From Halotia branconii CENA392 (GTDB lineage Bacteria > Cyanobacteriota > Cyanobacteriia > Cyanobacteriales > Nostocaceae): 32,000 bases of DNA. Under the pieces are notes generated by a model that was not told the origin of the DNA, ran no database searches, and worked only from the letters and a program-made list of their open reading frames with translations. Numbering within the stretch: position 1 is the stretch's first letter; the number at the start of each line of letters is the position of its first letter. The translations under genes were made by a program, and so were the position numbers. Shown here in pieces: positions 1-32,000 of the stretch. The stretch is from NCBI RefSeq assembly GCF_029953635.1, contig NZ_CP124543.1, forward strand, positions 5,828,367 to 5,860,366, written 5' to 3'.

Positions 1-3000
1 ATCTATTGAGAAACCGTGATTTGCTAATTGCGTCGCAGATGCAGCATCAACAGGATAATTCTCAAAGACAACAATACTCTCAAACAAAGATTTTCCTCTA
101 GGTACTTCACTCCAACCTTGAATTTCTACTAATGAACTATAGGAGAATTGCTCAGATTCAATTTGTTGTGTCTGTAAGTCTTTCAACAAATCCAGCACTT
201 GAGTTTCTGGTGAAACTTGAACTCGCACTGGCAAGGTGTTAATAAATAATCCCACCATTGACTCTACACCAGTCAGCGCAGGTGGACGACCGGAAACAGT
301 TGCACCAAAAACTACATCTGTTTCTCGACTGTAGCGACAAAGCAACATTGCCCAAGTAGCTTGTACCAAATTATTTAAAGTTAATTGATGCTGTCTAGCA
401 AAAGTTTGTAGGGCTGCTGTTACTTGTGCTGGGAGTTGAATTTGCTGTTCGCTGTAGCTAGATTTTTGTTGCTTGCGGTTTGATAATGGTTTATCTACCG
501 TCAAAGGCGTAGGTGCGGTAAAACCTTTGAGTTTTTCTCGCCAAAATTCCTCAGCTAAAGTTAAGTCTTGTTGCTGTAGCCAAGCAATATAGTCACGGTA
601 GTTTCTAGTTGATTGCTCAGATAAACTTTCTCCTTGAGAAATTGCTTGATAGAACTTTAATAAATCTTGGAAAACTAAAGGTAATGACCAGCCATCGAGT
701 AATATATGATGAGAACTCCAAATAAATTGATATTTCTCAGCACCCAACTTAATTAAATTCAGGCGCATTAATGGTGCTTGAGATAATGACAAGCCTTTTT
801 GTTGCTGTGACTGCAAGAAAAGCTCTACTTCTTGTTGCTGTTGTTGTGGAGATAAATCTTGCCAATCATGGATTTTAACAGTAACTTTTAGCTGGTAATA
901 AACTACTTGTAATGGTTTTTGCTCATTTTTCCAAACAAAAGCAGTCCGGAAAATTGAATGTTTGGCTACAATTTGCTGCCAAGCTTTCTCAAAGGCGATC
1001 GCATCTATTTTTCCTGATAGAGAACAATTTAACTGTTCAAAATATACTCCGGAATCTGGAGCATATAAACTCTCGAACAGCATACCCTGTTGCATCGGAG
1101 AAAGCGGATAAATATCCTCAATATTACGCCAGTTATTTTGGGCTTGTAAGCTGCCTAAAAGTTGGTCTAATTCTTGTTGATTGAGCTTAATTAACGGAAA
1201 ATCGGAGGGTGTATAACCGCCATTTTCTGATGCTAAACAATGAGCAATTAACTTCTGTAATGTGTTGAAAAATTCTTGTGCTAAATTCTCAATTGTCTGG
1301 TGCTGGTGAAGATTTTTGCTATAAGTCCAATTTATTTGCAGACTTTCTTCAATGATAATGCTGTTGATATCCAAAAGATGAGGGCGATCGCTTTGCAAAC
1401 TTTGGTTATACCCCGCAGACTCACTAGCTGGTTGTATCCAAGCATCTGTATTCAGGAGTTGATCGAATTGTCCTAAATAATTGAAGCTGATTTGCGCTGG
1501 TGGTAACGCTTCTAATTGAGCCGCAATTTCTGTATTTTGGCTCAAATAACGCAATAAACCATAGCCAATTCCTTTATTGGGAATCGCTCGCAGTTGTTCC
1601 TTAACAGATTTTAAAGCATCTGCGAGATTTTCTGTTGCTCCCAGTTCCAAAAGTACAGGAAAAATGGTTGTAAACCATCCGACAGTACGCGATAAATCTA
1701 CACCATCAACAATATCTTCCCGCCCATGACCTTCTAAATTGAACAGCACAGAGCTAAAATTCGTCCATTTGCTCAAAACCAACGCCAAAGCAGTTAATAG
1801 GACATCGTTAATTTGAGTGTTATAAGCTTTCGGCACATCTTGCAATAAAGCACGAGTTTCTTCCTCAGTTAAGCAGACTAATACTGTATCAGCAGATGCA
1901 ACTGTATTCGCTTCTGATGTAAAGTCAACTGGGATAGAAGGAACTGCGGCGCGAGAGTCATTGAGCCAATAATTTACTTCAGATTTAAGAGTTTTTGACT
2001 GAGCATATTCTGTTAATTTTTCAGACCAATCTTTAAAAGAACTGGTTTTAGCAGGAAGCGCAATTTTTTGACATTCAGCAAGTTGTTGATAAGCTGTTTG
2101 TAAATCTTCTAATAAAATTCGCCAAGAAACACCATCAATTATTAAGTGATGGATAACTATTATTAATCGCGCCCTTTGATTAATACCCAGATAGAAAAAG
2201 CCAACTTGGACTAAATTTTCTGATAAATGTAAACTAGCTTGTAAAGAATTTGATTGAGCTTCAATAGCTACTTTTTGTTCACTTTCAGAAAGTGTAGATA
2301 AGTCTAATTCAGAGAATGCAATATTACGATCTGGTTGGGAATAAGTTTGCTGCCAAGTCGAGTCAGATTGTATAAATCGTAAGCGCAAAGCATCGTGATG
2401 TCCGAGCAATTGCTGTAATGCTTGCTTTAACAAATCTGGCTTGGTGTCAGAGGGAACTGAGAGCAAAAATGTTTGATTAAAGTGGTGGGGATTGGAGAAA
2501 TTTTGCTCAAAAAACCAATGTTGAATCGGCGTTAGCGGTAATGTTCCGGTGACTAAATCTTGTTCAGCCTCAACAGCTTTAATTGTACCTGCTACTGCTG
2601 CCAATTGCGCGATCGCTTGATTGGCAAATAGTTGTTTCAGACTCAGTTGTAAACCCGCTTGCTTGGCTTTCGCCAGAATTTGAATACTGAGAATAGAATC
2701 TCCGCCGAGTTCAAAGAAGTTATCATGAATACCGACTGGCTCGACTCTGAGAACTTCTGACCAAATCTGCGCTAATGTTTCCTCAATTTGGTTACGTGGA
2801 GCAACAAAACTGGCTTCCAATCCCTCACGGGTGTCTGGTGCTGGTAAAGCGCGACGGTCAACTTTACCATTAGGAGTTAAAGGTAAAGATTCTAGCAGCA
2901 CAAAAGCATGAGGAATCATGTATTGTGGCAATTGACTAGAAAGGAGCGATCGCAACTGATTAATTGTCGGTGGATGCTGTGGATTTCCTACCACGTAAGC

Positions 3001-6000
3001 AACCAAGCGTTTACTTCGACTTACCTCGGCTCCGCTCGGCACAAGTCTCTCAGTACAAGTTTCACCTGGGTTATCTTCACGAGCAATAACACAAGCAGCT
3101 TGTACATCCTCATGTTGGTTGAGTAATTCTTCAATTTCTCCCAATTCGATGCGGAAGCCGCGAATTTTTACCTGATTATCGATGCGTCCCAGGTATTCAA
3201 TAGTCCCATCTGTTAAATAACGCGCTAAATCGCCAGTTTTATATAATCTACTACCTTCTGCCTCCTGCCTCTGGTTGGTGAGCGCAGTCGAACCACTGCC
3301 TTCTGCCTTCTCAAACGGATTAGGAATGAATTTTGCTTTCGTCAACTCTGGACGATTAAGATAGCCTCGCGCCAACCCAGCACCGCCAATGTGCAGTTCT
3401 CCTGGCACACCCACAGGTACAGGTTGGAGATATTCATCTAAAATATAAACCTGCGCGTTAGCGATCGCACGACCAATAGGTACAACTTGTCTGTCACTAC
3501 CACGTTGACAAGTCCAGAAAGTTGAGTCAATACAAGCTTCTGTCGGCCCGTAGAGATTGTATAAATTCACATTCAGCTTGCTTAATAAATCCTCTTGCAA
3601 AGCAACTGGTAAAACTTCACCACCACAAAAGACTTGTTTGAGAGAATCGCAAGTTTCAATTCCTCCCTGTTCTAAAAGGATTCGTAATAAAGATGGAACA
3701 AATTGAACGGTAGTAACTTTTTGTTGAGCAATTACATTTAACAGGTAAGCACCATCAGCATGACCTCCAGGTTGAGCTAATAGCAACTGTCCGCCAACTA
3801 ACAAAGGGGCGTAAAATTCCCAAACAGAAGCATCAAAGCTAAAGGGAGTTTTTTGTAAAACCTTGTCTGTTTCATTTAGGGGGAATGTTGCTTGCATCCA
3901 GAACATATGGTTGCAAAGGTTGCGGTGAGTAAGCATCACCCCTTTAGGCTGACCTGTAGAACCAGAGGTGTAAATTACATAAGCCAAGTTACTAGCTTGT
4001 ACATTGGTAATGCAATTTTCCTGGCTGTACTCAGCGATTAAATGCCAGTTAGTATCTAAACAGACAAATTTTGCTTGATGCTGAGGTAAATTCTTGCTCA
4101 AATGCTGCTGAGTCAACAATACAGAAACCTGAGCATCTTGCAGCATAAAGCTCAAACGCTCTTGAGGATAATCTGGATCAAGTGGTAAGTATGCTGCACC
4201 TGCTTTGAGAATCCCCAAAAGTCCTATGACCATTTCTAAAGAACGTTCTACACAAATACCCACTAAAGTATCTGGTTTTACACCCAATGAACGCAAATAA
4301 TGAGCTAACTGATTAGCATGAGTATTCAATTCGTAGTAAGTCAGTTGTTGATTGTCAAACACCACAGCTACAGCATCAGGTGTACGCTCAACTTGTTCCT
4401 CAAATAACTGATGGATGCACTTATCTAATGGATAATCTGCTTGGGTATTGTTCCATTCAACTAATAATTGATGTTGCTCAGGTTGTGTCAGCAATGGTAA
4501 TTTTGCAATCTTTTGTTCTGGGTTAGCAACAATACCTTCGAGCAATGTTACAAAATGCCCTGCCATGCGTTTAATTGTGCTGGCATCAAATAAATCGGTG
4601 CTATATTCCCACACCCCTATCATTCCATTAGGAGTGTTCTGCATTGATAAACTCAAATCAAACTTCGCTGTTGAACTTTCTGCCGCCAACGGAGTCACAG
4701 TCAAACCAGCCAACTCTATCTCAGACATCGGCGCATTCTGAAGAGCAAACATCACTTGAAACAGTGGTGTATAGCTGAGGTCTCTTTCCGGCTGCAAAGC
4801 ATCCACCAGCATTTCAAACGGCAAATTCTGATGAGTGTATGCTTCCATTGCTGTTTCTCTAACACGAGTCAGCAATTCGCTGAAGCTGGGATTACCTGCT
4901 AAATTGCTTTGCATGACTAAGGTATTGACAAAAAAGCCAATTAACCCTTCTAGTTCAAAGCGATCGCGGTTAGCAATTGGTGTCCCTACCAAAATATCAG
5001 ACTGTCCTGTATAGCGATAAAGCAAGGTATCATAAGCCGCTAACAGCGTCATGAATAGAGTACAACCTTGCTCCTGACTCAGTTTGACTAAATTATTGGT
5101 TAATTCAACTGACAGCGCAAACTGTTGATATGAGCCTGTAAATGTCTGTTCCGCAGGTCTTGGTCTATCTGTGGGTAAAGCTAGTAAAGCAGGTGCATTT
5201 GCTAATTGCTGTTCCCAATACGAGAGTTGACTTTGCAGTACATTCCCTTGCAACCAGTTTCTCTGCCAAATAGCGAAATCTGCATACTGTATGGGTAATG
5301 GTGCTAATGGTGACGGTTGATTTTGAGAATAAGCGTTGTATAGTGCTGCTAGTTCTTGAATAAACACACCCATTGACCAACCATCACTGACAGCGTGGTG
5401 CATACAAACTAACAAGATGTGTTCTGTATCATTCAGTACTACTAATTTTGCTCTAATTAACGCTTCAGAAGCTAAGTCAAACGGTTTAATAGCTTGTTGC
5501 TGCGCTAACTGCTGCGTGGCTACTTCCTGTTGGGTTGCAGATAAATCCTTGAAATCAACTATTGATAATGTTCCCTGCGATGCACTGAGCTTGTCGAAGT
5601 GTTCCCTAATTATTTGTGTTGGCTGTCCATCAACTGTAATGAAGTTGGTACGTAAAGCTTCGTGGCGATGAATTATTTCAATGAAGCTTTGTTCTAAAGC
5701 TGCTTGATTGAGATTCCCTAGCAGACGCAAAGCGATAGGAATGTTGTATAAAGCACTATTCGGTTCTAGTTGGTCTAAAAACCACAAACGTTGTTGAGCA
5801 AACGACAGTGGTAAATCTGAATTTTTTACTTTTGGTAAAATGGGCGGTTCAGAAAGTTCTTTGTTTTGTTGCTGTAATTGTCCAATCTGATGAGCTAATT
5901 CTGCTAATGTGGCTGTAGCAAACAAATCACGCAATGGTAACTCTACTTTAAAAATGCTGCGAATGCGTGAAACTAATTGCGTTCCTAATAGCGAGTGTCC

Positions 6001-9000
6001 ACCTAATTCAAAGAAGTTATCGGTAATGCTTACTTGCGCTACTTTGAGAACTTGCGACCAAATTTGTACTAACAGTTCTTCGATTGGGTTGCGCGGTGCA
6101 ATATAGTTGTCTGTGCTGGTACTGTATGAATCTGGTGCGGGTAAAGCACGACGGTCTACTTTACCACTAGGTGTAAGTGGTAGAGAATCCAGAAATACAA
6201 AAGCACTGGGTATCATGTATTCTGGGAGTTTTGCTTTCAGATATAGCCGTAGTTCGCTAATTGTAAGTGTAGAGTCTTGATTTGCGATCGCATAAGCAAC
6301 TAAGCGTTTACTTCGACTTTGCTCAGTACAAGTATCACCAGGTGTATCTTCACGTGGAATCACGCAACAAGCTTGTATATCACTATGTTGACTGAGTGCG
6401 GCTTCAATTTCACCTAACTCAATGCGAAAACCACGTATTTTTACTTGATTATCAATACGCCCTAAGTATTCTATATTGCCATCTGGAAGATAACGCGCCA
6501 AATCCCCAGTTTTATATAATCTATTACCTTCTGCCTCCTGCCTCCGGTCACCGAGCGAAGCCGAGGTGCTACCTTCTGCTTCTTCAAAAGGATGAGGAAT
6601 AAATTTTTCTTGTGTCAATTCAGGACAGTTGAGGTAGCCTCTAGCCAAACAGACACCGCCAATATATAACTCTCCTGGTACACCGACGGGTACGGGCTGT
6701 AAATATTTATCTAATATATAAATTTCTGTATTAGCAATCGGTTTGCCAATCGGAGGAAGCAACGGCCAAGTTTCTACGGGATTAGTTAGTGTAAAAGTAG
6801 TAACCACATGGCTTTCCGATGGCCCATAATGATTGTGCAGAGTACAATCACCAAGTTTGCTGAACCATTGAGAAATTGCGGGAGTAATCTGCAACTGTTC
6901 CCCAGCCGTAATTACTTCTCGTAAATGACTAGCAAATATTTCACTATCAACAGCTACTTCCGCTAGTTGCTGTAAGGCGACAAAGGCAAGAAACAACCTT
7001 TCAACAGCTTTTTGTTTCAGAAAACCTAATAAAGCCACAGCATCACGGCGCAATTCTTCCGTAATTAACAGCAATGTGCCGCCAGAACACCAAGTAGAAA
7101 AGATTTCTTGAAAGGAGACATCAAAGCTGATGGGCGCAAATTGCAGAGTTTTTGCCCCATGAGAAATTGTTGTGTTTTGCAGTTGCCATAAAATCAGGTT
7201 GCAAAGGGGAAGCTGATTCATTGCTACTCCCTTGGGTTTCCCTGTAGAACCAGAGGTATAAATTACATAACCTAAGTTATTTGCTTGTACGCCAGATATG
7301 AGATTGTTTTTACTGAATTGGGAAATTAGTCCAGCGTCAGTATCTAAACAAACGAGCTTTGCTTGATAAGAGGCAGAATAACTCAAGGCTCTCTCTTTCC
7401 CCCTGCCCCCTGCTCCCGGTCGCCGAGCGAAGCCGAGGTGCTGCCCCCCTGCCTTTTCACACTGGGGTAGTCTGTTAATGAGTGCCTGCTGAGTTAGCAA
7501 TACTGAAACTTGAGCATCTTTGAGCATAAAACTCAGGCGTTCAGTGGGATATTCTGGGTCAATTGGTAAGTATGCACCACCCGCTTTCAGAATCCCCAAT
7601 AGTCCCACAACCATTTCTAAGGAACGTTCGACACACAACCCCACTAGTACATCAGGTTTTACACCCAATGAACGCAAATAATGAGCTAACTGGTTAGCAC
7701 GACAGTTCAATTCATGGTAAGTAAGTTTTTGATTGCCAAACTCTACTGCAACTGCATCAGGTGTATGCTGAACCTGTTCCTCAAATAATTGATGAATACA
7801 TTTATCTTGGGGATAATCGGTTTTTGTATGATTCCACTCAACGAGTAACTTTTGTTGTTCGGGTTCTGTCAGCAGAGGTAATTGGGAAATTTGCTGCTGT
7901 GGGTTAGTAACAATCCCTTCCAGCAAGGTTTGCAAATGACCAGCCATCCGTTCGATAGTGGTTGCATCAAACAAATCAGTATTGTATTGCCAAACAGCTA
8001 CTAGTCCTTGGCTAGTGTTCTGCATTAATAAAGTTAAGTCAAACTTGGCGGTTGTCCTGCCTGTCGCTAAGGGACTCACAGTTAAACCAGTTAATTCTGC
8101 TTGCGATGTGACTCCATTCTGAAGCACAAACATTACCTGAAACAGTGGTGTATAGCTGAGGTCGCGCTGTGGCTGCAAAACCTTAACCAACTCCTCAAAA
8201 GGTAAGTCTGGATGAGCGTAAGCTTCTAGTGTCAACTGGCGCACTCGATGCAGTAACTGCTTAAAACTGGGATTACCTGATAAATCGGTGCGTAAAACTA
8301 AGGTATTGGCAAAATAGCCAATTAACCTTTCAATTTCTATGCGATCGCGGTTAGCGATCGGCGTACCCACTACAATATCATCTGAGCCTGTATAGCGATA
8401 AAGTAAGGTGACAAATGCTGTAAACAGGGTCATGTATAAAGTAGCTCCCTGTTGCCTGCTGAAATTAACGAGAGCTTGGCTCAAATCCTGAGGAAGGTGT
8501 ACATATTTAAGTGCGCCTTGGAAAGTTTGAATTGCAGGTCTGGGTCTGTCTGTGGGTAATTCTAATAAGGTGGGAGCGTTTTTAAGTAGTTGCTGCCAGT
8601 AGTTTAGCTGTTTTTGCAGTACCTCTGTTTGCAACCATTTTCGTTGCCAAACAGCAAAATCAGCATACTGAATTGGTAATACAGGTAACTCTGGAGACGA
8701 ATTATGACAGATAGCTGAGTAAATGGTTGCTAACTCTCGCATTAACAAGTCCATTGACCAACCATCAATAATGATGTGGTGTATTGTTATTAACAATATA
8801 TTTTCTATATCTGTGAGTTTCAGCACAGAAACTCGAATTAAAGGAGAATTAGCGAGGTCAAAGGGTTTGGTCGTTTCTTCTATAGCTAATTGCTGAGTTG
8901 CGATCGCTCTTTCACCCTCTGGTAAATCTGTTAAATCTAATACTAATATATTTAAAGTTAAGTTGTCAGCAATTACCTGAACTGGCTGGTCGTTGATGGT

Positions 9001-9399
9001 GCGGAAGTTGGTGCGTAAAGCTTCGTGGCGAGTGATAATTTGGTTGAGGCTTTGTTCTAGTGCGGTAATGTTTAACTGACCGTGAAGTTTTAGAGCTAGT
9101 TGTTCGTTATAAAAGGGGTTATCTGGTTCTAATTGGTTCAATAACCACAGTCTTTCTTGAGCAAAAGATAGAGGTAAGTTTTGAGTGCGATCGCATTTAA
9201 TTAAAGGTGAATCTGTGTGAGTACTAATTTTATTTTTATTGTGTAGTAGTAAAATAAGTTCTGCTTTATTTTTAGCCAGTAAATCACGAGTTTCTGCTGT
9301 TAAAATTCCCTTAGGAGCATTAACACGTAACTGCTCACCATCAACCCACAACTTTACACCTTGCTTATTTAGATCGGCTACCAATTGCTCAATATTCAC
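1..9399 (-). CDS. Non-ribosomal peptide synthetase, C-terminal part beyond the window edge: docking-C-A(Pro)-T-C-A(Gln)-T-E-C(DCL, partial)
   Basis: The minus frame with codon first bases at multiples of 3 is open from 9399 to position 1; it is missing from the ORF track only because it is truncated. GTG at 9399-9397 is the first start after an in-frame TGA, with GGAGG about 10 nt upstream. My translation gives an N-terminus NIEQLVADLNKQGVKLWVDGEQLRVNAPKGILTAETRDLLAKNKAEL (TubC_N-type docking). Domains follow as C (~7890-9190, HHIIIDGWS), A (~6140-7830, hand-read code DVQFIAHVVK = Pro or methyl-Pro) and T (~5890-6110, FFELGGHSL). Then come C (~4500-5830), A (~2830-4420, code DAWQFGLIDK = Gln) and T (~2600-2810, FFELGGDSI). 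The last two are E (~1195-2555, PLTPIQHWFF, HHLIIDGVSWRIL) and a DCL-type C (1-1125, IEDIYPLSPMQQGMLF, HHILLDGWS). Confidence 0.93.
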   Translation of the reverse strand, partial: MNIEQLVADLNKQGVKLWVDGEQLRVNAPKGILTAETRDLLAKNKAELILLLHNKNKISTHTDSPLIKCDRTQNLPLSFAQERLWLLNQLEPDNPFYNEQLALKLHGQLNITALEQSLNQIITRHEALRTNFRTINDQPVQVIADNLTLNILVLDLTDLPEGERAIATQQLAIEETTKPFDLANSPLIRVSVLKLTDIENILLITIHHIIIDGWSMDLLMRELATIYSAICHNSSPELPVLPIQYADFAVWQRKWLQTEVLQKQLNYWQQLLKNAPTLLELPTDRPRPAIQTFQGALKYVHLPQDLSQALVNFSRQQGATLYMTLFTAFVTLLYRYTGSDDIVVGTPIANRDRIEIERLIGYFANTLVLRTDLSGNPSFKQLLHRVRQLTLEAYAHPDLPFEELVKVLQPQRDLSYTPLFQVMFVLQNGVTSQAELTGLTVSPLATGRTTAKFDLTLLMQNTSQGLVAVWQYNTDLFDATTIERMAGHLQTLLEGIVTNPQQQISQLPLLTEPEQQKLLVEWNHTKTDYPQDKCIHQLFEEQVQHTPDAVAVEFGNQKLTYHELNCRANQLAHYLRSLGVKPDVLVGLCVERSLEMVVGLLGILKAGGAYLPIDPEYPTERLSFMLKDAQVSVLLTQQALINRLPQCEKAGGQHLGFARRPGAGGRGKERALSYSASYQAKLVCLDTDAGLISQFSKNNLISGVQANNLGYVIYTSGSTGKPKGVAMNQLPLCNLILWQLQNTTISHGAKTLQFAPISFDVSFQEIFSTWCSGGTLLLITEELRRDAVALLGFLKQKAVERLFLAFVALQQLAEVAVDSEIFASHLREVITAGEQLQITPAISQWFSKLGDCTLHNHYGPSESHVVTTFTLTNPVETWPLLPPIGKPIANTEIYILDKYLQPVPVGVPGELYIGGVCLARGYLNCPELTQEKFIPHPFEEAEGSTSASLGDRRQEAEGNRLYKTGDLARYLPDGNIEYLGRIDNQVKIRGFRIELGEIEAALSQHSDIQACCVIPREDTPGDTCTEQSRSKRLVAYAIANQDSTLTISELRLYLKAKLPEYMIPSAFVFLDSLPLTPSGKVDRRALPAPDSYSTSTDNYIAPRNPIEELLVQIWSQVLKVAQVSITDNFFELGGHSLLGTQLVSRIRSIFKVELPLRDLFATATLAELAHQIGQLQQQNKELSEPPILPKVKNSDLPLSFAQQRLWFLDQLEPNSALYNIPIALRLLGNLNQAALEQSFIEIIHRHEALRTNFITVDGQPTQIIREHFDKLSASQGTLSIVDFKDLSATQQEVATQQLAQQQAIKPFDLASEALIRAKLVVLNDTEHILLVCMHHAVSDGWSMGVFIQELAALYNAYSQNQPSPLAPLPIQYADFAIWQRNWLQGNVLQSQLSYWEQQLANAPALLALPTDRPRPAEQTFTGSYQQFALSVELTNNLVKLSQEQGCTLFMTLLAAYDTLLYRYTGQSDILVGTPIANRDRFELEGLIGFFVNTLVMQSNLAGNPSFSELLTRVRETAMEAYTHQNLPFEMLVDALQPERDLSYTPLFQVMFALQNAPMSEIELAGLTVTPLAAESSTAKFDLSLSMQNTPNGMIGVWEYSTDLFDASTIKRMAGHFVTLLEGIVANPEQKIAKLPLLTQPEQHQLLVEWNNTQADYPLDKCIHQLFEEQVERTPDAVAVVFDNQQLTYYELNTHANQLAHYLRSLGVKPDTLVGICVERSLEMVIGLLGILKAGAAYLPLDPDYPQERLSFMLQDAQVSVLLTQQHLSKNLPQHQAKFVCLDTNWHLIAEYSQENCITNVQASNLAYVIYTSGSTGQPKGVMLTHRNLCNHMFWMQATFPLNETDKVLQKTPFSFDASVWEFYAPLLVGGQLLLAQPGGHADGAYLLNVIAQQKVTTVQFVPSLLRILLEQGGIETCDSLKQVFCGGEVLPVALQEDLLSKLNVNLYNLYGPTEACIDSTFWTCQRGSDRQVVPIGRAIANAQVYILDEYLQPVPVGVPGELHIGGAGLARGYLNRPELTKAKFIPNPFEKAEGSGSTALTNQRQEAEGSRLYKTGDLARYLTDGTIEYLGRIDNQVKIRGFRIELGEIEELLNQHEDVQAACVIAREDNPGETCTERLVPSGAEVSRSKRLVAYVVGNPQHPPTINQLRSLLSSQLPQYMIPHAFVLLESLPLTPNGKVDRRALPAPDTREGLEASFVAPRNQIEETLAQIWSEVLRVEPVGIHDNFFELGGDSILSIQILAKAKQAGLQLSLKQLFANQAIAQLAAVAGTIKAVEAEQDLVTGTLPLTPIQHWFFEQNFSNPHHFNQTFLLSVPSDTKPDLLKQALQQLLGHHDALRLRFIQSDSTWQQTYSQPDRNIAFSELDLSTLSESEQKVAIEAQSNSLQASLHLSENLVQVGFFYLGINQRARLIIVIHHLIIDGVSWRILLEDLQTAYQQLAECQKIALPAKTSSFKDWSEKLTEYAQSKTLKSEVNYWLNDSRAAVPSIPVDFTSEANTVASADTVLVCLTEEETRALLQDVPKAYNTQINDVLLTALALVLSKWTNFSSVLFNLEGHGREDIVDGVDLSRTVGWFTTIFPVLLELGATENLADALKSVKEQLRAIPNKGIGYGLLRYLSQNTEIAAQLEALPPAQISFNYLGQFDQLLNTDAWIQPASESAGYNQSLQSDRPHLLDINSIIIEESLQINWTYSKNLHQHQTIENLAQEFFNTLQKLIAHCLASENGGYTPSDFPLIKLNQQELDQLLGSLQAQNNWRNIEDIYPLSPMQQGMLFESLYAPDSGVYFEQLNCSLSGKIDAIAFEKAWQQIVAKHSIFRTAFVWKNEQKPLQVVYYQLKVTVKIHDWQDLSPQQQQQEVELFLQSQQQKGLSLSQAPLMRLNLIKLGAEKYQFIWSSHHILLDGWSLPLVFQDLLKFYQAISQGESLSEQSTRNYRDYIAWLQQQDLTLAEEFWREKLKGFTAPTPLTVDKPLSNRKQQKSSYSEQQIQLPAQVTAALQTFARQHQLTLNNLVQATWAMLLCRYSRETDVVFGATVSGRPPALTGVESMVGLFINTLPVRVQVSPETQVLDLLKDLQTQQIESEQFSYSSLVEIQGWSEVPRGKSLFESIVVFENYPVDAASATQLANHGFSID
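3013..3060. repeat. Small dispersed repeat, composite 48 nt, in frame in the A5 (Gln) A8-A9 loop
   Basis: The ends match the 24-nt form. The interior, acctcggctccgctcggcacaagtct, contains an inverted relative of the CCGAGCGAAGCCGAGG core seen at 6546 and 7418. It encodes TCTERLVPSGAEVSRS. Confidence 0.8.
3254..3307. repeat. In-frame insertion in the A5 A6-A7 loop bracketed by a 9-nt direct repeat
   Basis: CCTTCTGCC occurs at 3254-3262 and 3299-3307, also 45 nt apart, but with a different interior (ggtgagcgcagtcgaaccact). The segment encodes KAEGSGSTALTNQRQEAEG. Confidence 0.65.
5572..5604. repeat. Repeat-like segment in C5 (second NRPS) encoding EHFDKLSASQG
   Basis: It is identical to 20363-20395 in the stretch I compared and sits at the homologous position of a C domain in a different gene. 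Confidence 0.55.
6310..6333. repeat. Small dispersed repeat, 24-nt basic form, in frame in the A4 (Pro) A8-A9 loop
   Basis: ACTTCGACTTTGCTCAGTACAAGT encodes TCTEQSRS before KRLVAY. It differs from the 17891 copy at one position. Confidence 0.8.
6525..6579. repeat. In-frame insertion in the A4 A6-A7 loop bracketed by a 10-nt direct repeat
   Basis: TACCTTCTGC occurs at 6525-6534 and again at 6570-6579, 45 nt apart. Between them lies the 25-nt core GGTCACCGAGCGAAGCCGAGGTGCT (6546-6570). The segment encodes EAEGSTSASLGDRRQEAEG between PFE and NRLYKTGD. Confidence 0.7.
7399..7453. repeat. In-frame insertion in the N-terminal part of A4 with C-rich direct repeats and the 25-nt CCGAGCGAAGCCGAGG core
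   Basis: CCCCCTGCC occurs at 7399-7407 and 7445-7453. The core GGTCGCCGAGCGAAGCCGAGGTGCT (7418-7442) differs at one base from 6546-6570. The protein has about 30 extra residues (QCEKAGGQHLGFARRPGAGGRGKERALSYSAS) before YQAKLVCLD compared with the other four modules. Confidence 0.7.
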
Positions 9400-9472
9400 A
9401 GAAACATTACCTCCAACTCTTCACCTAACTTCTGCTTTACCTGTTCATTAAGGAATAAAAAAATAATTAAAA

Positions 9473-9630
9473 ACGAACCACAAAGACACAAAGAACACGA
9501 AGTAAAAAATGCTTTAAAGAGTTATTGCATAAGTCATAATAATTTCAATAAATACAGTAGACTTAAACTGTCCGTAAAAATATTTTCTGTGTTATTTATT
9601 ATTTTCTTCTTTGTGTACTTTGCGGTTCGT
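9473..9630. repeat. MITE-like element in the PKS/NRPS intergenic gap: 23/24-nt inverted repeats around an AT-rich 111-nt core
   Basis: The left arm is ACGAACCACAAAGACACAAAGAA (9473-9495). The reverse complement of the right arm (9607-9630) is ACGAACCGCAAAGTACACAAAGAA, which differs by one mismatch and one indel. Confidence 0.6.
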
Positions 9631-9731
9631 CATAATAATTTTTTGTTCACGACTTATCAGAAATTGCTTTCAATCATTCATCTTATGGGGTGGCCATCTT
9701 ATCCACCCCAAATCTTAGTCAATTTCCTTCT

Positions 9732-12700
9732 CTAAATTGCAATTTCTTCTCTCTCAATCGCACTCGAATCAGTATCGAATTTTATTTGTTTCTCCAGCCT
9801 CAACGCTATTTCAGCTATTGTAGGAGAATCAAACAGATTTGCCACAGCTAATTGAATATCAAAAGCATTCCGCAATCGAGACATTACTTGAACAGCTATT
9901 AATGAATCTCCTCCTAGTTCAAAAAAGTTATCATAAATTCCTACCTGTTTTAGCCCTAACAATTCTTGCCAAATCTCCGCAATTTTATCTTCAATCTCAT
10001 TACGGGGAGCTATATATGAGTTAGATAAATTAGGTCTTGAGTGGAATGTAGATAAACTGGCTTGCAGCTGTGATAAACTCTGTGATTTTTTTTCAAAGTT
10101 ATTGCTAAATGCTGTTTGCACAGCAGCTTGAGCCATAATAATTTGATGTTCAAAAGCTTCACTTTGAGGAAAAGCAGCAACTTCAATAAAGCCTTGATAT
10201 TGTAATGCTTCAAACCATTGTTCTTCAGTGATAAAAGGCTGACCAAGGCTGCGTCTTTTATCATCTAAAGGTTTCAGCAATAAACCCCAACTCATATCAA
10301 AATCTATCTTCGGCTGAGTTACTTCCCACAGTAAAAGGAAACCGCCAGGAGCTAATAAAGAGCGTACATGATGGAGAGTTTTATCGATGTTTTGAGTTGC
10401 GTGTAAAACATTAGAAGCTATGACTACATCAAAGCTATACTTCTCAAAACCTTGCTCAGTAGGCGACTTATCTATGTCTAGTAATTGGTAGTCAATAAAT
10501 GGATATTCTTGAAACTTTTGTTGTGCTTGAGTTAAGAAACCGCTACCAATATCTGTAAAAGTATAGCTGGTTTGTTGCGCGGGTAACACTGGTAATATTG
10601 CTTGGGTAGACATACCAGTACCCCCGCCGATTTCCAAAACTCTTATGTGAACTGATGGCGGTAATAACTTAACCATCTGTTCTAAACTAAAACGCAAAAT
10701 AGAGTTGTAATAAGCAACCAAAGGCGATTCTAAATGCGAACCGTTTTGCTTATCTTGGTAAACCAATTCATCAAAAAATTCTAATGGTTCTTGTTTACCA
10801 ACAACAACAGCAGCTAAATTGTCACCGCAGCGTTGTACTAAATCTAAATCTATAGGAGTTGTAGCAGCAAATCTTTCTTTAACTTCTGCTAAATGTTCAT
10901 CGATAAAATCTGGCGAACATGGTACAAATTCAGTAAATAATTGATGCTGTTGCTGTAGTTGTCCTTGTTCTACTAATATTTGCAACCATCTAAAAAACAA
11001 TTGTTGATAGTGGGGTATAATTTGACATTCCGTTATCAAATCTTCTCCAGAATATCTTTTTTTGCGATTACTAAAAGCCCCTAATTGTTGGAAGGTAATA
11101 TTAATATAGGCTGTACATAAACTATCTAAATACTGTTTGTTTTCCTGATATGTGACTTCATTGAGTTTTACATTTTGAGCATTGGCTTGTTTTTCACCTG
11201 CTTTTATCAGCGATGTCCATAATTTTGCTGTTGGAGGTACAATTTGCAACTCTCCCCAAGCTGTCTTTTGTGGTGGTTCAATCCAATAACGTTGGCGTTC
11301 AAAGGGATAAGTTGGTAAGGGAATCCGATAATATTCATTCTGACTATAAAATCCCAACCAATCTATCTTGACTCCAGCCAACCAAAGTTGACCTAATGTT
11401 GTAAATAAAATAGCCAAATCCGATTGTTTATCTTGCGGATGGCGTAGCGAATTTAAAATTGTTTGTGTTGCGGCTTTGTCTGGATGTCTTTTAGCTAATG
11501 TCGTGAGTGTGTGTCCTGGCCCTACTTCTAATAAGACTTGCTCAGGTGTTGCTAATAATTTCTCGATACCTTGAGCAAACAACACTGTAGAACGCAGATG
11601 TTGCGCGTAGTAGTCGGGGTTTGTGGCTTGGCTAACTGTAATCCAAGTACCTGTAAGGTTGGAAATATAAGGAAGTTTTGGAGGATTTAAAGTAACTTTT
11701 TTGACTCGCTCTGCAAATGCCTCTAAGATTGGTTCCATCATCTGAGAATGGAAAGCATGGGAAGTATGCAGACGGCGACATTCAACACTTTGATTAGCAA
11801 GCTGATGTTGTAGTGTATCTATTGCTGTTATAGAACCAGAAACTACACATTGCGATCGCTGATTAATCGCAGCTACAGAAAGCTCTGAGCCTAATAAGGA
11901 TTTTACCTTTTCTGGGGGCAAAGGAACAGAAAGCATTGCGCCAGTGGGAAGTTGCTGCATCATCTGTCCGCGTGCTGCTACCAAAGATAAAGCATCTTCT
12001 AGGGAAAAAACTCCGGCGAGGGTTGCGGCAACATATTCGCCAATACTATGACCGATCGCAGCTTGTGGTTCCACTCCCCAAGACTGCCATAATTTAGCTA
12101 GGGCATATTCAATGACAAAAATTGCGCTTTGAGCAATGCTTGTTTGTTGAAGTTGCTGTGATGCTTCAGTAATTTTGTCATCACTAGGGTAAAGAATATG
12201 GCGTAAATCTAACCCTAGTAGGGGTTTGAGAATTTCTGAGCAATAATCAACTTGTTCTTGAAATACTATCTCTGTTTGATAAATTTCCCGCGCCATGTTG
12301 ACGTACTGAGAACCTTGACCGGGAAACATAAAGACTACAGACCGTTCTGTAATCTCTGTATAGTTAGTAACAACTTGTTTTGACTCTAAATTGCTCAGAG
12401 ATTGAACAGCATCGTCTAAATTTTGGCAAATCAACATCCGCCGATGATTAAAACCCCGACGACCGCTATTAAGTGTATAAGCTAAATCACCTAAATTAAC
12501 TTCTGGATGCTCTTTTAAATGCGTGATTAAATTATCTGTCGCCTTCTCCAACGCACTAGCAGTTTTAGCCGACAAACACAATAGAAAATGTTGACTGTTG
12601 AGTGTTGACCCTTCGACTTCGCTCAGGGTCAAGGCTGAGCGGAGTCGAAGCCTTGACTTTTGACTTTTGACTTGTTTGGCTTCTTCCAAAATCACATGAG

Positions 12701-13997
12701 CATTCGTCCCCCCCATCCCAAAGGAACTAACACCAGCACGGCGAGGAGTGTTATTTGTTTTCCATTCGGTCAGAGTTGTATTGACATAGAAAGGACTGTT
12801 AGCAAAATCGATTTTGGGGTTAGGTGTTTGGAAGTGCAAACTAGGAGGCAGCGTTTTATTTTGCAATGCTAATGCTGTCTTTATTAAACCTGCAACACCT
12901 GCTGCTGTATCTAAATGTCCCAAGTTGGTTTTTAGCGAACCAATAGCGCAGAAACCTTTTTTATCGGTAGTTTCTCTAAAAGCTTGAGTTAAAGCGGCAA
13001 TTTCGATGGGGTCGCCTAATGGTGTAGCTGTACCATGAGCTTCAATGTAGGTAATTGTTTCGGCATCTACACCAGCTACAGCTTGCGCTTCACCAATGAC
13101 TGCGGCTTGACCACTGACACTAGGCGCAGTGTAACCCACCTTTGTTGCACCATCGTTATTGATAGCCGAGCCTTTAATGATTGCATAGATATGGTCGCGA
13201 TCGCTTATTGCATCCTGTAATCTTTTTAATACCACAATTCCTGCACCACTACCGCCAATAGTTCCCTGTGCTTGAGCATCAAAAGCACGGCAATGTCCAT
13301 CAGGAGAAAGTATCATTTCCTCTTGATATAAATAGCCTTTGTTTTGGGGAATGTTGAGGGTAACTCCTCCAGCTAAAGCCATGTCACATTCACCATTGAG
13401 AAGACTTTGACAAGCTTGGTGAACGGCAACTAAAGAAGTAGAACAAGCTGTTTGTACATTTATTGCTGGGCCTGTCAAGCCAAGTTTATATGCAACTCTG
13501 GTGGGTAAAAAATCTTTATCGCTGGAAATTCCTAATTGCAGAGGATCAAATGTTTCTGATAATTGATGATGAGGATAAATATTATTGAGTAAATATCTAT
13601 TCATCCCCACACCACCATAAACCCCGATTAAACCGTTATAGATTTGTGGGTCATAACCAGCCTTTTCTACAGCTTCCCAAGCCAACTCTAAAAATAAGCG
13701 TTGTTGTGGATCTATTAACTCAGCTTCTTTAGCACTATACCCAAAGAAATTAGCATCAAATAATTCAATATCTTCTAGAGCCGCACTAGCTTTTACATAA
13801 TGAGGATTATTTACTAAATCCGGTACAACACCAGCATTAATTAATTCCTCATCTGTCAACTGAGATATAGACTCTACACCATCACAAAGATTCTGCCAAA
13901 ATTGGGCAATATCTTTTGCTCCTGGAAATCTCCCAGCCATAGAGATAATTGCAATTTCCGAATTATTAAATTCATTATTATTTAAATTTAAGTTCAT
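9732..13997 (-). CDS. Type I polyketide synthase module KS-AT-MT-ACP with no KR/DH/ER
   Basis: 1421-aa ORF from the track. KS is ~12684-13958 (QTACSTSLVAVHQA, EAHGTATPLGDP, KTNLGHLDTAAG). AT is ~11463-12341 (FPGQGSQ, GHSIGE, HAFH, the malonyl-type motif). The SAM methyltransferase is ~10128-11150 (VLEIGGGTGMST...ASNVLHAT...LLAPGGFLLL) and sits at the usual cis C-MT position. The carrier domain is ~9792-10016 (FFELGGDSL). The ATG at 13997 lies 2 nt after the upstream TAA, which suggests translational coupling. Confidence 0.95.
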   Translation of the reverse strand: MNLNLNNNEFNNSEIAIISMAGRFPGAKDIAQFWQNLCDGVESISQLTDEELINAGVVPDLVNNPHYVKASAALEDIELFDANFFGYSAKEAELIDPQQRLFLELAWEAVEKAGYDPQIYNGLIGVYGGVGMNRYLLNNIYPHHQLSETFDPLQLGISSDKDFLPTRVAYKLGLTGPAINVQTACSTSLVAVHQACQSLLNGECDMALAGGVTLNIPQNKGYLYQEEMILSPDGHCRAFDAQAQGTIGGSGAGIVVLKRLQDAISDRDHIYAIIKGSAINNDGATKVGYTAPSVSGQAAVIGEAQAVAGVDAETITYIEAHGTATPLGDPIEIAALTQAFRETTDKKGFCAIGSLKTNLGHLDTAAGVAGLIKTALALQNKTLPPSLHFQTPNPKIDFANSPFYVNTTLTEWKTNNTPRRAGVSSFGMGGTNAHVILEEAKQVKSQKSRLRLRSALTLSEVEGSTLNSQHFLLCLSAKTASALEKATDNLITHLKEHPEVNLGDLAYTLNSGRRGFNHRRMLICQNLDDAVQSLSNLESKQVVTNYTEITERSVVFMFPGQGSQYVNMAREIYQTEIVFQEQVDYCSEILKPLLGLDLRHILYPSDDKITEASQQLQQTSIAQSAIFVIEYALAKLWQSWGVEPQAAIGHSIGEYVAATLAGVFSLEDALSLVAARGQMMQQLPTGAMLSVPLPPEKVKSLLGSELSVAAINQRSQCVVSGSITAIDTLQHQLANQSVECRRLHTSHAFHSQMMEPILEAFAERVKKVTLNPPKLPYISNLTGTWITVSQATNPDYYAQHLRSTVLFAQGIEKLLATPEQVLLEVGPGHTLTTLAKRHPDKAATQTILNSLRHPQDKQSDLAILFTTLGQLWLAGVKIDWLGFYSQNEYYRIPLPTYPFERQRYWIEPPQKTAWGELQIVPPTAKLWTSLIKAGEKQANAQNVKLNEVTYQENKQYLDSLCTAYINITFQQLGAFSNRKKRYSGEDLITECQIIPHYQQLFFRWLQILVEQGQLQQQHQLFTEFVPCSPDFIDEHLAEVKERFAATTPIDLDLVQRCGDNLAAVVVGKQEPLEFFDELVYQDKQNGSHLESPLVAYYNSILRFSLEQMVKLLPPSVHIRVLEIGGGTGMSTQAILPVLPAQQTSYTFTDIGSGFLTQAQQKFQEYPFIDYQLLDIDKSPTEQGFEKYSFDVVIASNVLHATQNIDKTLHHVRSLLAPGGFLLLWEVTQPKIDFDMSWGLLLKPLDDKRRSLGQPFITEEQWFEALQYQGFIEVAAFPQSEAFEHQIIMAQAAVQTAFSNNFEKKSQSLSQLQASLSTFHSRPNLSNSYIAPRNEIEDKIAEIWQELLGLKQVGIYDNFFELGGDSLIAVQVMSRLRNAFDIQLAVANLFDSPTIAEIALRLEKQIKFDTDSSAIEREEIAI
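12606..12677. repeat. Palindromic element plus three tandem heptamers, in frame in the PKS KS-AT linker
   Basis: The arms are CTTCGACTTCGCTCAG (12611-12626) and CTGAGCGGAGTCGAAG (12635-12650), which pair at 15 of 16 positions around an 8-nt loop. TTGACTT is repeated three times perfectly at 12653-12673. The segment encodes KQVKSQKSRLRLRSALTLSEVEGSTL right after the KS end (HVILEEA). Confidence 0.8.
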
Positions 13998-13999
13998 TT

Positions 14000-16900
14000 T
14001 TACCTTTTTCTCTGAGAGCGATATTGTTGTCTTGACTGTAATCTTTGATTTTTTAATGGTTTTAATTCGCTATAAGCTTGTGTGCGGTTATGATTTTGTT
14101 TGGTTGTTTCTTCTTGGTTAATTTTATTAATCAAATGTTGGCTGAAACTATGGATAGTTGGGTAATTAAACATATCAACTATGGATAGTTCTACCCCAAA
14201 TTTTTCTTGCAAATGCTGATTAATGCGTACTAGTAATAAAGAATGCCCCCCTAGTTCAAAGAAATTATGGTAAATTCCTACCTTTTCTATTGCTAAAGCT
14301 TGTTGCCAAATGCCAGCAATGATATTTTCTATCTCTGTATTTGGCATGACATAATCTGATAATTCTTGATGTAAATCTGGCTTGGGTAAAGCGTGACGGT
14401 CTACTTTACCGTTAGGTGTCAAAGGTAAAGATTCAAGAATCACAAAAGCACTTGGTAACATATACCCAGGCAATTTATCAGCCAAAAATTGACGTAGTTC
14501 ACCTGTTGTAAGTGTCACGTTTTTTTGTGTCCCTACATAGGCGATTAAACGCTTACTTCGACTCCTTTCGACTTCGCTCAAGGCAAGCCGCTCAGTACAA
14601 GTATTTCCCCCAGTTTCTTCACGAGGAATAACACAACATATCTGCACATCATTATGTTGGCTGAGTGCTGCTTCAATTTCGCCCAATTCGATGCGGAATC
14701 CGCGTATTTTTACTTGATGATCGATACGTCCTAAATATTCAATTGTGCCATCTGGTAAATAACGTGCTAAATCCCCAGTTTTATACAATTTTGGACTATT
14801 AAACGTGGCTTTGCTTATTGGGATAGTTTTTGTCTCACGCAGAGGCGCAGAGACGCAGAGATTATGAGTTTGAGAAATCAAATTTTTAATTTTTATCCCT
14901 TCATTCAGCAACGCCTGAAACGGGTTGGAGATAAATTTCTCTTGTGTCAACTCTGGACGGTTGAGGTAGCCTCGCGCTAAACCTACACCATCAATGTGTA
15001 ATTCTCCTGGTACACCCACGGGTACGGGTTGTAAATACTCGTCTAAAATGTAGATTTGTGTATTAGCGATCGCTTTTCCAATAGTGATTTTCTCATCTTC
15101 ATAGGTGCATTGTGCGATCGTTGCACAGACAGAAGCTTCCGTTGGGCCGTAGGCATTAAAGAAATTTCTACCAACAGACCATTGCTTGATTAATTCAGGC
15201 GAACAAGCTTCTCCAGCGACAATAATTGTTTGCAATGTTGGCAATTCGTCACTCGGCATAACTGCTAACGCCGATGGTGGTAAGGTGACATGGGTAATAT
15301 CATGTTTGCGTAATTGCTTAACTAATGGCTTTCCTGGGAGTAGAGAATCTTTTGTTCCTAAATACAGTGTTCCGCCTGAACCCAAAGCCATGATGATTTC
15401 CCAAATCGAAGCATCAAAACTGAAGGAAGCAAACTGGAGAACGCGACTATCAGAAGTTAAGCCAAAAGTTTGTATCTGAGCTTGAGCTAGGTTGCATAAT
15501 CCTTTATGCTCCACCATCACACCTTTCGGTCTACCTGTTGAACCGGAAGTGTAAATCAAGTTAGCTAAATTAAAGGCTCTAACTTCACTAGTTGGGTTAT
15601 CTTGATTGTTTTGGGCAATTTTATCCCATACATCATCTAAACAAACCTTGTTTGCTTGATAATCAGGAAGTCTCTCAAGCAGCCATTGTTGAGTTAGCAG
15701 CACCGAAACTTGAGCATCTTCTAACATAAAGCGCAAACGCTCTTGAGGATAATCTGGGTCAAGTGGTAGGTATGCTCCTCCTGCTTTGAGAATCCCCAAA
15801 AGTCCTATGACCATTTCTAATGAACGTTCTACACAAATACCTACTAGCACATCTGGCTTCACACCCAATGAGCGCAAGTAATGAGCTAACCCATTAGCGC
15901 GATAATTTAATTGGTGATAAGTTAGTTGTTGATTTTCAAATACTACAGCTACAGCATTAGGAATACGCTGAACCTGCTCCTCAAACAATTGATGAACGCA
16001 CTTATCTAATGGATAATCTGCTTGAGTATCATTCCATTCAACCAATAGTTGATGTTGTTCAACTGCTGTCAGCATTGGTAATTGGGAAATCTGCGCCTCT
16101 GAATTAGCAACAATACCTTCCAGCAAAGTCACAAAATGACCAGTCATGCGCTCAATAGTGGACGCATCAAACAAATCAGTATTGTATTCCCACACACCCA
16201 GCAAGCCTTGAGTCGTGTTTTCCATCGACAAAGCTAAATCAACCTTGGCTGTTTTAGTTTCTACTGGTAATGTACTAACAGTTAACCCAGCAAGCTCTAA
16301 TTCTTGTAGAGGCGCATTTTGCAGCATAAACACTACTTGGAACAGTGGTGTATGTCCCAAATCCCTTTCCGGCTGTAATGCTTCCACCAGCATTTCAAAC
16401 GGCAAATTCTGATGAGTGTATGCTTCCATTGCTGTTTCTCGCACGCGAGTCAGCAACTCATTAAAACTAGGATTACCTGCTAAATTACTCCGCATGACTA
16501 AGGTATTGACAAAAAAGCCAATTAACCCTTCTAGTTCGGAGCGATCGCGGTTTGCAATTGGTGTCCCGACTAAAATATCTGACTGTCCTGTATAGCGGTA
16601 GAGTAAGGTATCATAAGCTGCCAACAGCATCATAAACAGAGTACAACCTTGCTCTTGGCTCAGTTTCAGCAATTTATCGGTTAACGCAACTGACAGTGTA
16701 AACTCATGATGTGCGCCAACAAACGTCTGTACTGCTGGTCTTGGTCTATCTGTAGGTAATGCTAATAAAGCAGGTGCATCCTTTAACTGTTGTTCCCAAT
16801 ACGAAAGTTGATTTTGCAGTACATTCCCTTGCAACCAGTTTCTTTGCCAAATCGCAAAATCTGCATACTGAATTGGTAATGGTGCTAAAGGTGACGGTTT

Positions 16901-19900
16901 ATTTTGAGTATAAGCATTATAAAGTGCTGCCAACTCCTGGATAAACACACCCATTGACCAACCATCACTGACAGCGTGGTGCATACACACCAACAATATG
17001 TGTTCTGTTTGGGAAAGCACCACCAACGTAACTCTAATTAATGCTTCATCTGCGAGGTTAAATGGTGTAATTGCTTCTTGTTGCGCTATTTCTTGTACAG
17101 CATTTTCTGTTTCTGCTGTAGATAAATGCTGTAATTCAACAACTGATTCTATTCCCTGCGATGCACTGAGCTTGTCAAAGTGTTCCCTAATTACTTGTGT
17201 TGGTTGTCCATCAACTGTAATGAAATTAGTACGTAAGGCTTCATGACGATTAATTATTTCCTGCAAGCTCTTTTCTAAAGCTACTTGAGCAAGATTGCCT
17301 TGTAAACACAAAGCTACAGGAATGTTGTATAAAGCACTATTTGGTTCTAATTGGTCTAAAAACCATAAACGTTGTTGAGCAAAGGATAAAGGTACATGAG
17401 TCTTCTCTGTTCTGGGTACAATTGGGGGTTCACAAATTTCTATTTTTTGCTGCTGTAACTTATCAATTACTTGAGCTAATTCGGCTAATGTTGCAGTAGC
17501 AAACAACTCACGCAATGGTAGTTCTACTTTGAAAATGCTGCGGATACGTGAAACTAATTGTGTTCCTAATAGCGAATGTCCACCCAGTTCAAAGAAGTTA
17601 TCGTTAATACCTACTTGGTCTATTTTCAGCACTTGTGACCAAATTTGTACTAACAGTTCTTCGATTGGGTTGCGTGGTGCAACATATTTATCTAAGTTAC
17701 TGCTGTATAATTCCAGTGCTGGTAAAGCTTTGCGGTCTATTTTACCGTTAGGAGTTAATGGTAAATACTCTAGCAATATAAAAGCACTTGGAACCATGTA
17801 ATCTGGTAGCTTTGCTTTCAAATATTGCCGAAGTTCGCTAATTGTGGGTGTAGAGTCCTGATTTACTACCAAATAAGCAACTAGCCGTTTACTTCGACTT
17901 AGCTCAGTACAAGTCTCACGAAGATTATCTTCACGGCAAATCACACAGCAAGCTTGTATATCAATATGTTGGCTAAGTGCAGCTTCAATTTCACCTAACT
18001 CGATGCGGAAACCACGTATTTTTACTTGATTATCGATGCGTCCCAAGTATTCTATATTGCCATCTGGTAAATAACGTGCTAAATCCCCAGTTTTATATAA
18101 TTTTGAATTGTTGAAAGGATTAGGAATAAATCTTTCCTGCGTCAATTCTGGACGGTTGAGGTAGCCTTGAGCCAAGGAAGCGCCACCAATATACAACTCT
18201 CCTGGCACACCAATAGGTAGAGGCTGTAAGTTTGAGTCTAGAATGTAGGTTTTTGTGTTGGCAATAGGGCGACCAATGGGAGGTGATGCGATAGTATCTT
18301 GTGCATTAGAGATTACTAGCCCAGAAGTTGTAACAACAGTGTTCTCTGTTGGGCCATAATTATTCACCACCGTAAAAGGTATGAAAGCTGAAGGGTAATT
18401 ATGCAGCTTATCCCCACCAACTAGCATTGTTCGCAAAGCTACGTTTTCATCCCATTCTAAAGATAGTAACTTCTCTGCAAAGGGGGTTGGTAAAAAACTG
18501 ATTGTGATTTTATTTGATGTCAGCCAATTTTGTAAATCTATTGGAGAGAGAAGGGTTTCAGATGTTACCACATAAATACTTGCGCCAGTCGTGAGGTAAG
18601 GCCACAATTCCCACACCGCAGCATCAAACGCTGTTCCTGCTAATTGAGTGGCTTTGTCTAATGGGGTGATTTCAAAGTTGCATTGATGCCAAAAAATTAG
18701 ATTTAATAAACTTTGATGAGTAACTAATACCCCTTTGGGTTGACCTGTAGAACCAGAGGTATAAATTACATAAGCTAAATTATTAGCTTGAACTTCGTTG
18801 ATTGGATTATCTTGATTTAATGGGGAAATTTCTTGCCAATATGTATCTAAACAAATCAGCTTTGTTTGATAGTCAGGTAGTTGATTAACTAATTTTTCTT
18901 GAGTTAATAAAAAGGATAATTGGGCATCTGCTACCATGAAGTGCAAACGCTCTGTAGGGTAGTTTGGGTCAAGGGGTACATAAGCTCCACCTGCTTTGAT
19001 AATCCCTAAAATTCCTACGAGCATTTCTAATGAACGTTCTACACAAATACCCACGAGAGTATCTGGTTTGACACCCAATGAACGCAAGTAATGAGCTAAT
19101 TGATTAGCGCGAATATTTAACTGTTGATAAGTCAGTTTTTGATTACCAAACACCACAGCTACAGCGTCCGGTGTGCGCTCAACTTGCTCTTCAAATAACT
19201 GATGGACACATTTATCTAATGGATAATGTGCTTGAGTATTATTCCATTCAACTAATAACTGCTGTTGCTCAACTTCTGTTAGCAATGGTAATTGGGAAAT
19301 CTGCGTTTCTGGATTAGCAACAATACCTTCCAGCAAGGTGACAAAATGACCTGTCATGCGGTCAATTGTGGACGCATCAAACAAGTCAGTATTGTACTCC
19401 CACCACCCGACTAATCCTTGAGTAGTGTTCTCCATTAATAATGTTAAATCAAACTTGGCAATTGTCGTTTCTACAACTAGTGGATGGAAACTTAAGCCAG
19501 TCAACTCTACTGGAGACATCGGTACATTTTCCAGCACAAACATCACTTGAAACAAGGGTGTATGAGCTAAATTTCGTTCTGGTTGTAATGCTTCTACCAG
19601 CATTTCAAAAGGTAAATGCTGATGAGTGTATGCCTGCATTGCCATCTCTCGCACGCGATTTAGCAATTCGCTAAAGCTGGGATTTCCTGCTAAATTGCTC
19701 CGCATGACTAAGGTATTGACAAAAAAGCCAATTAACCCTTCTATTTCAGAGCGATCGCGGTTAGCAATTGGCGTTCCCACCAAAATATCTGACTGTCCTG
19801 TGTAGCGATAAAGCAGAGTATCATAAGCCGCTAACAGCGTCATAAAAAGAGTACAGCCTTGCTCTTGACTGAGTTTGACCAATTTCTCAGTTAATTCAAC

Positions 19901-22900
19901 TGACAGCGTAAACTGCTGGCGAACTCCTGTGAATGTCTGCACAGCAGGTCTTGGTCGGTCAATTGGTAAAGATAATACAGTTGGTGCGTCTTTTAGTTGC
20001 TGTTCCCAATAGGAAAGTTGATTTTGCAGTACATCCCCTTGTAACCAATGTCTTTGCCAAATGGCGAAATCTGCATACTGAATTGGCAATGGTGTTAAAG
20101 GTGACGGCTGACCTTGAGAATAAGCGTTGTATAGTGCTGCTAGTTCTTGGATAAATACACCCATTGACCAACCATCAGAGACAACATGGTGCATAAATAC
20201 TAACAAGATGTGTTCTGTATCATTCAGCACAACTAATGTTGCTCGAATTAACGCCTCAGTTGCTAAATCAAAAGGTTGAATTAGTTGTTTTTGCGCTAAC
20301 TGCTGTGTGGCGATTTCTTGTTCAGTCGCTGGTAAATCCTGGAAATCAACAATAGATAATATTCCCTGCGATGCACTGAGCTTGTCGAAGTGTTCCCTAA
20401 TTACTTGTGTTGGTTGTCCATCGACAGTGATGAAGTTAGTACGTAATGCTTCGTGGCGATGAATAATTTCAGTTAAGCTTTGCTCTAAGGCTGCTTGATT
20501 TAGACTTCCTACTAAACGCAAAGCTGTAGGGATATTGTAAAACGCACTATTCGGTTCTAATTGGTCTAAAAACCACAACCTTTGTTGAGCAAATGAAAGT
20601 GGTAAATCTGCATTCTTCACTCTTGGTAAAATTGGGGGTACAGATATTTCTAAATCTTGTTGCTGTAATTGCTCAATCGTTCGTGCTAATTCGGCTAGGG
20701 TTGTAGTAGCAAATAACTCACGCAATGGTAGTTCTAATTTGAAGCTGGTACGAATGCGTGAAAGCAATTGCGTTGCTAGTAGAGAATGTCCTCCTAATTC
20801 AAAGAAGTTATCATCAATGCTGACTTGTTCTACTTTCAGCACTTGCGACCAAATTTGTGCTAACAGTTCTTCAATTGAGTTGCGTGGAGCGATATATTTT
20901 TTTGTGCTGGTGCTGTATGATTCCGGTGCGGGTAAGGCTTTGCGGTCTATCTTACCGTTAGAGGTTAGAGGTAAAGATTCTAGCTTTACAAAAGCGTTGG
21001 GAATCATGTACTCTGGTAGCTTTGCTTTGAGGTATTGGCGCAGTTCTATAGGGGTGGGAGATTTTTCTTTAGTTACTACGTAAGCAACAAGACGTTTACT
21101 TCGACTTCTCTGCGAGACGCTACGCGAACGCTCAGTACAAGTATCCCCTGGTTCATCTTCGCGCACCAATACCACAGTTTCCCAAATATCAGGATGAGAT
21201 GCTAATAACGCCTCAATTTCTCCCAATTCGATGCGGAAACCACGAATTTTAACTTGATGGTCTATGCGTCCTAAATACTCTAACTCGCCATTAGGTAAAT
21301 AACGCGCTAAGTCTCCAGTTTTATATAGTTTTGAGTTGTGGTTAAAGGGATTAAAAATAAATTTTTGTGCTGTCAGATCAAAACGATTTAAATAACCTGT
21401 TGTCACCCCAGCACCACCGACATACATTTCACCGGGAACGCCTAGAGGGACTGGTTGAAGATATTCATCCAGCACATACACCTGTAAATCGGGTATGGGA
21501 CGACCGATAACGCTGGCTGTACTATGTAAATCGGCTTTACTCAAGGGACGATAGGTAACGTGTACGGTGGTTTCTGTAATTCCGTACATATTCACTAATT
21601 GCGGTTTGCTGTCTCCATGTCGCTCAAACCAAGGTTGTAAACTCTGGATTTCTAAGGCTTCTCCGCCAAATATTACTAGGCGTAAGTTTAATTCGCCTGT
21701 TGTTATTCCTGAGTTTTCGGCTTGAATTAGTTGGCGGAATGCTGAGGGTGTCTGATTGAGAACGGTGACTTTTTCTTGACACAATAACTCATAGAAAGAT
21801 TCTGGAGAACGAGTAATTAAATATGGCACAATTACTAATCTTCCACCGTATAACAAAGCACCCCAAATTTCCCACACAGAGAAATCAAAGGCGTAGGAAT
21901 GGAACATTGTCCACACATCGTCTTGATTGAAGTGATACCAAGCATCTGTAGCAGCAAATAACCGCACGACATTGTAGTGGTTGACTAATGTACCTTTGGG
22001 GTTTCCTGTTGAACCTGATGTGTAGATGATGTAGGCTAAATTTTGCCTTGTGGAGTTACTAACAGGATTTTCCTGACTTGCTCTAGAAATAATCTCCCAA
22101 TCTTTATCTAAGCAGACAACACGGGCATGATGCTCTGGTAAATCAGCTAGCAATTTCTCTTGAGTCAAAAGCACTGAAACTTTTGAATCATCAAGCATAT
22201 ATAATAAGCGATCGCTAGGATAATCTGGGTCAAGTGGCACATAAGCTCCACCTGCTTTAAGTATGCCTAGTAGTCCGACTATCATTTCTAATGAGCGTTC
22301 TACACACAAACCCACTAAAGTATCTGCACTTACACCCAATGTTTTGAGGTGATGTGCTAATTGATTAGCGCGAGTATTTAATTGATGGTATGTCAGTTTT
22401 TGCTGTTCATATACAACTGCTACAGCATCGGGTGTACGTTGAACTTGCTCTTCAAACAATTGATGAATGCATTTATCCGAGGGATAATTCGCTTGAGTAT
22501 CATTCCATTGAGTTAATAACTGTTGTTGTTCAGGCTGTGTTAGCAATGGTAATTGCCAAATCCTCTCTTCTGGATTGCTGACAATTCCTGCTAGCAAAGT
22601 TTGAAAATGTCCAGCCATCCGAGTAATTGTAGCTGGCTCAAATAGGTCAGAATTATACTCTAAACTTGCAGTTAGTCCTTGCTCAGTCTCGGTCATCAGC
22701 AAGGTTAAATCAAACTTAGCTGTCGGATTTTCTATTTCTAGCTGAGTCAGAGATAAACCAGGTAATTCCAATTTTCCCGGAGGTGTATTCAGCAAGACGA
22801 ACATTACCTGAAACAATGGAGAGTAGTTCAGGTTTCTTTCTGGCTGTAAGGCTTCGACTACTTGCTCAAATGGTACATCTTGATGAGAGTATGCTTCTAT

Positions 22901-23989
22901 TGCTACTTGGCGGACTCTTTGCAGTAACTCCCAAAAAGTAGGATTACCAGAAATGTCAGTACGCAACACCAAAATATTAACGAAAAAGCCAATTAAAGAC
23001 TCAATTTCGCTACGGTTGCGGTTAGCGATGGGGGAACCGACAAGAATATCTTGTTGATTGCTGTAGCGCGATAATAAAATGACAAAGCCAGTTAGCAAAG
23101 TCATGAATAAGGTTGCACCTGACTGTTCGCTAAGGCTTTTGAGTTTTTGAGTCAGCTGTTCATCTAGCTGAAAGTGCAGAATACTACCACGATTTGTCTG
23201 CACAGGTGGACGCACTCGGTCAGTGGGAAGTTCTAGCAGGGGAGGCGCGTCTGCTAATTGTCGCTTCCAGTAGTTCAGTTGATTGTCAGTGACTTGACCT
23301 TGCAACCATTTTCTCTGCCAAACTGCAAAGTCTGCATACTGAATGGGTAGTTTAGGTAATGGAGAAGGTTTACCAGCCGCAAAAGCTGTGTACAAAGTTG
23401 TTAGTTCGCGCCAGAAAAGACCTTCAGACCAACCATCAAAAGCAATATGGTGGATACTCAGAAGTAAGACATATTCATTTTCATCTAGCTGCACTAGGGA
23501 ACAGCGTAACGGCGAATTTTGATCTAAATCAAAGGGTTGTTGAACTTTGTTTTTAACTAGTTGTAAAACTTGAGTTTCCCTTTCTTGTTGAGAAAGTTCC
23601 TGAAGATTAATTACAGGTAACTTCAAGTTAAAGCTGGGTGCAATAACTTGAATCGGCTGATTATCCGCAGCGAAAAACCTAGTCCGCAATACTTCATGGC
23701 GTTGGATAATTTCATTAAAGCTATGCTCTAATGCAGAAATATTGAGCAAACCTTGAAGACGAAAAGCAAAGGAGACATTATAAGTAGAGCTATTTGGCTG
23801 CAATTGCTGAATGAACCATAATCTTTCTTGAGAAAAAGACAATGGTAAATGTTCATTCCGAGATACAGGCTGCAAAATTGGCGCTTGATTTTGTAATTCT
23901 AGAATACTGGCGATCGCTTGCCAAATATCTTTTCCTGTTTTAGCTGACTTATTCAGTTCTAATGGGTTGATTTCCGCAGAGTAGCTCAT
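14000..23989 (-). CDS. Trimodular non-ribosomal peptide synthetase C-A(Thr)-T-C-A(Leu)-T-C-A(Phe-like)-T
   Basis: 3329-aa ORF from the track. Domain limits from my residue count are C1 22556-23857 (HHIAFDGWS), A1 20936-22477 and T1 20675-20893. Next are C2 19295-20614, A2 17726-19216 and T2 17465-17683. Last are C3 16085-17404, A3 14393-16006 and T3 14135-14353. Specificity residues, read by aligning to the GrsA-PheA positions, are A1 DFWNIGMVHK (Thr), A2 DAWFLGNVVK (Leu) and A3 DAWTIAAVCK (Phe or a related aromatic). C1 directly follows the ligase and ACP genes, so it is positioned as an N-acylating starter C domain. There is no E or TE domain. Confidence 0.97.
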   Translation of the reverse strand: MSYSAEINPLELNKSAKTGKDIWQAIASILELQNQAPILQPVSRNEHLPLSFSQERLWFIQQLQPNSSTYNVSFAFRLQGLLNISALEHSFNEIIQRHEVLRTRFFAADNQPIQVIAPSFNLKLPVINLQELSQQERETQVLQLVKNKVQQPFDLDQNSPLRCSLVQLDENEYVLLLSIHHIAFDGWSEGLFWRELTTLYTAFAAGKPSPLPKLPIQYADFAVWQRKWLQGQVTDNQLNYWKRQLADAPPLLELPTDRVRPPVQTNRGSILHFQLDEQLTQKLKSLSEQSGATLFMTLLTGFVILLSRYSNQQDILVGSPIANRNRSEIESLIGFFVNILVLRTDISGNPTFWELLQRVRQVAIEAYSHQDVPFEQVVEALQPERNLNYSPLFQVMFVLLNTPPGKLELPGLSLTQLEIENPTAKFDLTLLMTETEQGLTASLEYNSDLFEPATITRMAGHFQTLLAGIVSNPEERIWQLPLLTQPEQQQLLTQWNDTQANYPSDKCIHQLFEEQVQRTPDAVAVVYEQQKLTYHQLNTRANQLAHHLKTLGVSADTLVGLCVERSLEMIVGLLGILKAGGAYVPLDPDYPSDRLLYMLDDSKVSVLLTQEKLLADLPEHHARVVCLDKDWEIISRASQENPVSNSTRQNLAYIIYTSGSTGNPKGTLVNHYNVVRLFAATDAWYHFNQDDVWTMFHSYAFDFSVWEIWGALLYGGRLVIVPYLITRSPESFYELLCQEKVTVLNQTPSAFRQLIQAENSGITTGELNLRLVIFGGEALEIQSLQPWFERHGDSKPQLVNMYGITETTVHVTYRPLSKADLHSTASVIGRPIPDLQVYVLDEYLQPVPLGVPGEMYVGGAGVTTGYLNRFDLTAQKFIFNPFNHNSKLYKTGDLARYLPNGELEYLGRIDHQVKIRGFRIELGEIEALLASHPDIWETVVLVREDEPGDTCTERSRSVSQRSRSKRLVAYVVTKEKSPTPIELRQYLKAKLPEYMIPNAFVKLESLPLTSNGKIDRKALPAPESYSTSTKKYIAPRNSIEELLAQIWSQVLKVEQVSIDDNFFELGGHSLLATQLLSRIRTSFKLELPLRELFATTTLAELARTIEQLQQQDLEISVPPILPRVKNADLPLSFAQQRLWFLDQLEPNSAFYNIPTALRLVGSLNQAALEQSLTEIIHRHEALRTNFITVDGQPTQVIREHFDKLSASQGILSIVDFQDLPATEQEIATQQLAQKQLIQPFDLATEALIRATLVVLNDTEHILLVFMHHVVSDGWSMGVFIQELAALYNAYSQGQPSPLTPLPIQYADFAIWQRHWLQGDVLQNQLSYWEQQLKDAPTVLSLPIDRPRPAVQTFTGVRQQFTLSVELTEKLVKLSQEQGCTLFMTLLAAYDTLLYRYTGQSDILVGTPIANRDRSEIEGLIGFFVNTLVMRSNLAGNPSFSELLNRVREMAMQAYTHQHLPFEMLVEALQPERNLAHTPLFQVMFVLENVPMSPVELTGLSFHPLVVETTIAKFDLTLLMENTTQGLVGWWEYNTDLFDASTIDRMTGHFVTLLEGIVANPETQISQLPLLTEVEQQQLLVEWNNTQAHYPLDKCVHQLFEEQVERTPDAVAVVFGNQKLTYQQLNIRANQLAHYLRSLGVKPDTLVGICVERSLEMLVGILGIIKAGGAYVPLDPNYPTERLHFMVADAQLSFLLTQEKLVNQLPDYQTKLICLDTYWQEISPLNQDNPINEVQANNLAYVIYTSGSTGQPKGVLVTHQSLLNLIFWHQCNFEITPLDKATQLAGTAFDAAVWELWPYLTTGASIYVVTSETLLSPIDLQNWLTSNKITISFLPTPFAEKLLSLEWDENVALRTMLVGGDKLHNYPSAFIPFTVVNNYGPTENTVVTTSGLVISNAQDTIASPPIGRPIANTKTYILDSNLQPLPIGVPGELYIGGASLAQGYLNRPELTQERFIPNPFNNSKLYKTGDLARYLPDGNIEYLGRIDNQVKIRGFRIELGEIEAALSQHIDIQACCVICREDNLRETCTELSRSKRLVAYLVVNQDSTPTISELRQYLKAKLPDYMVPSAFILLEYLPLTPNGKIDRKALPALELYSSNLDKYVAPRNPIEELLVQIWSQVLKIDQVGINDNFFELGGHSLLGTQLVSRIRSIFKVELPLRELFATATLAELAQVIDKLQQQKIEICEPPIVPRTEKTHVPLSFAQQRLWFLDQLEPNSALYNIPVALCLQGNLAQVALEKSLQEIINRHEALRTNFITVDGQPTQVIREHFDKLSASQGIESVVELQHLSTAETENAVQEIAQQEAITPFNLADEALIRVTLVVLSQTEHILLVCMHHAVSDGWSMGVFIQELAALYNAYTQNKPSPLAPLPIQYADFAIWQRNWLQGNVLQNQLSYWEQQLKDAPALLALPTDRPRPAVQTFVGAHHEFTLSVALTDKLLKLSQEQGCTLFMMLLAAYDTLLYRYTGQSDILVGTPIANRDRSELEGLIGFFVNTLVMRSNLAGNPSFNELLTRVRETAMEAYTHQNLPFEMLVEALQPERDLGHTPLFQVVFMLQNAPLQELELAGLTVSTLPVETKTAKVDLALSMENTTQGLLGVWEYNTDLFDASTIERMTGHFVTLLEGIVANSEAQISQLPMLTAVEQHQLLVEWNDTQADYPLDKCVHQLFEEQVQRIPNAVAVVFENQQLTYHQLNYRANGLAHYLRSLGVKPDVLVGICVERSLEMVIGLLGILKAGGAYLPLDPDYPQERLRFMLEDAQVSVLLTQQWLLERLPDYQANKVCLDDVWDKIAQNNQDNPTSEVRAFNLANLIYTSGSTGRPKGVMVEHKGLCNLAQAQIQTFGLTSDSRVLQFASFSFDASIWEIIMALGSGGTLYLGTKDSLLPGKPLVKQLRKHDITHVTLPPSALAVMPSDELPTLQTIIVAGEACSPELIKQWSVGRNFFNAYGPTEASVCATIAQCTYEDEKITIGKAIANTQIYILDEYLQPVPVGVPGELHIDGVGLARGYLNRPELTQEKFISNPFQALLNEGIKIKNLISQTHNLCVSAPLRETKTIPISKATFNSPKLYKTGDLARYLPDGTIEYLGRIDHQVKIRGFRIELGEIEAALSQHNDVQICCVIPREETGGNTCTERLALSEVERSRSKRLIAYVGTQKNVTLTTGELRQFLADKLPGYMLPSAFVILESLPLTPNGKVDRHALPKPDLHQELSDYVMPNTEIENIIAGIWQQALAIEKVGIYHNFFELGGHSLLLVRINQHLQEKFGVELSIVDMFNYPTIHSFSQHLINKINQEETTKQNHNRTQAYSELKPLKNQRLQSRQQYRSQRKR
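14555..14602. repeat. Small dispersed repeat, composite 48 nt, in frame in the A3 A8-A9 loop
   Basis: It has the same ends as the 24-nt form with a different 24-nt interior (cctttcgacttcgctcaaggcaagcc). It encodes TCTERLALSEVERSRS before KRLIAY. Confidence 0.8.
14801..14917. repeat. 117-nt in-frame insertion in the A3 A6-A7 loop containing a tandem octamer GCAGAGNC
   Basis: The protein reads NPF-QALLNEGIKIKNLISQTHNLCVSAPLRETKTIPISKATF-NSPKLYKTGD, whereas modules 1 and 2 read NPFN(H)NSKLYKTGD. The core 14839-14860 is GCAGAGGC GCAGAGAC GCAGAG. Confidence 0.7.
17153..17185. repeat. Repeat-like segment in C3 encoding EHFDKLSASQG
   Basis: It matches the sequence at 20363-20395 with one mismatch (gtcAaag) and sits at the homologous codon position. 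Confidence 0.55.
17891..17914. repeat. Small dispersed repeat, 24-nt basic form, in frame in the A2 A8-A9 loop
   Basis: ACTTCGACTTAGCTCAGTACAAGT encodes TCTELSRS immediately before KRLVAY. It has imperfect terminal inverted repeats, ACTTCGACT and AGTACAAGT. Confidence 0.8.
20363..20395. repeat. Repeat-like segment in C2 encoding EHFDKLSASQG
   Basis: The plus strand reads TCCCTGCGATGCACTGAGCTTGTCGAAGTGTTC. Its reverse complement carries the same TTCGAC-NN-GCTCAG core as the 24-nt A-domain element, but in the opposite orientation relative to the coding strand. The starter C domain and C4 lack it. Confidence 0.55.
21098..21142. repeat. Small dispersed repeat, composite 45 nt, in frame in the A1 A8-A9 loop
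   Basis: The plus strand reads ACTTCGACTT-ctctgcgagacgctacgcgaacG-CTCAGTACAAGT and encodes TCTERSRSVSQRSRS between REDEPGD and KRLVAYVV. The ends are the same as in the 24-nt copies at 17891 and 6310. Confidence 0.8.
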
Positions 23990-24050
23990 TGTAGTCTTCT
24001 GGCTTCAGGTCTTCAGGAATATGCAACAAAACAGCCGATACTCAAAACTA

Positions 24051-24302
24051 TCAGCCTTGCTTGGCATTTATTAACTGCACAATCATTTCTATACTTTGGA
24101 AATTTTCTGCATTAATATCATTAACTGCAAATCTAATACCAAAATTACTCTGTAATTTTAAAACTAGTGTCATAGCATTAACAGAATCTAGACCCAGGCT
24201 AAAGAGATTACTAGATTCTGTTAAATCTTCTCTATTAATATTTGGCAATATATTTAAAACTATATTTTTAGTTTTTTCTGTAATTAAATCAATAGTTTTC
24301 AT
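24051..24302 (-). CDS. Stand-alone acyl carrier protein
   Basis: 83-aa ORF with the phosphopantetheine-site motif LGLDSVNAM (Ser40, nt 24183-24185). Its ATG overlaps the ligase stop codon in an ATGA arrangement (24299-24302). It lies 61 nt upstream of the NRPS start. Confidence 0.85.
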   Translation of the reverse strand: MKTIDLITEKTKNIVLNILPNINREDLTESSNLFSLGLDSVNAMTLVLKLQSNFGIRFAVNDINAENFQSIEMIVQLINAKQG

Positions 24303-25837
24303 GATGTTATTTTATCAGATAAATTATCAATTAAGTTCTTTCTTAAAACCTTACCAAGTGGACTTTTAGGTATTTCATTGCGAAATTCGATAACTTTCGG
24401 TACTTTAAAATCAGCTAACTTGTCTTTGCAGTAAGATACAATCTCTTTCTCATCACAAATATCTTGGTTTTGAGTAACAATAACTGCTTTGATAATTTCT
24501 CCTGCATAAGAGCCTTTGATCCCAACCACTACAGCTTCCTTAACCTGATTGTGGGTTATCAATATTTTTTCGATTTCTAGCGGATCGACTTTATGTCCGC
24601 CTGTATCAATAAAGATTTGTTTTCTACCAGTAATATAAACCCGTCCCAATTCATCTTTTATGCCTAAATCACCAGTGAAAAATCTACCATTTTGAAATAC
24701 CTGTTGATTGAGTTTTGGTTGATTACAATATCCTTTTGTTAATGCTGGACTTTTGATAACTATCTCGCCAGTAGTACCAATTGGTAATTCTTTCCCCGCA
24801 TCATCAATAATTTTAATCTCAATGTTTTTTAAAGGTTCGCCTACAGAATTATAAGTGCTGGTTAAATCAGCATCGAGATTAATAGCAATAGAACCTGCTT
24901 CTGTACAGCCATAAAGTTGTCGCACCGGAATATCAAATCTTTGCAGGAATTTATCAAAAATCTCTTTTGCTAAAAAGTTACCCGCAGAAAAGCATAATTT
25001 CAGGGATGAGATATCAACTTGCGTATCATTTGGTGTTTCTGCGAGAGTGTTAAAAATATAGGGAACAGCAGGTAAAATAGTAATTTGCTCTTTTTCTATT
25101 AGTTCTAATACTCGTGCGCGTCTAAATACAAACGGTACTTCAATGGCTTTGCCTTGATTAGTAACTTGCTCTAAAACTGCCAAAGTCGCACCATTACTTA
25201 AAGCAGCTAATAAGCAATTACCTAATCCATGTGCGTGATACAGTGGCACTAAACATAAAATGTTATCTGCGGATGAGATATTAGTGGTTTGAGTAAAGTT
25301 GATGACTTCGTGATATAAATTATTTTGGCTTCTACATACTCTTTTTGGTCTACCCGTAGAACCAGAAGAATATTGATAAAGCACATCACCGCTAAAATTA
25401 GAGGCGCTTTCTGGAATTATTGAGTTATTTACTGGATAACTCAGTTTCATGTCATCAATAACAATTAATTCTATTTTTTTATCTAATTTAGAGATAATTT
25501 TACGACTAATATCTGCGCCATCACTATTGGTGATTATGGCACGAGCTTTGCTATCAATGATGTAGTAACTGAGTTCTTCTTCTTTGAGCAAAGGGTTGAT
25601 TGGCAAAGCTATAGCATTTATTTTCGCAATGGCATAAAAGGCGATCGCAAACTCTGGAATGTTGGGTAAAACTAAGGCTATACAATCACCTTGGGTAATA
25701 CCAGTCTTGCTTAAGTAGTGACTTAAATGTTGAATTTTAGCATACAGTTCTTGATAGCTAATCTTGACGTTATCGTAAGCGATCGCTGTTTTATTAGGGT
25801 AGCTTTTAACAACTTCTAAAAGTCTTTTTTTTAACAT
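24299..25837 (-). CDS. AMP-dependent acyl ligase (fatty acyl-AMP/acyl-ACP ligase type), probable starter-unit loader
   Basis: Adenylate-forming motifs are present: YSSGSTGRPKRV, YHAHGLGN, LYGCTEAG, FFTGDLG, GRKQIFIDTGGHKV and PKSPLGKVLRK. The track ORF starts at GTG 25867. I prefer ATG 25837 (MLKKRLLEVV...) because GAGG lies 5 nt upstream of it. Function is inferred from the ligase-ACP-C-domain gene order. Confidence 0.9.
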   Translation of the reverse strand: MLKKRLLEVVKSYPNKTAIAYDNVKISYQELYAKIQHLSHYLSKTGITQGDCIALVLPNIPEFAIAFYAIAKINAIALPINPLLKEEELSYYIIDSKARAIITNSDGADISRKIISKLDKKIELIVIDDMKLSYPVNNSIIPESASNFSGDVLYQYSSGSTGRPKRVCRSQNNLYHEVINFTQTTNISSADNILCLVPLYHAHGLGNCLLAALSNGATLAVLEQVTNQGKAIEVPFVFRRARVLELIEKEQITILPAVPYIFNTLAETPNDTQVDISSLKLCFSAGNFLAKEIFDKFLQRFDIPVRQLYGCTEAGSIAINLDADLTSTYNSVGEPLKNIEIKIIDDAGKELPIGTTGEIVIKSPALTKGYCNQPKLNQQVFQNGRFFTGDLGIKDELGRVYITGRKQIFIDTGGHKVDPLEIEKILITHNQVKEAVVVGIKGSYAGEIIKAVIVTQNQDICDEKEIVSYCKDKLADFKVPKVIEFRNEIPKSPLGKVLRKNLIDNLSDKITS

Positions 25838-25874
25838 CACTGCCTCAATATTTAAAAATGATCGCACTCAAAAT

Positions 25875-25896
25875 AATTCATGAATCATCATGAATT
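25875..25896. promoter_or_regulatory. Perfect 9-bp inverted repeat AATTCATGA-N4-TCATGAATT upstream of the ligase start
   Basis: The arms are 25875-25883 and 25888-25896, 38-59 nt upstream of ATG 25837. It could be an operator or a 5' UTR hairpin. Confidence 0.35.
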
Positions 25897-26049
25897 ATGA
25901 GATTTATACACGAGAGTTTTATAATATAAATTAAATTATTTTGGTTTTAATTTTTGTTGACTTATGGATTATCTCAGCTTTATCTATAGAACGCAATACT
26001 AGTAACAATGTAATATTTGGAATTGAAAATAGTTAGTTATGAAATTTAA

Positions 26050-26109
26050 GACACTTAAGGCAATGAAGTAGACACTTAAGATAATTAAGGAGACAGTTAA
26101 GACAGTTAA
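26050..26109 (-). promoter_or_regulatory. Array of four GACA(C/G)TTAA(G) motifs (TTAACTGTC on the minus strand) in the divergent intergenic region
   Basis: GACACTTAAG occurs at 26050-26059 and 26071-26080. GACAGTTAA occurs at 26092-26100 and 26101-26109. The array lies 213-272 nt upstream of the ligase ATG, and read in the direction of that operon the motif is TTAACTGTC. Confidence 0.5.
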
Positions 26110-26599
26110 CTAGATAATTAAAATATTTATATAACTTTTTTAAAACATTAGATGAAAATTAATTATTAACTCTAATTACCTTGCATATAGAAATATAATT
26201 AGACTTACAATAAGCTTTTATTACGCTCTAATCTCTCAGATAGTTTTAGCAGTTAAAACTGAGGTACTTCCACCCACAGATCAACTAAATAATTGTCTAA
26301 CTCAAAAATTTTCATTGCCTTTTCAGCAAATACCTGACAAAAATTTCATCGTATAGCGCCAGAGCTATGTTTTGATTTGAGAGTAGCTATTATAGTTAAT
26401 TTATTCGTTCTAGTTATGTAATAACCCCAAGAAAGTTTGTAAAAATTGTAATTAAAAATACATTAGTTAGCTACTTTCTTCCGTAAGGTTAGTCTCGCAG
26501 CTAGTTCTCTGTCTCGCATAAATTTAACCTTGCTTTGACGAACAAATTTATTACTTTACATTCCCGTGCTTTAACTGAATAATTGGAGATAAAAATTTC

Positions 26600-28561
26600 G
26601 TGGTAAATCAAATAGTTGAGCAATCAGTTTTAACATTTAATGGTCAAAAGGATTATATAGATTTTGGCAGAAATGATGTTGGTGGCGTTTTCGCTGAGGG
26701 AAGTTCGGCTTTTACCATTTCAGGATGGGTTAATCCTCATCAATTAACAAATCAAGCCACTACATACGGAACACGCAATGTATTTTTTGCGCGTTCTTCC
26801 GATCGATACAGCGATAATTTTGAATTTGGTATTAGTGAAGCAGGTAATTTAGATATTTACATTGATGAGACTGTTAGTAAATATGTCAAAACATTTGGTA
26901 ATCGAGAATTAACTATAGGACAATGGCACTTTTTTGCCATCATTTTCAATCAAGGCCAAGTAACTGTATATCTTGATGGTCATGAATACGGTGAATCTTT
27001 TACGGGTACTTCTTTAAATAAAGCAACAAGTTCTGTAACTTTGGGAGCGACTTTACATAATCACATATATTTTACAGGTCAATTAGCTCACATTAGCATC
27101 TGGAATTATCCTTGTACCCAAGAACAAATACAGAATCAACGTTCTGGGTTAATAGTCGGTGATGAACCAGGATTAATAGCTTACTGGAAATTAGATGAAG
27201 GCGAAGGAAAAACCGTCAAAAGCCAAACTAGTAACTCTTATCAAGGGACTGTGCGTGGTAATCCAAGTTGGGATTTAACACAAATTCCATTTGTAGAACA
27301 ATCATCTAATGAAGGTGAAATTATCAGTGAAACTGCAACTAATTTTCAGGAAGATGTCGCATTTTTAACGACGACAACTGTATTAGCTAACGAAGAATCC
27401 GAGACTATCCCCAAAGAGGAAACTAAAACAGACCAAACTAAAGTTCCTATTAATACCCAATTAGCACAAACATTAATTCAGGAGGAATCCTCAGAAACTA
27501 TGAACAATACATCTCAACCTAAATATAAAATACTGGCGATTGATGGAGGTGGTATTAGAGGTATTATTCCTGCACTCCTCTTAGCAGAAATTGAAAGACG
27601 GACACAAAAGCCTATATCTAGTTTATTTGATTTAATTGCGGGTACTTCTAGTGGCGGAATTTTGGCGTTGGGATTAACTAAACCCCGATTAAATACAGAG
27701 GTTTCTGATAATTTATCACCCGCTGAATATACAGCTGAGGATCTCTTCCAACTATTTCTTGAGTATGGCGCAGAAATATTCTATGAACCACTGTTTGAAA
27801 AAATACTTGGCCCCCTGGAAGATTTCTTTTTACCAAAATATTCTTCTGAGAGTCGAGAAGAAATTTTAAAACAATATTTTGGTAATAGCCCTCTAGAAAA
27901 TAATCTTAAAGAAGTTTTTGTCACTAGTTACGATATAGAACACCGCATTCCGATATTGTTTACTAACAAATCAGCAAAGCAAAATATTGAATCCAAAAAT
28001 TTCCGCAATTTTTGTGGAGGTTTTTCACTTTTAGATGCAGCCTTAGCCACCAGTGCTACTCCCACTTATTTTGCTCCCCATCGTATTGTCAATGCCCACA
28101 ATAATGATAGCGTATATACTTTAATTGATGGTGGAGTTATTGCTAATAATCCAGCACATTTGGCTATTTTAGAAGCACAAATTAGTAATAGACAACAAGC
28201 AAATAGAGTTATCAATACAGAAGATATTGTAATAGTTTCTTTAGGTACAGGTTCGCTCACAAGTGCATTTCATTACAGCAAAGTTAAAAATTGGGGACTT
28301 TTACAATGGGGAAGACCACTTTTAAATATTGTGTTTGATGGCGGTAGTGAAGTGGTAGCTGGAGAATTAGAACGCTTGTTTGCACCTAATAATGAAGAAA
28401 AAAGTTCTTATTATCGGTTTCAAACATTCTTAGATGGGGATTTAGAAGAATTAGATAATACTAAATTAAATAATACCCGTCAGTTACAAGCTACAGCCCA
28501 TCGGATGATTGCTGAAAATGGTCAAAAAATCGATGAGTTGTGTAGTGTTTTGTTAAGCTAA
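26600..28561 (+). CDS. LamG/concanavalin-like domain fused to a patatin-like phospholipase
   Basis: 653-aa ORF with a GTG start; GGAGA lies 10 nt upstream and an in-frame TGA sits at 26576. The N-terminus (~aa 10-225, nt 26627-27274) has LamG-like jelly-roll hallmarks: FTISGWVNP, WHFFAIIFNQGQVTVYLDG, AHISIWNY and LIAYWKLDEGEG. A Thr/Glu/Ser-rich linker covers ~27288-27523. The patatin domain (~27524-28459) carries DGGGIRG (27542-27562), GTSSG (27641-27655, Ser350) and DGG (28127-28135, Asp510). I see no signal peptide or TM segment. Confidence 0.85.
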   Translation: MVNQIVEQSVLTFNGQKDYIDFGRNDVGGVFAEGSSAFTISGWVNPHQLTNQATTYGTRNVFFARSSDRYSDNFEFGISEAGNLDIYIDETVSKYVKTFGNRELTIGQWHFFAIIFNQGQVTVYLDGHEYGESFTGTSLNKATSSVTLGATLHNHIYFTGQLAHISIWNYPCTQEQIQNQRSGLIVGDEPGLIAYWKLDEGEGKTVKSQTSNSYQGTVRGNPSWDLTQIPFVEQSSNEGEIISETATNFQEDVAFLTTTTVLANEESETIPKEETKTDQTKVPINTQLAQTLIQEESSETMNNTSQPKYKILAIDGGGIRGIIPALLLAEIERRTQKPISSLFDLIAGTSSGGILALGLTKPRLNTEVSDNLSPAEYTAEDLFQLFLEYGAEIFYEPLFEKILGPLEDFFLPKYSSESREEILKQYFGNSPLENNLKEVFVTSYDIEHRIPILFTNKSAKQNIESKNFRNFCGGFSLLDAALATSATPTYFAPHRIVNAHNNDSVYTLIDGGVIANNPAHLAILEAQISNRQQANRVINTEDIVIVSLGTGSLTSAFHYSKVKNWGLLQWGRPLLNIVFDGGSEVVAGELERLFAPNNEEKSSYYRFQTFLDGDLEELDNTKLNNTRQLQATAHRMIAENGQKIDELCSVLLS

Positions 28562-28650
28562 ATCCAATTTATTAAATTTAAGGGAGGGTAAGATGCTCAA
28601 TCCATAAAACTTTAATTAAAGTTAAAATTTGCAAAGAATATGTGTTTGAG

Positions 28651-28691
28651 CTTATCTGTCTCAATTGATTTGCTTAACTGTCTTATCTGTC
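28651..28691 (+). promoter_or_regulatory. Three CTTA(A/T)CTGTC motifs downstream of the patatin gene
   Basis: CTTATCTGTC is at 28651-28660, CTTAACTGTC at 28673-28682 and TTATCTGTC at 28683-28691. Confidence 0.4.
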
Positions 28692-28980
28692 CTTGTATGT
28701 TGGCCAAACTAATAAGAAAATATATGACTGTAAAAAGTGCCACAACACACTTCAAGATTCAGGTATTAGCTATTAAAGTAAAAATCAATGGATCTTGATA
28801 ATATAGCTCAGATTTCCAAACGAGCGAGATTTATAAATCATTCAATTACATTAGTTTCAACAGCCTATTTTCTGTTGTAATGTCACTGCGATCGCGTATG
28901 CATTGACTGCATTGGGATATTGTGGATGAGATTTTCTACATCACCCAGCTACCGATCGCATCGGTTTTAAATTATGGCAA

Positions 28981-29017
28981 TAACTGTCTTAACTGTCTTC
29001 TTAACTGTCTTAACTGC
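28981..29017 (+). promoter_or_regulatory. Array of four TTAACTGTC-type motifs next to a candidate promoter of the FAAL-KR gene
   Basis: TAACTGTC is at 28981-28988, TTAACTGTC at 28989-28997 and 29001-29009, and TTAACTGC at 29010-29017. The array ends 12 nt before a TTGACA hexamer and lies 136-172 nt upstream of ATG 29153. Confidence 0.5.
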
Positions 29018-29029
29018 TATTGCATTTTA

Positions 29030-29057
29030 TTGACAAAACTAAGATTATTTATCTAAT
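29030..29057 (+). promoter_or_regulatory. Candidate sigma70-type promoter (TTGACA, 16-nt spacer, TCTAAT)
   Basis: TTGACA is at 29030-29035 and TCTAAT at 29052-29057, which matches TATAAT at 5 of 6 positions. The elements lie ~95 nt upstream of the start codon. This rests on sequence match only. Confidence 0.35.
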
Positions 29058-29152
29058 GGATAATTGTAGACAAATAACAAATTATATTTATATTTTTTAA
29101 TTAAAATTAATTGAAGATTATTAACATTGGAGAACTAAGGATGTAAAACCTA

Positions 29153-32000
29153 ATGCAATTAGATAATCATAAACAGGTTTTAAAAGTTTTAAATAATAAA
29201 ATTTTTACATACGAAGAAATAGAATTTGCTATTAGGTCGAGTTTGACTGTAGATGATTGTGTAGTATTAAATAGGCAAACAAAAAATTTAAAATGTGAGT
29301 TAATAGCTTATGTAGTTCCATTAGGCTTGTTTGCTATTGAACAATTGTTGTCTCACTTGCAAAAAGTTTTACCTAGCGAATTGATACCCGTAGCATTTAT
29401 ACCAGTTTCAAGTATACCTATTACTGATACAGTACAGTTAGATGAAGCAACTTTAGTTAGCTTAGAAGTTATTGATACTGATTTAATAACTCGCCTAGAA
29501 AAACAATTGTACTTGTTGCCAGAAATTGATAGTTTTGCAGTAGTTACTGAACCAGTGGTTATAAAGATTCCTCCTGTGCATTTGGAGGATTTACTGGACG
29601 ATCATCAAGTATTCACAAATGAAAATAGCCAGCAAAATTTATCATCAATCAAACCTATTCAAAATATAGAAAACCAGAATTTATCCTATATCAACAAACT
29701 AGCCATTAGCCACGGAGAACCGCTACAATATTCCCCCGATGCTCCTAAAACTTTAGCAAAATTACTCGAAAAAACCGCTAAAAATACAAATAAAGGTATC
29801 ATATATATTCAACATCATGACAGTGAGAAAATTCAGTCTTATCAAGAATTATGGCAGGATGCCCAACGAATTTTAGCTGGCTTGAGAAAGTTAGGACTCA
29901 AACCACAAGATAAAATAATTTTTCAACTAGAAGACAATCAAGATTTCCTATGTGCGTTTTGGGGTTGCGTGATTGGTGGCTTTGTTCCCGTTGCCATATC
30001 TGTAGCTAAAACCTACGAACAACTTAACACTATTACCAGCAAACTTCAGAATACTTGGCAGATATTGGGGAAACCCCTGGTACTAACTAGCGATCTTTTA
30101 GCACCCAAAATTGCTAATTTAGCAACGTTGTTAAATTTAGAAAACTTGCAACTAGCGACTATCGAACAGTTGTATGAGTGCGAAGCGGATGAAAACTTGC
30201 ATCAGAGTCAACCAGAAGATTTAGCGATTTTGTTTTTAACTTCTGGCAGTACTGGTATACCCAAGTGTGTGATGTTGAATCATCACAACTTGTTGAGTAT
30301 GACAAATGGCTTTGTAGTCATGGGTAATTTTTCCCATCAAGACAGTGTTTTAAACTGGATGCCTTTGGATCATGTTGGCGCGCTAGTCTCTCTCAGCATT
30401 TTGGCTGTTAATTTGGGTTGCCAACAAATTCATGTGCCTACTAATTTGATTGTAGAGAATCCCCTCAAGTGGTTAGATTTGATTGATAATCATCAAGCTA
30501 CAATTAGTTGGACACCTAATTTTGCCTTTTCTTTAATCTGCGATCGCGCCAGTGAAATTCAGCAAAAGCACTGGAATTTATCGTCGATGCGTTTTATCAT
30601 CAACGCTGGCGAACCCATTGTTACTAAAGTAGCTAGAAGTTTTTTAAAGTTGCTTCGTCCATACAGTTTACCAACCACCGCGATTCATCCAGCCTTTGGG
30701 ATGTGCGAAACTGGTTCTGGTATTACCTACTCTAATAGTTTTTCTCTCGAATCTACATCAGATGACGTTTCATTTGTCGAATTGGGTTTGCCAATTGCGG
30801 CTGCTTCAGTGCGGATTGTTGACGAACATGAACAAATAGTGACAGAAGGCACTATTGGACGATTACAAGTAAAAGGTGCATCTGTTACTACTGGTTACTA
30901 TCAAAATCCCCAAGCGAACCAAGAAGCTTTTACCGTTGATGGTTGGTTTAATACAGGTGATTTAGGATTTTTGCAAGAAGGGCGTTTAACTATTACGGGA
31001 AGAATCAAAGATGTCATTATTATTAATGGCTTAAACTACTATTGCCATGAAATCGAAGCTGCTATTGAGGAACTAGAAGCCGTAGAAGTTTCATATACAG
31101 CCGCTTGTGCAGTCAGACAACCAGGAAGCAATACCGATAAATTAGCGATATTTTTCCATACTTCTGTTAGTGGCGATCGCATCATAAATCTCCTCAAAGA
31201 AATTCGCGCCAAAGTTGTTAACAAAGTAGGCGTAAACCCAGATTATTTAATTCCCGTAGATAAAGAAATTATTCCGAAAACTGCCATTGGAAAAATTCAG
31301 CGATCGCAACTCAGCCAACGGTTTAAAAATAGTGAATTTCAATCAATTATTAAACAGATTGATATCTTGTTTGGTAACACCAATACTACTATTCCTGACT
31401 GGTTCTATAAAAAAGTCTGGCGACAAAAGCCAGCCAATATTTTGCAACCCTTACCTCAAGATGGTCTGACTGTAGTATTCCTCGACAAGCTAGGATTAGG
31501 TGAATTTATTTGTCAGCAATTACAACAGCAAAACCTACCATATACTTGTGTTTCACCCGGTTACGATTTTACTCAAATCAGTCATCATCACTTTTTTTTA
31601 AACCCTGGTAACGCTGAACATTATCAAAGATTTTTTAAAGCAATAACATCAACCAAACTAAAAATTAGCCAGATTATCCATTTCTGGAATTATCAAGAAT
31701 ATAGCGGAGAAATTAATAATCTAGCAGCTTTAGAAAAAGCTCAAGAGTACGGAATTTATAGTTTATTATTTATTGTTCAAGCCTTAGAAAAAGTTCGGAA
31801 TGAACAACATTTCATTCAATTACTGTTTGTTTCTAACTATACGCAGTCTACGCAACTCACAGACAAAATAGCTTATGAAAAATCTCCTGTTCTCGGTGTC
31901 CTAAAAACTATTCCCCACGAAATCTCCTGGTTAAATTGTCGCCACATCGATTTGCAACTAAATTTAATTGAGGTCAACGGCAATCATATTCTACAAGAAC
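29153..32000 (+). CDS. Hybrid loading protein, C-terminal part beyond the window edge: degenerate A-subdomain-like N-terminus, FAAL-type adenylation domain, start of a PKS KR region
   Basis: The frame is open from ATG 29153, the first start after an in-frame TAA at 29144, to the window end; it is not in the track because it is truncated. aa ~20-105 resemble the A8-A10 part of an A domain (ELIAYVVP...LPSELIPVAFIPVSSIPIT) but lack the A10 Lys. The FAAL-like core (~29696-31358) has LTSGSTGIPKCV, NWMPLDHVGAL, FGMCETGSG, GWFNTGDLGF and GRIKDVIIINGLNYYCHEIE. From ~31394, PDWFYKKVWRQKP...TVVFLDKLGLGEFICQQL...IIHFWNY...SLLFIVQAL matches the pattern that precedes and begins PKS KR structural subdomains. 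Confidence 0.85.
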   Translation, partial: MQLDNHKQVLKVLNNKIFTYEEIEFAIRSSLTVDDCVVLNRQTKNLKCELIAYVVPLGLFAIEQLLSHLQKVLPSELIPVAFIPVSSIPITDTVQLDEATLVSLEVIDTDLITRLEKQLYLLPEIDSFAVVTEPVVIKIPPVHLEDLLDDHQVFTNENSQQNLSSIKPIQNIENQNLSYINKLAISHGEPLQYSPDAPKTLAKLLEKTAKNTNKGIIYIQHHDSEKIQSYQELWQDAQRILAGLRKLGLKPQDKIIFQLEDNQDFLCAFWGCVIGGFVPVAISVAKTYEQLNTITSKLQNTWQILGKPLVLTSDLLAPKIANLATLLNLENLQLATIEQLYECEADENLHQSQPEDLAILFLTSGSTGIPKCVMLNHHNLLSMTNGFVVMGNFSHQDSVLNWMPLDHVGALVSLSILAVNLGCQQIHVPTNLIVENPLKWLDLIDNHQATISWTPNFAFSLICDRASEIQQKHWNLSSMRFIINAGEPIVTKVARSFLKLLRPYSLPTTAIHPAFGMCETGSGITYSNSFSLESTSDDVSFVELGLPIAAASVRIVDEHEQIVTEGTIGRLQVKGASVTTGYYQNPQANQEAFTVDGWFNTGDLGFLQEGRLTITGRIKDVIIINGLNYYCHEIEAAIEELEAVEVSYTAACAVRQPGSNTDKLAIFFHTSVSGDRIINLLKEIRAKVVNKVGVNPDYLIPVDKEIIPKTAIGKIQRSQLSQRFKNSEFQSIIKQIDILFGNTNTTIPDWFYKKVWRQKPANILQPLPQDGLTVVFLDKLGLGEFICQQLQQQNLPYTCVSPGYDFTQISHHHFFLNPGNAEHYQRFFKAITSTKLKISQIIHFWNYQEYSGEINNLAALEKAQEYGIYSLLFIVQALEKVRNEQHFIQLLFVSNYTQSTQLTDKIAYEKSPVLGVLKTIPHEISWLNCRHIDLQLNLIEVNGNHILQE

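Follow-up and report, generated by a model that had tools for sequence, protein, structure and literature searches.

The five TCTE..SRS segments encoded by the NRPS genes of Halotia branconii are very probably lineage-specific insertions of a 24-nt element of the small dispersed repeat (SDR) type, according to our analysis of a window of 32,000 nucleotides (the whole stretch of DNA studied) from strain CENA392. The five copies would represent independent hits on a hot spot rather than spread by gene conversion, and the hot spot itself may reflect a target preference multiplied by a strong survival filter, through which only in-frame, stop-free inserts in a permissive loop would persist.

Results

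Host genes and the five inserts at the A8-A9 junction

All genes of the cluster lie on the minus strand, with the five A domains split over two NRPS genes, as the initial annotation had stated, although these are separated by a PKS gene (Table 1). The PKS product displays 100% identity with a Halotia branconii protein, and its gene was used to locate orthologous clusters.

The element, ACTTGTACTGAGCnAAGTCGAAGT on the coding strand (translation TCTExSRS), is present in 5/5 A domains between PGD/E/N and KRL(V/I)AY, in the context RE(D/E)xxG(D/E/N) - TCTE..SRS - KRL(V/I)AY that spans core motifs A8 to A9. This position, hereafter site 1, is the junction of a D/E/N codon and a K codon (PGD^KRLVAY). 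Five exact copies were counted against 0 expected by chance in the shuffled window, and the 32 kb contain no additional copies of the 24-mer ends or of the interiors beyond site 1. Every copy lies at codon phase 0; the basic insert is 24 nt long, stop-free in frame, and adds 8 residues, or 15-16 when nested. The initial description of one 24-nt element at the same codon position of five A domains, bare in modules 2 and 4, extended in module 1 and preserving the reading frame throughout, was thus confirmed.

Table 1. Genes and inserted elements in the window (L251, Tolypothrix PCC 7910 cluster; L252, Calothrix cluster)
Feature	Position	Strand	Remarks
NRPS gene, modules 1-3 (C-A-T x3)	14000..23989	-	hosts three site-1 inserts
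NRPS gene, modules 4 and 5, extends past window edge	1..9420	-	two site-1 and three other family inserts
PKS gene (KS-AT-MT-ACP)	9732..13997	-	between both NRPS genes
Module 1 site-1 insert, 45 nt	21098..21142	-	absent from orthologs L251, L252
Module 2 site-1 insert, bare 24-mer ACTTGTACTGAGCTAAGTCGAAGT, TCTELSRS	17891..17914	-	absent from L251, L252
Module 3 site-1 insert, 48 nt	14555..14602	-	absent from L251, L252
Module 4 site-1 insert, bare 24-mer ACTTGTACTGAGCAAAGTCGAAGT, TCTEQSRS	6310..6333	-	absent from L251, L252
Module 5 site-1 insert, 48 nt	3013..3060	-	absent from L251, L252
Family member CTGGTTGGTGAGCGCAGTCGAACC, heptamer array, module 5 NPF..LYKTGD loop	3271..3294	+	antisense to gene
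Family member CCGGTCACCGAGCGAAGCCGAGGT, heptamer array, module 4 NPF..LYKTGD loop	6544..6567	+	
93-nt insert, module 4 A2-A3 loop	7368..7461	+	window-only
Inverted pair of family members, PKS KS-AT linker	12600..12651	.	window-only 48-nt insert

Three of the five outer copies (M1, M3 and M5, for modules 1, 3 and 5) are interrupted by a 21- or 24-nt interior at an identical point, 14^15 of the outer element (GAGCG^AAG). The M1 outer 24-mer consists of 14+10 nt (21129-21142 and 21098-21107) on either side of the 21-nt interior TTCGCGTAGCGTCTCGCAGAG (21108-21128), and the insert is translated as TCTERSRSVSQRSRS. In M3, the outer copy (14589-14602 plus 14555-14564, with A15G) holds the 24-nt family member GCTTGCCTTGAGCGAAGTCGAAAG (14565-14588; translation of the insert, TCTERLALSEVERSRS), while that of M5 (3047-3060 with C13A, plus 3013-3022) holds the 24-nt family member ACTTGTGCCGAGCGGAGCCGAGGT (3023-3046; translation, TCTERLVPSGAEVSRS). 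The ends, previously described as the same in the three nested copies, are retained save for one mismatch each in M3 (left end, ACTTCGACTC) and M5 (right end, TCTCAGTACAAGT). Likewise, of the interiors annotated as three unrelated sequences, that of M1 does belong to a different family, but those of M3 and M5 are relatives of the outer element.

When the loop was modelled, as the initial annotation had proposed, the insert of the predicted structure fell at residues 132-147, flanked by strands 117-126 and 148-156, with a pLDDT of ~50. An alignment with LgrA shows a 16-residue gap exactly over the insert, and solved A domains in the PDB are likewise gapped there. On this model, the junction is a predicted beta-hairpin turn of the C-terminal A subdomain, which the insert would lengthen within a low-confidence turn between the two strands.

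Further insertions of the family were found in the window (Table 1). The element at 3271..3294 is window-only, L251 already having the heptamer array; similarly, the one at 6544..6567 is window-only, and L252 has the array without the element. In the A2-A3 insert, heptamers of the GGCAGGG type surround the family member CCGGTCGCCGAGCGAAGCCGAGGT (7416-7439). In the PKS gene, the inverted pair (12610-12633, minus; 12628-12651, plus) adjoins GTCAAAA heptamers, and its translation includes ..RLRLRSALTLSEVEG..

Empty sites in relatives and occupied sites in other lineages

In the closest orthologous clusters, from Tolypothrix PCC 7910 and Calothrix, which were inspected for the empty sites suggested in the initial annotation, 5/5 junctions are empty and contiguous, with flanks 88-96% identical to those of the window. 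Each module resembles its own ortholog at this level, versus 45-81% for its paralogs; the ends of the element agree at 21-23 of 23 positions, compared with those 45-81% of paralogous flanks (P 8e-8 to 8e-3). Over the 24-kb region, Halotia has 9 intact family elements, and the count in three relatives is 0 each. Furthermore, TCTExSRS occurs in none of the best 120 homologues of A-domain 4, which read PGD-KRLVAY save for a few with unrelated short inserts (REDxPGD-KRLVAY in the top homologues).

The same junction is nevertheless occupied elsewhere, namely in Nostoc NMS7 (two), UHCC 0252 (two), KVJ20, Tolypothrix NIES-4075, Nostoc DSM 114159 and Brasilonema CT11, and three unrelated NRPSs (L122, L123 and L215) carry related GC-rich elements there in the opposite orientation. 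Filled module-1 orthologs come from three lineages that form no common group (Halotia, NIES-4075 and DSM 114159), whereas all orthologs of modules 2, 4 and 5 picked up by the scan are empty and module 3 is filled only in Brasilonema, where the same outer element is interrupted elsewhere, at 17^18, by another interior. In one Brasilonema gene, two A domains with flanks only ~64% identical share the same 72-nt triple nest.

The 24-mer as a dispersed repeat

Copies of the 24-mer, which the initial annotation had proposed to count in the host genome, were counted across the sequences scanned and amounted to at least 120 loci, in keeping with a mobile element; 128 copies had enough flank for analysis. 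The loci listed are mostly from Nostocales, 87 being cyanobacterial and 33 non-cyanobacterial, and many copies may share a genome, such as the 11 in Nostoc sp. NMS2 among the matches listed. Among these matches, the identical 24-mer lies mostly in non-coding contexts and also in other phyla. Exact copies were found in the Bacteroidota isolates Cecembia lonarensis, Algoriphagus halophytocola (complete genome), Crocinitomix catalasitica and Thalassobellus citreus, as well as in MAGs whose labels include Chloroflexi, Ignavibacteria and Thermodesulfobacteriota.

Insertion contexts include heptamer arrays, the element's own loop, NRPS loops and other genes. Forty-seven of 129 copies lie within heptamer arrays, where deleting the 24 nt restores a perfect 7-nt period; insertion is precise, with no target bases lost, and orientation to the target is constant (GGGC^ATT, CAAA^ATC and others). 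A target-site duplication was seen at none of the 128 dispersed copies or the five window sites. The base A directly follows the element in 122/128 dispersed copies, beyond which the target consensus is weak, and folding of empty sites gave no consistent hairpin loop. From these comparative data, the 24-mer appears to be a mobile dispersed repeat.

A conserved 12-nt segment, GAGCGNAGYCGA, is common to the family; it follows a variable hexamer and is closed by a covarying 3-bp stem (positions 7-9 x 22-24). This stem is 94% paired over 89 distinct sequences with 115 double changes, a covariation value reached by 0/500 shuffles, and its G.T and A.C mismatches (12 vs 5) favour neither strand significantly. 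The imperfect terminal inverted repeats mentioned in the initial annotation amount to ACTT/AAGT only, the pairing backed by covariation being that of the stem.

Nesting at the element centre is a general property: GAGCG^AAG is the nesting point for 19/129 dispersed copies, L076 contains a triple nest, and three nests occur in the window. The interiors are dispersed elements in their own right. That of M5 occurs exactly in L018 and, with 2 mismatches, inside copies of the 24-mer in L023 and L078, while L048, outside any NRPS, holds a composite 1 nt different from that of module 1.

Discussion

Origin of the five inserts

Insertion into a hot spot was one of two explanations offered by the initial annotation, the other being homogenisation, by which one insertion was followed by ectopic gene conversion or recombination of A-subdomain cassettes to the other four modules. 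Among the five A domains, the A1-A2 and A7-A10 parts are indeed alike (70-90%) compared with the cores (30-55%), and conserved ends with divergent cores are a pattern of A domains often ascribed to recombination; the identical triple nest in two Brasilonema domains moreover indicates that inter-module copying or composite movement does occur. Nevertheless, the flanks of each module track its own Tolypothrix or Calothrix ortholog up to the junction and differ from the paralogs, a pattern that favours a repeatedly hit hot spot over homogenisation, and four conversion tracts would each need to stop 0-3 nt from the element. The three nested copies hold three different interiors, and the same junction has been filled in other lineages, also in reverse by other family members. 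Homogenisation is therefore not supported and we regard it as quite improbable, while the hot spot gains from the flank identities, the occupation of the same junction in other lineages and the reversed related elements.

A similarly slight probability attaches to the inserts being ancestral, with precise loss in Tolypothrix PCC 7910, Calothrix and Nostoc piscinale; excision of this kind is conceivable for a peel-and-paste element, and the scattered occupation of module 1 would agree with it. This reading has to contend with the empty orthologs picked up by the scan for modules 2, 4 and 5, the different interior in the only other filled module 3, the contrast in intact elements over the 24-kb region, the two window-only elements in heptamer arrays that relatives have element-free, and element ends far less diverged than the flanks. 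A native, functionally selected A8-A9 loop feature of the NRPS family could account for the in-frame presence in 5/5 modules in one orientation throughout; however, the best 120 homologues of A-domain 4 and the orthologs do not have TCTExSRS, solved A domains are gapped at this position, the identical DNA 24-mer is mostly non-coding and extends to other phyla, and the predicted loop is of low confidence, and a native loop variant is for practical purposes refuted.

Concerning the interiors, the proposal that the element centre acts as a repeated secondary target agrees with the generality of nesting there, but ready-made composites also move as units. The interiors would be later elements inserted at GAGCG^AAG of the outer copy; alternatively, pre-assembled composites entered site 1 as single units, a reading that rivals only this secondary-target step and to which we give somewhat less than an even chance. 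Unit insertion is suggested by L023 and L078, which show the same composite in different heptamer contexts of one genome, by the near-copy of the module-1 composite in L048 (within 1 nt), and by the Brasilonema 72-nt nest within its dissimilar flanks. Against it, bare outer copies are common at site 1 (M2, M4, L035, L061, L253 and L255), and the Brasilonema module 3 ortholog, with its different interior at 17^18, fits sequential nesting in place.

Proposed mechanism of mobility

The combination of conserved 12-nt segment, covarying stem and variable hexamer points to a single-stranded, folded intermediate, which a conserved enzyme encoded outside the element would recognise in trans. Peel-and-paste of single-stranded DNA by an HUH/Y1-type enzyme (RAYT or IS200/IS605-like) is consistent with the absence of duplication, the constant orientation, the insertion beside a fixed base and the hairpin, and we propose it tentatively. 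An RNA-mediated route, which Elhai et al. reportedly proposed, is almost as likely a candidate, and some other mechanism is less likely than either.

Comparison with known systems

Labby et al. (2015) and Mori et al. (2018) are said to have described interrupted A domains, in which methyltransferase or other domains lie at a8-a9 or a2-a3. The same regions host mini-elements here, at a8-a9 (five inserts) and a2-a3 (7368-7461), with the difference that interrupted A domains gained functional domains several hundred residues long through gene fusion, whereas the present repeats encode 8-31 residues with no evident function. The literature searched contained no report of a recurrent insertion site in NRPS A domains.

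The small dispersed repeats SDR1-8 of Nostoc were reportedly defined by Elhai, Kato, Cousins, Lindblad and Costa in Genome Res in 2008 as repeats of 21-27 nt, dispersed in Nostocaceae, located in heptamer arrays, self-nested and forming a hairpin with compensatory changes. The resemblance noted initially, nesting included, holds for every behavioural feature examined. The outer element and two interiors (24 nt) and the M1 interior (21 nt) fall within that length range; dispersed copies occur in Nostocaceae; and precise insertion, heptamer arrays, self-nesting and a covarying stem are all reproduced for the 24-mer. This likeness is one of behaviour, the 24-mer having been set beside the SDR families by description and not by consensus sequence. 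SDR5 was inserted between nucleotides 3 and 4 of HIP1 (PMC4390886), and no SDR-like repeat occurred outside Nostocaceae among the HIP1-rich cyanobacterial genomes surveyed (PMC5861425), a confinement that fails for the 24-mer in view of its non-cyanobacterial loci.

REP/REPIN-RAYT systems similarly consist of short hairpin repeats that are non-autonomous, duplication-free and presumed to move as single-stranded DNA (PMC3116915, PMC3733652), and their inverted doublets have counterparts in the PKS pair and in Sphingomonas. The GTAG or CGTC head beside a 20-40-nt palindrome is, however, absent from the 24-mer family, which has a stem of only 3 bp around a conserved 12-nt loop, is often intragenic and keeps the same sequence across phyla, REPs being largely genome-specific. 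The palindromic elements of Rickettsia (RPE; Ogata et al. 2000) are ~100-150 bp long, restricted to Rickettsia and, like the 24-mer, selfish repeats that lie in frame in many coding genes, are translated and are tolerated at fold-compatible positions (PMC10969869); neither a recurrent codon junction in paralogous domains nor nesting is reported there for RPEs. MITEs such as Nezha are also non-autonomous and multi-copy and can enter secondary-metabolite genes; nonetheless, their length of 70-300 bp, terminal inverted repeats of 15-30 bp and target duplications (PMC10969869) rule out this identity for an element of 24 nt with a 4-nt terminal repeat and no target duplication.

What is new here is the NRPS hot spot together with a proposed multi-phylum superfamily defined by its variable hexamer, covarying 3-bp stem and GAGCGNAGYCGA loop. 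With nearly balanced confidence, leaning slightly to the negative, we suggest that the Nostocales 24-mer might belong, as one branch, to a multi-phylum superfamily of ~24-nt structured modules not described before, inserted precisely and in fixed orientation by a widely conserved enzyme, and repeatedly hitting the same NRPS junction across phyla in both orientations. If this were true, such modules could colonise permissive enzyme loops. Such a recent burst, seen in Halotia branconii but with no copy in the corresponding 24 kb of Tolypothrix PCC 7910, would provide a natural system in which to find the inserting enzyme. The core motif is also present on Sphingomonas plasmids, contigs with the core span 31-70% GC, and Nostoc punctiforme PCC 73102 carries a variant on plasmid pNPUN02.

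Five in-frame inserts at one adenylation-domain junction

The presence of the same 24-nt element at the same codon position in all five adenylation (A) domains of the window (NRPS modules M1 to M5), as described in the initial annotation, was confirmed, with one mismatch each in the ends kept by M3 and M5. The site is located between core motifs A8 and A9, where the translated element, TCTExSRS, is flanked by RE(D/E)xxG(D/E/N) and KRL(V/I)AY; its coding-strand form is ACTTGTACTGAGCnAAGTCGAAGT, in codon phase 0 in every window copy. Shuffles of the window gave a chance expectation of none for the pattern ACTTCGACTTNGCTCAGTACAAGT, and no further copies of the 24-mer halves, or of the interiors that split the element in M1, M3 and M5, were found within the 32-kb window.

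Genes, A8-A9 inserts and other window-only inserts in the window
Feature	Position	Strand	Remarks
Second NRPS	1-9420	minus	continues past window edge
PKS	9732-13997	minus	KS-AT-MT-ACP
NRPS	14000-23989	minus	three C-A-T modules
ACP	24051-24302	minus	upstream of NRPS
FAAL	24299-25867	minus	upstream of NRPS
LamG-patatin protein	26600-28561	plus	
Second FAAL-PKS gene	from 29147	plus	start only
M5 insert, 48 nt	3013-3060		24-mer ends with interior; both ends kept, one mismatch
M4 insert	6310-6333		bare 24-mer, ACTTCGACTTNGCTCAGTACAAGT; exact match
M3 insert, 48 nt	14555-14602		24-mer ends with interior; both ends kept, one mismatch
M2 insert	17891-17914		bare 24-mer, ACTTCGACTTNGCTCAGTACAAGT; exact match
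M1 insert, 45 nt	21098-21142		ACTTCGACTTNGCTCAGTACAAGT ends split by interior; exact ends
Superfamily insert, heptamer array	3271-3294		M5 NPF..LYKTGD loop
Superfamily insert, heptamer array	6544-6567		M4 NPF..LYKTGD loop
Superfamily insert	7368-7461		M4 A2-A3 loop
Superfamily inverted pair	12600-12651		PKS KS-AT linker
Different ~100-nt in-frame element	14792-14898		M3 NPF..LYKTGD loop; window-only
Other window-only insert	20365-20383		

Orthologous clusters with empty sites

The PKS matches a Halotia branconii protein at 100% identity, by which the window is assigned to that species. Orthologous clusters were located via the PKS, for which orthologs at 90% identity were found in Tolypothrix sp. 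PCC 7910 and Calothrix, and 10 kb on each side of these were compared. In both orthologs, the 200-nt flanks on either side of every site were 88-96% identical to the window and abutted without a gap, and therefore all five junctions are empty in both; the initial proposal to look for empty sites in orthologous NRPS genes was thus answered at five of five junctions. The five inserts (45, 24, 48, 24 and 48 nt) were window-only in the three-way alignment, as were the other inserts listed in the table, two of which have slightly different limits in this alignment (about 6545-6566 and 12600-12648). A protein considered as the empty ortholog of M5 (P0004) was rejected as a mosaic, and the PKS-anchored clusters were used instead.

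Among the best 120 homologues of A-domain 4, almost all display REDxPGD-KRLVAY, and in the alignment with solved A domains, e.g., LgrA, a 16-residue gap falls exactly over the M5 insert. In an AlphaFold model of the M5 subdomain, which resembled NRPS A-domain structures in a structure comparison, this insert (residues 132-147, pLDDT near 50) lies in the turn that joins strand 117-126 to strand 148-156. A-subdomain protein queries (201 aa and 72 aa) returned short fragments only, and no count of filled sites was obtained from them. Judged from these sequence comparisons, the TCTExSRS segments are insertions and not a native feature of the loop, which upholds the mobile-element reading. The locus constitutes a clean before-and-after comparison, with five filled sites set against five empty ones in orthologs more than 90% identical. 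Regarding M2, the first base after the insert (17890, coding strand) is A in the window, giving a Lys codon (AAA), and both empty orthologs have C there (CAA, Gln). Lys would be ancestral at this codon or, alternatively, the insertion event is tied to A.

Further window inserts and permissive sites

Four more window-only inserts, all translated in frame and mostly in the opposite orientation, belong to other subfamilies of the same superfamily, whose members are organized as a hexamer at the 5' end that varies (ACTTGT in Nostocales, most commonly TGTCAT elsewhere), three bases, the conserved loop GAGCGNAGYCGA and three complementary bases. A core-like match at 21150-21173, with 3 mismatches, was dismissed as chance. 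Natural interrupted A domains carry insertions at a8-a9 and a2-a3, the same sites at which insertion is tolerated in the window. In A domains, the turn at PGD^KRLVAY and the NPF..LYKTGD and A2-A3 loops represent naturally validated permissive insertion sites, and the inserts account for odd segments of 8-31 residues which, in Nostocales, upset the alignment of NRPS sequences and the prediction of their specificity.

The ~100-nt element of M3 has the pattern ..AAAAATTTGATTTCTCAAACTC..TCTCTGCG.CTCTGCG.CTCTGCGTGAGACAAA..AATAAGCAA.GCC, and a close relative was observed as a Tolypothrix-only insert at another position, in module 1 (L251 ~3040-3135).

Dispersed copies, insertion rules and nesting

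A scan for the 24-mer, using one genome per species, retrieved at least 120 loci. Among the matches listed, at least 87 loci were cyanobacterial, mostly from Nostoc, other carriers being Brasilonema, Calothrix, Anabaena, Nodularia and Komarekiella, among others, and most copies were found in short open frames or non-coding DNA. Analysis of the flanks of 128 copies revealed no target duplication, an A directly after the element in 122 copies, and one constant orientation with respect to heptamer arrays; deletion of the 24 nt from such arrays yields a perfect 7-nt period (GGGC^ATTGGGC, GGTC^ATTGGTC, ACGA^ATTACGA, CAAA^ATCCAAA). Classified separately by context, 129 copies were distributed in heptamer arrays (47), nests within a family member at GAGCG^AAG (19), the NRPS site (4) and elsewhere (59). 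The exact 24-mer was also observed on seven IMG/VR viral contigs (L124-L130).

All three window interiors are inserted at 14^15 of the outer element, the same point as the GAGCG^AAG nests, and these together with the 19 dispersed nests are compatible with the proposal that the centre of the 24-mer acted as a repeated secondary target. The interiors are dispersed elements in their own right: the 21-nt interior of M1 occurs at ten places in the compared loci with up to 3 mismatches, and is nested in a 24-mer outside any NRPS in locus L048; the M5 interior has an exact copy in L018 and, nested within 24-mers of L023 and L078, copies with 2 mismatches; and a relative of the M3 interior is nested in L063. 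Identical nests were found at unrelated places: one genome harbors the same nest in different contexts (L023 and L078), positions 822 and 4227 of L105 share a nest, the L048 composite matches that of M1 to within 1 nt, and a 72-nt triple nest recurs unchanged in two A domains whose flanks are dissimilar. Identical composites at unrelated places point to mobilization of nests as units, and nests seem to move in this manner while their outer ends are intact; the window interiors may thus have arrived after the outer copies or together with them. Element position 14 is G in 119 of the 128 dispersed copies and in the three nested window copies, and T (M2, 17903) or A (M4, 6322) in the un-nested ones. 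G at this position may be a requirement of the secondary target GAGCG^AAG, and copies that have lost it would then be protected from nesting.

Hot spot or homogenisation

Two scenarios had been initially proposed for the recurrence of the insert in five A domains, namely homogenisation of A-subdomain cassettes by recombination or conversion, and an insertion hot spot. Between modules, the 60-nt flanks on each side share only 45-81% identity, and 21-23 of the 23 fixed element positions match (pairwise P 8e-8 to 8e-3); the flanks of each module follow their own ortholog right to the junction. Homogenisation would therefore require four conversion tracts, each covering the insert alone, and this scenario is disfavoured. 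The PGD^KRLVAY junction is also filled in two A domains each in Nostoc NMS7 and Nostoc UHCC 0252, and in one A domain of Nostoc KVJ20, of Tolypothrix NIES-4075 and of Nostoc DSM 114159. The M3 ortholog of Brasilonema CT11 is filled as well, with a different interior that interrupts the outer element at 17^18. No filled junction was found in Nostoc piscinale CENA21, Tolypothrix PCC 7910 or Calothrix. ACTTGT-type copies at the A8-A9 junction have one orientation in 13 of 13 cases. In three NRPS fragments from metagenomes (55-58% GC), this GAT^AAA/G junction holds a related 24-nt element that is oriented the other way (e.g., CCCTCGACTGCGCTCGGGACAGGC, translated PSTALGTG).

The divergent flanks, the filled junctions of other lineages and the reverse-orientation relatives speak for insertions that occurred independently at a hot spot, and the combined mobile-element and hot-spot reading is supported. 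A second recurrent A-domain site, IVPQPxQ^T, approximately 8 codons past KRLVAY, is occupied in other Nostocales (L013, L093, L105, L255) by the bare 24-mer or the 72-nt triple nest; none of the five window modules has an insert there. The 24-mer lacks stop codons in five of six frames. Survival would be limited to phase-compatible inserts that fall in a permissive turn, and the hot spot is therefore probably in part a survival filter.

Relation to known repeats

Repeats of 21-27 nt were reportedly proposed in 2008 as perhaps the smallest mobile elements, and how they move, a question since then, is the issue on which this locus bears. The 24-mer displays every behavioural feature that Elhai et al. 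(2008) reportedly described for small dispersed repeats (SDRs; see also PMC4390886, PMC5861425), and the resemblance suggested initially holds for behaviour. In a survey of HIP1-rich cyanobacterial genomes (PMC5861425), SDR-like repeats were not found beyond Nostocaceae, a limit that the range of the 24-mer, including Bacteroidota and other phyla, well exceeds. In-frame colonisation of enzymes is a trait shared with Rickettsia palindromic elements (PMC10969869). The kind of element is already known; apparently new are its recurrence at one NRPS junction, the recent Halotia burst and a superfamily spanning several phyla. Sequence-string and keyword literature searches, which did not extend to the text of Elhai et al. 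(2008), retrieved no published description of the 24-mer, TCTERSRS or the core.

Superfamily anatomy and distribution

The superfamily was defined from by-catch in the compared loci and a metagenome scan in which only the loop was fixed and the flanks were arbitrary. Across 89 distinct sequences, the stem 7-9:22-24 showed 94% pairing and 115 double changes, and more than 10 stem types were represented; this level was reached by none of 500 shuffles and collapsed in slid controls. The terminal inverted repeat (ACTT/AAGT) noted earlier found no support in the superfamily variants. Stem mismatches (G.T 12 vs A.C 5) showed no significant strand difference, and single-strand folding gave no consistent hairpin-loop target common to the empty NRPS sites. 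No Rfam family corresponded to the motif when the window and element-rich loci were searched, the sole match being a sub-threshold Acido-Lenti-1 (27.7-30 bits vs a gathering score of 37) in Cecembia lonarensis. These matches (L031 2619-2670, L077 314-365) are ~100 nt from 24-mer copies and not on the element, which suggests a larger repeated unit in this species.

The sequence patterns show precise, oriented and duplication-free entry next to A by a folded module that codes for nothing, which would be moved in trans as single-stranded DNA or RNA. Isolates of Bacteroidota carry the exact 24-mer, one of them an Algoriphagus with a complete genome, as do MAGs with labels such as Chloroflexi, Ignavibacteria and Thermodesulfobacteriota. 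Outside cyanobacteria, the 24-mer or the N3-GAGCGNAGYCGA-N3' core was present on contigs of 31-70% GC (L001-L120, L131-L250, L258), comprising isolates of Cecembia, Algoriphagus, Crocinitomix, Thalassobellus and Sphingomonas, the latter with the 18-nt core on plasmids (L258), and MAGs also labelled Desulfuromonadales and Daviesbacteria. With a defined target junction and a structured core across phyla, phylogenetic profiling for the responsible enzyme is feasible.

In a Trichlorobacter lovleyi plasmid (L259 3001-3021), the core GCCTGC ACT GAGCGAAGTCGA AGT is located inside an IS91-family (Y2/HUH) transposase ORF, neighbouring a class-1 integron remnant (sul1, qacEdelta1); it was rejected as a lead to a parent element, as it appears to be merely another intragenic copy. 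Palindromic elements of ~125 nt with the module at their ends exist in some taxa (L145).

Follow-up and report, generated by a model that had tools for sequence, protein, structure and literature searches.

Nonamer arrays at promoters of Nostocales, where a shared regulator of chemical defence probably docks

The stretch of Halotia branconii CENA392 DNA analysed here (32,000 nucleotides in all, hereafter "the window") contains three clusters of a directly repeated nonamer, which are very likely, as judged from sequence comparison, to be separate copies of one widespread promoter module whose units would be sites for one regulator of many operons. Nonamer arrays of this kind constitute an apparently undescribed family in heterocyst-forming cyanobacteria, and one regulator common to chemical-defence genes probably docks on them. 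In the proposed module, 2-13 units of the form C-TTAANTGT-C would stand head to tail at a 9-nt period, often with one 3-nt insert, and the last of them would abut a weak TTGCAT-type -35 box; a 17-nt spacer would separate this box from a good -10 box, which is often TG-extended. A single trans-acting regulator, with its gene elsewhere in the genome, would bind the units and, sitting next to the -35 box, would control the recruitment of RNA polymerase, with activation the more likely sign of its putative action than repression. It could thereby couple unlinked operons for geosmin, microviridin, aeruginosin-type and other NRPS/PKS products, cyanobactins, lectins, lipases (including the LamG-patatin type) and small secreted proteins. 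Within the window, array A would act on a ligase-NRPS/PKS operon on the minus strand and array C on an aeruginosin-type operon on the plus strand.

Exact TTAACTGTC occurs five times in the 32-kb window against an expectation of 0.35, a count reached by none of 100 shuffles, and all five copies lie inside the three clusters A, B and C. When up to one mismatch is allowed, 22 matches are found (10.1 expected), ten of them in the clusters, and the 12 outside correspond to the chance level. A sequence-only reading of the window had described eleven units in three clusters and none elsewhere, and the positions are as it gave them: 26050-58, 26071-79, 26092-100 and 26101-109 on the minus strand for cluster A; 28652-60, 28674-82 and 28683-91 on the plus strand for cluster B; and 28980-88, 28989-97, 29001-09 and 29010-18 on the plus strand for cluster C. 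Its distances from the units to the ATGs at 25837 and 29153 are likewise correct, as is the 17-mer that it noted in both A and C. Cluster A has three extra, degenerate units at 26041-49 (TTAAATTTC) and at 26080-88 and 26113-21 (both TTAATTATC), and copy counts and a TRF period of 21 delimit array A as seven units at 26041-26121, which on the minus strand run TTAATTATC, 3 nt, TTAACTGTC, TTAACTGTC, 3 nt, TTAATTATC, TTAAGTGTC, 12 nt, TTAAGTGTC, TTAAATTTC. Array B (28652-28691, plus strand) reads TTATCTGTC, 13 nt, TTAACTGTC, TTATCTGTC, and array C (28980-29018, plus strand) reads ATAACTGTC, TTAACTGTC, 3 nt, TTAACTGTC, TTAACTGCT. The units of the clusters fall on a 9/12-nt lattice, and arrays A and C have in common a 9+9+3 = 21-nt lattice, which TRF reports as period 21.

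Each array is accompanied by a predicted promoter. Directly after the last unit of array C stands TTGCAT (29020-25), followed by a 17-nt spacer and GATTAT (29043-48), and these are the predicted -35 and -10 boxes of the aeruginosin-type operon (29020-29048, plus strand), with a predicted start near 29055. All four orthologous upstream regions keep the pair, with TTGCA and GATTAT invariant and C as the sixth base of the -35 box in L128. The TTGACA at 29030-35, earlier taken for the -35 box on this side, falls within the spacer and lacks such conservation. The gene that follows (29153-32000, plus strand; 1,402 aa in L001) had been called FAAL-KR, and Pfam identifies it as an A-KR-ACP loading module, the first gene of an aeruginosin-type cluster; its orthologues show 83-89% identity, and NRPS, 199-aa, cupin and SDR genes come after them. 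On the other side, sequence reading places the predicted promoter of the ligase operon at 25968-25996 on the minus strand, with -35 TTGCGT (25996-25991), a 17-nt spacer, a TG-extended -10 GATAAT (25973-25968) and a predicted start near 25961. Array A is an exception to the abutting arrangement, its last unit being 44 nt before this -35 box. The promoter block TACTAGTATTGYRTTCT..GATAAAGCTGAGATAATCCAT is kept in L250 and L251, and its core TTGCGT...TGAGATAtT in L009. The first gene of this left cluster encodes a stand-alone adenylate-forming ligase (24299-25837, minus strand; 512 aa from the ATG at 25837; Pfam, and gene call in L001), and an ACP (24051-24302), an NRPS (14000-23989), a PKS (9732-13997) and a further NRPS (1-9420) follow, all by Pfam. 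The idea that the two operons belong to one pathway does not survive, as the right one is aeruginosin-type, the left one is ligase-ACP-NRPS-PKS-NRPS, and each is found without the other in relatives. The window is made up of two separate clusters and a relic promoter with a common regulatory module, and not of one pathway in two operons.

The relic is associated with array B. Predicted promoter B (28693-28721, plus strand, from sequence reading) has its -35 box TTGTAT (28693-98) one base past the last unit and, across a 17-nt spacer, its -10 box GAAAAT (28716-21), and it fits the array-family consensus CTTG(C/T)AT...nAnnnT. Downstream, tblastn with the intact L114 protein, a phytochelatin-synthase-like protein (Pfam PF05023), detects a remnant of the first ~65 codons of such a gene at 28788-28978 on the plus strand, spread over three frames with in-frame stops, 82-92% identical to the L114 protein and ending one base short of array C. 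The region upstream of the intact L114 gene has the order unit-spacer-unit-unit, as in array B, and cluster B is read as the promoter of a phytochelatin-synthase-like gene that has since decayed. The dimer of array B keeps 92% identity in L250 and L251 even though each of the three compared genomes has only a remnant of the gene; the array may have another role, or the divergence may only be recent.

A scan of 185,579 species genomes for TTAANTGTCTTAANTGTC returned at least 120 loci, and 97 of the 120 among the matches listed are cyanobacterial, nearly all of them from Nostocales, an order that makes up a tiny share of the species scanned. All 97 cyanobacterial matches listed are intergenic, with 2-13 tandem units each; none is inside a long ORF, as compared to 15 of the 23 non-cyanobacterial matches listed. 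The motif is dispersed across Nostocales genomes and is not restricted to this locus, which the sequence-only reading had left to be checked, and its Nostocales copies are promoter-associated rather than being the dispersed repeat without promoter association that would have spoken against a regulatory role. Metagenomes searched for pairs of units no more than 30 nt apart gave mostly chance matches and unrelated satellites (e.g., L135, eukaryote-like), which carry no information on spacing. Literature searches did not find the 18-mer and found the 9-mer only in unrelated primers, and the element is not described in the literature retrieved on Nostoc gene-cluster regulation, on LytTR in cyanobacteria or on tandem repeats at these promoters.

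The relation of the arrays to promoters and genes is regular across these loci. Among the cyanobacterial matches listed, a TTG begins 0-2 nt past the last unit in 56 of 95 arrays, the consensus downstream of the last unit is CTTGnATnTT...TnAnAnnnT, and the pattern TTGnnn-N15-19-nAnnnT fits 53 of the 95 array tails; the promoter consensus beside the arrays can be written CTTGCAT, 17 nt, (TG)nGAnAAT. In the 65 arrays that could be anchored on a -35 box, units start at -10 relative to the box in 38, at -19 in 47 and at -28 in 15. This is the arrangement of a sigma-70-type promoter with an upstream site at a fixed distance, represented in the window by the predicted boxes at 29020-48, 28693-721 and 25996-68. 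The nearest downstream ORF of at least 120 aa is co-directional with the array at 77 cyanobacterial loci versus 12, again among the matches listed, with no orientation bias for the upstream neighbour (46 vs 40), and the array lies a median of 285 nt from the downstream ORF (10-90% range 96-696 nt). Adjacent units among the matches listed are spaced by 9 nt (n=241), less often by 12 nt (n=45) and rarely by 11 nt (n=6), and the distances between unit pairs are 9 nt (n=209), 18 nt (n=80) and 21 nt (n=29).

The genes downstream of the arrays recur by family. Among the matches listed they include geosmin synthase (nine times), NRPS/PKS genes (seven), microviridin, the cyanobactin protease PatG (two) and MbtH (two), along with natural-product operons of the aeruginosin type, three LCAT-type lipases, a Tle1-type phospholipase, and lectins of the OAA, CVNH and ricin-B types. 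A gene-cluster hallmark is present within 8 kb at 32 of the 97 loci listed; about two-thirds of the array loci are without one, and the regulon is therefore broader than natural products. Most cyanobacterial natural-product clusters are silent in culture. In N. punctiforme, high cell density induces the microviridin, nostopeptolide and anabaenopeptin clusters together with several orphan clusters, and nostoclide and nostovalerolactone also co-induce these clusters (PMC9324945). The N. punctiforme microviridin promoter carries an array. We know of no shared DNA element or master regulator for the coordinated, density-dependent induction in this organism.

A different regulator is implied by reading the units as Pho boxes, or as targets of some other winged-helix response regulator of the OmpR/PhoB family, with the clusters and such lipases as patatin answering phosphate starvation or a similar two-component signal, and this we consider improbable. 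The cyanobacterial Pho box, bound by SphR/PhoB, consists of at least three 8-bp units resembling CTTAACCT and separated by 3-bp linkers, and it resembles the arrays as a tandem direct repeat with a CTTAAC core, common to CTTAACCT and the nonamer, located at or just upstream of the -35 box (PMC1906773). The position directly upstream of -35 is that of OmpR/PhoB-type activator sites in general, and lipase targets would suit phospholipid recycling. The period of a Pho box is 11 bp, however, whereas the arrays keep to 9 or 12 nt, and the Pho regulon comprises pst, phoA and sphX, while no pst, pho, sphX or phn gene is present among the ~83 downstream genes of the matches listed. The Pho box was rejected on period and downstream genes, the Pho regulon itself being excluded more firmly than a paralogue.

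That the arrays are selectively neutral, slippage-prone short tandem repeats of the STRR/TAACTGA kind with no regulatory role is less probable still. Cyanobacteria are rich in short tandem repeats, and the TAACTGA/STRR repeats are, like the arrays, short, intergenic and directional, with a TAACTG core (PMC4679880). Copy number differs between orthologues of the arrays within the overall range of 2-13 units, e.g., 2+2 in the window, 3+2 in L126 and 2+2+2 in L128 for array C, and the orthologous ligase cluster of L252 (Scytonema NIES-4073) lacks an array altogether. Such repeats differ from the arrays in their 7-nt period, in their location a few nucleotides from start codons, in a proposed action after transcription and in that phasing to a -35 box is unreported for them; the arrays have a 9-nt period and stand at the median distance from the ORF given above. 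Neutral repeats would also not be expected to keep a fixed phase to a -35/-10 pair, to be so strongly biased toward the downstream gene, to precede recurring gene families or to be kept at orthologous promoters across genera where the surrounding DNA is unrelated. Array C, with its changed copy numbers, is kept upstream of the orthologous genes in L126, L127 and L128; homology between the aerA-type orthologues starts at the array and their neighbourhoods otherwise differ. From array A through the ligase upstream region the nucleotide identity is 84-86% in L250 and L251, and L009 also has the array. At least six genomes, N. punctiforme PCC 73102 among them, have arrays at their microviridin precursor genes. 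The conservation at orthologous loci on which the sequence-only reading had staked its common operator array is thus seen upstream of both the aerA-type gene and the ligase operon, and since orthologues of both operons keep arrays in otherwise different neighbourhoods, the operator part of that proposal stands, as a shared, directional, promoter-associated cis-element that is conserved and phased, and only its single pathway falls away.

It is scarcely credible that the arrays act as an RNA 5' leader element binding a translational regulator, as proposed for the Beggiatoaceae TAACTGA repeats, which have a similar TAACTG core and are intergenic and directional (PMC4679880), given that the arrays lie upstream of a conserved -35/-10 pair and far from start codons, with no Rfam match in 25800-29300.

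Equally remote is the reading in which the mutually inverted arrays are the termini of a cassette, inserted or invertible, that holds the patatin gene. Arrays A and C do form an inverted match of 51 nt at 80% identity, the aeruginosin-type block starts exactly at array C, beside the truncated gene, and the LamG-patatin segment is a clean indel between arrays A and B. Alignment to L250 and L251 defines this segment as 2,475 bp (26197-28671, plus strand), comprising the gene at 26600-28561 together with flanks of its own; Tolypothrix PCC 7910 and Calothrix lack it in a region that is collinear in other respects, and homology to L250/L251 ends at 26196 and resumes at 28672, points that are adjacent there (target positions 358|359). 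A comparison of strains with and without patatin upholds the indel but not the arrays as its ends: the arrays stay in the "empty" sites, where A and B stand ~85 nt apart as a compact pair of divergent promoters, and they pre-exist the segment, because they are present in genomes that do not have it. The indel boundary also lies outside array A, 75 nt off, array C upstream of orthologous genes has no partner array, and the indel ends show no recombinase or transposase gene, target duplication or terminal inverted repeat. As far as the alignments indicate, the arrays bracket the patatin gene only in that it is located where relatives have a compact region of divergent promoters. The patatin orthologues in L002, L098 and L106 have their own arrays, unlike the gene in the window, upstream of which no array is found; a degenerate TTAATTATT...CCTTGCAT is located at 26159-26187, with no convincing -10 box.

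Returning to the shared promoter module, the unit is an exact reverse complement of the AgrA box, and this makes a LytTR-type response regulator our leading guess, a tentative one drawn by analogy, for the protein that acts on it. A looser LytTR family consensus is [TA][AC][CA]GTTN[AG][TG]. The 9-bp AgrA/LytTR box is 5'-ACAGTTAAG-3' (PMC11039898; PMC8228455), and this is the reverse complement of C+TTAACTGT; equally, CTTAACTGT read on the opposite strand gives the AgrA site, including the G contacted by AgrA H169, a position at which 75-96% of units have C on the array strand. The base matching G4 is an array-strand C in 69% of 480 units among the matches listed, and that matching G9 is C in 96% at unit position 9 and in 75% of units with no abutting predecessor (121 of 161, versus a background of 19%), where it is the C 5' of the unit. 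Sites for AgrA, ComE and PlnC-type regulators are also direct repeats just upstream of their target promoters, and their targets are secreted or defensive, the Firmicutes systems providing quorum-sensing control of toxins, bacteriocins and exoproteins. A 9+12 = 21-nt spacing is present in arrays A and C, but distances of 9 and 18 nt outnumber those of 21 nt among the matches listed. The differences are that LytTR sites are a pair of boxes 12-13 bp apart (21-22 bp start to start), whereas the arrays have 2-13 copies that mostly abut at 9 nt; that the proximal AgrA repeat is centred near -60, whereas the proximal array unit touches the -35 box; and that the phylum is another one. At agr P2 the box reads toward the regulated promoter, an orientation that published oligonucleotides (PMC8228455) support, whereas in the arrays it points away, the strand that reads toward the gene carrying CTTAACTGT and not ACAGTTAAG. 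This orientation and the predominance of 9-nt over 21-nt distances count against the LytTR guess.

Two further systems bear comparison. The SARP-type repeats of Streptomyces are heptamers at 11-nt spacing, and their regulators are usually pathway-specific and cluster-encoded. They are alike as activator-bound direct repeats at or over the -35 box of cluster promoters, and differ in that no regulator gene is consistently near the arrays and many unlinked loci carry the motif. The RemA regions of B. subtilis matrix promoters have at least six short direct repeats upstream of the promoter, but these are poorly conserved AT-rich 7-mers with 3-bp gaps (a 10-bp period), and RemA is widespread, whereas the arrays are essentially confined to Nostocales. 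RemA, which is an activator, has a half-LytTR fold and wraps DNA, and orthologues have been reported in cyanobacteria (PMC8481266).

It is conceivable, although we would not favour it, that the arrays mark an order-wide master regulon, in which one two-component regulator, possibly LytTR-type, agr/com-like and responsive to density or to nostoclide/nostovalerolactone, would switch on a whole chemical-defence arsenal (protease-inhibitor peptides, geosmin, cyanobactins, other NRPS/PKS products, lectins and lipases), copy number would tune the individual promoters, and dispersed arrays would be breakpoints for shuffling. Examples of such breakpoints would be the start of the aeruginosin-type block at array C and the end of the patatin indel at array B. 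On the main reading of one shared regulator, geosmin taste-and-odour events and the production of protease inhibitors in blooms would come under common control. The 9-bp unit could be used as bait for the regulator, for regulon prediction in any Nostocales genome and, in engineering, as a source of co-regulated promoter parts.

The neighbourhoods of the arrays were also searched for a regulator, with AraC, MarA, PhoB, NarL, CRP, AgrA, AlgR and YpdB as seeds, over about 800-820 ORFs of cyanobacterial loci. A cluster-situated regulator was rejected, as no regulator recurs as a neighbour among these ORFs, which contain no LytTR domain; tblastn for LytTR in plasmids likewise gave no cyanobacterial record among the matches listed, a result that says nothing on chromosomes. 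The search did reveal one AraC-type gene (L086) and scattered receiver-domain proteins. At L067, a gene for an OmpR-type hybrid regulator is located downstream of the array, and the similar-looking gene at L096 is unrelated to it.

The three clusters of tandem 9-nt units in the window, array A (26041..26121, minus strand), array B (28652..28691, plus strand) and array C (28980..29018, plus strand), are a real, conserved promoter module, and one that is apparently undescribed. The window is cyanobacterial, judging from its 38.7% G+C and its 23 HIP1 palindromes (GCGATCGC), and exact TTAACTGTC occurs in it five times against 0.35 expected, each time within one of the clusters. When one mismatch is allowed there are 22 occurrences against 10.1 expected; ten lie in the clusters, and the 12 outside them are at the level of chance for a 32-kb window. 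The eleven units located by the sequence-only reading, their distances to the ATGs of the left (ligase) operon at 25837 on the minus strand and of the right operon at 29153 on the plus strand, and the 17-mer shared by arrays A and C were all found again on reading the sequence, as were three extra degenerate units in cluster A (26041-49, 26080-88 and 26113-21). Arrays A and C are built on a common lattice of two abutting 9-mers and then 3 nt, with a period of 21 nt, and they match each other in inverted orientation over 51 nt at 80%.

On sequence reading, a promoter can be predicted downstream of each array. Array C, ending at 29018, is followed by TTGCAT (29020-25), 17 nt and GATTAT (29043-48), and array B, ending at 28691, by a C, TTGTAT (28693-98), 17 nt and GAAAAT (28716-21), both on the plus strand; on the minus strand, the predicted elements lie 44 nt on from the end of array A at 26041 and consist of TTGCGT (25996-91) and, after 17 nt, GATAAT (25973-68) with a TG extension. 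Transcripts from these elements are predicted to begin near 29055 (array C) and 28728 (array B) on the plus strand and near 25961 (array A) on the minus strand. The TTGACA at 29030-35, earlier taken for a -35-like hexamer, falls between the two hexamers of the array C promoter and is unconserved, whereas TTGCAT and GATTAT are conserved. In an alignment of the window with three orthologous loci over the DNA that precedes the A-KR-ACP gene of the right operon, there is no similarity before the array, and the array, promoter and leader then show ~81% column identity around a variable copy number (2+2 in the window, 3+2 in L126 and L127, 2+2+2 in L128). The leader (29055-29152, ~100 nt), which is conserved along with the promoter in these four loci and includes CT(A/G)ATGGATAATTGTAGACAAA, could be a further regulatory element. 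For the ligase operon, the whole array and promoter are kept at 84-86% identity in Tolypothrix PCC 7910 and Calothrix, and in [Phormidium] LEGE 05292 the array abuts TTGCGT and a chorismate pyruvate-lyase gene comes before the ligase. Conservation in orthologous loci, proposed earlier as a check on the regulatory reading, thus holds for both operons with one loss, as an array was looked for at the ligase operon of Scytonema NIES-4073 and was absent.

Outside the window, TTAACTGTC-type copies also lie 5' of genes for microviridin precursors and 5' of an orthologue of patatin, at unrelated loci. A scan for TTANNTGTC dimers with TTAANTGTCTTAANTGTC, in one genome per species across 185,579 species, returned at least 120 loci; at least 97 are cyanobacterial, so the motif is not restricted to this locus, as had been considered. 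Among the matches listed, these 97 of 120 loci are almost all from the Nostocales (Nostoc, Scytonema, Tolypothrix, Calothrix, Brasilonema, Fischerella and others, with several loci in some genomes), and none of the 97 lies in a long ORF, as against 15 of the 23 non-cyanobacterial loci. The following features all refer to arrays among the matches listed. There are 2-13 units per array, with the consensus TTAA[C>A>T>G]T[G>A>T]T[C>T], and adjacent units are spaced by 9 nt (n=241), 12 nt (n=45) or 21 nt (n=16). Because C precedes 121 of the 161 units that have no abutting predecessor (background 19%), the functional unit is better written as C-TTAANTGT-C, in which adjoining units have the C in common. 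TTG lies within 0-2 nt of the last unit in 56 of 95 arrays, and the tail consensus (CTTGnATnTT, ~11 variable nt, TnAnAnnnT) reads as a putative TTGCAT-type -35 box, 17-nt spacer and (TG)nGAnAAT -10 box, with unit starts concentrated at -10, -19 and -28 relative to that -35 box. Downstream, the closest ORF of 120 aa or longer runs in the direction of the array at 77 loci and against it at 12, and lies a median of 285 nt away; the upstream neighbour is unbiased (46 against 40). Phasing, tail and direction are, as predicted from sequence, those of a directional promoter module; neither a neutral repeat nor a 5'-leader element fits them. Four perfect tandem TTAACTGTC units on a contig labelled as an enterobacterial (Sodalis) MAG (L111, ~505-541) may have arisen by chance, come from contamination or belong to an unrelated repeat. 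On a marine metagenome contig (L135, 1-270), a 21-nt satellite with TTAACTGTC is repeated 13 times and followed by (GA)n; it is eukaryotic in look and unrelated to the cyanobacterial element.

Phased units, variable in number, that abut a weak -35 box next to a good, often TG-extended -10 box are, if the predicted elements are correct, the layout of promoters that need a DNA-bound regulator beside RNA polymerase. The arrays are probably cis-regulatory and protein-binding: a trans-acting protein would bind them next to RNA polymerase, and would more likely activate than repress by occlusion. No recurrent regulator gene was found near the arrays among the loci examined, so the factor is probably global. 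The leading, though tentative, candidate is a LytTR-type protein. Read on the opposite strand, CTTAACTGT is exactly the 9-bp AgrA/LytTR box ACAGTTAAG (PMC11039898, PMC8228455); AgrA sites are direct repeats just 5' of its promoters (PMC4227749), and LytTR regulators have exoproducts and quorum responses as their typical targets (PMC7446807). The boxes in the arrays have the opposite orientation, however, and mostly abut, whereas LytTR boxes are 12-13 bp apart; no LytTR regulator was found among the ORFs of the fetched array loci, nor a cyanobacterial one among the plasmid matches listed. The binder might instead be a RemA-like protein, as RemA binds repeat arrays and has cyanobacterial orthologues, or an OmpR/PhoB-family paralogue, for which the CTTAAC core is common to the Pho box and the units but the period of the Pho box differs from that of the arrays. 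A further analogy is offered by MetJ, omega and other ribbon-helix-helix proteins, which bind tandem 7-8-bp operator arrays.

In the literature searched, the 18-mer was not found and the promoter element was not described; the closest repeats on record, TAACTGA heptamers, have another period and another position, and a different role has been proposed for them. The module belongs with the known direct-repeat regulator sites beside the -35 box, among which it stands out for 9-bp units that abut, for a copy number that varies and for an order-wide tie to specialised-metabolite, lectin and lipase genes. First downstream ORFs of the loci among the matches listed were clustered and sampled with Pfam. 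They include geosmin synthase (at least nine), NRPS, PKS or adenylation genes (at least seven), TerB-like proteins (at least five), LCAT-type lipases and RPE65 carotenoid oxygenases (at least three each), PatG cyanobactin proteases, MbtH, phytochelatin-synthase-like proteins and fatty-acid hydroxylases (at least two each), LamG-patatin (two to three), a Tle1-type phospholipase and OAA, CVNH and ricin-B lectins (at least one each), and many small secreted proteins; microviridin precursors or ATP-grasp ligases occur at no fewer than five array loci. A gene-cluster hallmark lies within 8 kb of the array at 32 of the 97 loci listed, and no phosphate-acquisition genes were found among the downstream genes sampled. 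Taken together, these genes resemble an arsenal for defence or interaction. The CVNH (cyanovirin-like), OAA and ricin-B lectins stand directly 3' of arrays in different genera (L050, L060, L087), as do several small signal-peptide proteins without known family. The N. punctiforme microviridin promoter reads TTAACTTTC x3 ... TTAACTGTC TTAACTGAC CTTGAAAA, and several such clusters of this organism, that for microviridin among them, are induced together when cell density is high and also by nostoclide and nostovalerolactone (PMC9324945); the link between array and co-induction is correlative.

The two operons had been read as parts of one pathway. Relatives carry either without the other, and they are therefore two gene clusters. 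The minus-strand operon encodes a stand-alone adenylate-forming ligase, an ACP, a 3,329-aa NRPS, a KS-AT-MT-ACP PKS and a further NRPS past the window edge; a tandem repeat, GTCTTCAG x3, lies at 23994-24017 in the 61-nt gap between ACP and NRPS. A chorismate pyruvate-lyase gene 5' of the orthologous ligase in [Phormidium] LEGE 05292 (L009, 748-2890) and Scytonema NIES-4073 (L252, 4347-6539), absent from the cluster in the window, Tolypothrix and Calothrix, suggests a 4-hydroxybenzoate-type starter. The supposed FAAL-KR gene on the right (29153-32000) encodes a 1,402-aa loading module (A-KR-ACP); its orthologues are 83-89% identical, and downstream of them come genes for an NRPS, a 199-aa protein, a cupin and an SDR. 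By this gene order, which we take to be the aerA-B-D-E-F layout, the right operon is an aeruginosin-type cluster. The gene between the arrays codes for a LamG-patatin protein. Its orthologues, ~70% identical, are spread across the Nostocales and usually lie in or beside a microviridin cluster; in N. punctiforme PCC 73102 the end of the nostopeptolide cluster is followed by the microviridin genes and then by patatin.

The unit-spacer-unit-unit promoter of cluster B also stands in front of intact phytochelatin-synthase-like genes in Nostoc (L114 and L006), and cluster B is therefore the promoter of such a gene; in the window, only its first ~65 codons are left (28788-28978), in three frames, frameshifted and with stop codons. 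Remnant and promoter are ~90% identical to their counterparts in Tolypothrix PCC 7910 and Calothrix, where the gene is truncated to the same extent, as compared to 77-82% for the neighbouring spacer, and a short transcript may on that account be retained for some purpose. In both relatives, the cluster B promoter is divergent from array A, ~85 nt apart, as a compact pair (L250 and L251, 4632-4660 on the minus strand and arrays from 4739 onward). Homology to the window stops at 26196 and restarts at 28672, points that are adjacent in both relatives, and 26197-28671 is thus a clean 2,475-bp indel holding the LamG-patatin gene together with 403 nt on its upstream side and 110 nt on its downstream side. 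The arrays had also been offered as the ends of a cassette. This fails as stated, since the arrays pre-exist the patatin segment and neither a recombinase, a target duplication nor a terminal repeat was found at the indel ends; what survives is a patatin segment inserted or lost between two promoters. The aeruginosin-type block starts one base after the truncated remnant, so that both rearrangement breakpoints touch an array, and one may speculate that dispersed arrays favour recombination. A terminator-like hairpin inside the remnant (28951-28965, ACCGATCGCATCGGT then TTTTAAATTAT, on a HIP1-like core), 15 nt 5' of array C, could insulate the aeruginosin-type promoter against read-through from promoter B. 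At another locus (L030, ~497-574, minus strand), three array dimers at 30-nt spacing lie directly 5' of an ORF that starts mid-way in A-KR-ACP-like sequence, aligning from residue ~224 of the window protein; possible readings are a truncated gene and a shorter variant under a new promoter.

Follow-up and report, generated by a model that had tools for sequence, protein, structure and literature searches.

The closest described relative of the gene reported here is Npun_F2191 of Nostoc punctiforme PCC 73102, annotated as a 'putative (glyco)lipid lipase' within the microviridin operon Npun_F2189-F2193 (PMC7660261). In an alkane-overproducing strain, expression of Npun_F2191 and F2192 rises together about 6-fold, and a multicopy plasmid with Npun_F2189-92 abolishes lipid droplets, whereas F2189 alone merely reduces them; for plasmid-borne Npun_F2191 alone, no lipid-droplet phenotype was reported (PMC7660261). 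We count the droplet loss as an indirect in vivo hint of lipase activity. ATP-grasp ligases (plus GNAT) alone suffice to reconstitute microviridin, and the leader peptidase, identified in 2026, is the M1 peptidase NosP, whose gene lies outside the cluster; consequently, the lipase is dispensable for core microviridin chemistry, and we rejected it as the missing leader protease, a role filled by NosP (PMC13039773). It has been suggested that the MdnE transporter scaffolds the microviridin machinery at the membrane, and its role in export was never demonstrated (PMC7823629).

The window analyzed here, 32,000 nucleotides of the Halotia branconii CENA392 genome (contig NZ_CP124543.1, positions 5,828,367 to 5,860,366), carries a full-length orthologue of Npun_F2191 (Table 1). 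The two proteins are 70% identical by BLASTP and 75% over aligned columns at 100% coverage, and share the LamG_3 plus patatin architecture and a clade of the tree. Npun_F2191 is flanked by MvdD and by the 134-aa membrane protein Npun_F2192, which is followed by an MdnE-like ABC transporter, and its locus directly follows the nostopeptolide cluster. The window copy, in contrast, has no MvdD, Npun_F2192-type or ABC partners, and its linker is shorter (653 versus 698 aa for the whole protein). Its product is 100% identical, over the full length, to Halotia branconii protein P0001, annotated as "patatin-like phospholipase".

A preliminary description of the gene, made from the nucleotide sequence alone, had paired a LamG-like domain with a patatin phospholipase, and both domains score above their Pfam cut-offs: Laminin_G_3 (PF13385) at aa 15-178 (77.5 bits versus 27.6) and Patatin (PF01734) at aa 312-523 (79.2 bits versus 27.7, profile positions 1-191 of 191). 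The N-terminal fold was recovered independently, with an all-beta AlphaFold2 model of aa 1-235 (pLDDT 71, pTM 0.79; loops at 53-58, 141-143, 153-156 and 200-213 below pLDDT 50) whose top Foldseek match is the LamG-like domain of PAPP-A (E 6e-10, TM 0.65-0.70), and whose other fold matches comprise pentraxins, neurexin LNS, laminin G5, BoNT/NTNH binding domains and a phage tailspike. The catalytic set lies exactly where that description placed it—GGGIRG at 316-321, GTSSG at 348-352 with Ser350, and DGG at 510-512 with Asp510—and these three motifs are invariant across 30 homologues; the window ORF is intact and retains all family-invariant residues. The Thr/Glu/Ser-rich linker it had noted is likewise present (18% T, 16% E, 10% Q and 8% S over aa 226-308) and differs in length between orthologues (proteins of 640-760 aa). 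Its observation that a signal peptide is absent also stands: neither a signal peptide nor a TM helix was seen, the N-terminus being hydrophilic (mean Kyte-Doolittle -0.42) with a beta-strand from residue 3 in the AlphaFold2 model, and every 19-residue window of the protein scoring at or below 1.7 (Kyte-Doolittle). The AlphaFold2 model of aa 301-653, built on a 30-sequence alignment, reached a pLDDT of 35 and was left out of the fold search.

The best solved relative of aa 310-629 is potato patatin Pat17 (PDB 1oxw, E 3e-27), a non-specific lipid acyl hydrolase, and from this similarity only we infer a patatin alpha/beta fold for the catalytic half. Both proteins possess the GGGxRG, GxSxG and DG[A/G] motifs and the Ser-Asp dyad, whereas Pat17 is a single-domain vacuolar storage protein without LamG, linker or biosynthetic-cluster context. 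The LamG half recurs in the LamG-PatC fusion P0194 of a Crocosphaera cyanobactin cluster, whose LamG domain shares 46% identity with aa 8-232 of the window protein and which is also encoded within a ribosomal-peptide cluster, adjoining the PatG protease; in P0194, however, a 34-residue PatC/TenC/TruC domain replaces the linker and patatin domain. A functional analogy is offered by colicin release, where activation of the outer-membrane phospholipase OMPLA by a small lysis protein permeabilizes the envelope and lets the product out. In both cases, the genes of a peptide or protein weapon are accompanied by those of a phospholipase and a small membrane protein; the likeness is one of function only, as the systems are unrelated in sequence and fold, OMPLA being a beta-barrel and the colicin lysis protein a lipoprotein. 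Finally, the cGAMP-activated CBASS phospholipase CapV (NF041079; PDB 8zr9, 9kh7) shares the catalytic motifs, and its profile spans nearly the whole catalytic domain. The window protein nevertheless scores below the CBASS_lipase equivalog cut-off of this NCBIfam model (169.9 versus 200 bits), has no CD-NTase partner, is twice as long and carries the extra N-terminal LamG. CapV attacks the phospholipids of its own cell's membrane from the cytoplasm, and in AbCapV the cGAMP-contact residues are F147, K149, D159, E207 and R279 (PMC12480259).

We recovered at least 1,353 LamG-patatin homologues, with both PF13385 and PF01734 in all 120 listed, mostly from Nostocales; further 50%-identity clusters of the family come from Crocosphaera, Aphanizomenon and Nostoc linckia. 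The fusion is thus already known, common in filamentous cyanobacteria and normally found inside microviridin clusters, and the suggestion that its architecture was undescribed is superseded, since the microviridin operon was already described as including Npun_F2191, a 'putative lipase' (PMC7660261). In 19 of the 23 genomes examined, the homologue has ATP-grasp maturase (MvdC/MvdD) genes no more than 10 kb away; MvdC scores 518 bits against an equivalog cut-off of 425, and PFFARFL / TxKYPSDWEE microviridin precursors were found there as well. The Nostoc UHCC 0926 plasmid, whose record carries no annotation, was analyzed by tblastn. The usual order is mdnA precursors, MvdC, MvdD, LamG-patatin, a Gly-rich membrane protein of about 134 aa (p134) and an ABCD-type ABC transporter, followed sometimes by GNAT and then by a GUN4-domain protein and a protein of about 136 aa.

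The LamG-patatin gene is therefore a conserved member of the microviridin (graspetide RiPP) cluster in heterocystous cyanobacteria and a Crocosphaera MAG. The linkage is kept in at least four gene orders—canonical, that of Pelatocladus (locus L011), the grasp-end type (L002/L005/L028) and that of Crocosphaera (L023, 44% identity)—which argues for functional coupling over inherited synteny alone. In keeping with a link to natural-product biosynthesis, the homologues are not scattered, and each of the 23 examined loci falls within or next to a peptide biosynthetic cluster. The more specific link drawn to the two acyl-activating operons flanking the gene in Halotia was not borne out, since the conserved partners of the window protein's clade are microviridin genes: the protein nests in the microviridin-type clade and joins the grasp-end set, its closest relatives, in 62 of 100 bootstraps. 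Two of the copies, in the window and in Okeanomitos, lack nearby grasp genes, and both adjoin NRPS operons.

As first described, the gene is placed between a ligase-ACP-NRPS operon and a FAAL-led gene (Table 1), although it is not the only non-megasynthase ORF of the window, the ligase and ACP being non-megasynthase genes too. The ligase-ACP-NRPS-PKS-NRPS operon is nostopeptolide-like and divergent from the lipase gene, and the FAAL-led gene encodes AMP-binding, DIP2-like AMP, Beta-ketacyl_N, KR and ACP domains. Co-transcription of the lipase with the FAAL gene finds no support: the 591 bp between them hold a decayed gene stub at a rearrangement breakpoint. An intact version of this phytochelatin-synthase-like gene comes after the microviridin cluster in Nostoc FACHB-110, and the homology of the stub stops at 28978, marking the breakpoint. 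On the other side, the 5' leader shares 86% identity with the sequence that immediately precedes the orthologous gene in Aliinostoc (L002) and Nostoc CMAA1605 (L005), and upstream of it homology to other loci ends. The rearrangement breakpoints are set by the stub and the conserved leader. Because the frameshifted stub stands between the lipase and FAAL genes, their adjacency is secondary.

Table 1. Features of the 32,000-nt Halotia branconii window (positions are those of the window)
Feature	Position	Strand	Remarks
Second NRPS, TubC docking domain	1-9420	-	continues past window edge
PKS, KS-AT-cMT-ACP	9732-13997	-	
NRPS, three C-A-T modules	14000-23989	-	3329 aa
ACP, stand-alone	24051..24302	-	83 aa
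AMP-binding ligase, stand-alone	24299..25867	-	database gene call starts 25837 (512 aa)
9-mer array, tandem (TTAACTGTC)-type	26050..26109	-	divergent intergenic region, pointing to ligase/NRPS operon
Conserved 5' leader	26561..26595	+	about 36 bp, includes GGAG
GGAG (RBS)	26585-26588		ahead of lipase GTG
LamG-linker-patatin CDS	26600..28561	+	653 aa, GTG start, stop included; Halotia orthologue of Npun_F2191
N-terminal LamG/pentraxin-like jelly-roll domain, aa 1-232	26600..27295	+	Pfam, AF2, Foldseek
Thr/Glu/Gln/Ser-rich linker, aa 226-308	27275..27523	+	composition
Patatin-type catalytic domain, aa 309-653	27524..28558	+	Pfam, NCBIfam, PADLOC, 1oxw, motifs
GGGIRG codons	27545-27562		
Ser350 codon	27647-27649		
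Asp510 codon	28127-28129		
9-mer array, TTAACTGTC type	28652..28691	+	precedes stub; homologous to array before intact gene in L008
Phytochelatin-synthase-like gene remnant	28788..28978	+	frameshifted and truncated; codons 1-65 of 221, three frames
9-mer array	28980..29009	+	upstream of FAAL gene
FAAL-led gene	29153..32000	+	1402 aa in full, continues past window edge

Rearrangement of the biosynthetic-cluster island parted the Halotia lipase gene from the graspetide genes. By tblastn (E <= 10), no ATP-grasp, p134, ABC, GUN4, p136 or GNAT remnants were found in the 32-kb window, and PFF[AE]RF/KYPSD-type precursor motifs are absent throughout it; the graspetide genes may have been deleted, or may have been shifted by more than 26 kb through an inversion past the left window end. 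No Halotia MvdD occurs among the best 120 (each at least 70% identical) of 1,777 MvdD homologues, which is suggestive only of a lost microviridin cluster. The only p134-family member detected in Halotia resides in an anabaenopeptin-like cluster elsewhere. The lipase gene is still under purifying selection, as judged from a dN/dS of about 0.2 (0.19-0.22 versus 0.18-0.26 for pairs that remain cluster-embedded). In the intergenic regions, the arrays at 28980-29009 and 26073-26123 form a 51-nt, 80% inverted repeat bracketing the lipase gene, and an Rfam scan of 25800-29400 (E <= 1) gave no match. Promoter-like matches barely exceed the shuffled expectation (24 versus 17.8 +/- 4.4). The hairpin at 28951-28965 was not counted as a terminator, because it lies within the stub and matches the coding sequence of the intact homologue.

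On balance, we lean towards a protein with a generic accessory function in peptide natural-product clusters, a cytoplasmic or membrane-peripheral predicted lipid acyl hydrolase that is no dedicated supplier of fatty acids. Its predicted substrates, by analogy with plant patatin and CapV, are galactolipids and phospholipids, perhaps joined by the neutral lipids of lipid droplets, while the LamG domain, held by the disordered linker, is probably a targeting or regulatory module. From gene context, we propose that the lipase would act at the membrane alongside the ABC transporter and the small membrane protein of the cluster, in a step of membrane remodelling or peptide release. In line with a generic accessory, the family also occurs together with p134, and in Aphanizomenon gracile with the ABC transporter too, inside FAAL/P450/NRPS clusters of A. 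gracile and Nostoc linckia, where a bacterial dynamin-like membrane-remodelling GTPase adjoins the LamG-patatin locus in both; the LamG-PatC fusion of the Crocosphaera cyanobactin cluster fits as well. The p134 family has no Pfam or NCBIfam model matches, and its paralogues occur in anabaenopeptin-like NRPS clusters, Halotia included. As these clusters have no LamG-patatin gene nearby, p134 was rejected as an exclusive partner of the lipase; nor is the partnership obligate, since no p134 lies within 10 kb of the lipases of the grasp-end group (L002/L005/L028).

Free fatty acids are what patatin-type enzymes liberate and what FAALs require, a combination that fits a co-opted role in Halotia, with the lipase drawing on membrane lipids or lipid droplets to supply fatty acids to the flanking FAAL and/or the stand-alone ligase. 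The position of the gene between the ligase-ACP operon and the FAAL gene agrees with this, as does a divergent subclade (about 40% identity) embedded in FAAL-ACP/P450/PKS/NRPS clusters of two genera, represented by Aphanizomenon gracile and Nostoc linckia. The purifying selection kept after the microviridin context was lost, next to NRPS genes in both the window and Okeanomitos, points the same way. Against such a supply, however, the 19 microviridin clusters among the 23 loci are without any acyl-activating enzyme, microviridin biosynthesis needs no fatty acid, and the window protein lies inside that clade; FAAL or FAAL-ACP genes occur within 10 kb at L014, L019, L025 and the window, and are absent from most microviridin-type loci. 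The FAAL adjacency itself arose by rearrangement, with the stub left between the genes, and the two arrays flanking the stub, if they are regulatory, would give lipase and FAAL separate control regions. The Okeanomitos copy, moreover, stands beside an anabaenopeptin-like cluster with no FAAL within 10 kb. We consider such a fatty-acid supply unlikely.

Alternatively, the enzyme could be an esterase on the peptide product that opens or edits omega-ester (lactone) rings in microviridins or other depsipeptides, serving their maturation or turnover or protecting the producer itself. Microviridins carry two side-chain ester bonds, microviridins C and H are ring-opened forms, nostopeptolide-type products are depsipeptides too, and the gene is usually found directly 3' of the lactone- and lactam-forming ligases, all of which fits such a role. 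To our knowledge, though, all characterized patatin-fold enzymes cleave lipid acyl esters, and the catalytic domain matches CapV-type phospholipase profiles end to end, as well as potato patatin. Ring-opened congeners such as microviridin F occur naturally, and Nostoc minutum NIES-26, the producer of microviridins G and H, has the fusion (P0009), but ring-opened microviridins are also made in Microcystis and Planktothrix, and no such lipase is listed for the five-gene clusters published from these two genera (PMC7823629). With the gene retained even where graspetide genes are missing, we find product esterase activity improbable.

We see equally little prospect for a CapV-like suicide or defence effector, a membrane-destroying phospholipase kept inactive until LamG senses a phage, damage or grazer cue, whose location in a biosynthetic island would be incidental or would serve the lytic release of stored peptides. 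The top profile matches are indeed CBASS phospholipase effectors (PADLOC PDLC00758 with 2.5e-62, covering positions 3-316 of the 331 in that profile, besides the CBASS_lipase model), stand-alone patatins of 320-360 aa share 40-50% identity with the catalytic domain, and CapV is regulated by the opening of an occluded pocket (PMC12480259), a task that a fused sensor could serve. Set against these are the score below the CapV equivalog cut-off, the absence of a CD-NTase or other CBASS gene from the window and from the Pfam-annotated homologous loci, and a tight, order-independent biosynthetic linkage unlike that of a free-standing defence gene; the two closest stand-alone cyanobacterial patatins examined are also without CBASS partners.

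A secreted or delivered phospholipase toxin, its LamG binding the target-cell surface alongside a protease inhibitor or lipopeptide directed against grazers or competitors, is very improbable: the LamG fold is similar to modules with which toxins and adhesins bind receptors (the BoNT/NTNH and phage tailspike matches), an ABC transporter is a near-constant neighbour and the products of the host clusters are anti-grazer or antifungal agents, yet no signal peptide and no RTX or T1SS-type C-terminal signal was seen, HlyD/TolC-type partners are absent from the loci examined, and the transporter is of the MdnE/NosG type, tied to the peptide product. Equally hard to credit is an evolutionary leftover that outlived the deletion of the microviridin genes and no longer serves any function in Halotia, for although every usual partner is missing from the window, a neighbouring gene has decayed to a stub and no Halotia MvdD appears among the best 120 MvdD homologues, the ORF is intact with every family-invariant residue, its dN/dS equals that of cluster-embedded orthologues, the conserved leader and RBS are kept, and the second orphan copy, that of Okeanomitos, is intact too.

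Beyond the generic accessory role that we favour, the lipase, p134 and the ABCD-type ABC transporter might together constitute an unrecognized, portable 'release module' that frees stored peptides through LamG-controlled lipid hydrolysis and that also caused the droplet loss with Npun_F2189-92; we regard this extension as doubtful. If real, it would be common to microviridin, FAAL-primed lipopeptide and, in part, anabaenopeptin and cyanobactin clusters, and would work by local hydrolysis of membrane or droplet lipids, analogous to the pair of colicin lysis protein and OMPLA. The lipase and a small membrane protein accompany the clusters across several gene orders and peptide classes. Because they co-travel with the clusters and no mention of a patatin together with microviridin was found in the literature searched, the lipase and p134 genes are a concrete, testable lead for the release step. 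For genome mining, the locus carries a caution, in that the position of the lipase gene between acyl-activating operons is a product of rearrangement and no designed pathway step. The lipase and p134 genes likewise offer a lead on why N. punctiforme loses its lipid droplets when it carries Npun_F2189-92.

The open reading frame at 26600..28561 (+) is present, as the preliminary description had claimed. It starts with GTG, follows a GGAG at 26585-26588, and encodes a 653-aa protein that matches, at 100% identity, a Halotia branconii database entry, "patatin-like phospholipase family protein" (P0001), and its G+C is 35% versus 38.7% for the window. The catalytic motifs lie exactly where that description had placed them (GGGIRG, 316-321; GTSSG, 348-352, with Ser350; DGG, 510-512, with Asp510), the linker (aa 226-308) is rich in Thr, Glu and Ser (18% T, 16% E, 10% Q, 8% S), and two Pfam profiles score far over cut-off: Laminin_G_3 with 77.5 bits (aa 15-178) and Patatin with 79.2 bits (aa 312-523). 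Residues 1-235 were modeled with AlphaFold2 as an all-beta sandwich (pLDDT 71, pTM 0.79); its top PDB match is PAPP-A, in the LamG-like domain (E 6e-10, TM 0.65-0.70), and pentraxins, neurexin LNS domains and laminin G5 are among the further best matches. Profile and fold both make the N-terminal half a member of the Laminin_G_3 family. The catalytic half gave no usable model (pLDDT 35); in sequence searches its nearest solved structure is potato patatin 1oxw (E 3e-27, aa 310-629), followed by CapV structures (E about 1e-22 to 1e-20), and the profile and all three motifs make it a member of the patatin/PNPLA family. The N-terminus is hydrophilic, no TM-grade hydrophobic stretch was found in the protein, and, as described, no signal peptide is seen. 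The sequence shows an intact patatin hydrolase with its Ser-Asp dyad, joined to a LamG domain and lacking any export signal.

The domain pairing had not been recognized as a described architecture, but it is common: the window protein has at least 1,353 matches in the database at E <= 1e-5, and all 120 matches listed, nearly all from Nostocales and including Nostoc punctiforme PCC 73102 and Trichormus variabilis ATCC 29413, carry both PF13385 and PF01734. An exhaustive search over 50%-identity representatives added full-length clusters at about 42% identity, among them fusions from a Crocosphaera MAG (884 aa, two LamG domains), Aphanizomenon gracile (639 aa), Nostoc linckia FACHB-104 (813 aa) and Calothrix FACHB-156 (957 aa), as well as many stand-alone patatins of 320-360 aa (40-50% identical to the catalytic half) and giant multi-LamG proteins about 27% identical to the N-terminal half. 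The lipase is an ordinary member of a widespread family already annotated with a putative function.

The proposed survey of homologous neighborhoods covered 23 genomes, with the window itself counted as one; 15 loci came from a genome scan, and others were retrieved around seven individual homologues, N. punctiforme and a 1-Mb plasmid of Nostoc included. In 19 of these, microviridin genes lie less than 10 kb from the lipase homologue: one to six small precursor genes with a PFFARFL leader and a TxKYPSDWEE-type core, and ATP-grasp maturases (MvdC of locus L006 reaches 518 bits; the NCBIfam equivalog cut-off is 425). In the canonical arrangement, the precursors are followed by MvdC, MvdD and LamG-patatin, then by a Gly-rich membrane protein of ~134 aa (p134) and an ABCD-type, MdnE-like ABC transporter, sometimes by a GNAT gene, and then by a GUN4-domain protein and a protein of ~136 aa. 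The linkage is kept in at least three other orders: lipase, p134 and two grasp genes in Pelatocladus; one precursor, one MvdD, ABC, GUN4, p140 and lipase in Aliinostoc, Nostoc CMAA1605 and Nostoc CENA543 (the grasp-end loci); and p117, lipase, precursors, two grasp genes, p130, ABC and GNAT in Crocosphaera. This persistence through rearrangement and across cyanobacterial orders argues for a functional tie to the microviridin genes beyond inherited synteny. In grasp-end clusters, the single precursor combines a PFFTRFL leader with a TLKWPSDWE core and is accompanied by a single MvdD-type ligase; loss of the lactam-forming ligase yields marinostatin-like peptides (PMC7823629).

Two further loci, from A. 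gracile and N. linckia, form a subclade at about 40% identity, in which the lipase and a p134 homologue are embedded in FAAL-ACP/P450/PKS/NRPS clusters; in A. gracile the lipase also has an ABC transporter beside it. The LamG-patatin of either locus further adjoins a bacterial dynamin-like GTPase (Dynamin_N + Dynamin-like_hel_bact, 526 bits), another membrane-remodeling protein. The remaining two loci, the window and Okeanomitos corallinicola, are orphans, with no grasp genes within reach of the lipase, and each faces an NRPS operon divergently. The Okeanomitos orphan is intact, with no grasp genes within 10 kb; it is divergent from an anabaenopeptin-like cluster (PhyH, Iso_dh, aconitase, p141, NRPS), and its downstream AAA_35 gene is the same neighbor as in grasp-end loci. 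The family is thus tied to peptide biosynthetic clusters with chemically unrelated products.

The p134 family, for which no Pfam or NCBIfam model was found, comprises 242 detectable members in two size classes, ~117-141-aa Gly-rich membrane proteins with the N-terminus MDE[IL]VKKLxGLGLPG..., and recurs in microviridin, FAAL/NRPS and anabaenopeptin-like clusters. The one Halotia member (130 aa) sits in an anabaenopeptin-like cluster, where Iso_dh and aconitase-type homo-amino-acid genes precede an A-T-C-A-T-C NRPS; the same arrangement occurs in a Nostoc genome and near the Okeanomitos orphan. The Halotia and Nostoc members led us to reject p134 as an exclusive lipase partner and to regard it as a small membrane protein that belongs to peptide clusters of cyanobacteria in general. 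The LamG module also recurs: in a Crocosphaera cyanobactin cluster, P0194, encoded beside a PatG-type protease, fuses a LamG_3 domain 46% identical to that of the window protein to a PatC/TenC/TruC domain (TIGR04447, 53 bits), which places the module in three peptide-cluster classes.

Coordinates of features in the window and in homologous loci (L numbers)
Feature	Position	Strand	Remarks
AMP-binding ligase, stand-alone		-	window
ACP		-	window
NRPS, three modules, 3329 aa		-	window
PKS, KS-AT-cMT-ACP		-	window
Second NRPS, TubC docking domain		-	continues past left window end
FAAL-led gene, 1402 aa	from 29153 (window part 29153-32000); L016:6586-10794	+	downstream of lipase
Phytochelatin-synthase-like stub (PF05023), codons 1-65 of 221	28788-28978	+	frameshifted
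Intact phytochelatin-synthase-like gene	L008:17537-18199		after microviridin cluster, Nostoc FACHB-110
9-mer array	26050-26109	-	upstream of ligase operon
9-mer array	28652-28691	+	upstream of decayed phytochelatin-synthase-like gene
9-mer array	28980-29009	+	upstream of FAAL gene
9-mer arrays elsewhere	L001:7269; L003:6670; L004:7384; L006:5738; L008:7954 and 17389; L015:4156; L017:7265
9-mer arrays elsewhere	L014:6424; L011:2730	-
Dynamin-like GTPase	L019:21021-21920		position relative to lipase differs between loci
Dynamin-like GTPase	L025:5763-7889	-	as above
p134 family	L017:12226-12630; L019:9341-9745; L023:9602-9955 and 15824-16216; L025:8779-9159; L030:3139-3531; L032:6407-6799 and 10001-10393
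p134 family	L029:4273-4698	-	Okeanomitos
Grasp-end precursors	L002:3868-4023; L028:3735-3890
Okeanomitos orphan lipase	L029:10001-11992
P0194, LamG-PatC fusion	L021:2266-3078		Crocosphaera

In neighbor-joining trees, the window protein nests within the Nostocales microviridin-type clade, grouping with the grasp-end set and Okeanomitos in 62 of 100 bootstraps. On the upstream side, homology to grasp-end loci is confined to the final 36 bp ahead of the GTG (26561-26595). On the downstream side, 28651-28977 shares 72% identity with sequence just past the microviridin cluster of Nostoc FACHB-110. That sequence contains an array of 9-mer repeats and codons 1-65 of a phytochelatin-synthase-like gene (221 aa, PF05023). 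In the window these codons are spread over three frames with stops in between, and homology ends at 28978, directly before another array and the FAAL gene. The stub marks a rearrangement breakpoint, the lipase-FAAL adjacency is therefore a scar of the rearrangement, and the flanks support a secondary origin of the present context. The position between two acyl-activating operons, to which the preliminary description had attached meaning, is a by-product of rearrangement. No Halotia MvdD occurs among the 120 best of 1,777 MvdD matches, which tentatively favors loss of the graspetide genes over their movement past the window.

The FAAL-led gene (AMP-binding, DIP2-like AMP domain, Beta-ketacyl_N, KR, ACP) is unusual in composition, with no full KS/AT called; a 1864-aa homologue adjoins, divergently, the microviridin cluster of Nostoc P14264 (L014). 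Related megasynthases flank microviridin clusters elsewhere: a Calothrix anomala NRPS shares 89% identity with one portion of the second NRPS of the window, the Nostoc P14264 FAAL-PKS is 50-64% identical to the window FAAL gene, and the nostopeptolide cluster lies directly upstream in N. punctiforme. The whole region thus behaves as a shuffled island of biosynthetic clusters. In most related loci, the first microviridin precursor gene is closely preceded by a tandem 9-mer (TTAACTGTC) array of 3-8 copies, with seven perfect copies each in L006 and L015; two window arrays form a 51-nt, 80% inverted repeat bracketing the lipase gene. Such arrays may bind a regulator common to the island or be an STRR-type repeat.

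Our literature search found no paper treating microviridin and patatin together, and mention of Npun_F2191, the N. punctiforme orthologue of the window protein, in PMC7660261 only. The orthogroup context of Npun_F2191 includes precursors, grasp ligases, p134 and an ABC transporter, whereas none of these occurs in the window. Npun_F2191 was named a putative (glyco)lipid lipase; with Npun_F2192 (p134), it was induced about 6-fold in an alkane-overproducing strain (PMC7660261). Npun_F2189-92 on a multicopy plasmid abolished lipid droplets, whereas F2189 alone only reduced them, and the authors ascribed the loss to microviridin (PMC7660261). That plasmid also carries the patatin-type lipase gene and its membrane-protein neighbor. 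The canonical eukaryotic lipid-droplet lipases (ATGL, SDP1, Tgl3-5) are patatin-domain proteins, which would make the lipase an obvious alternative cause, and Npun_F2191/F2192 seem the more direct candidates.

On balance, we lean towards a membrane-level accessory lipid hydrolase of peptide clusters, of microviridin-type origin; we are very confident of its identity and evolutionary history and much less so of its physiological role. The enzyme would hydrolyze acyl esters of membrane or droplet lipids, and the common denominator of its hosts, which include a fatty-acid-free RiPP pathway, would be a membrane-level step such as assembly there, remodeling or release, which agrees with the repeated presence of the ABC transporter, the small membrane protein and the dynamin-like GTPase. 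MdnE has been proposed as a membrane scaffold of the microviridin pathway, with a putative export role (PMC7823629). The microviridin leader peptidase, NosP, is encoded elsewhere (PMC13039773). Fatty-acid supply by co-option would suit the FAAL/NRPS-embedded subclade but not the RiPP hosts; it is an unlikely reading, and the lipase is probably not a starter-acid supplier. An esterase acting on a lactone or depsipeptide is a reading that we consider improbable. Equally improbable is a CapV-like regulated suicide or defense lipase, despite the sequence similarity to solved CapV proteins: CapV is a cytoplasmic patatin, closed until activation, that then attacks its own cell membrane (PMC12480259). 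CapV equivalogs score at least 200 bits and have a CD-NTase neighbor, whereas the window protein, rejected as an equivalog, scores 169.9, has no such neighbor and carries an extra domain. A secreted toxin, for which the LamG module might serve binding, is very hard to reconcile with a protein free of export signals, and a functionless relic, suggested by the orphan's lost partners, is just as implausible: it retains all family-invariant residues, and its dN/dS against four relatives (0.19-0.22; cluster-embedded pairs, 0.18-0.26) is rough, with dS of 0.8-1.0 near saturation, but indicates a gene that is not decaying. The interest lies at the family level, where a lipase and a small membrane protein are both conserved across peptide clusters of cyanobacteria and have drawn almost no comment.
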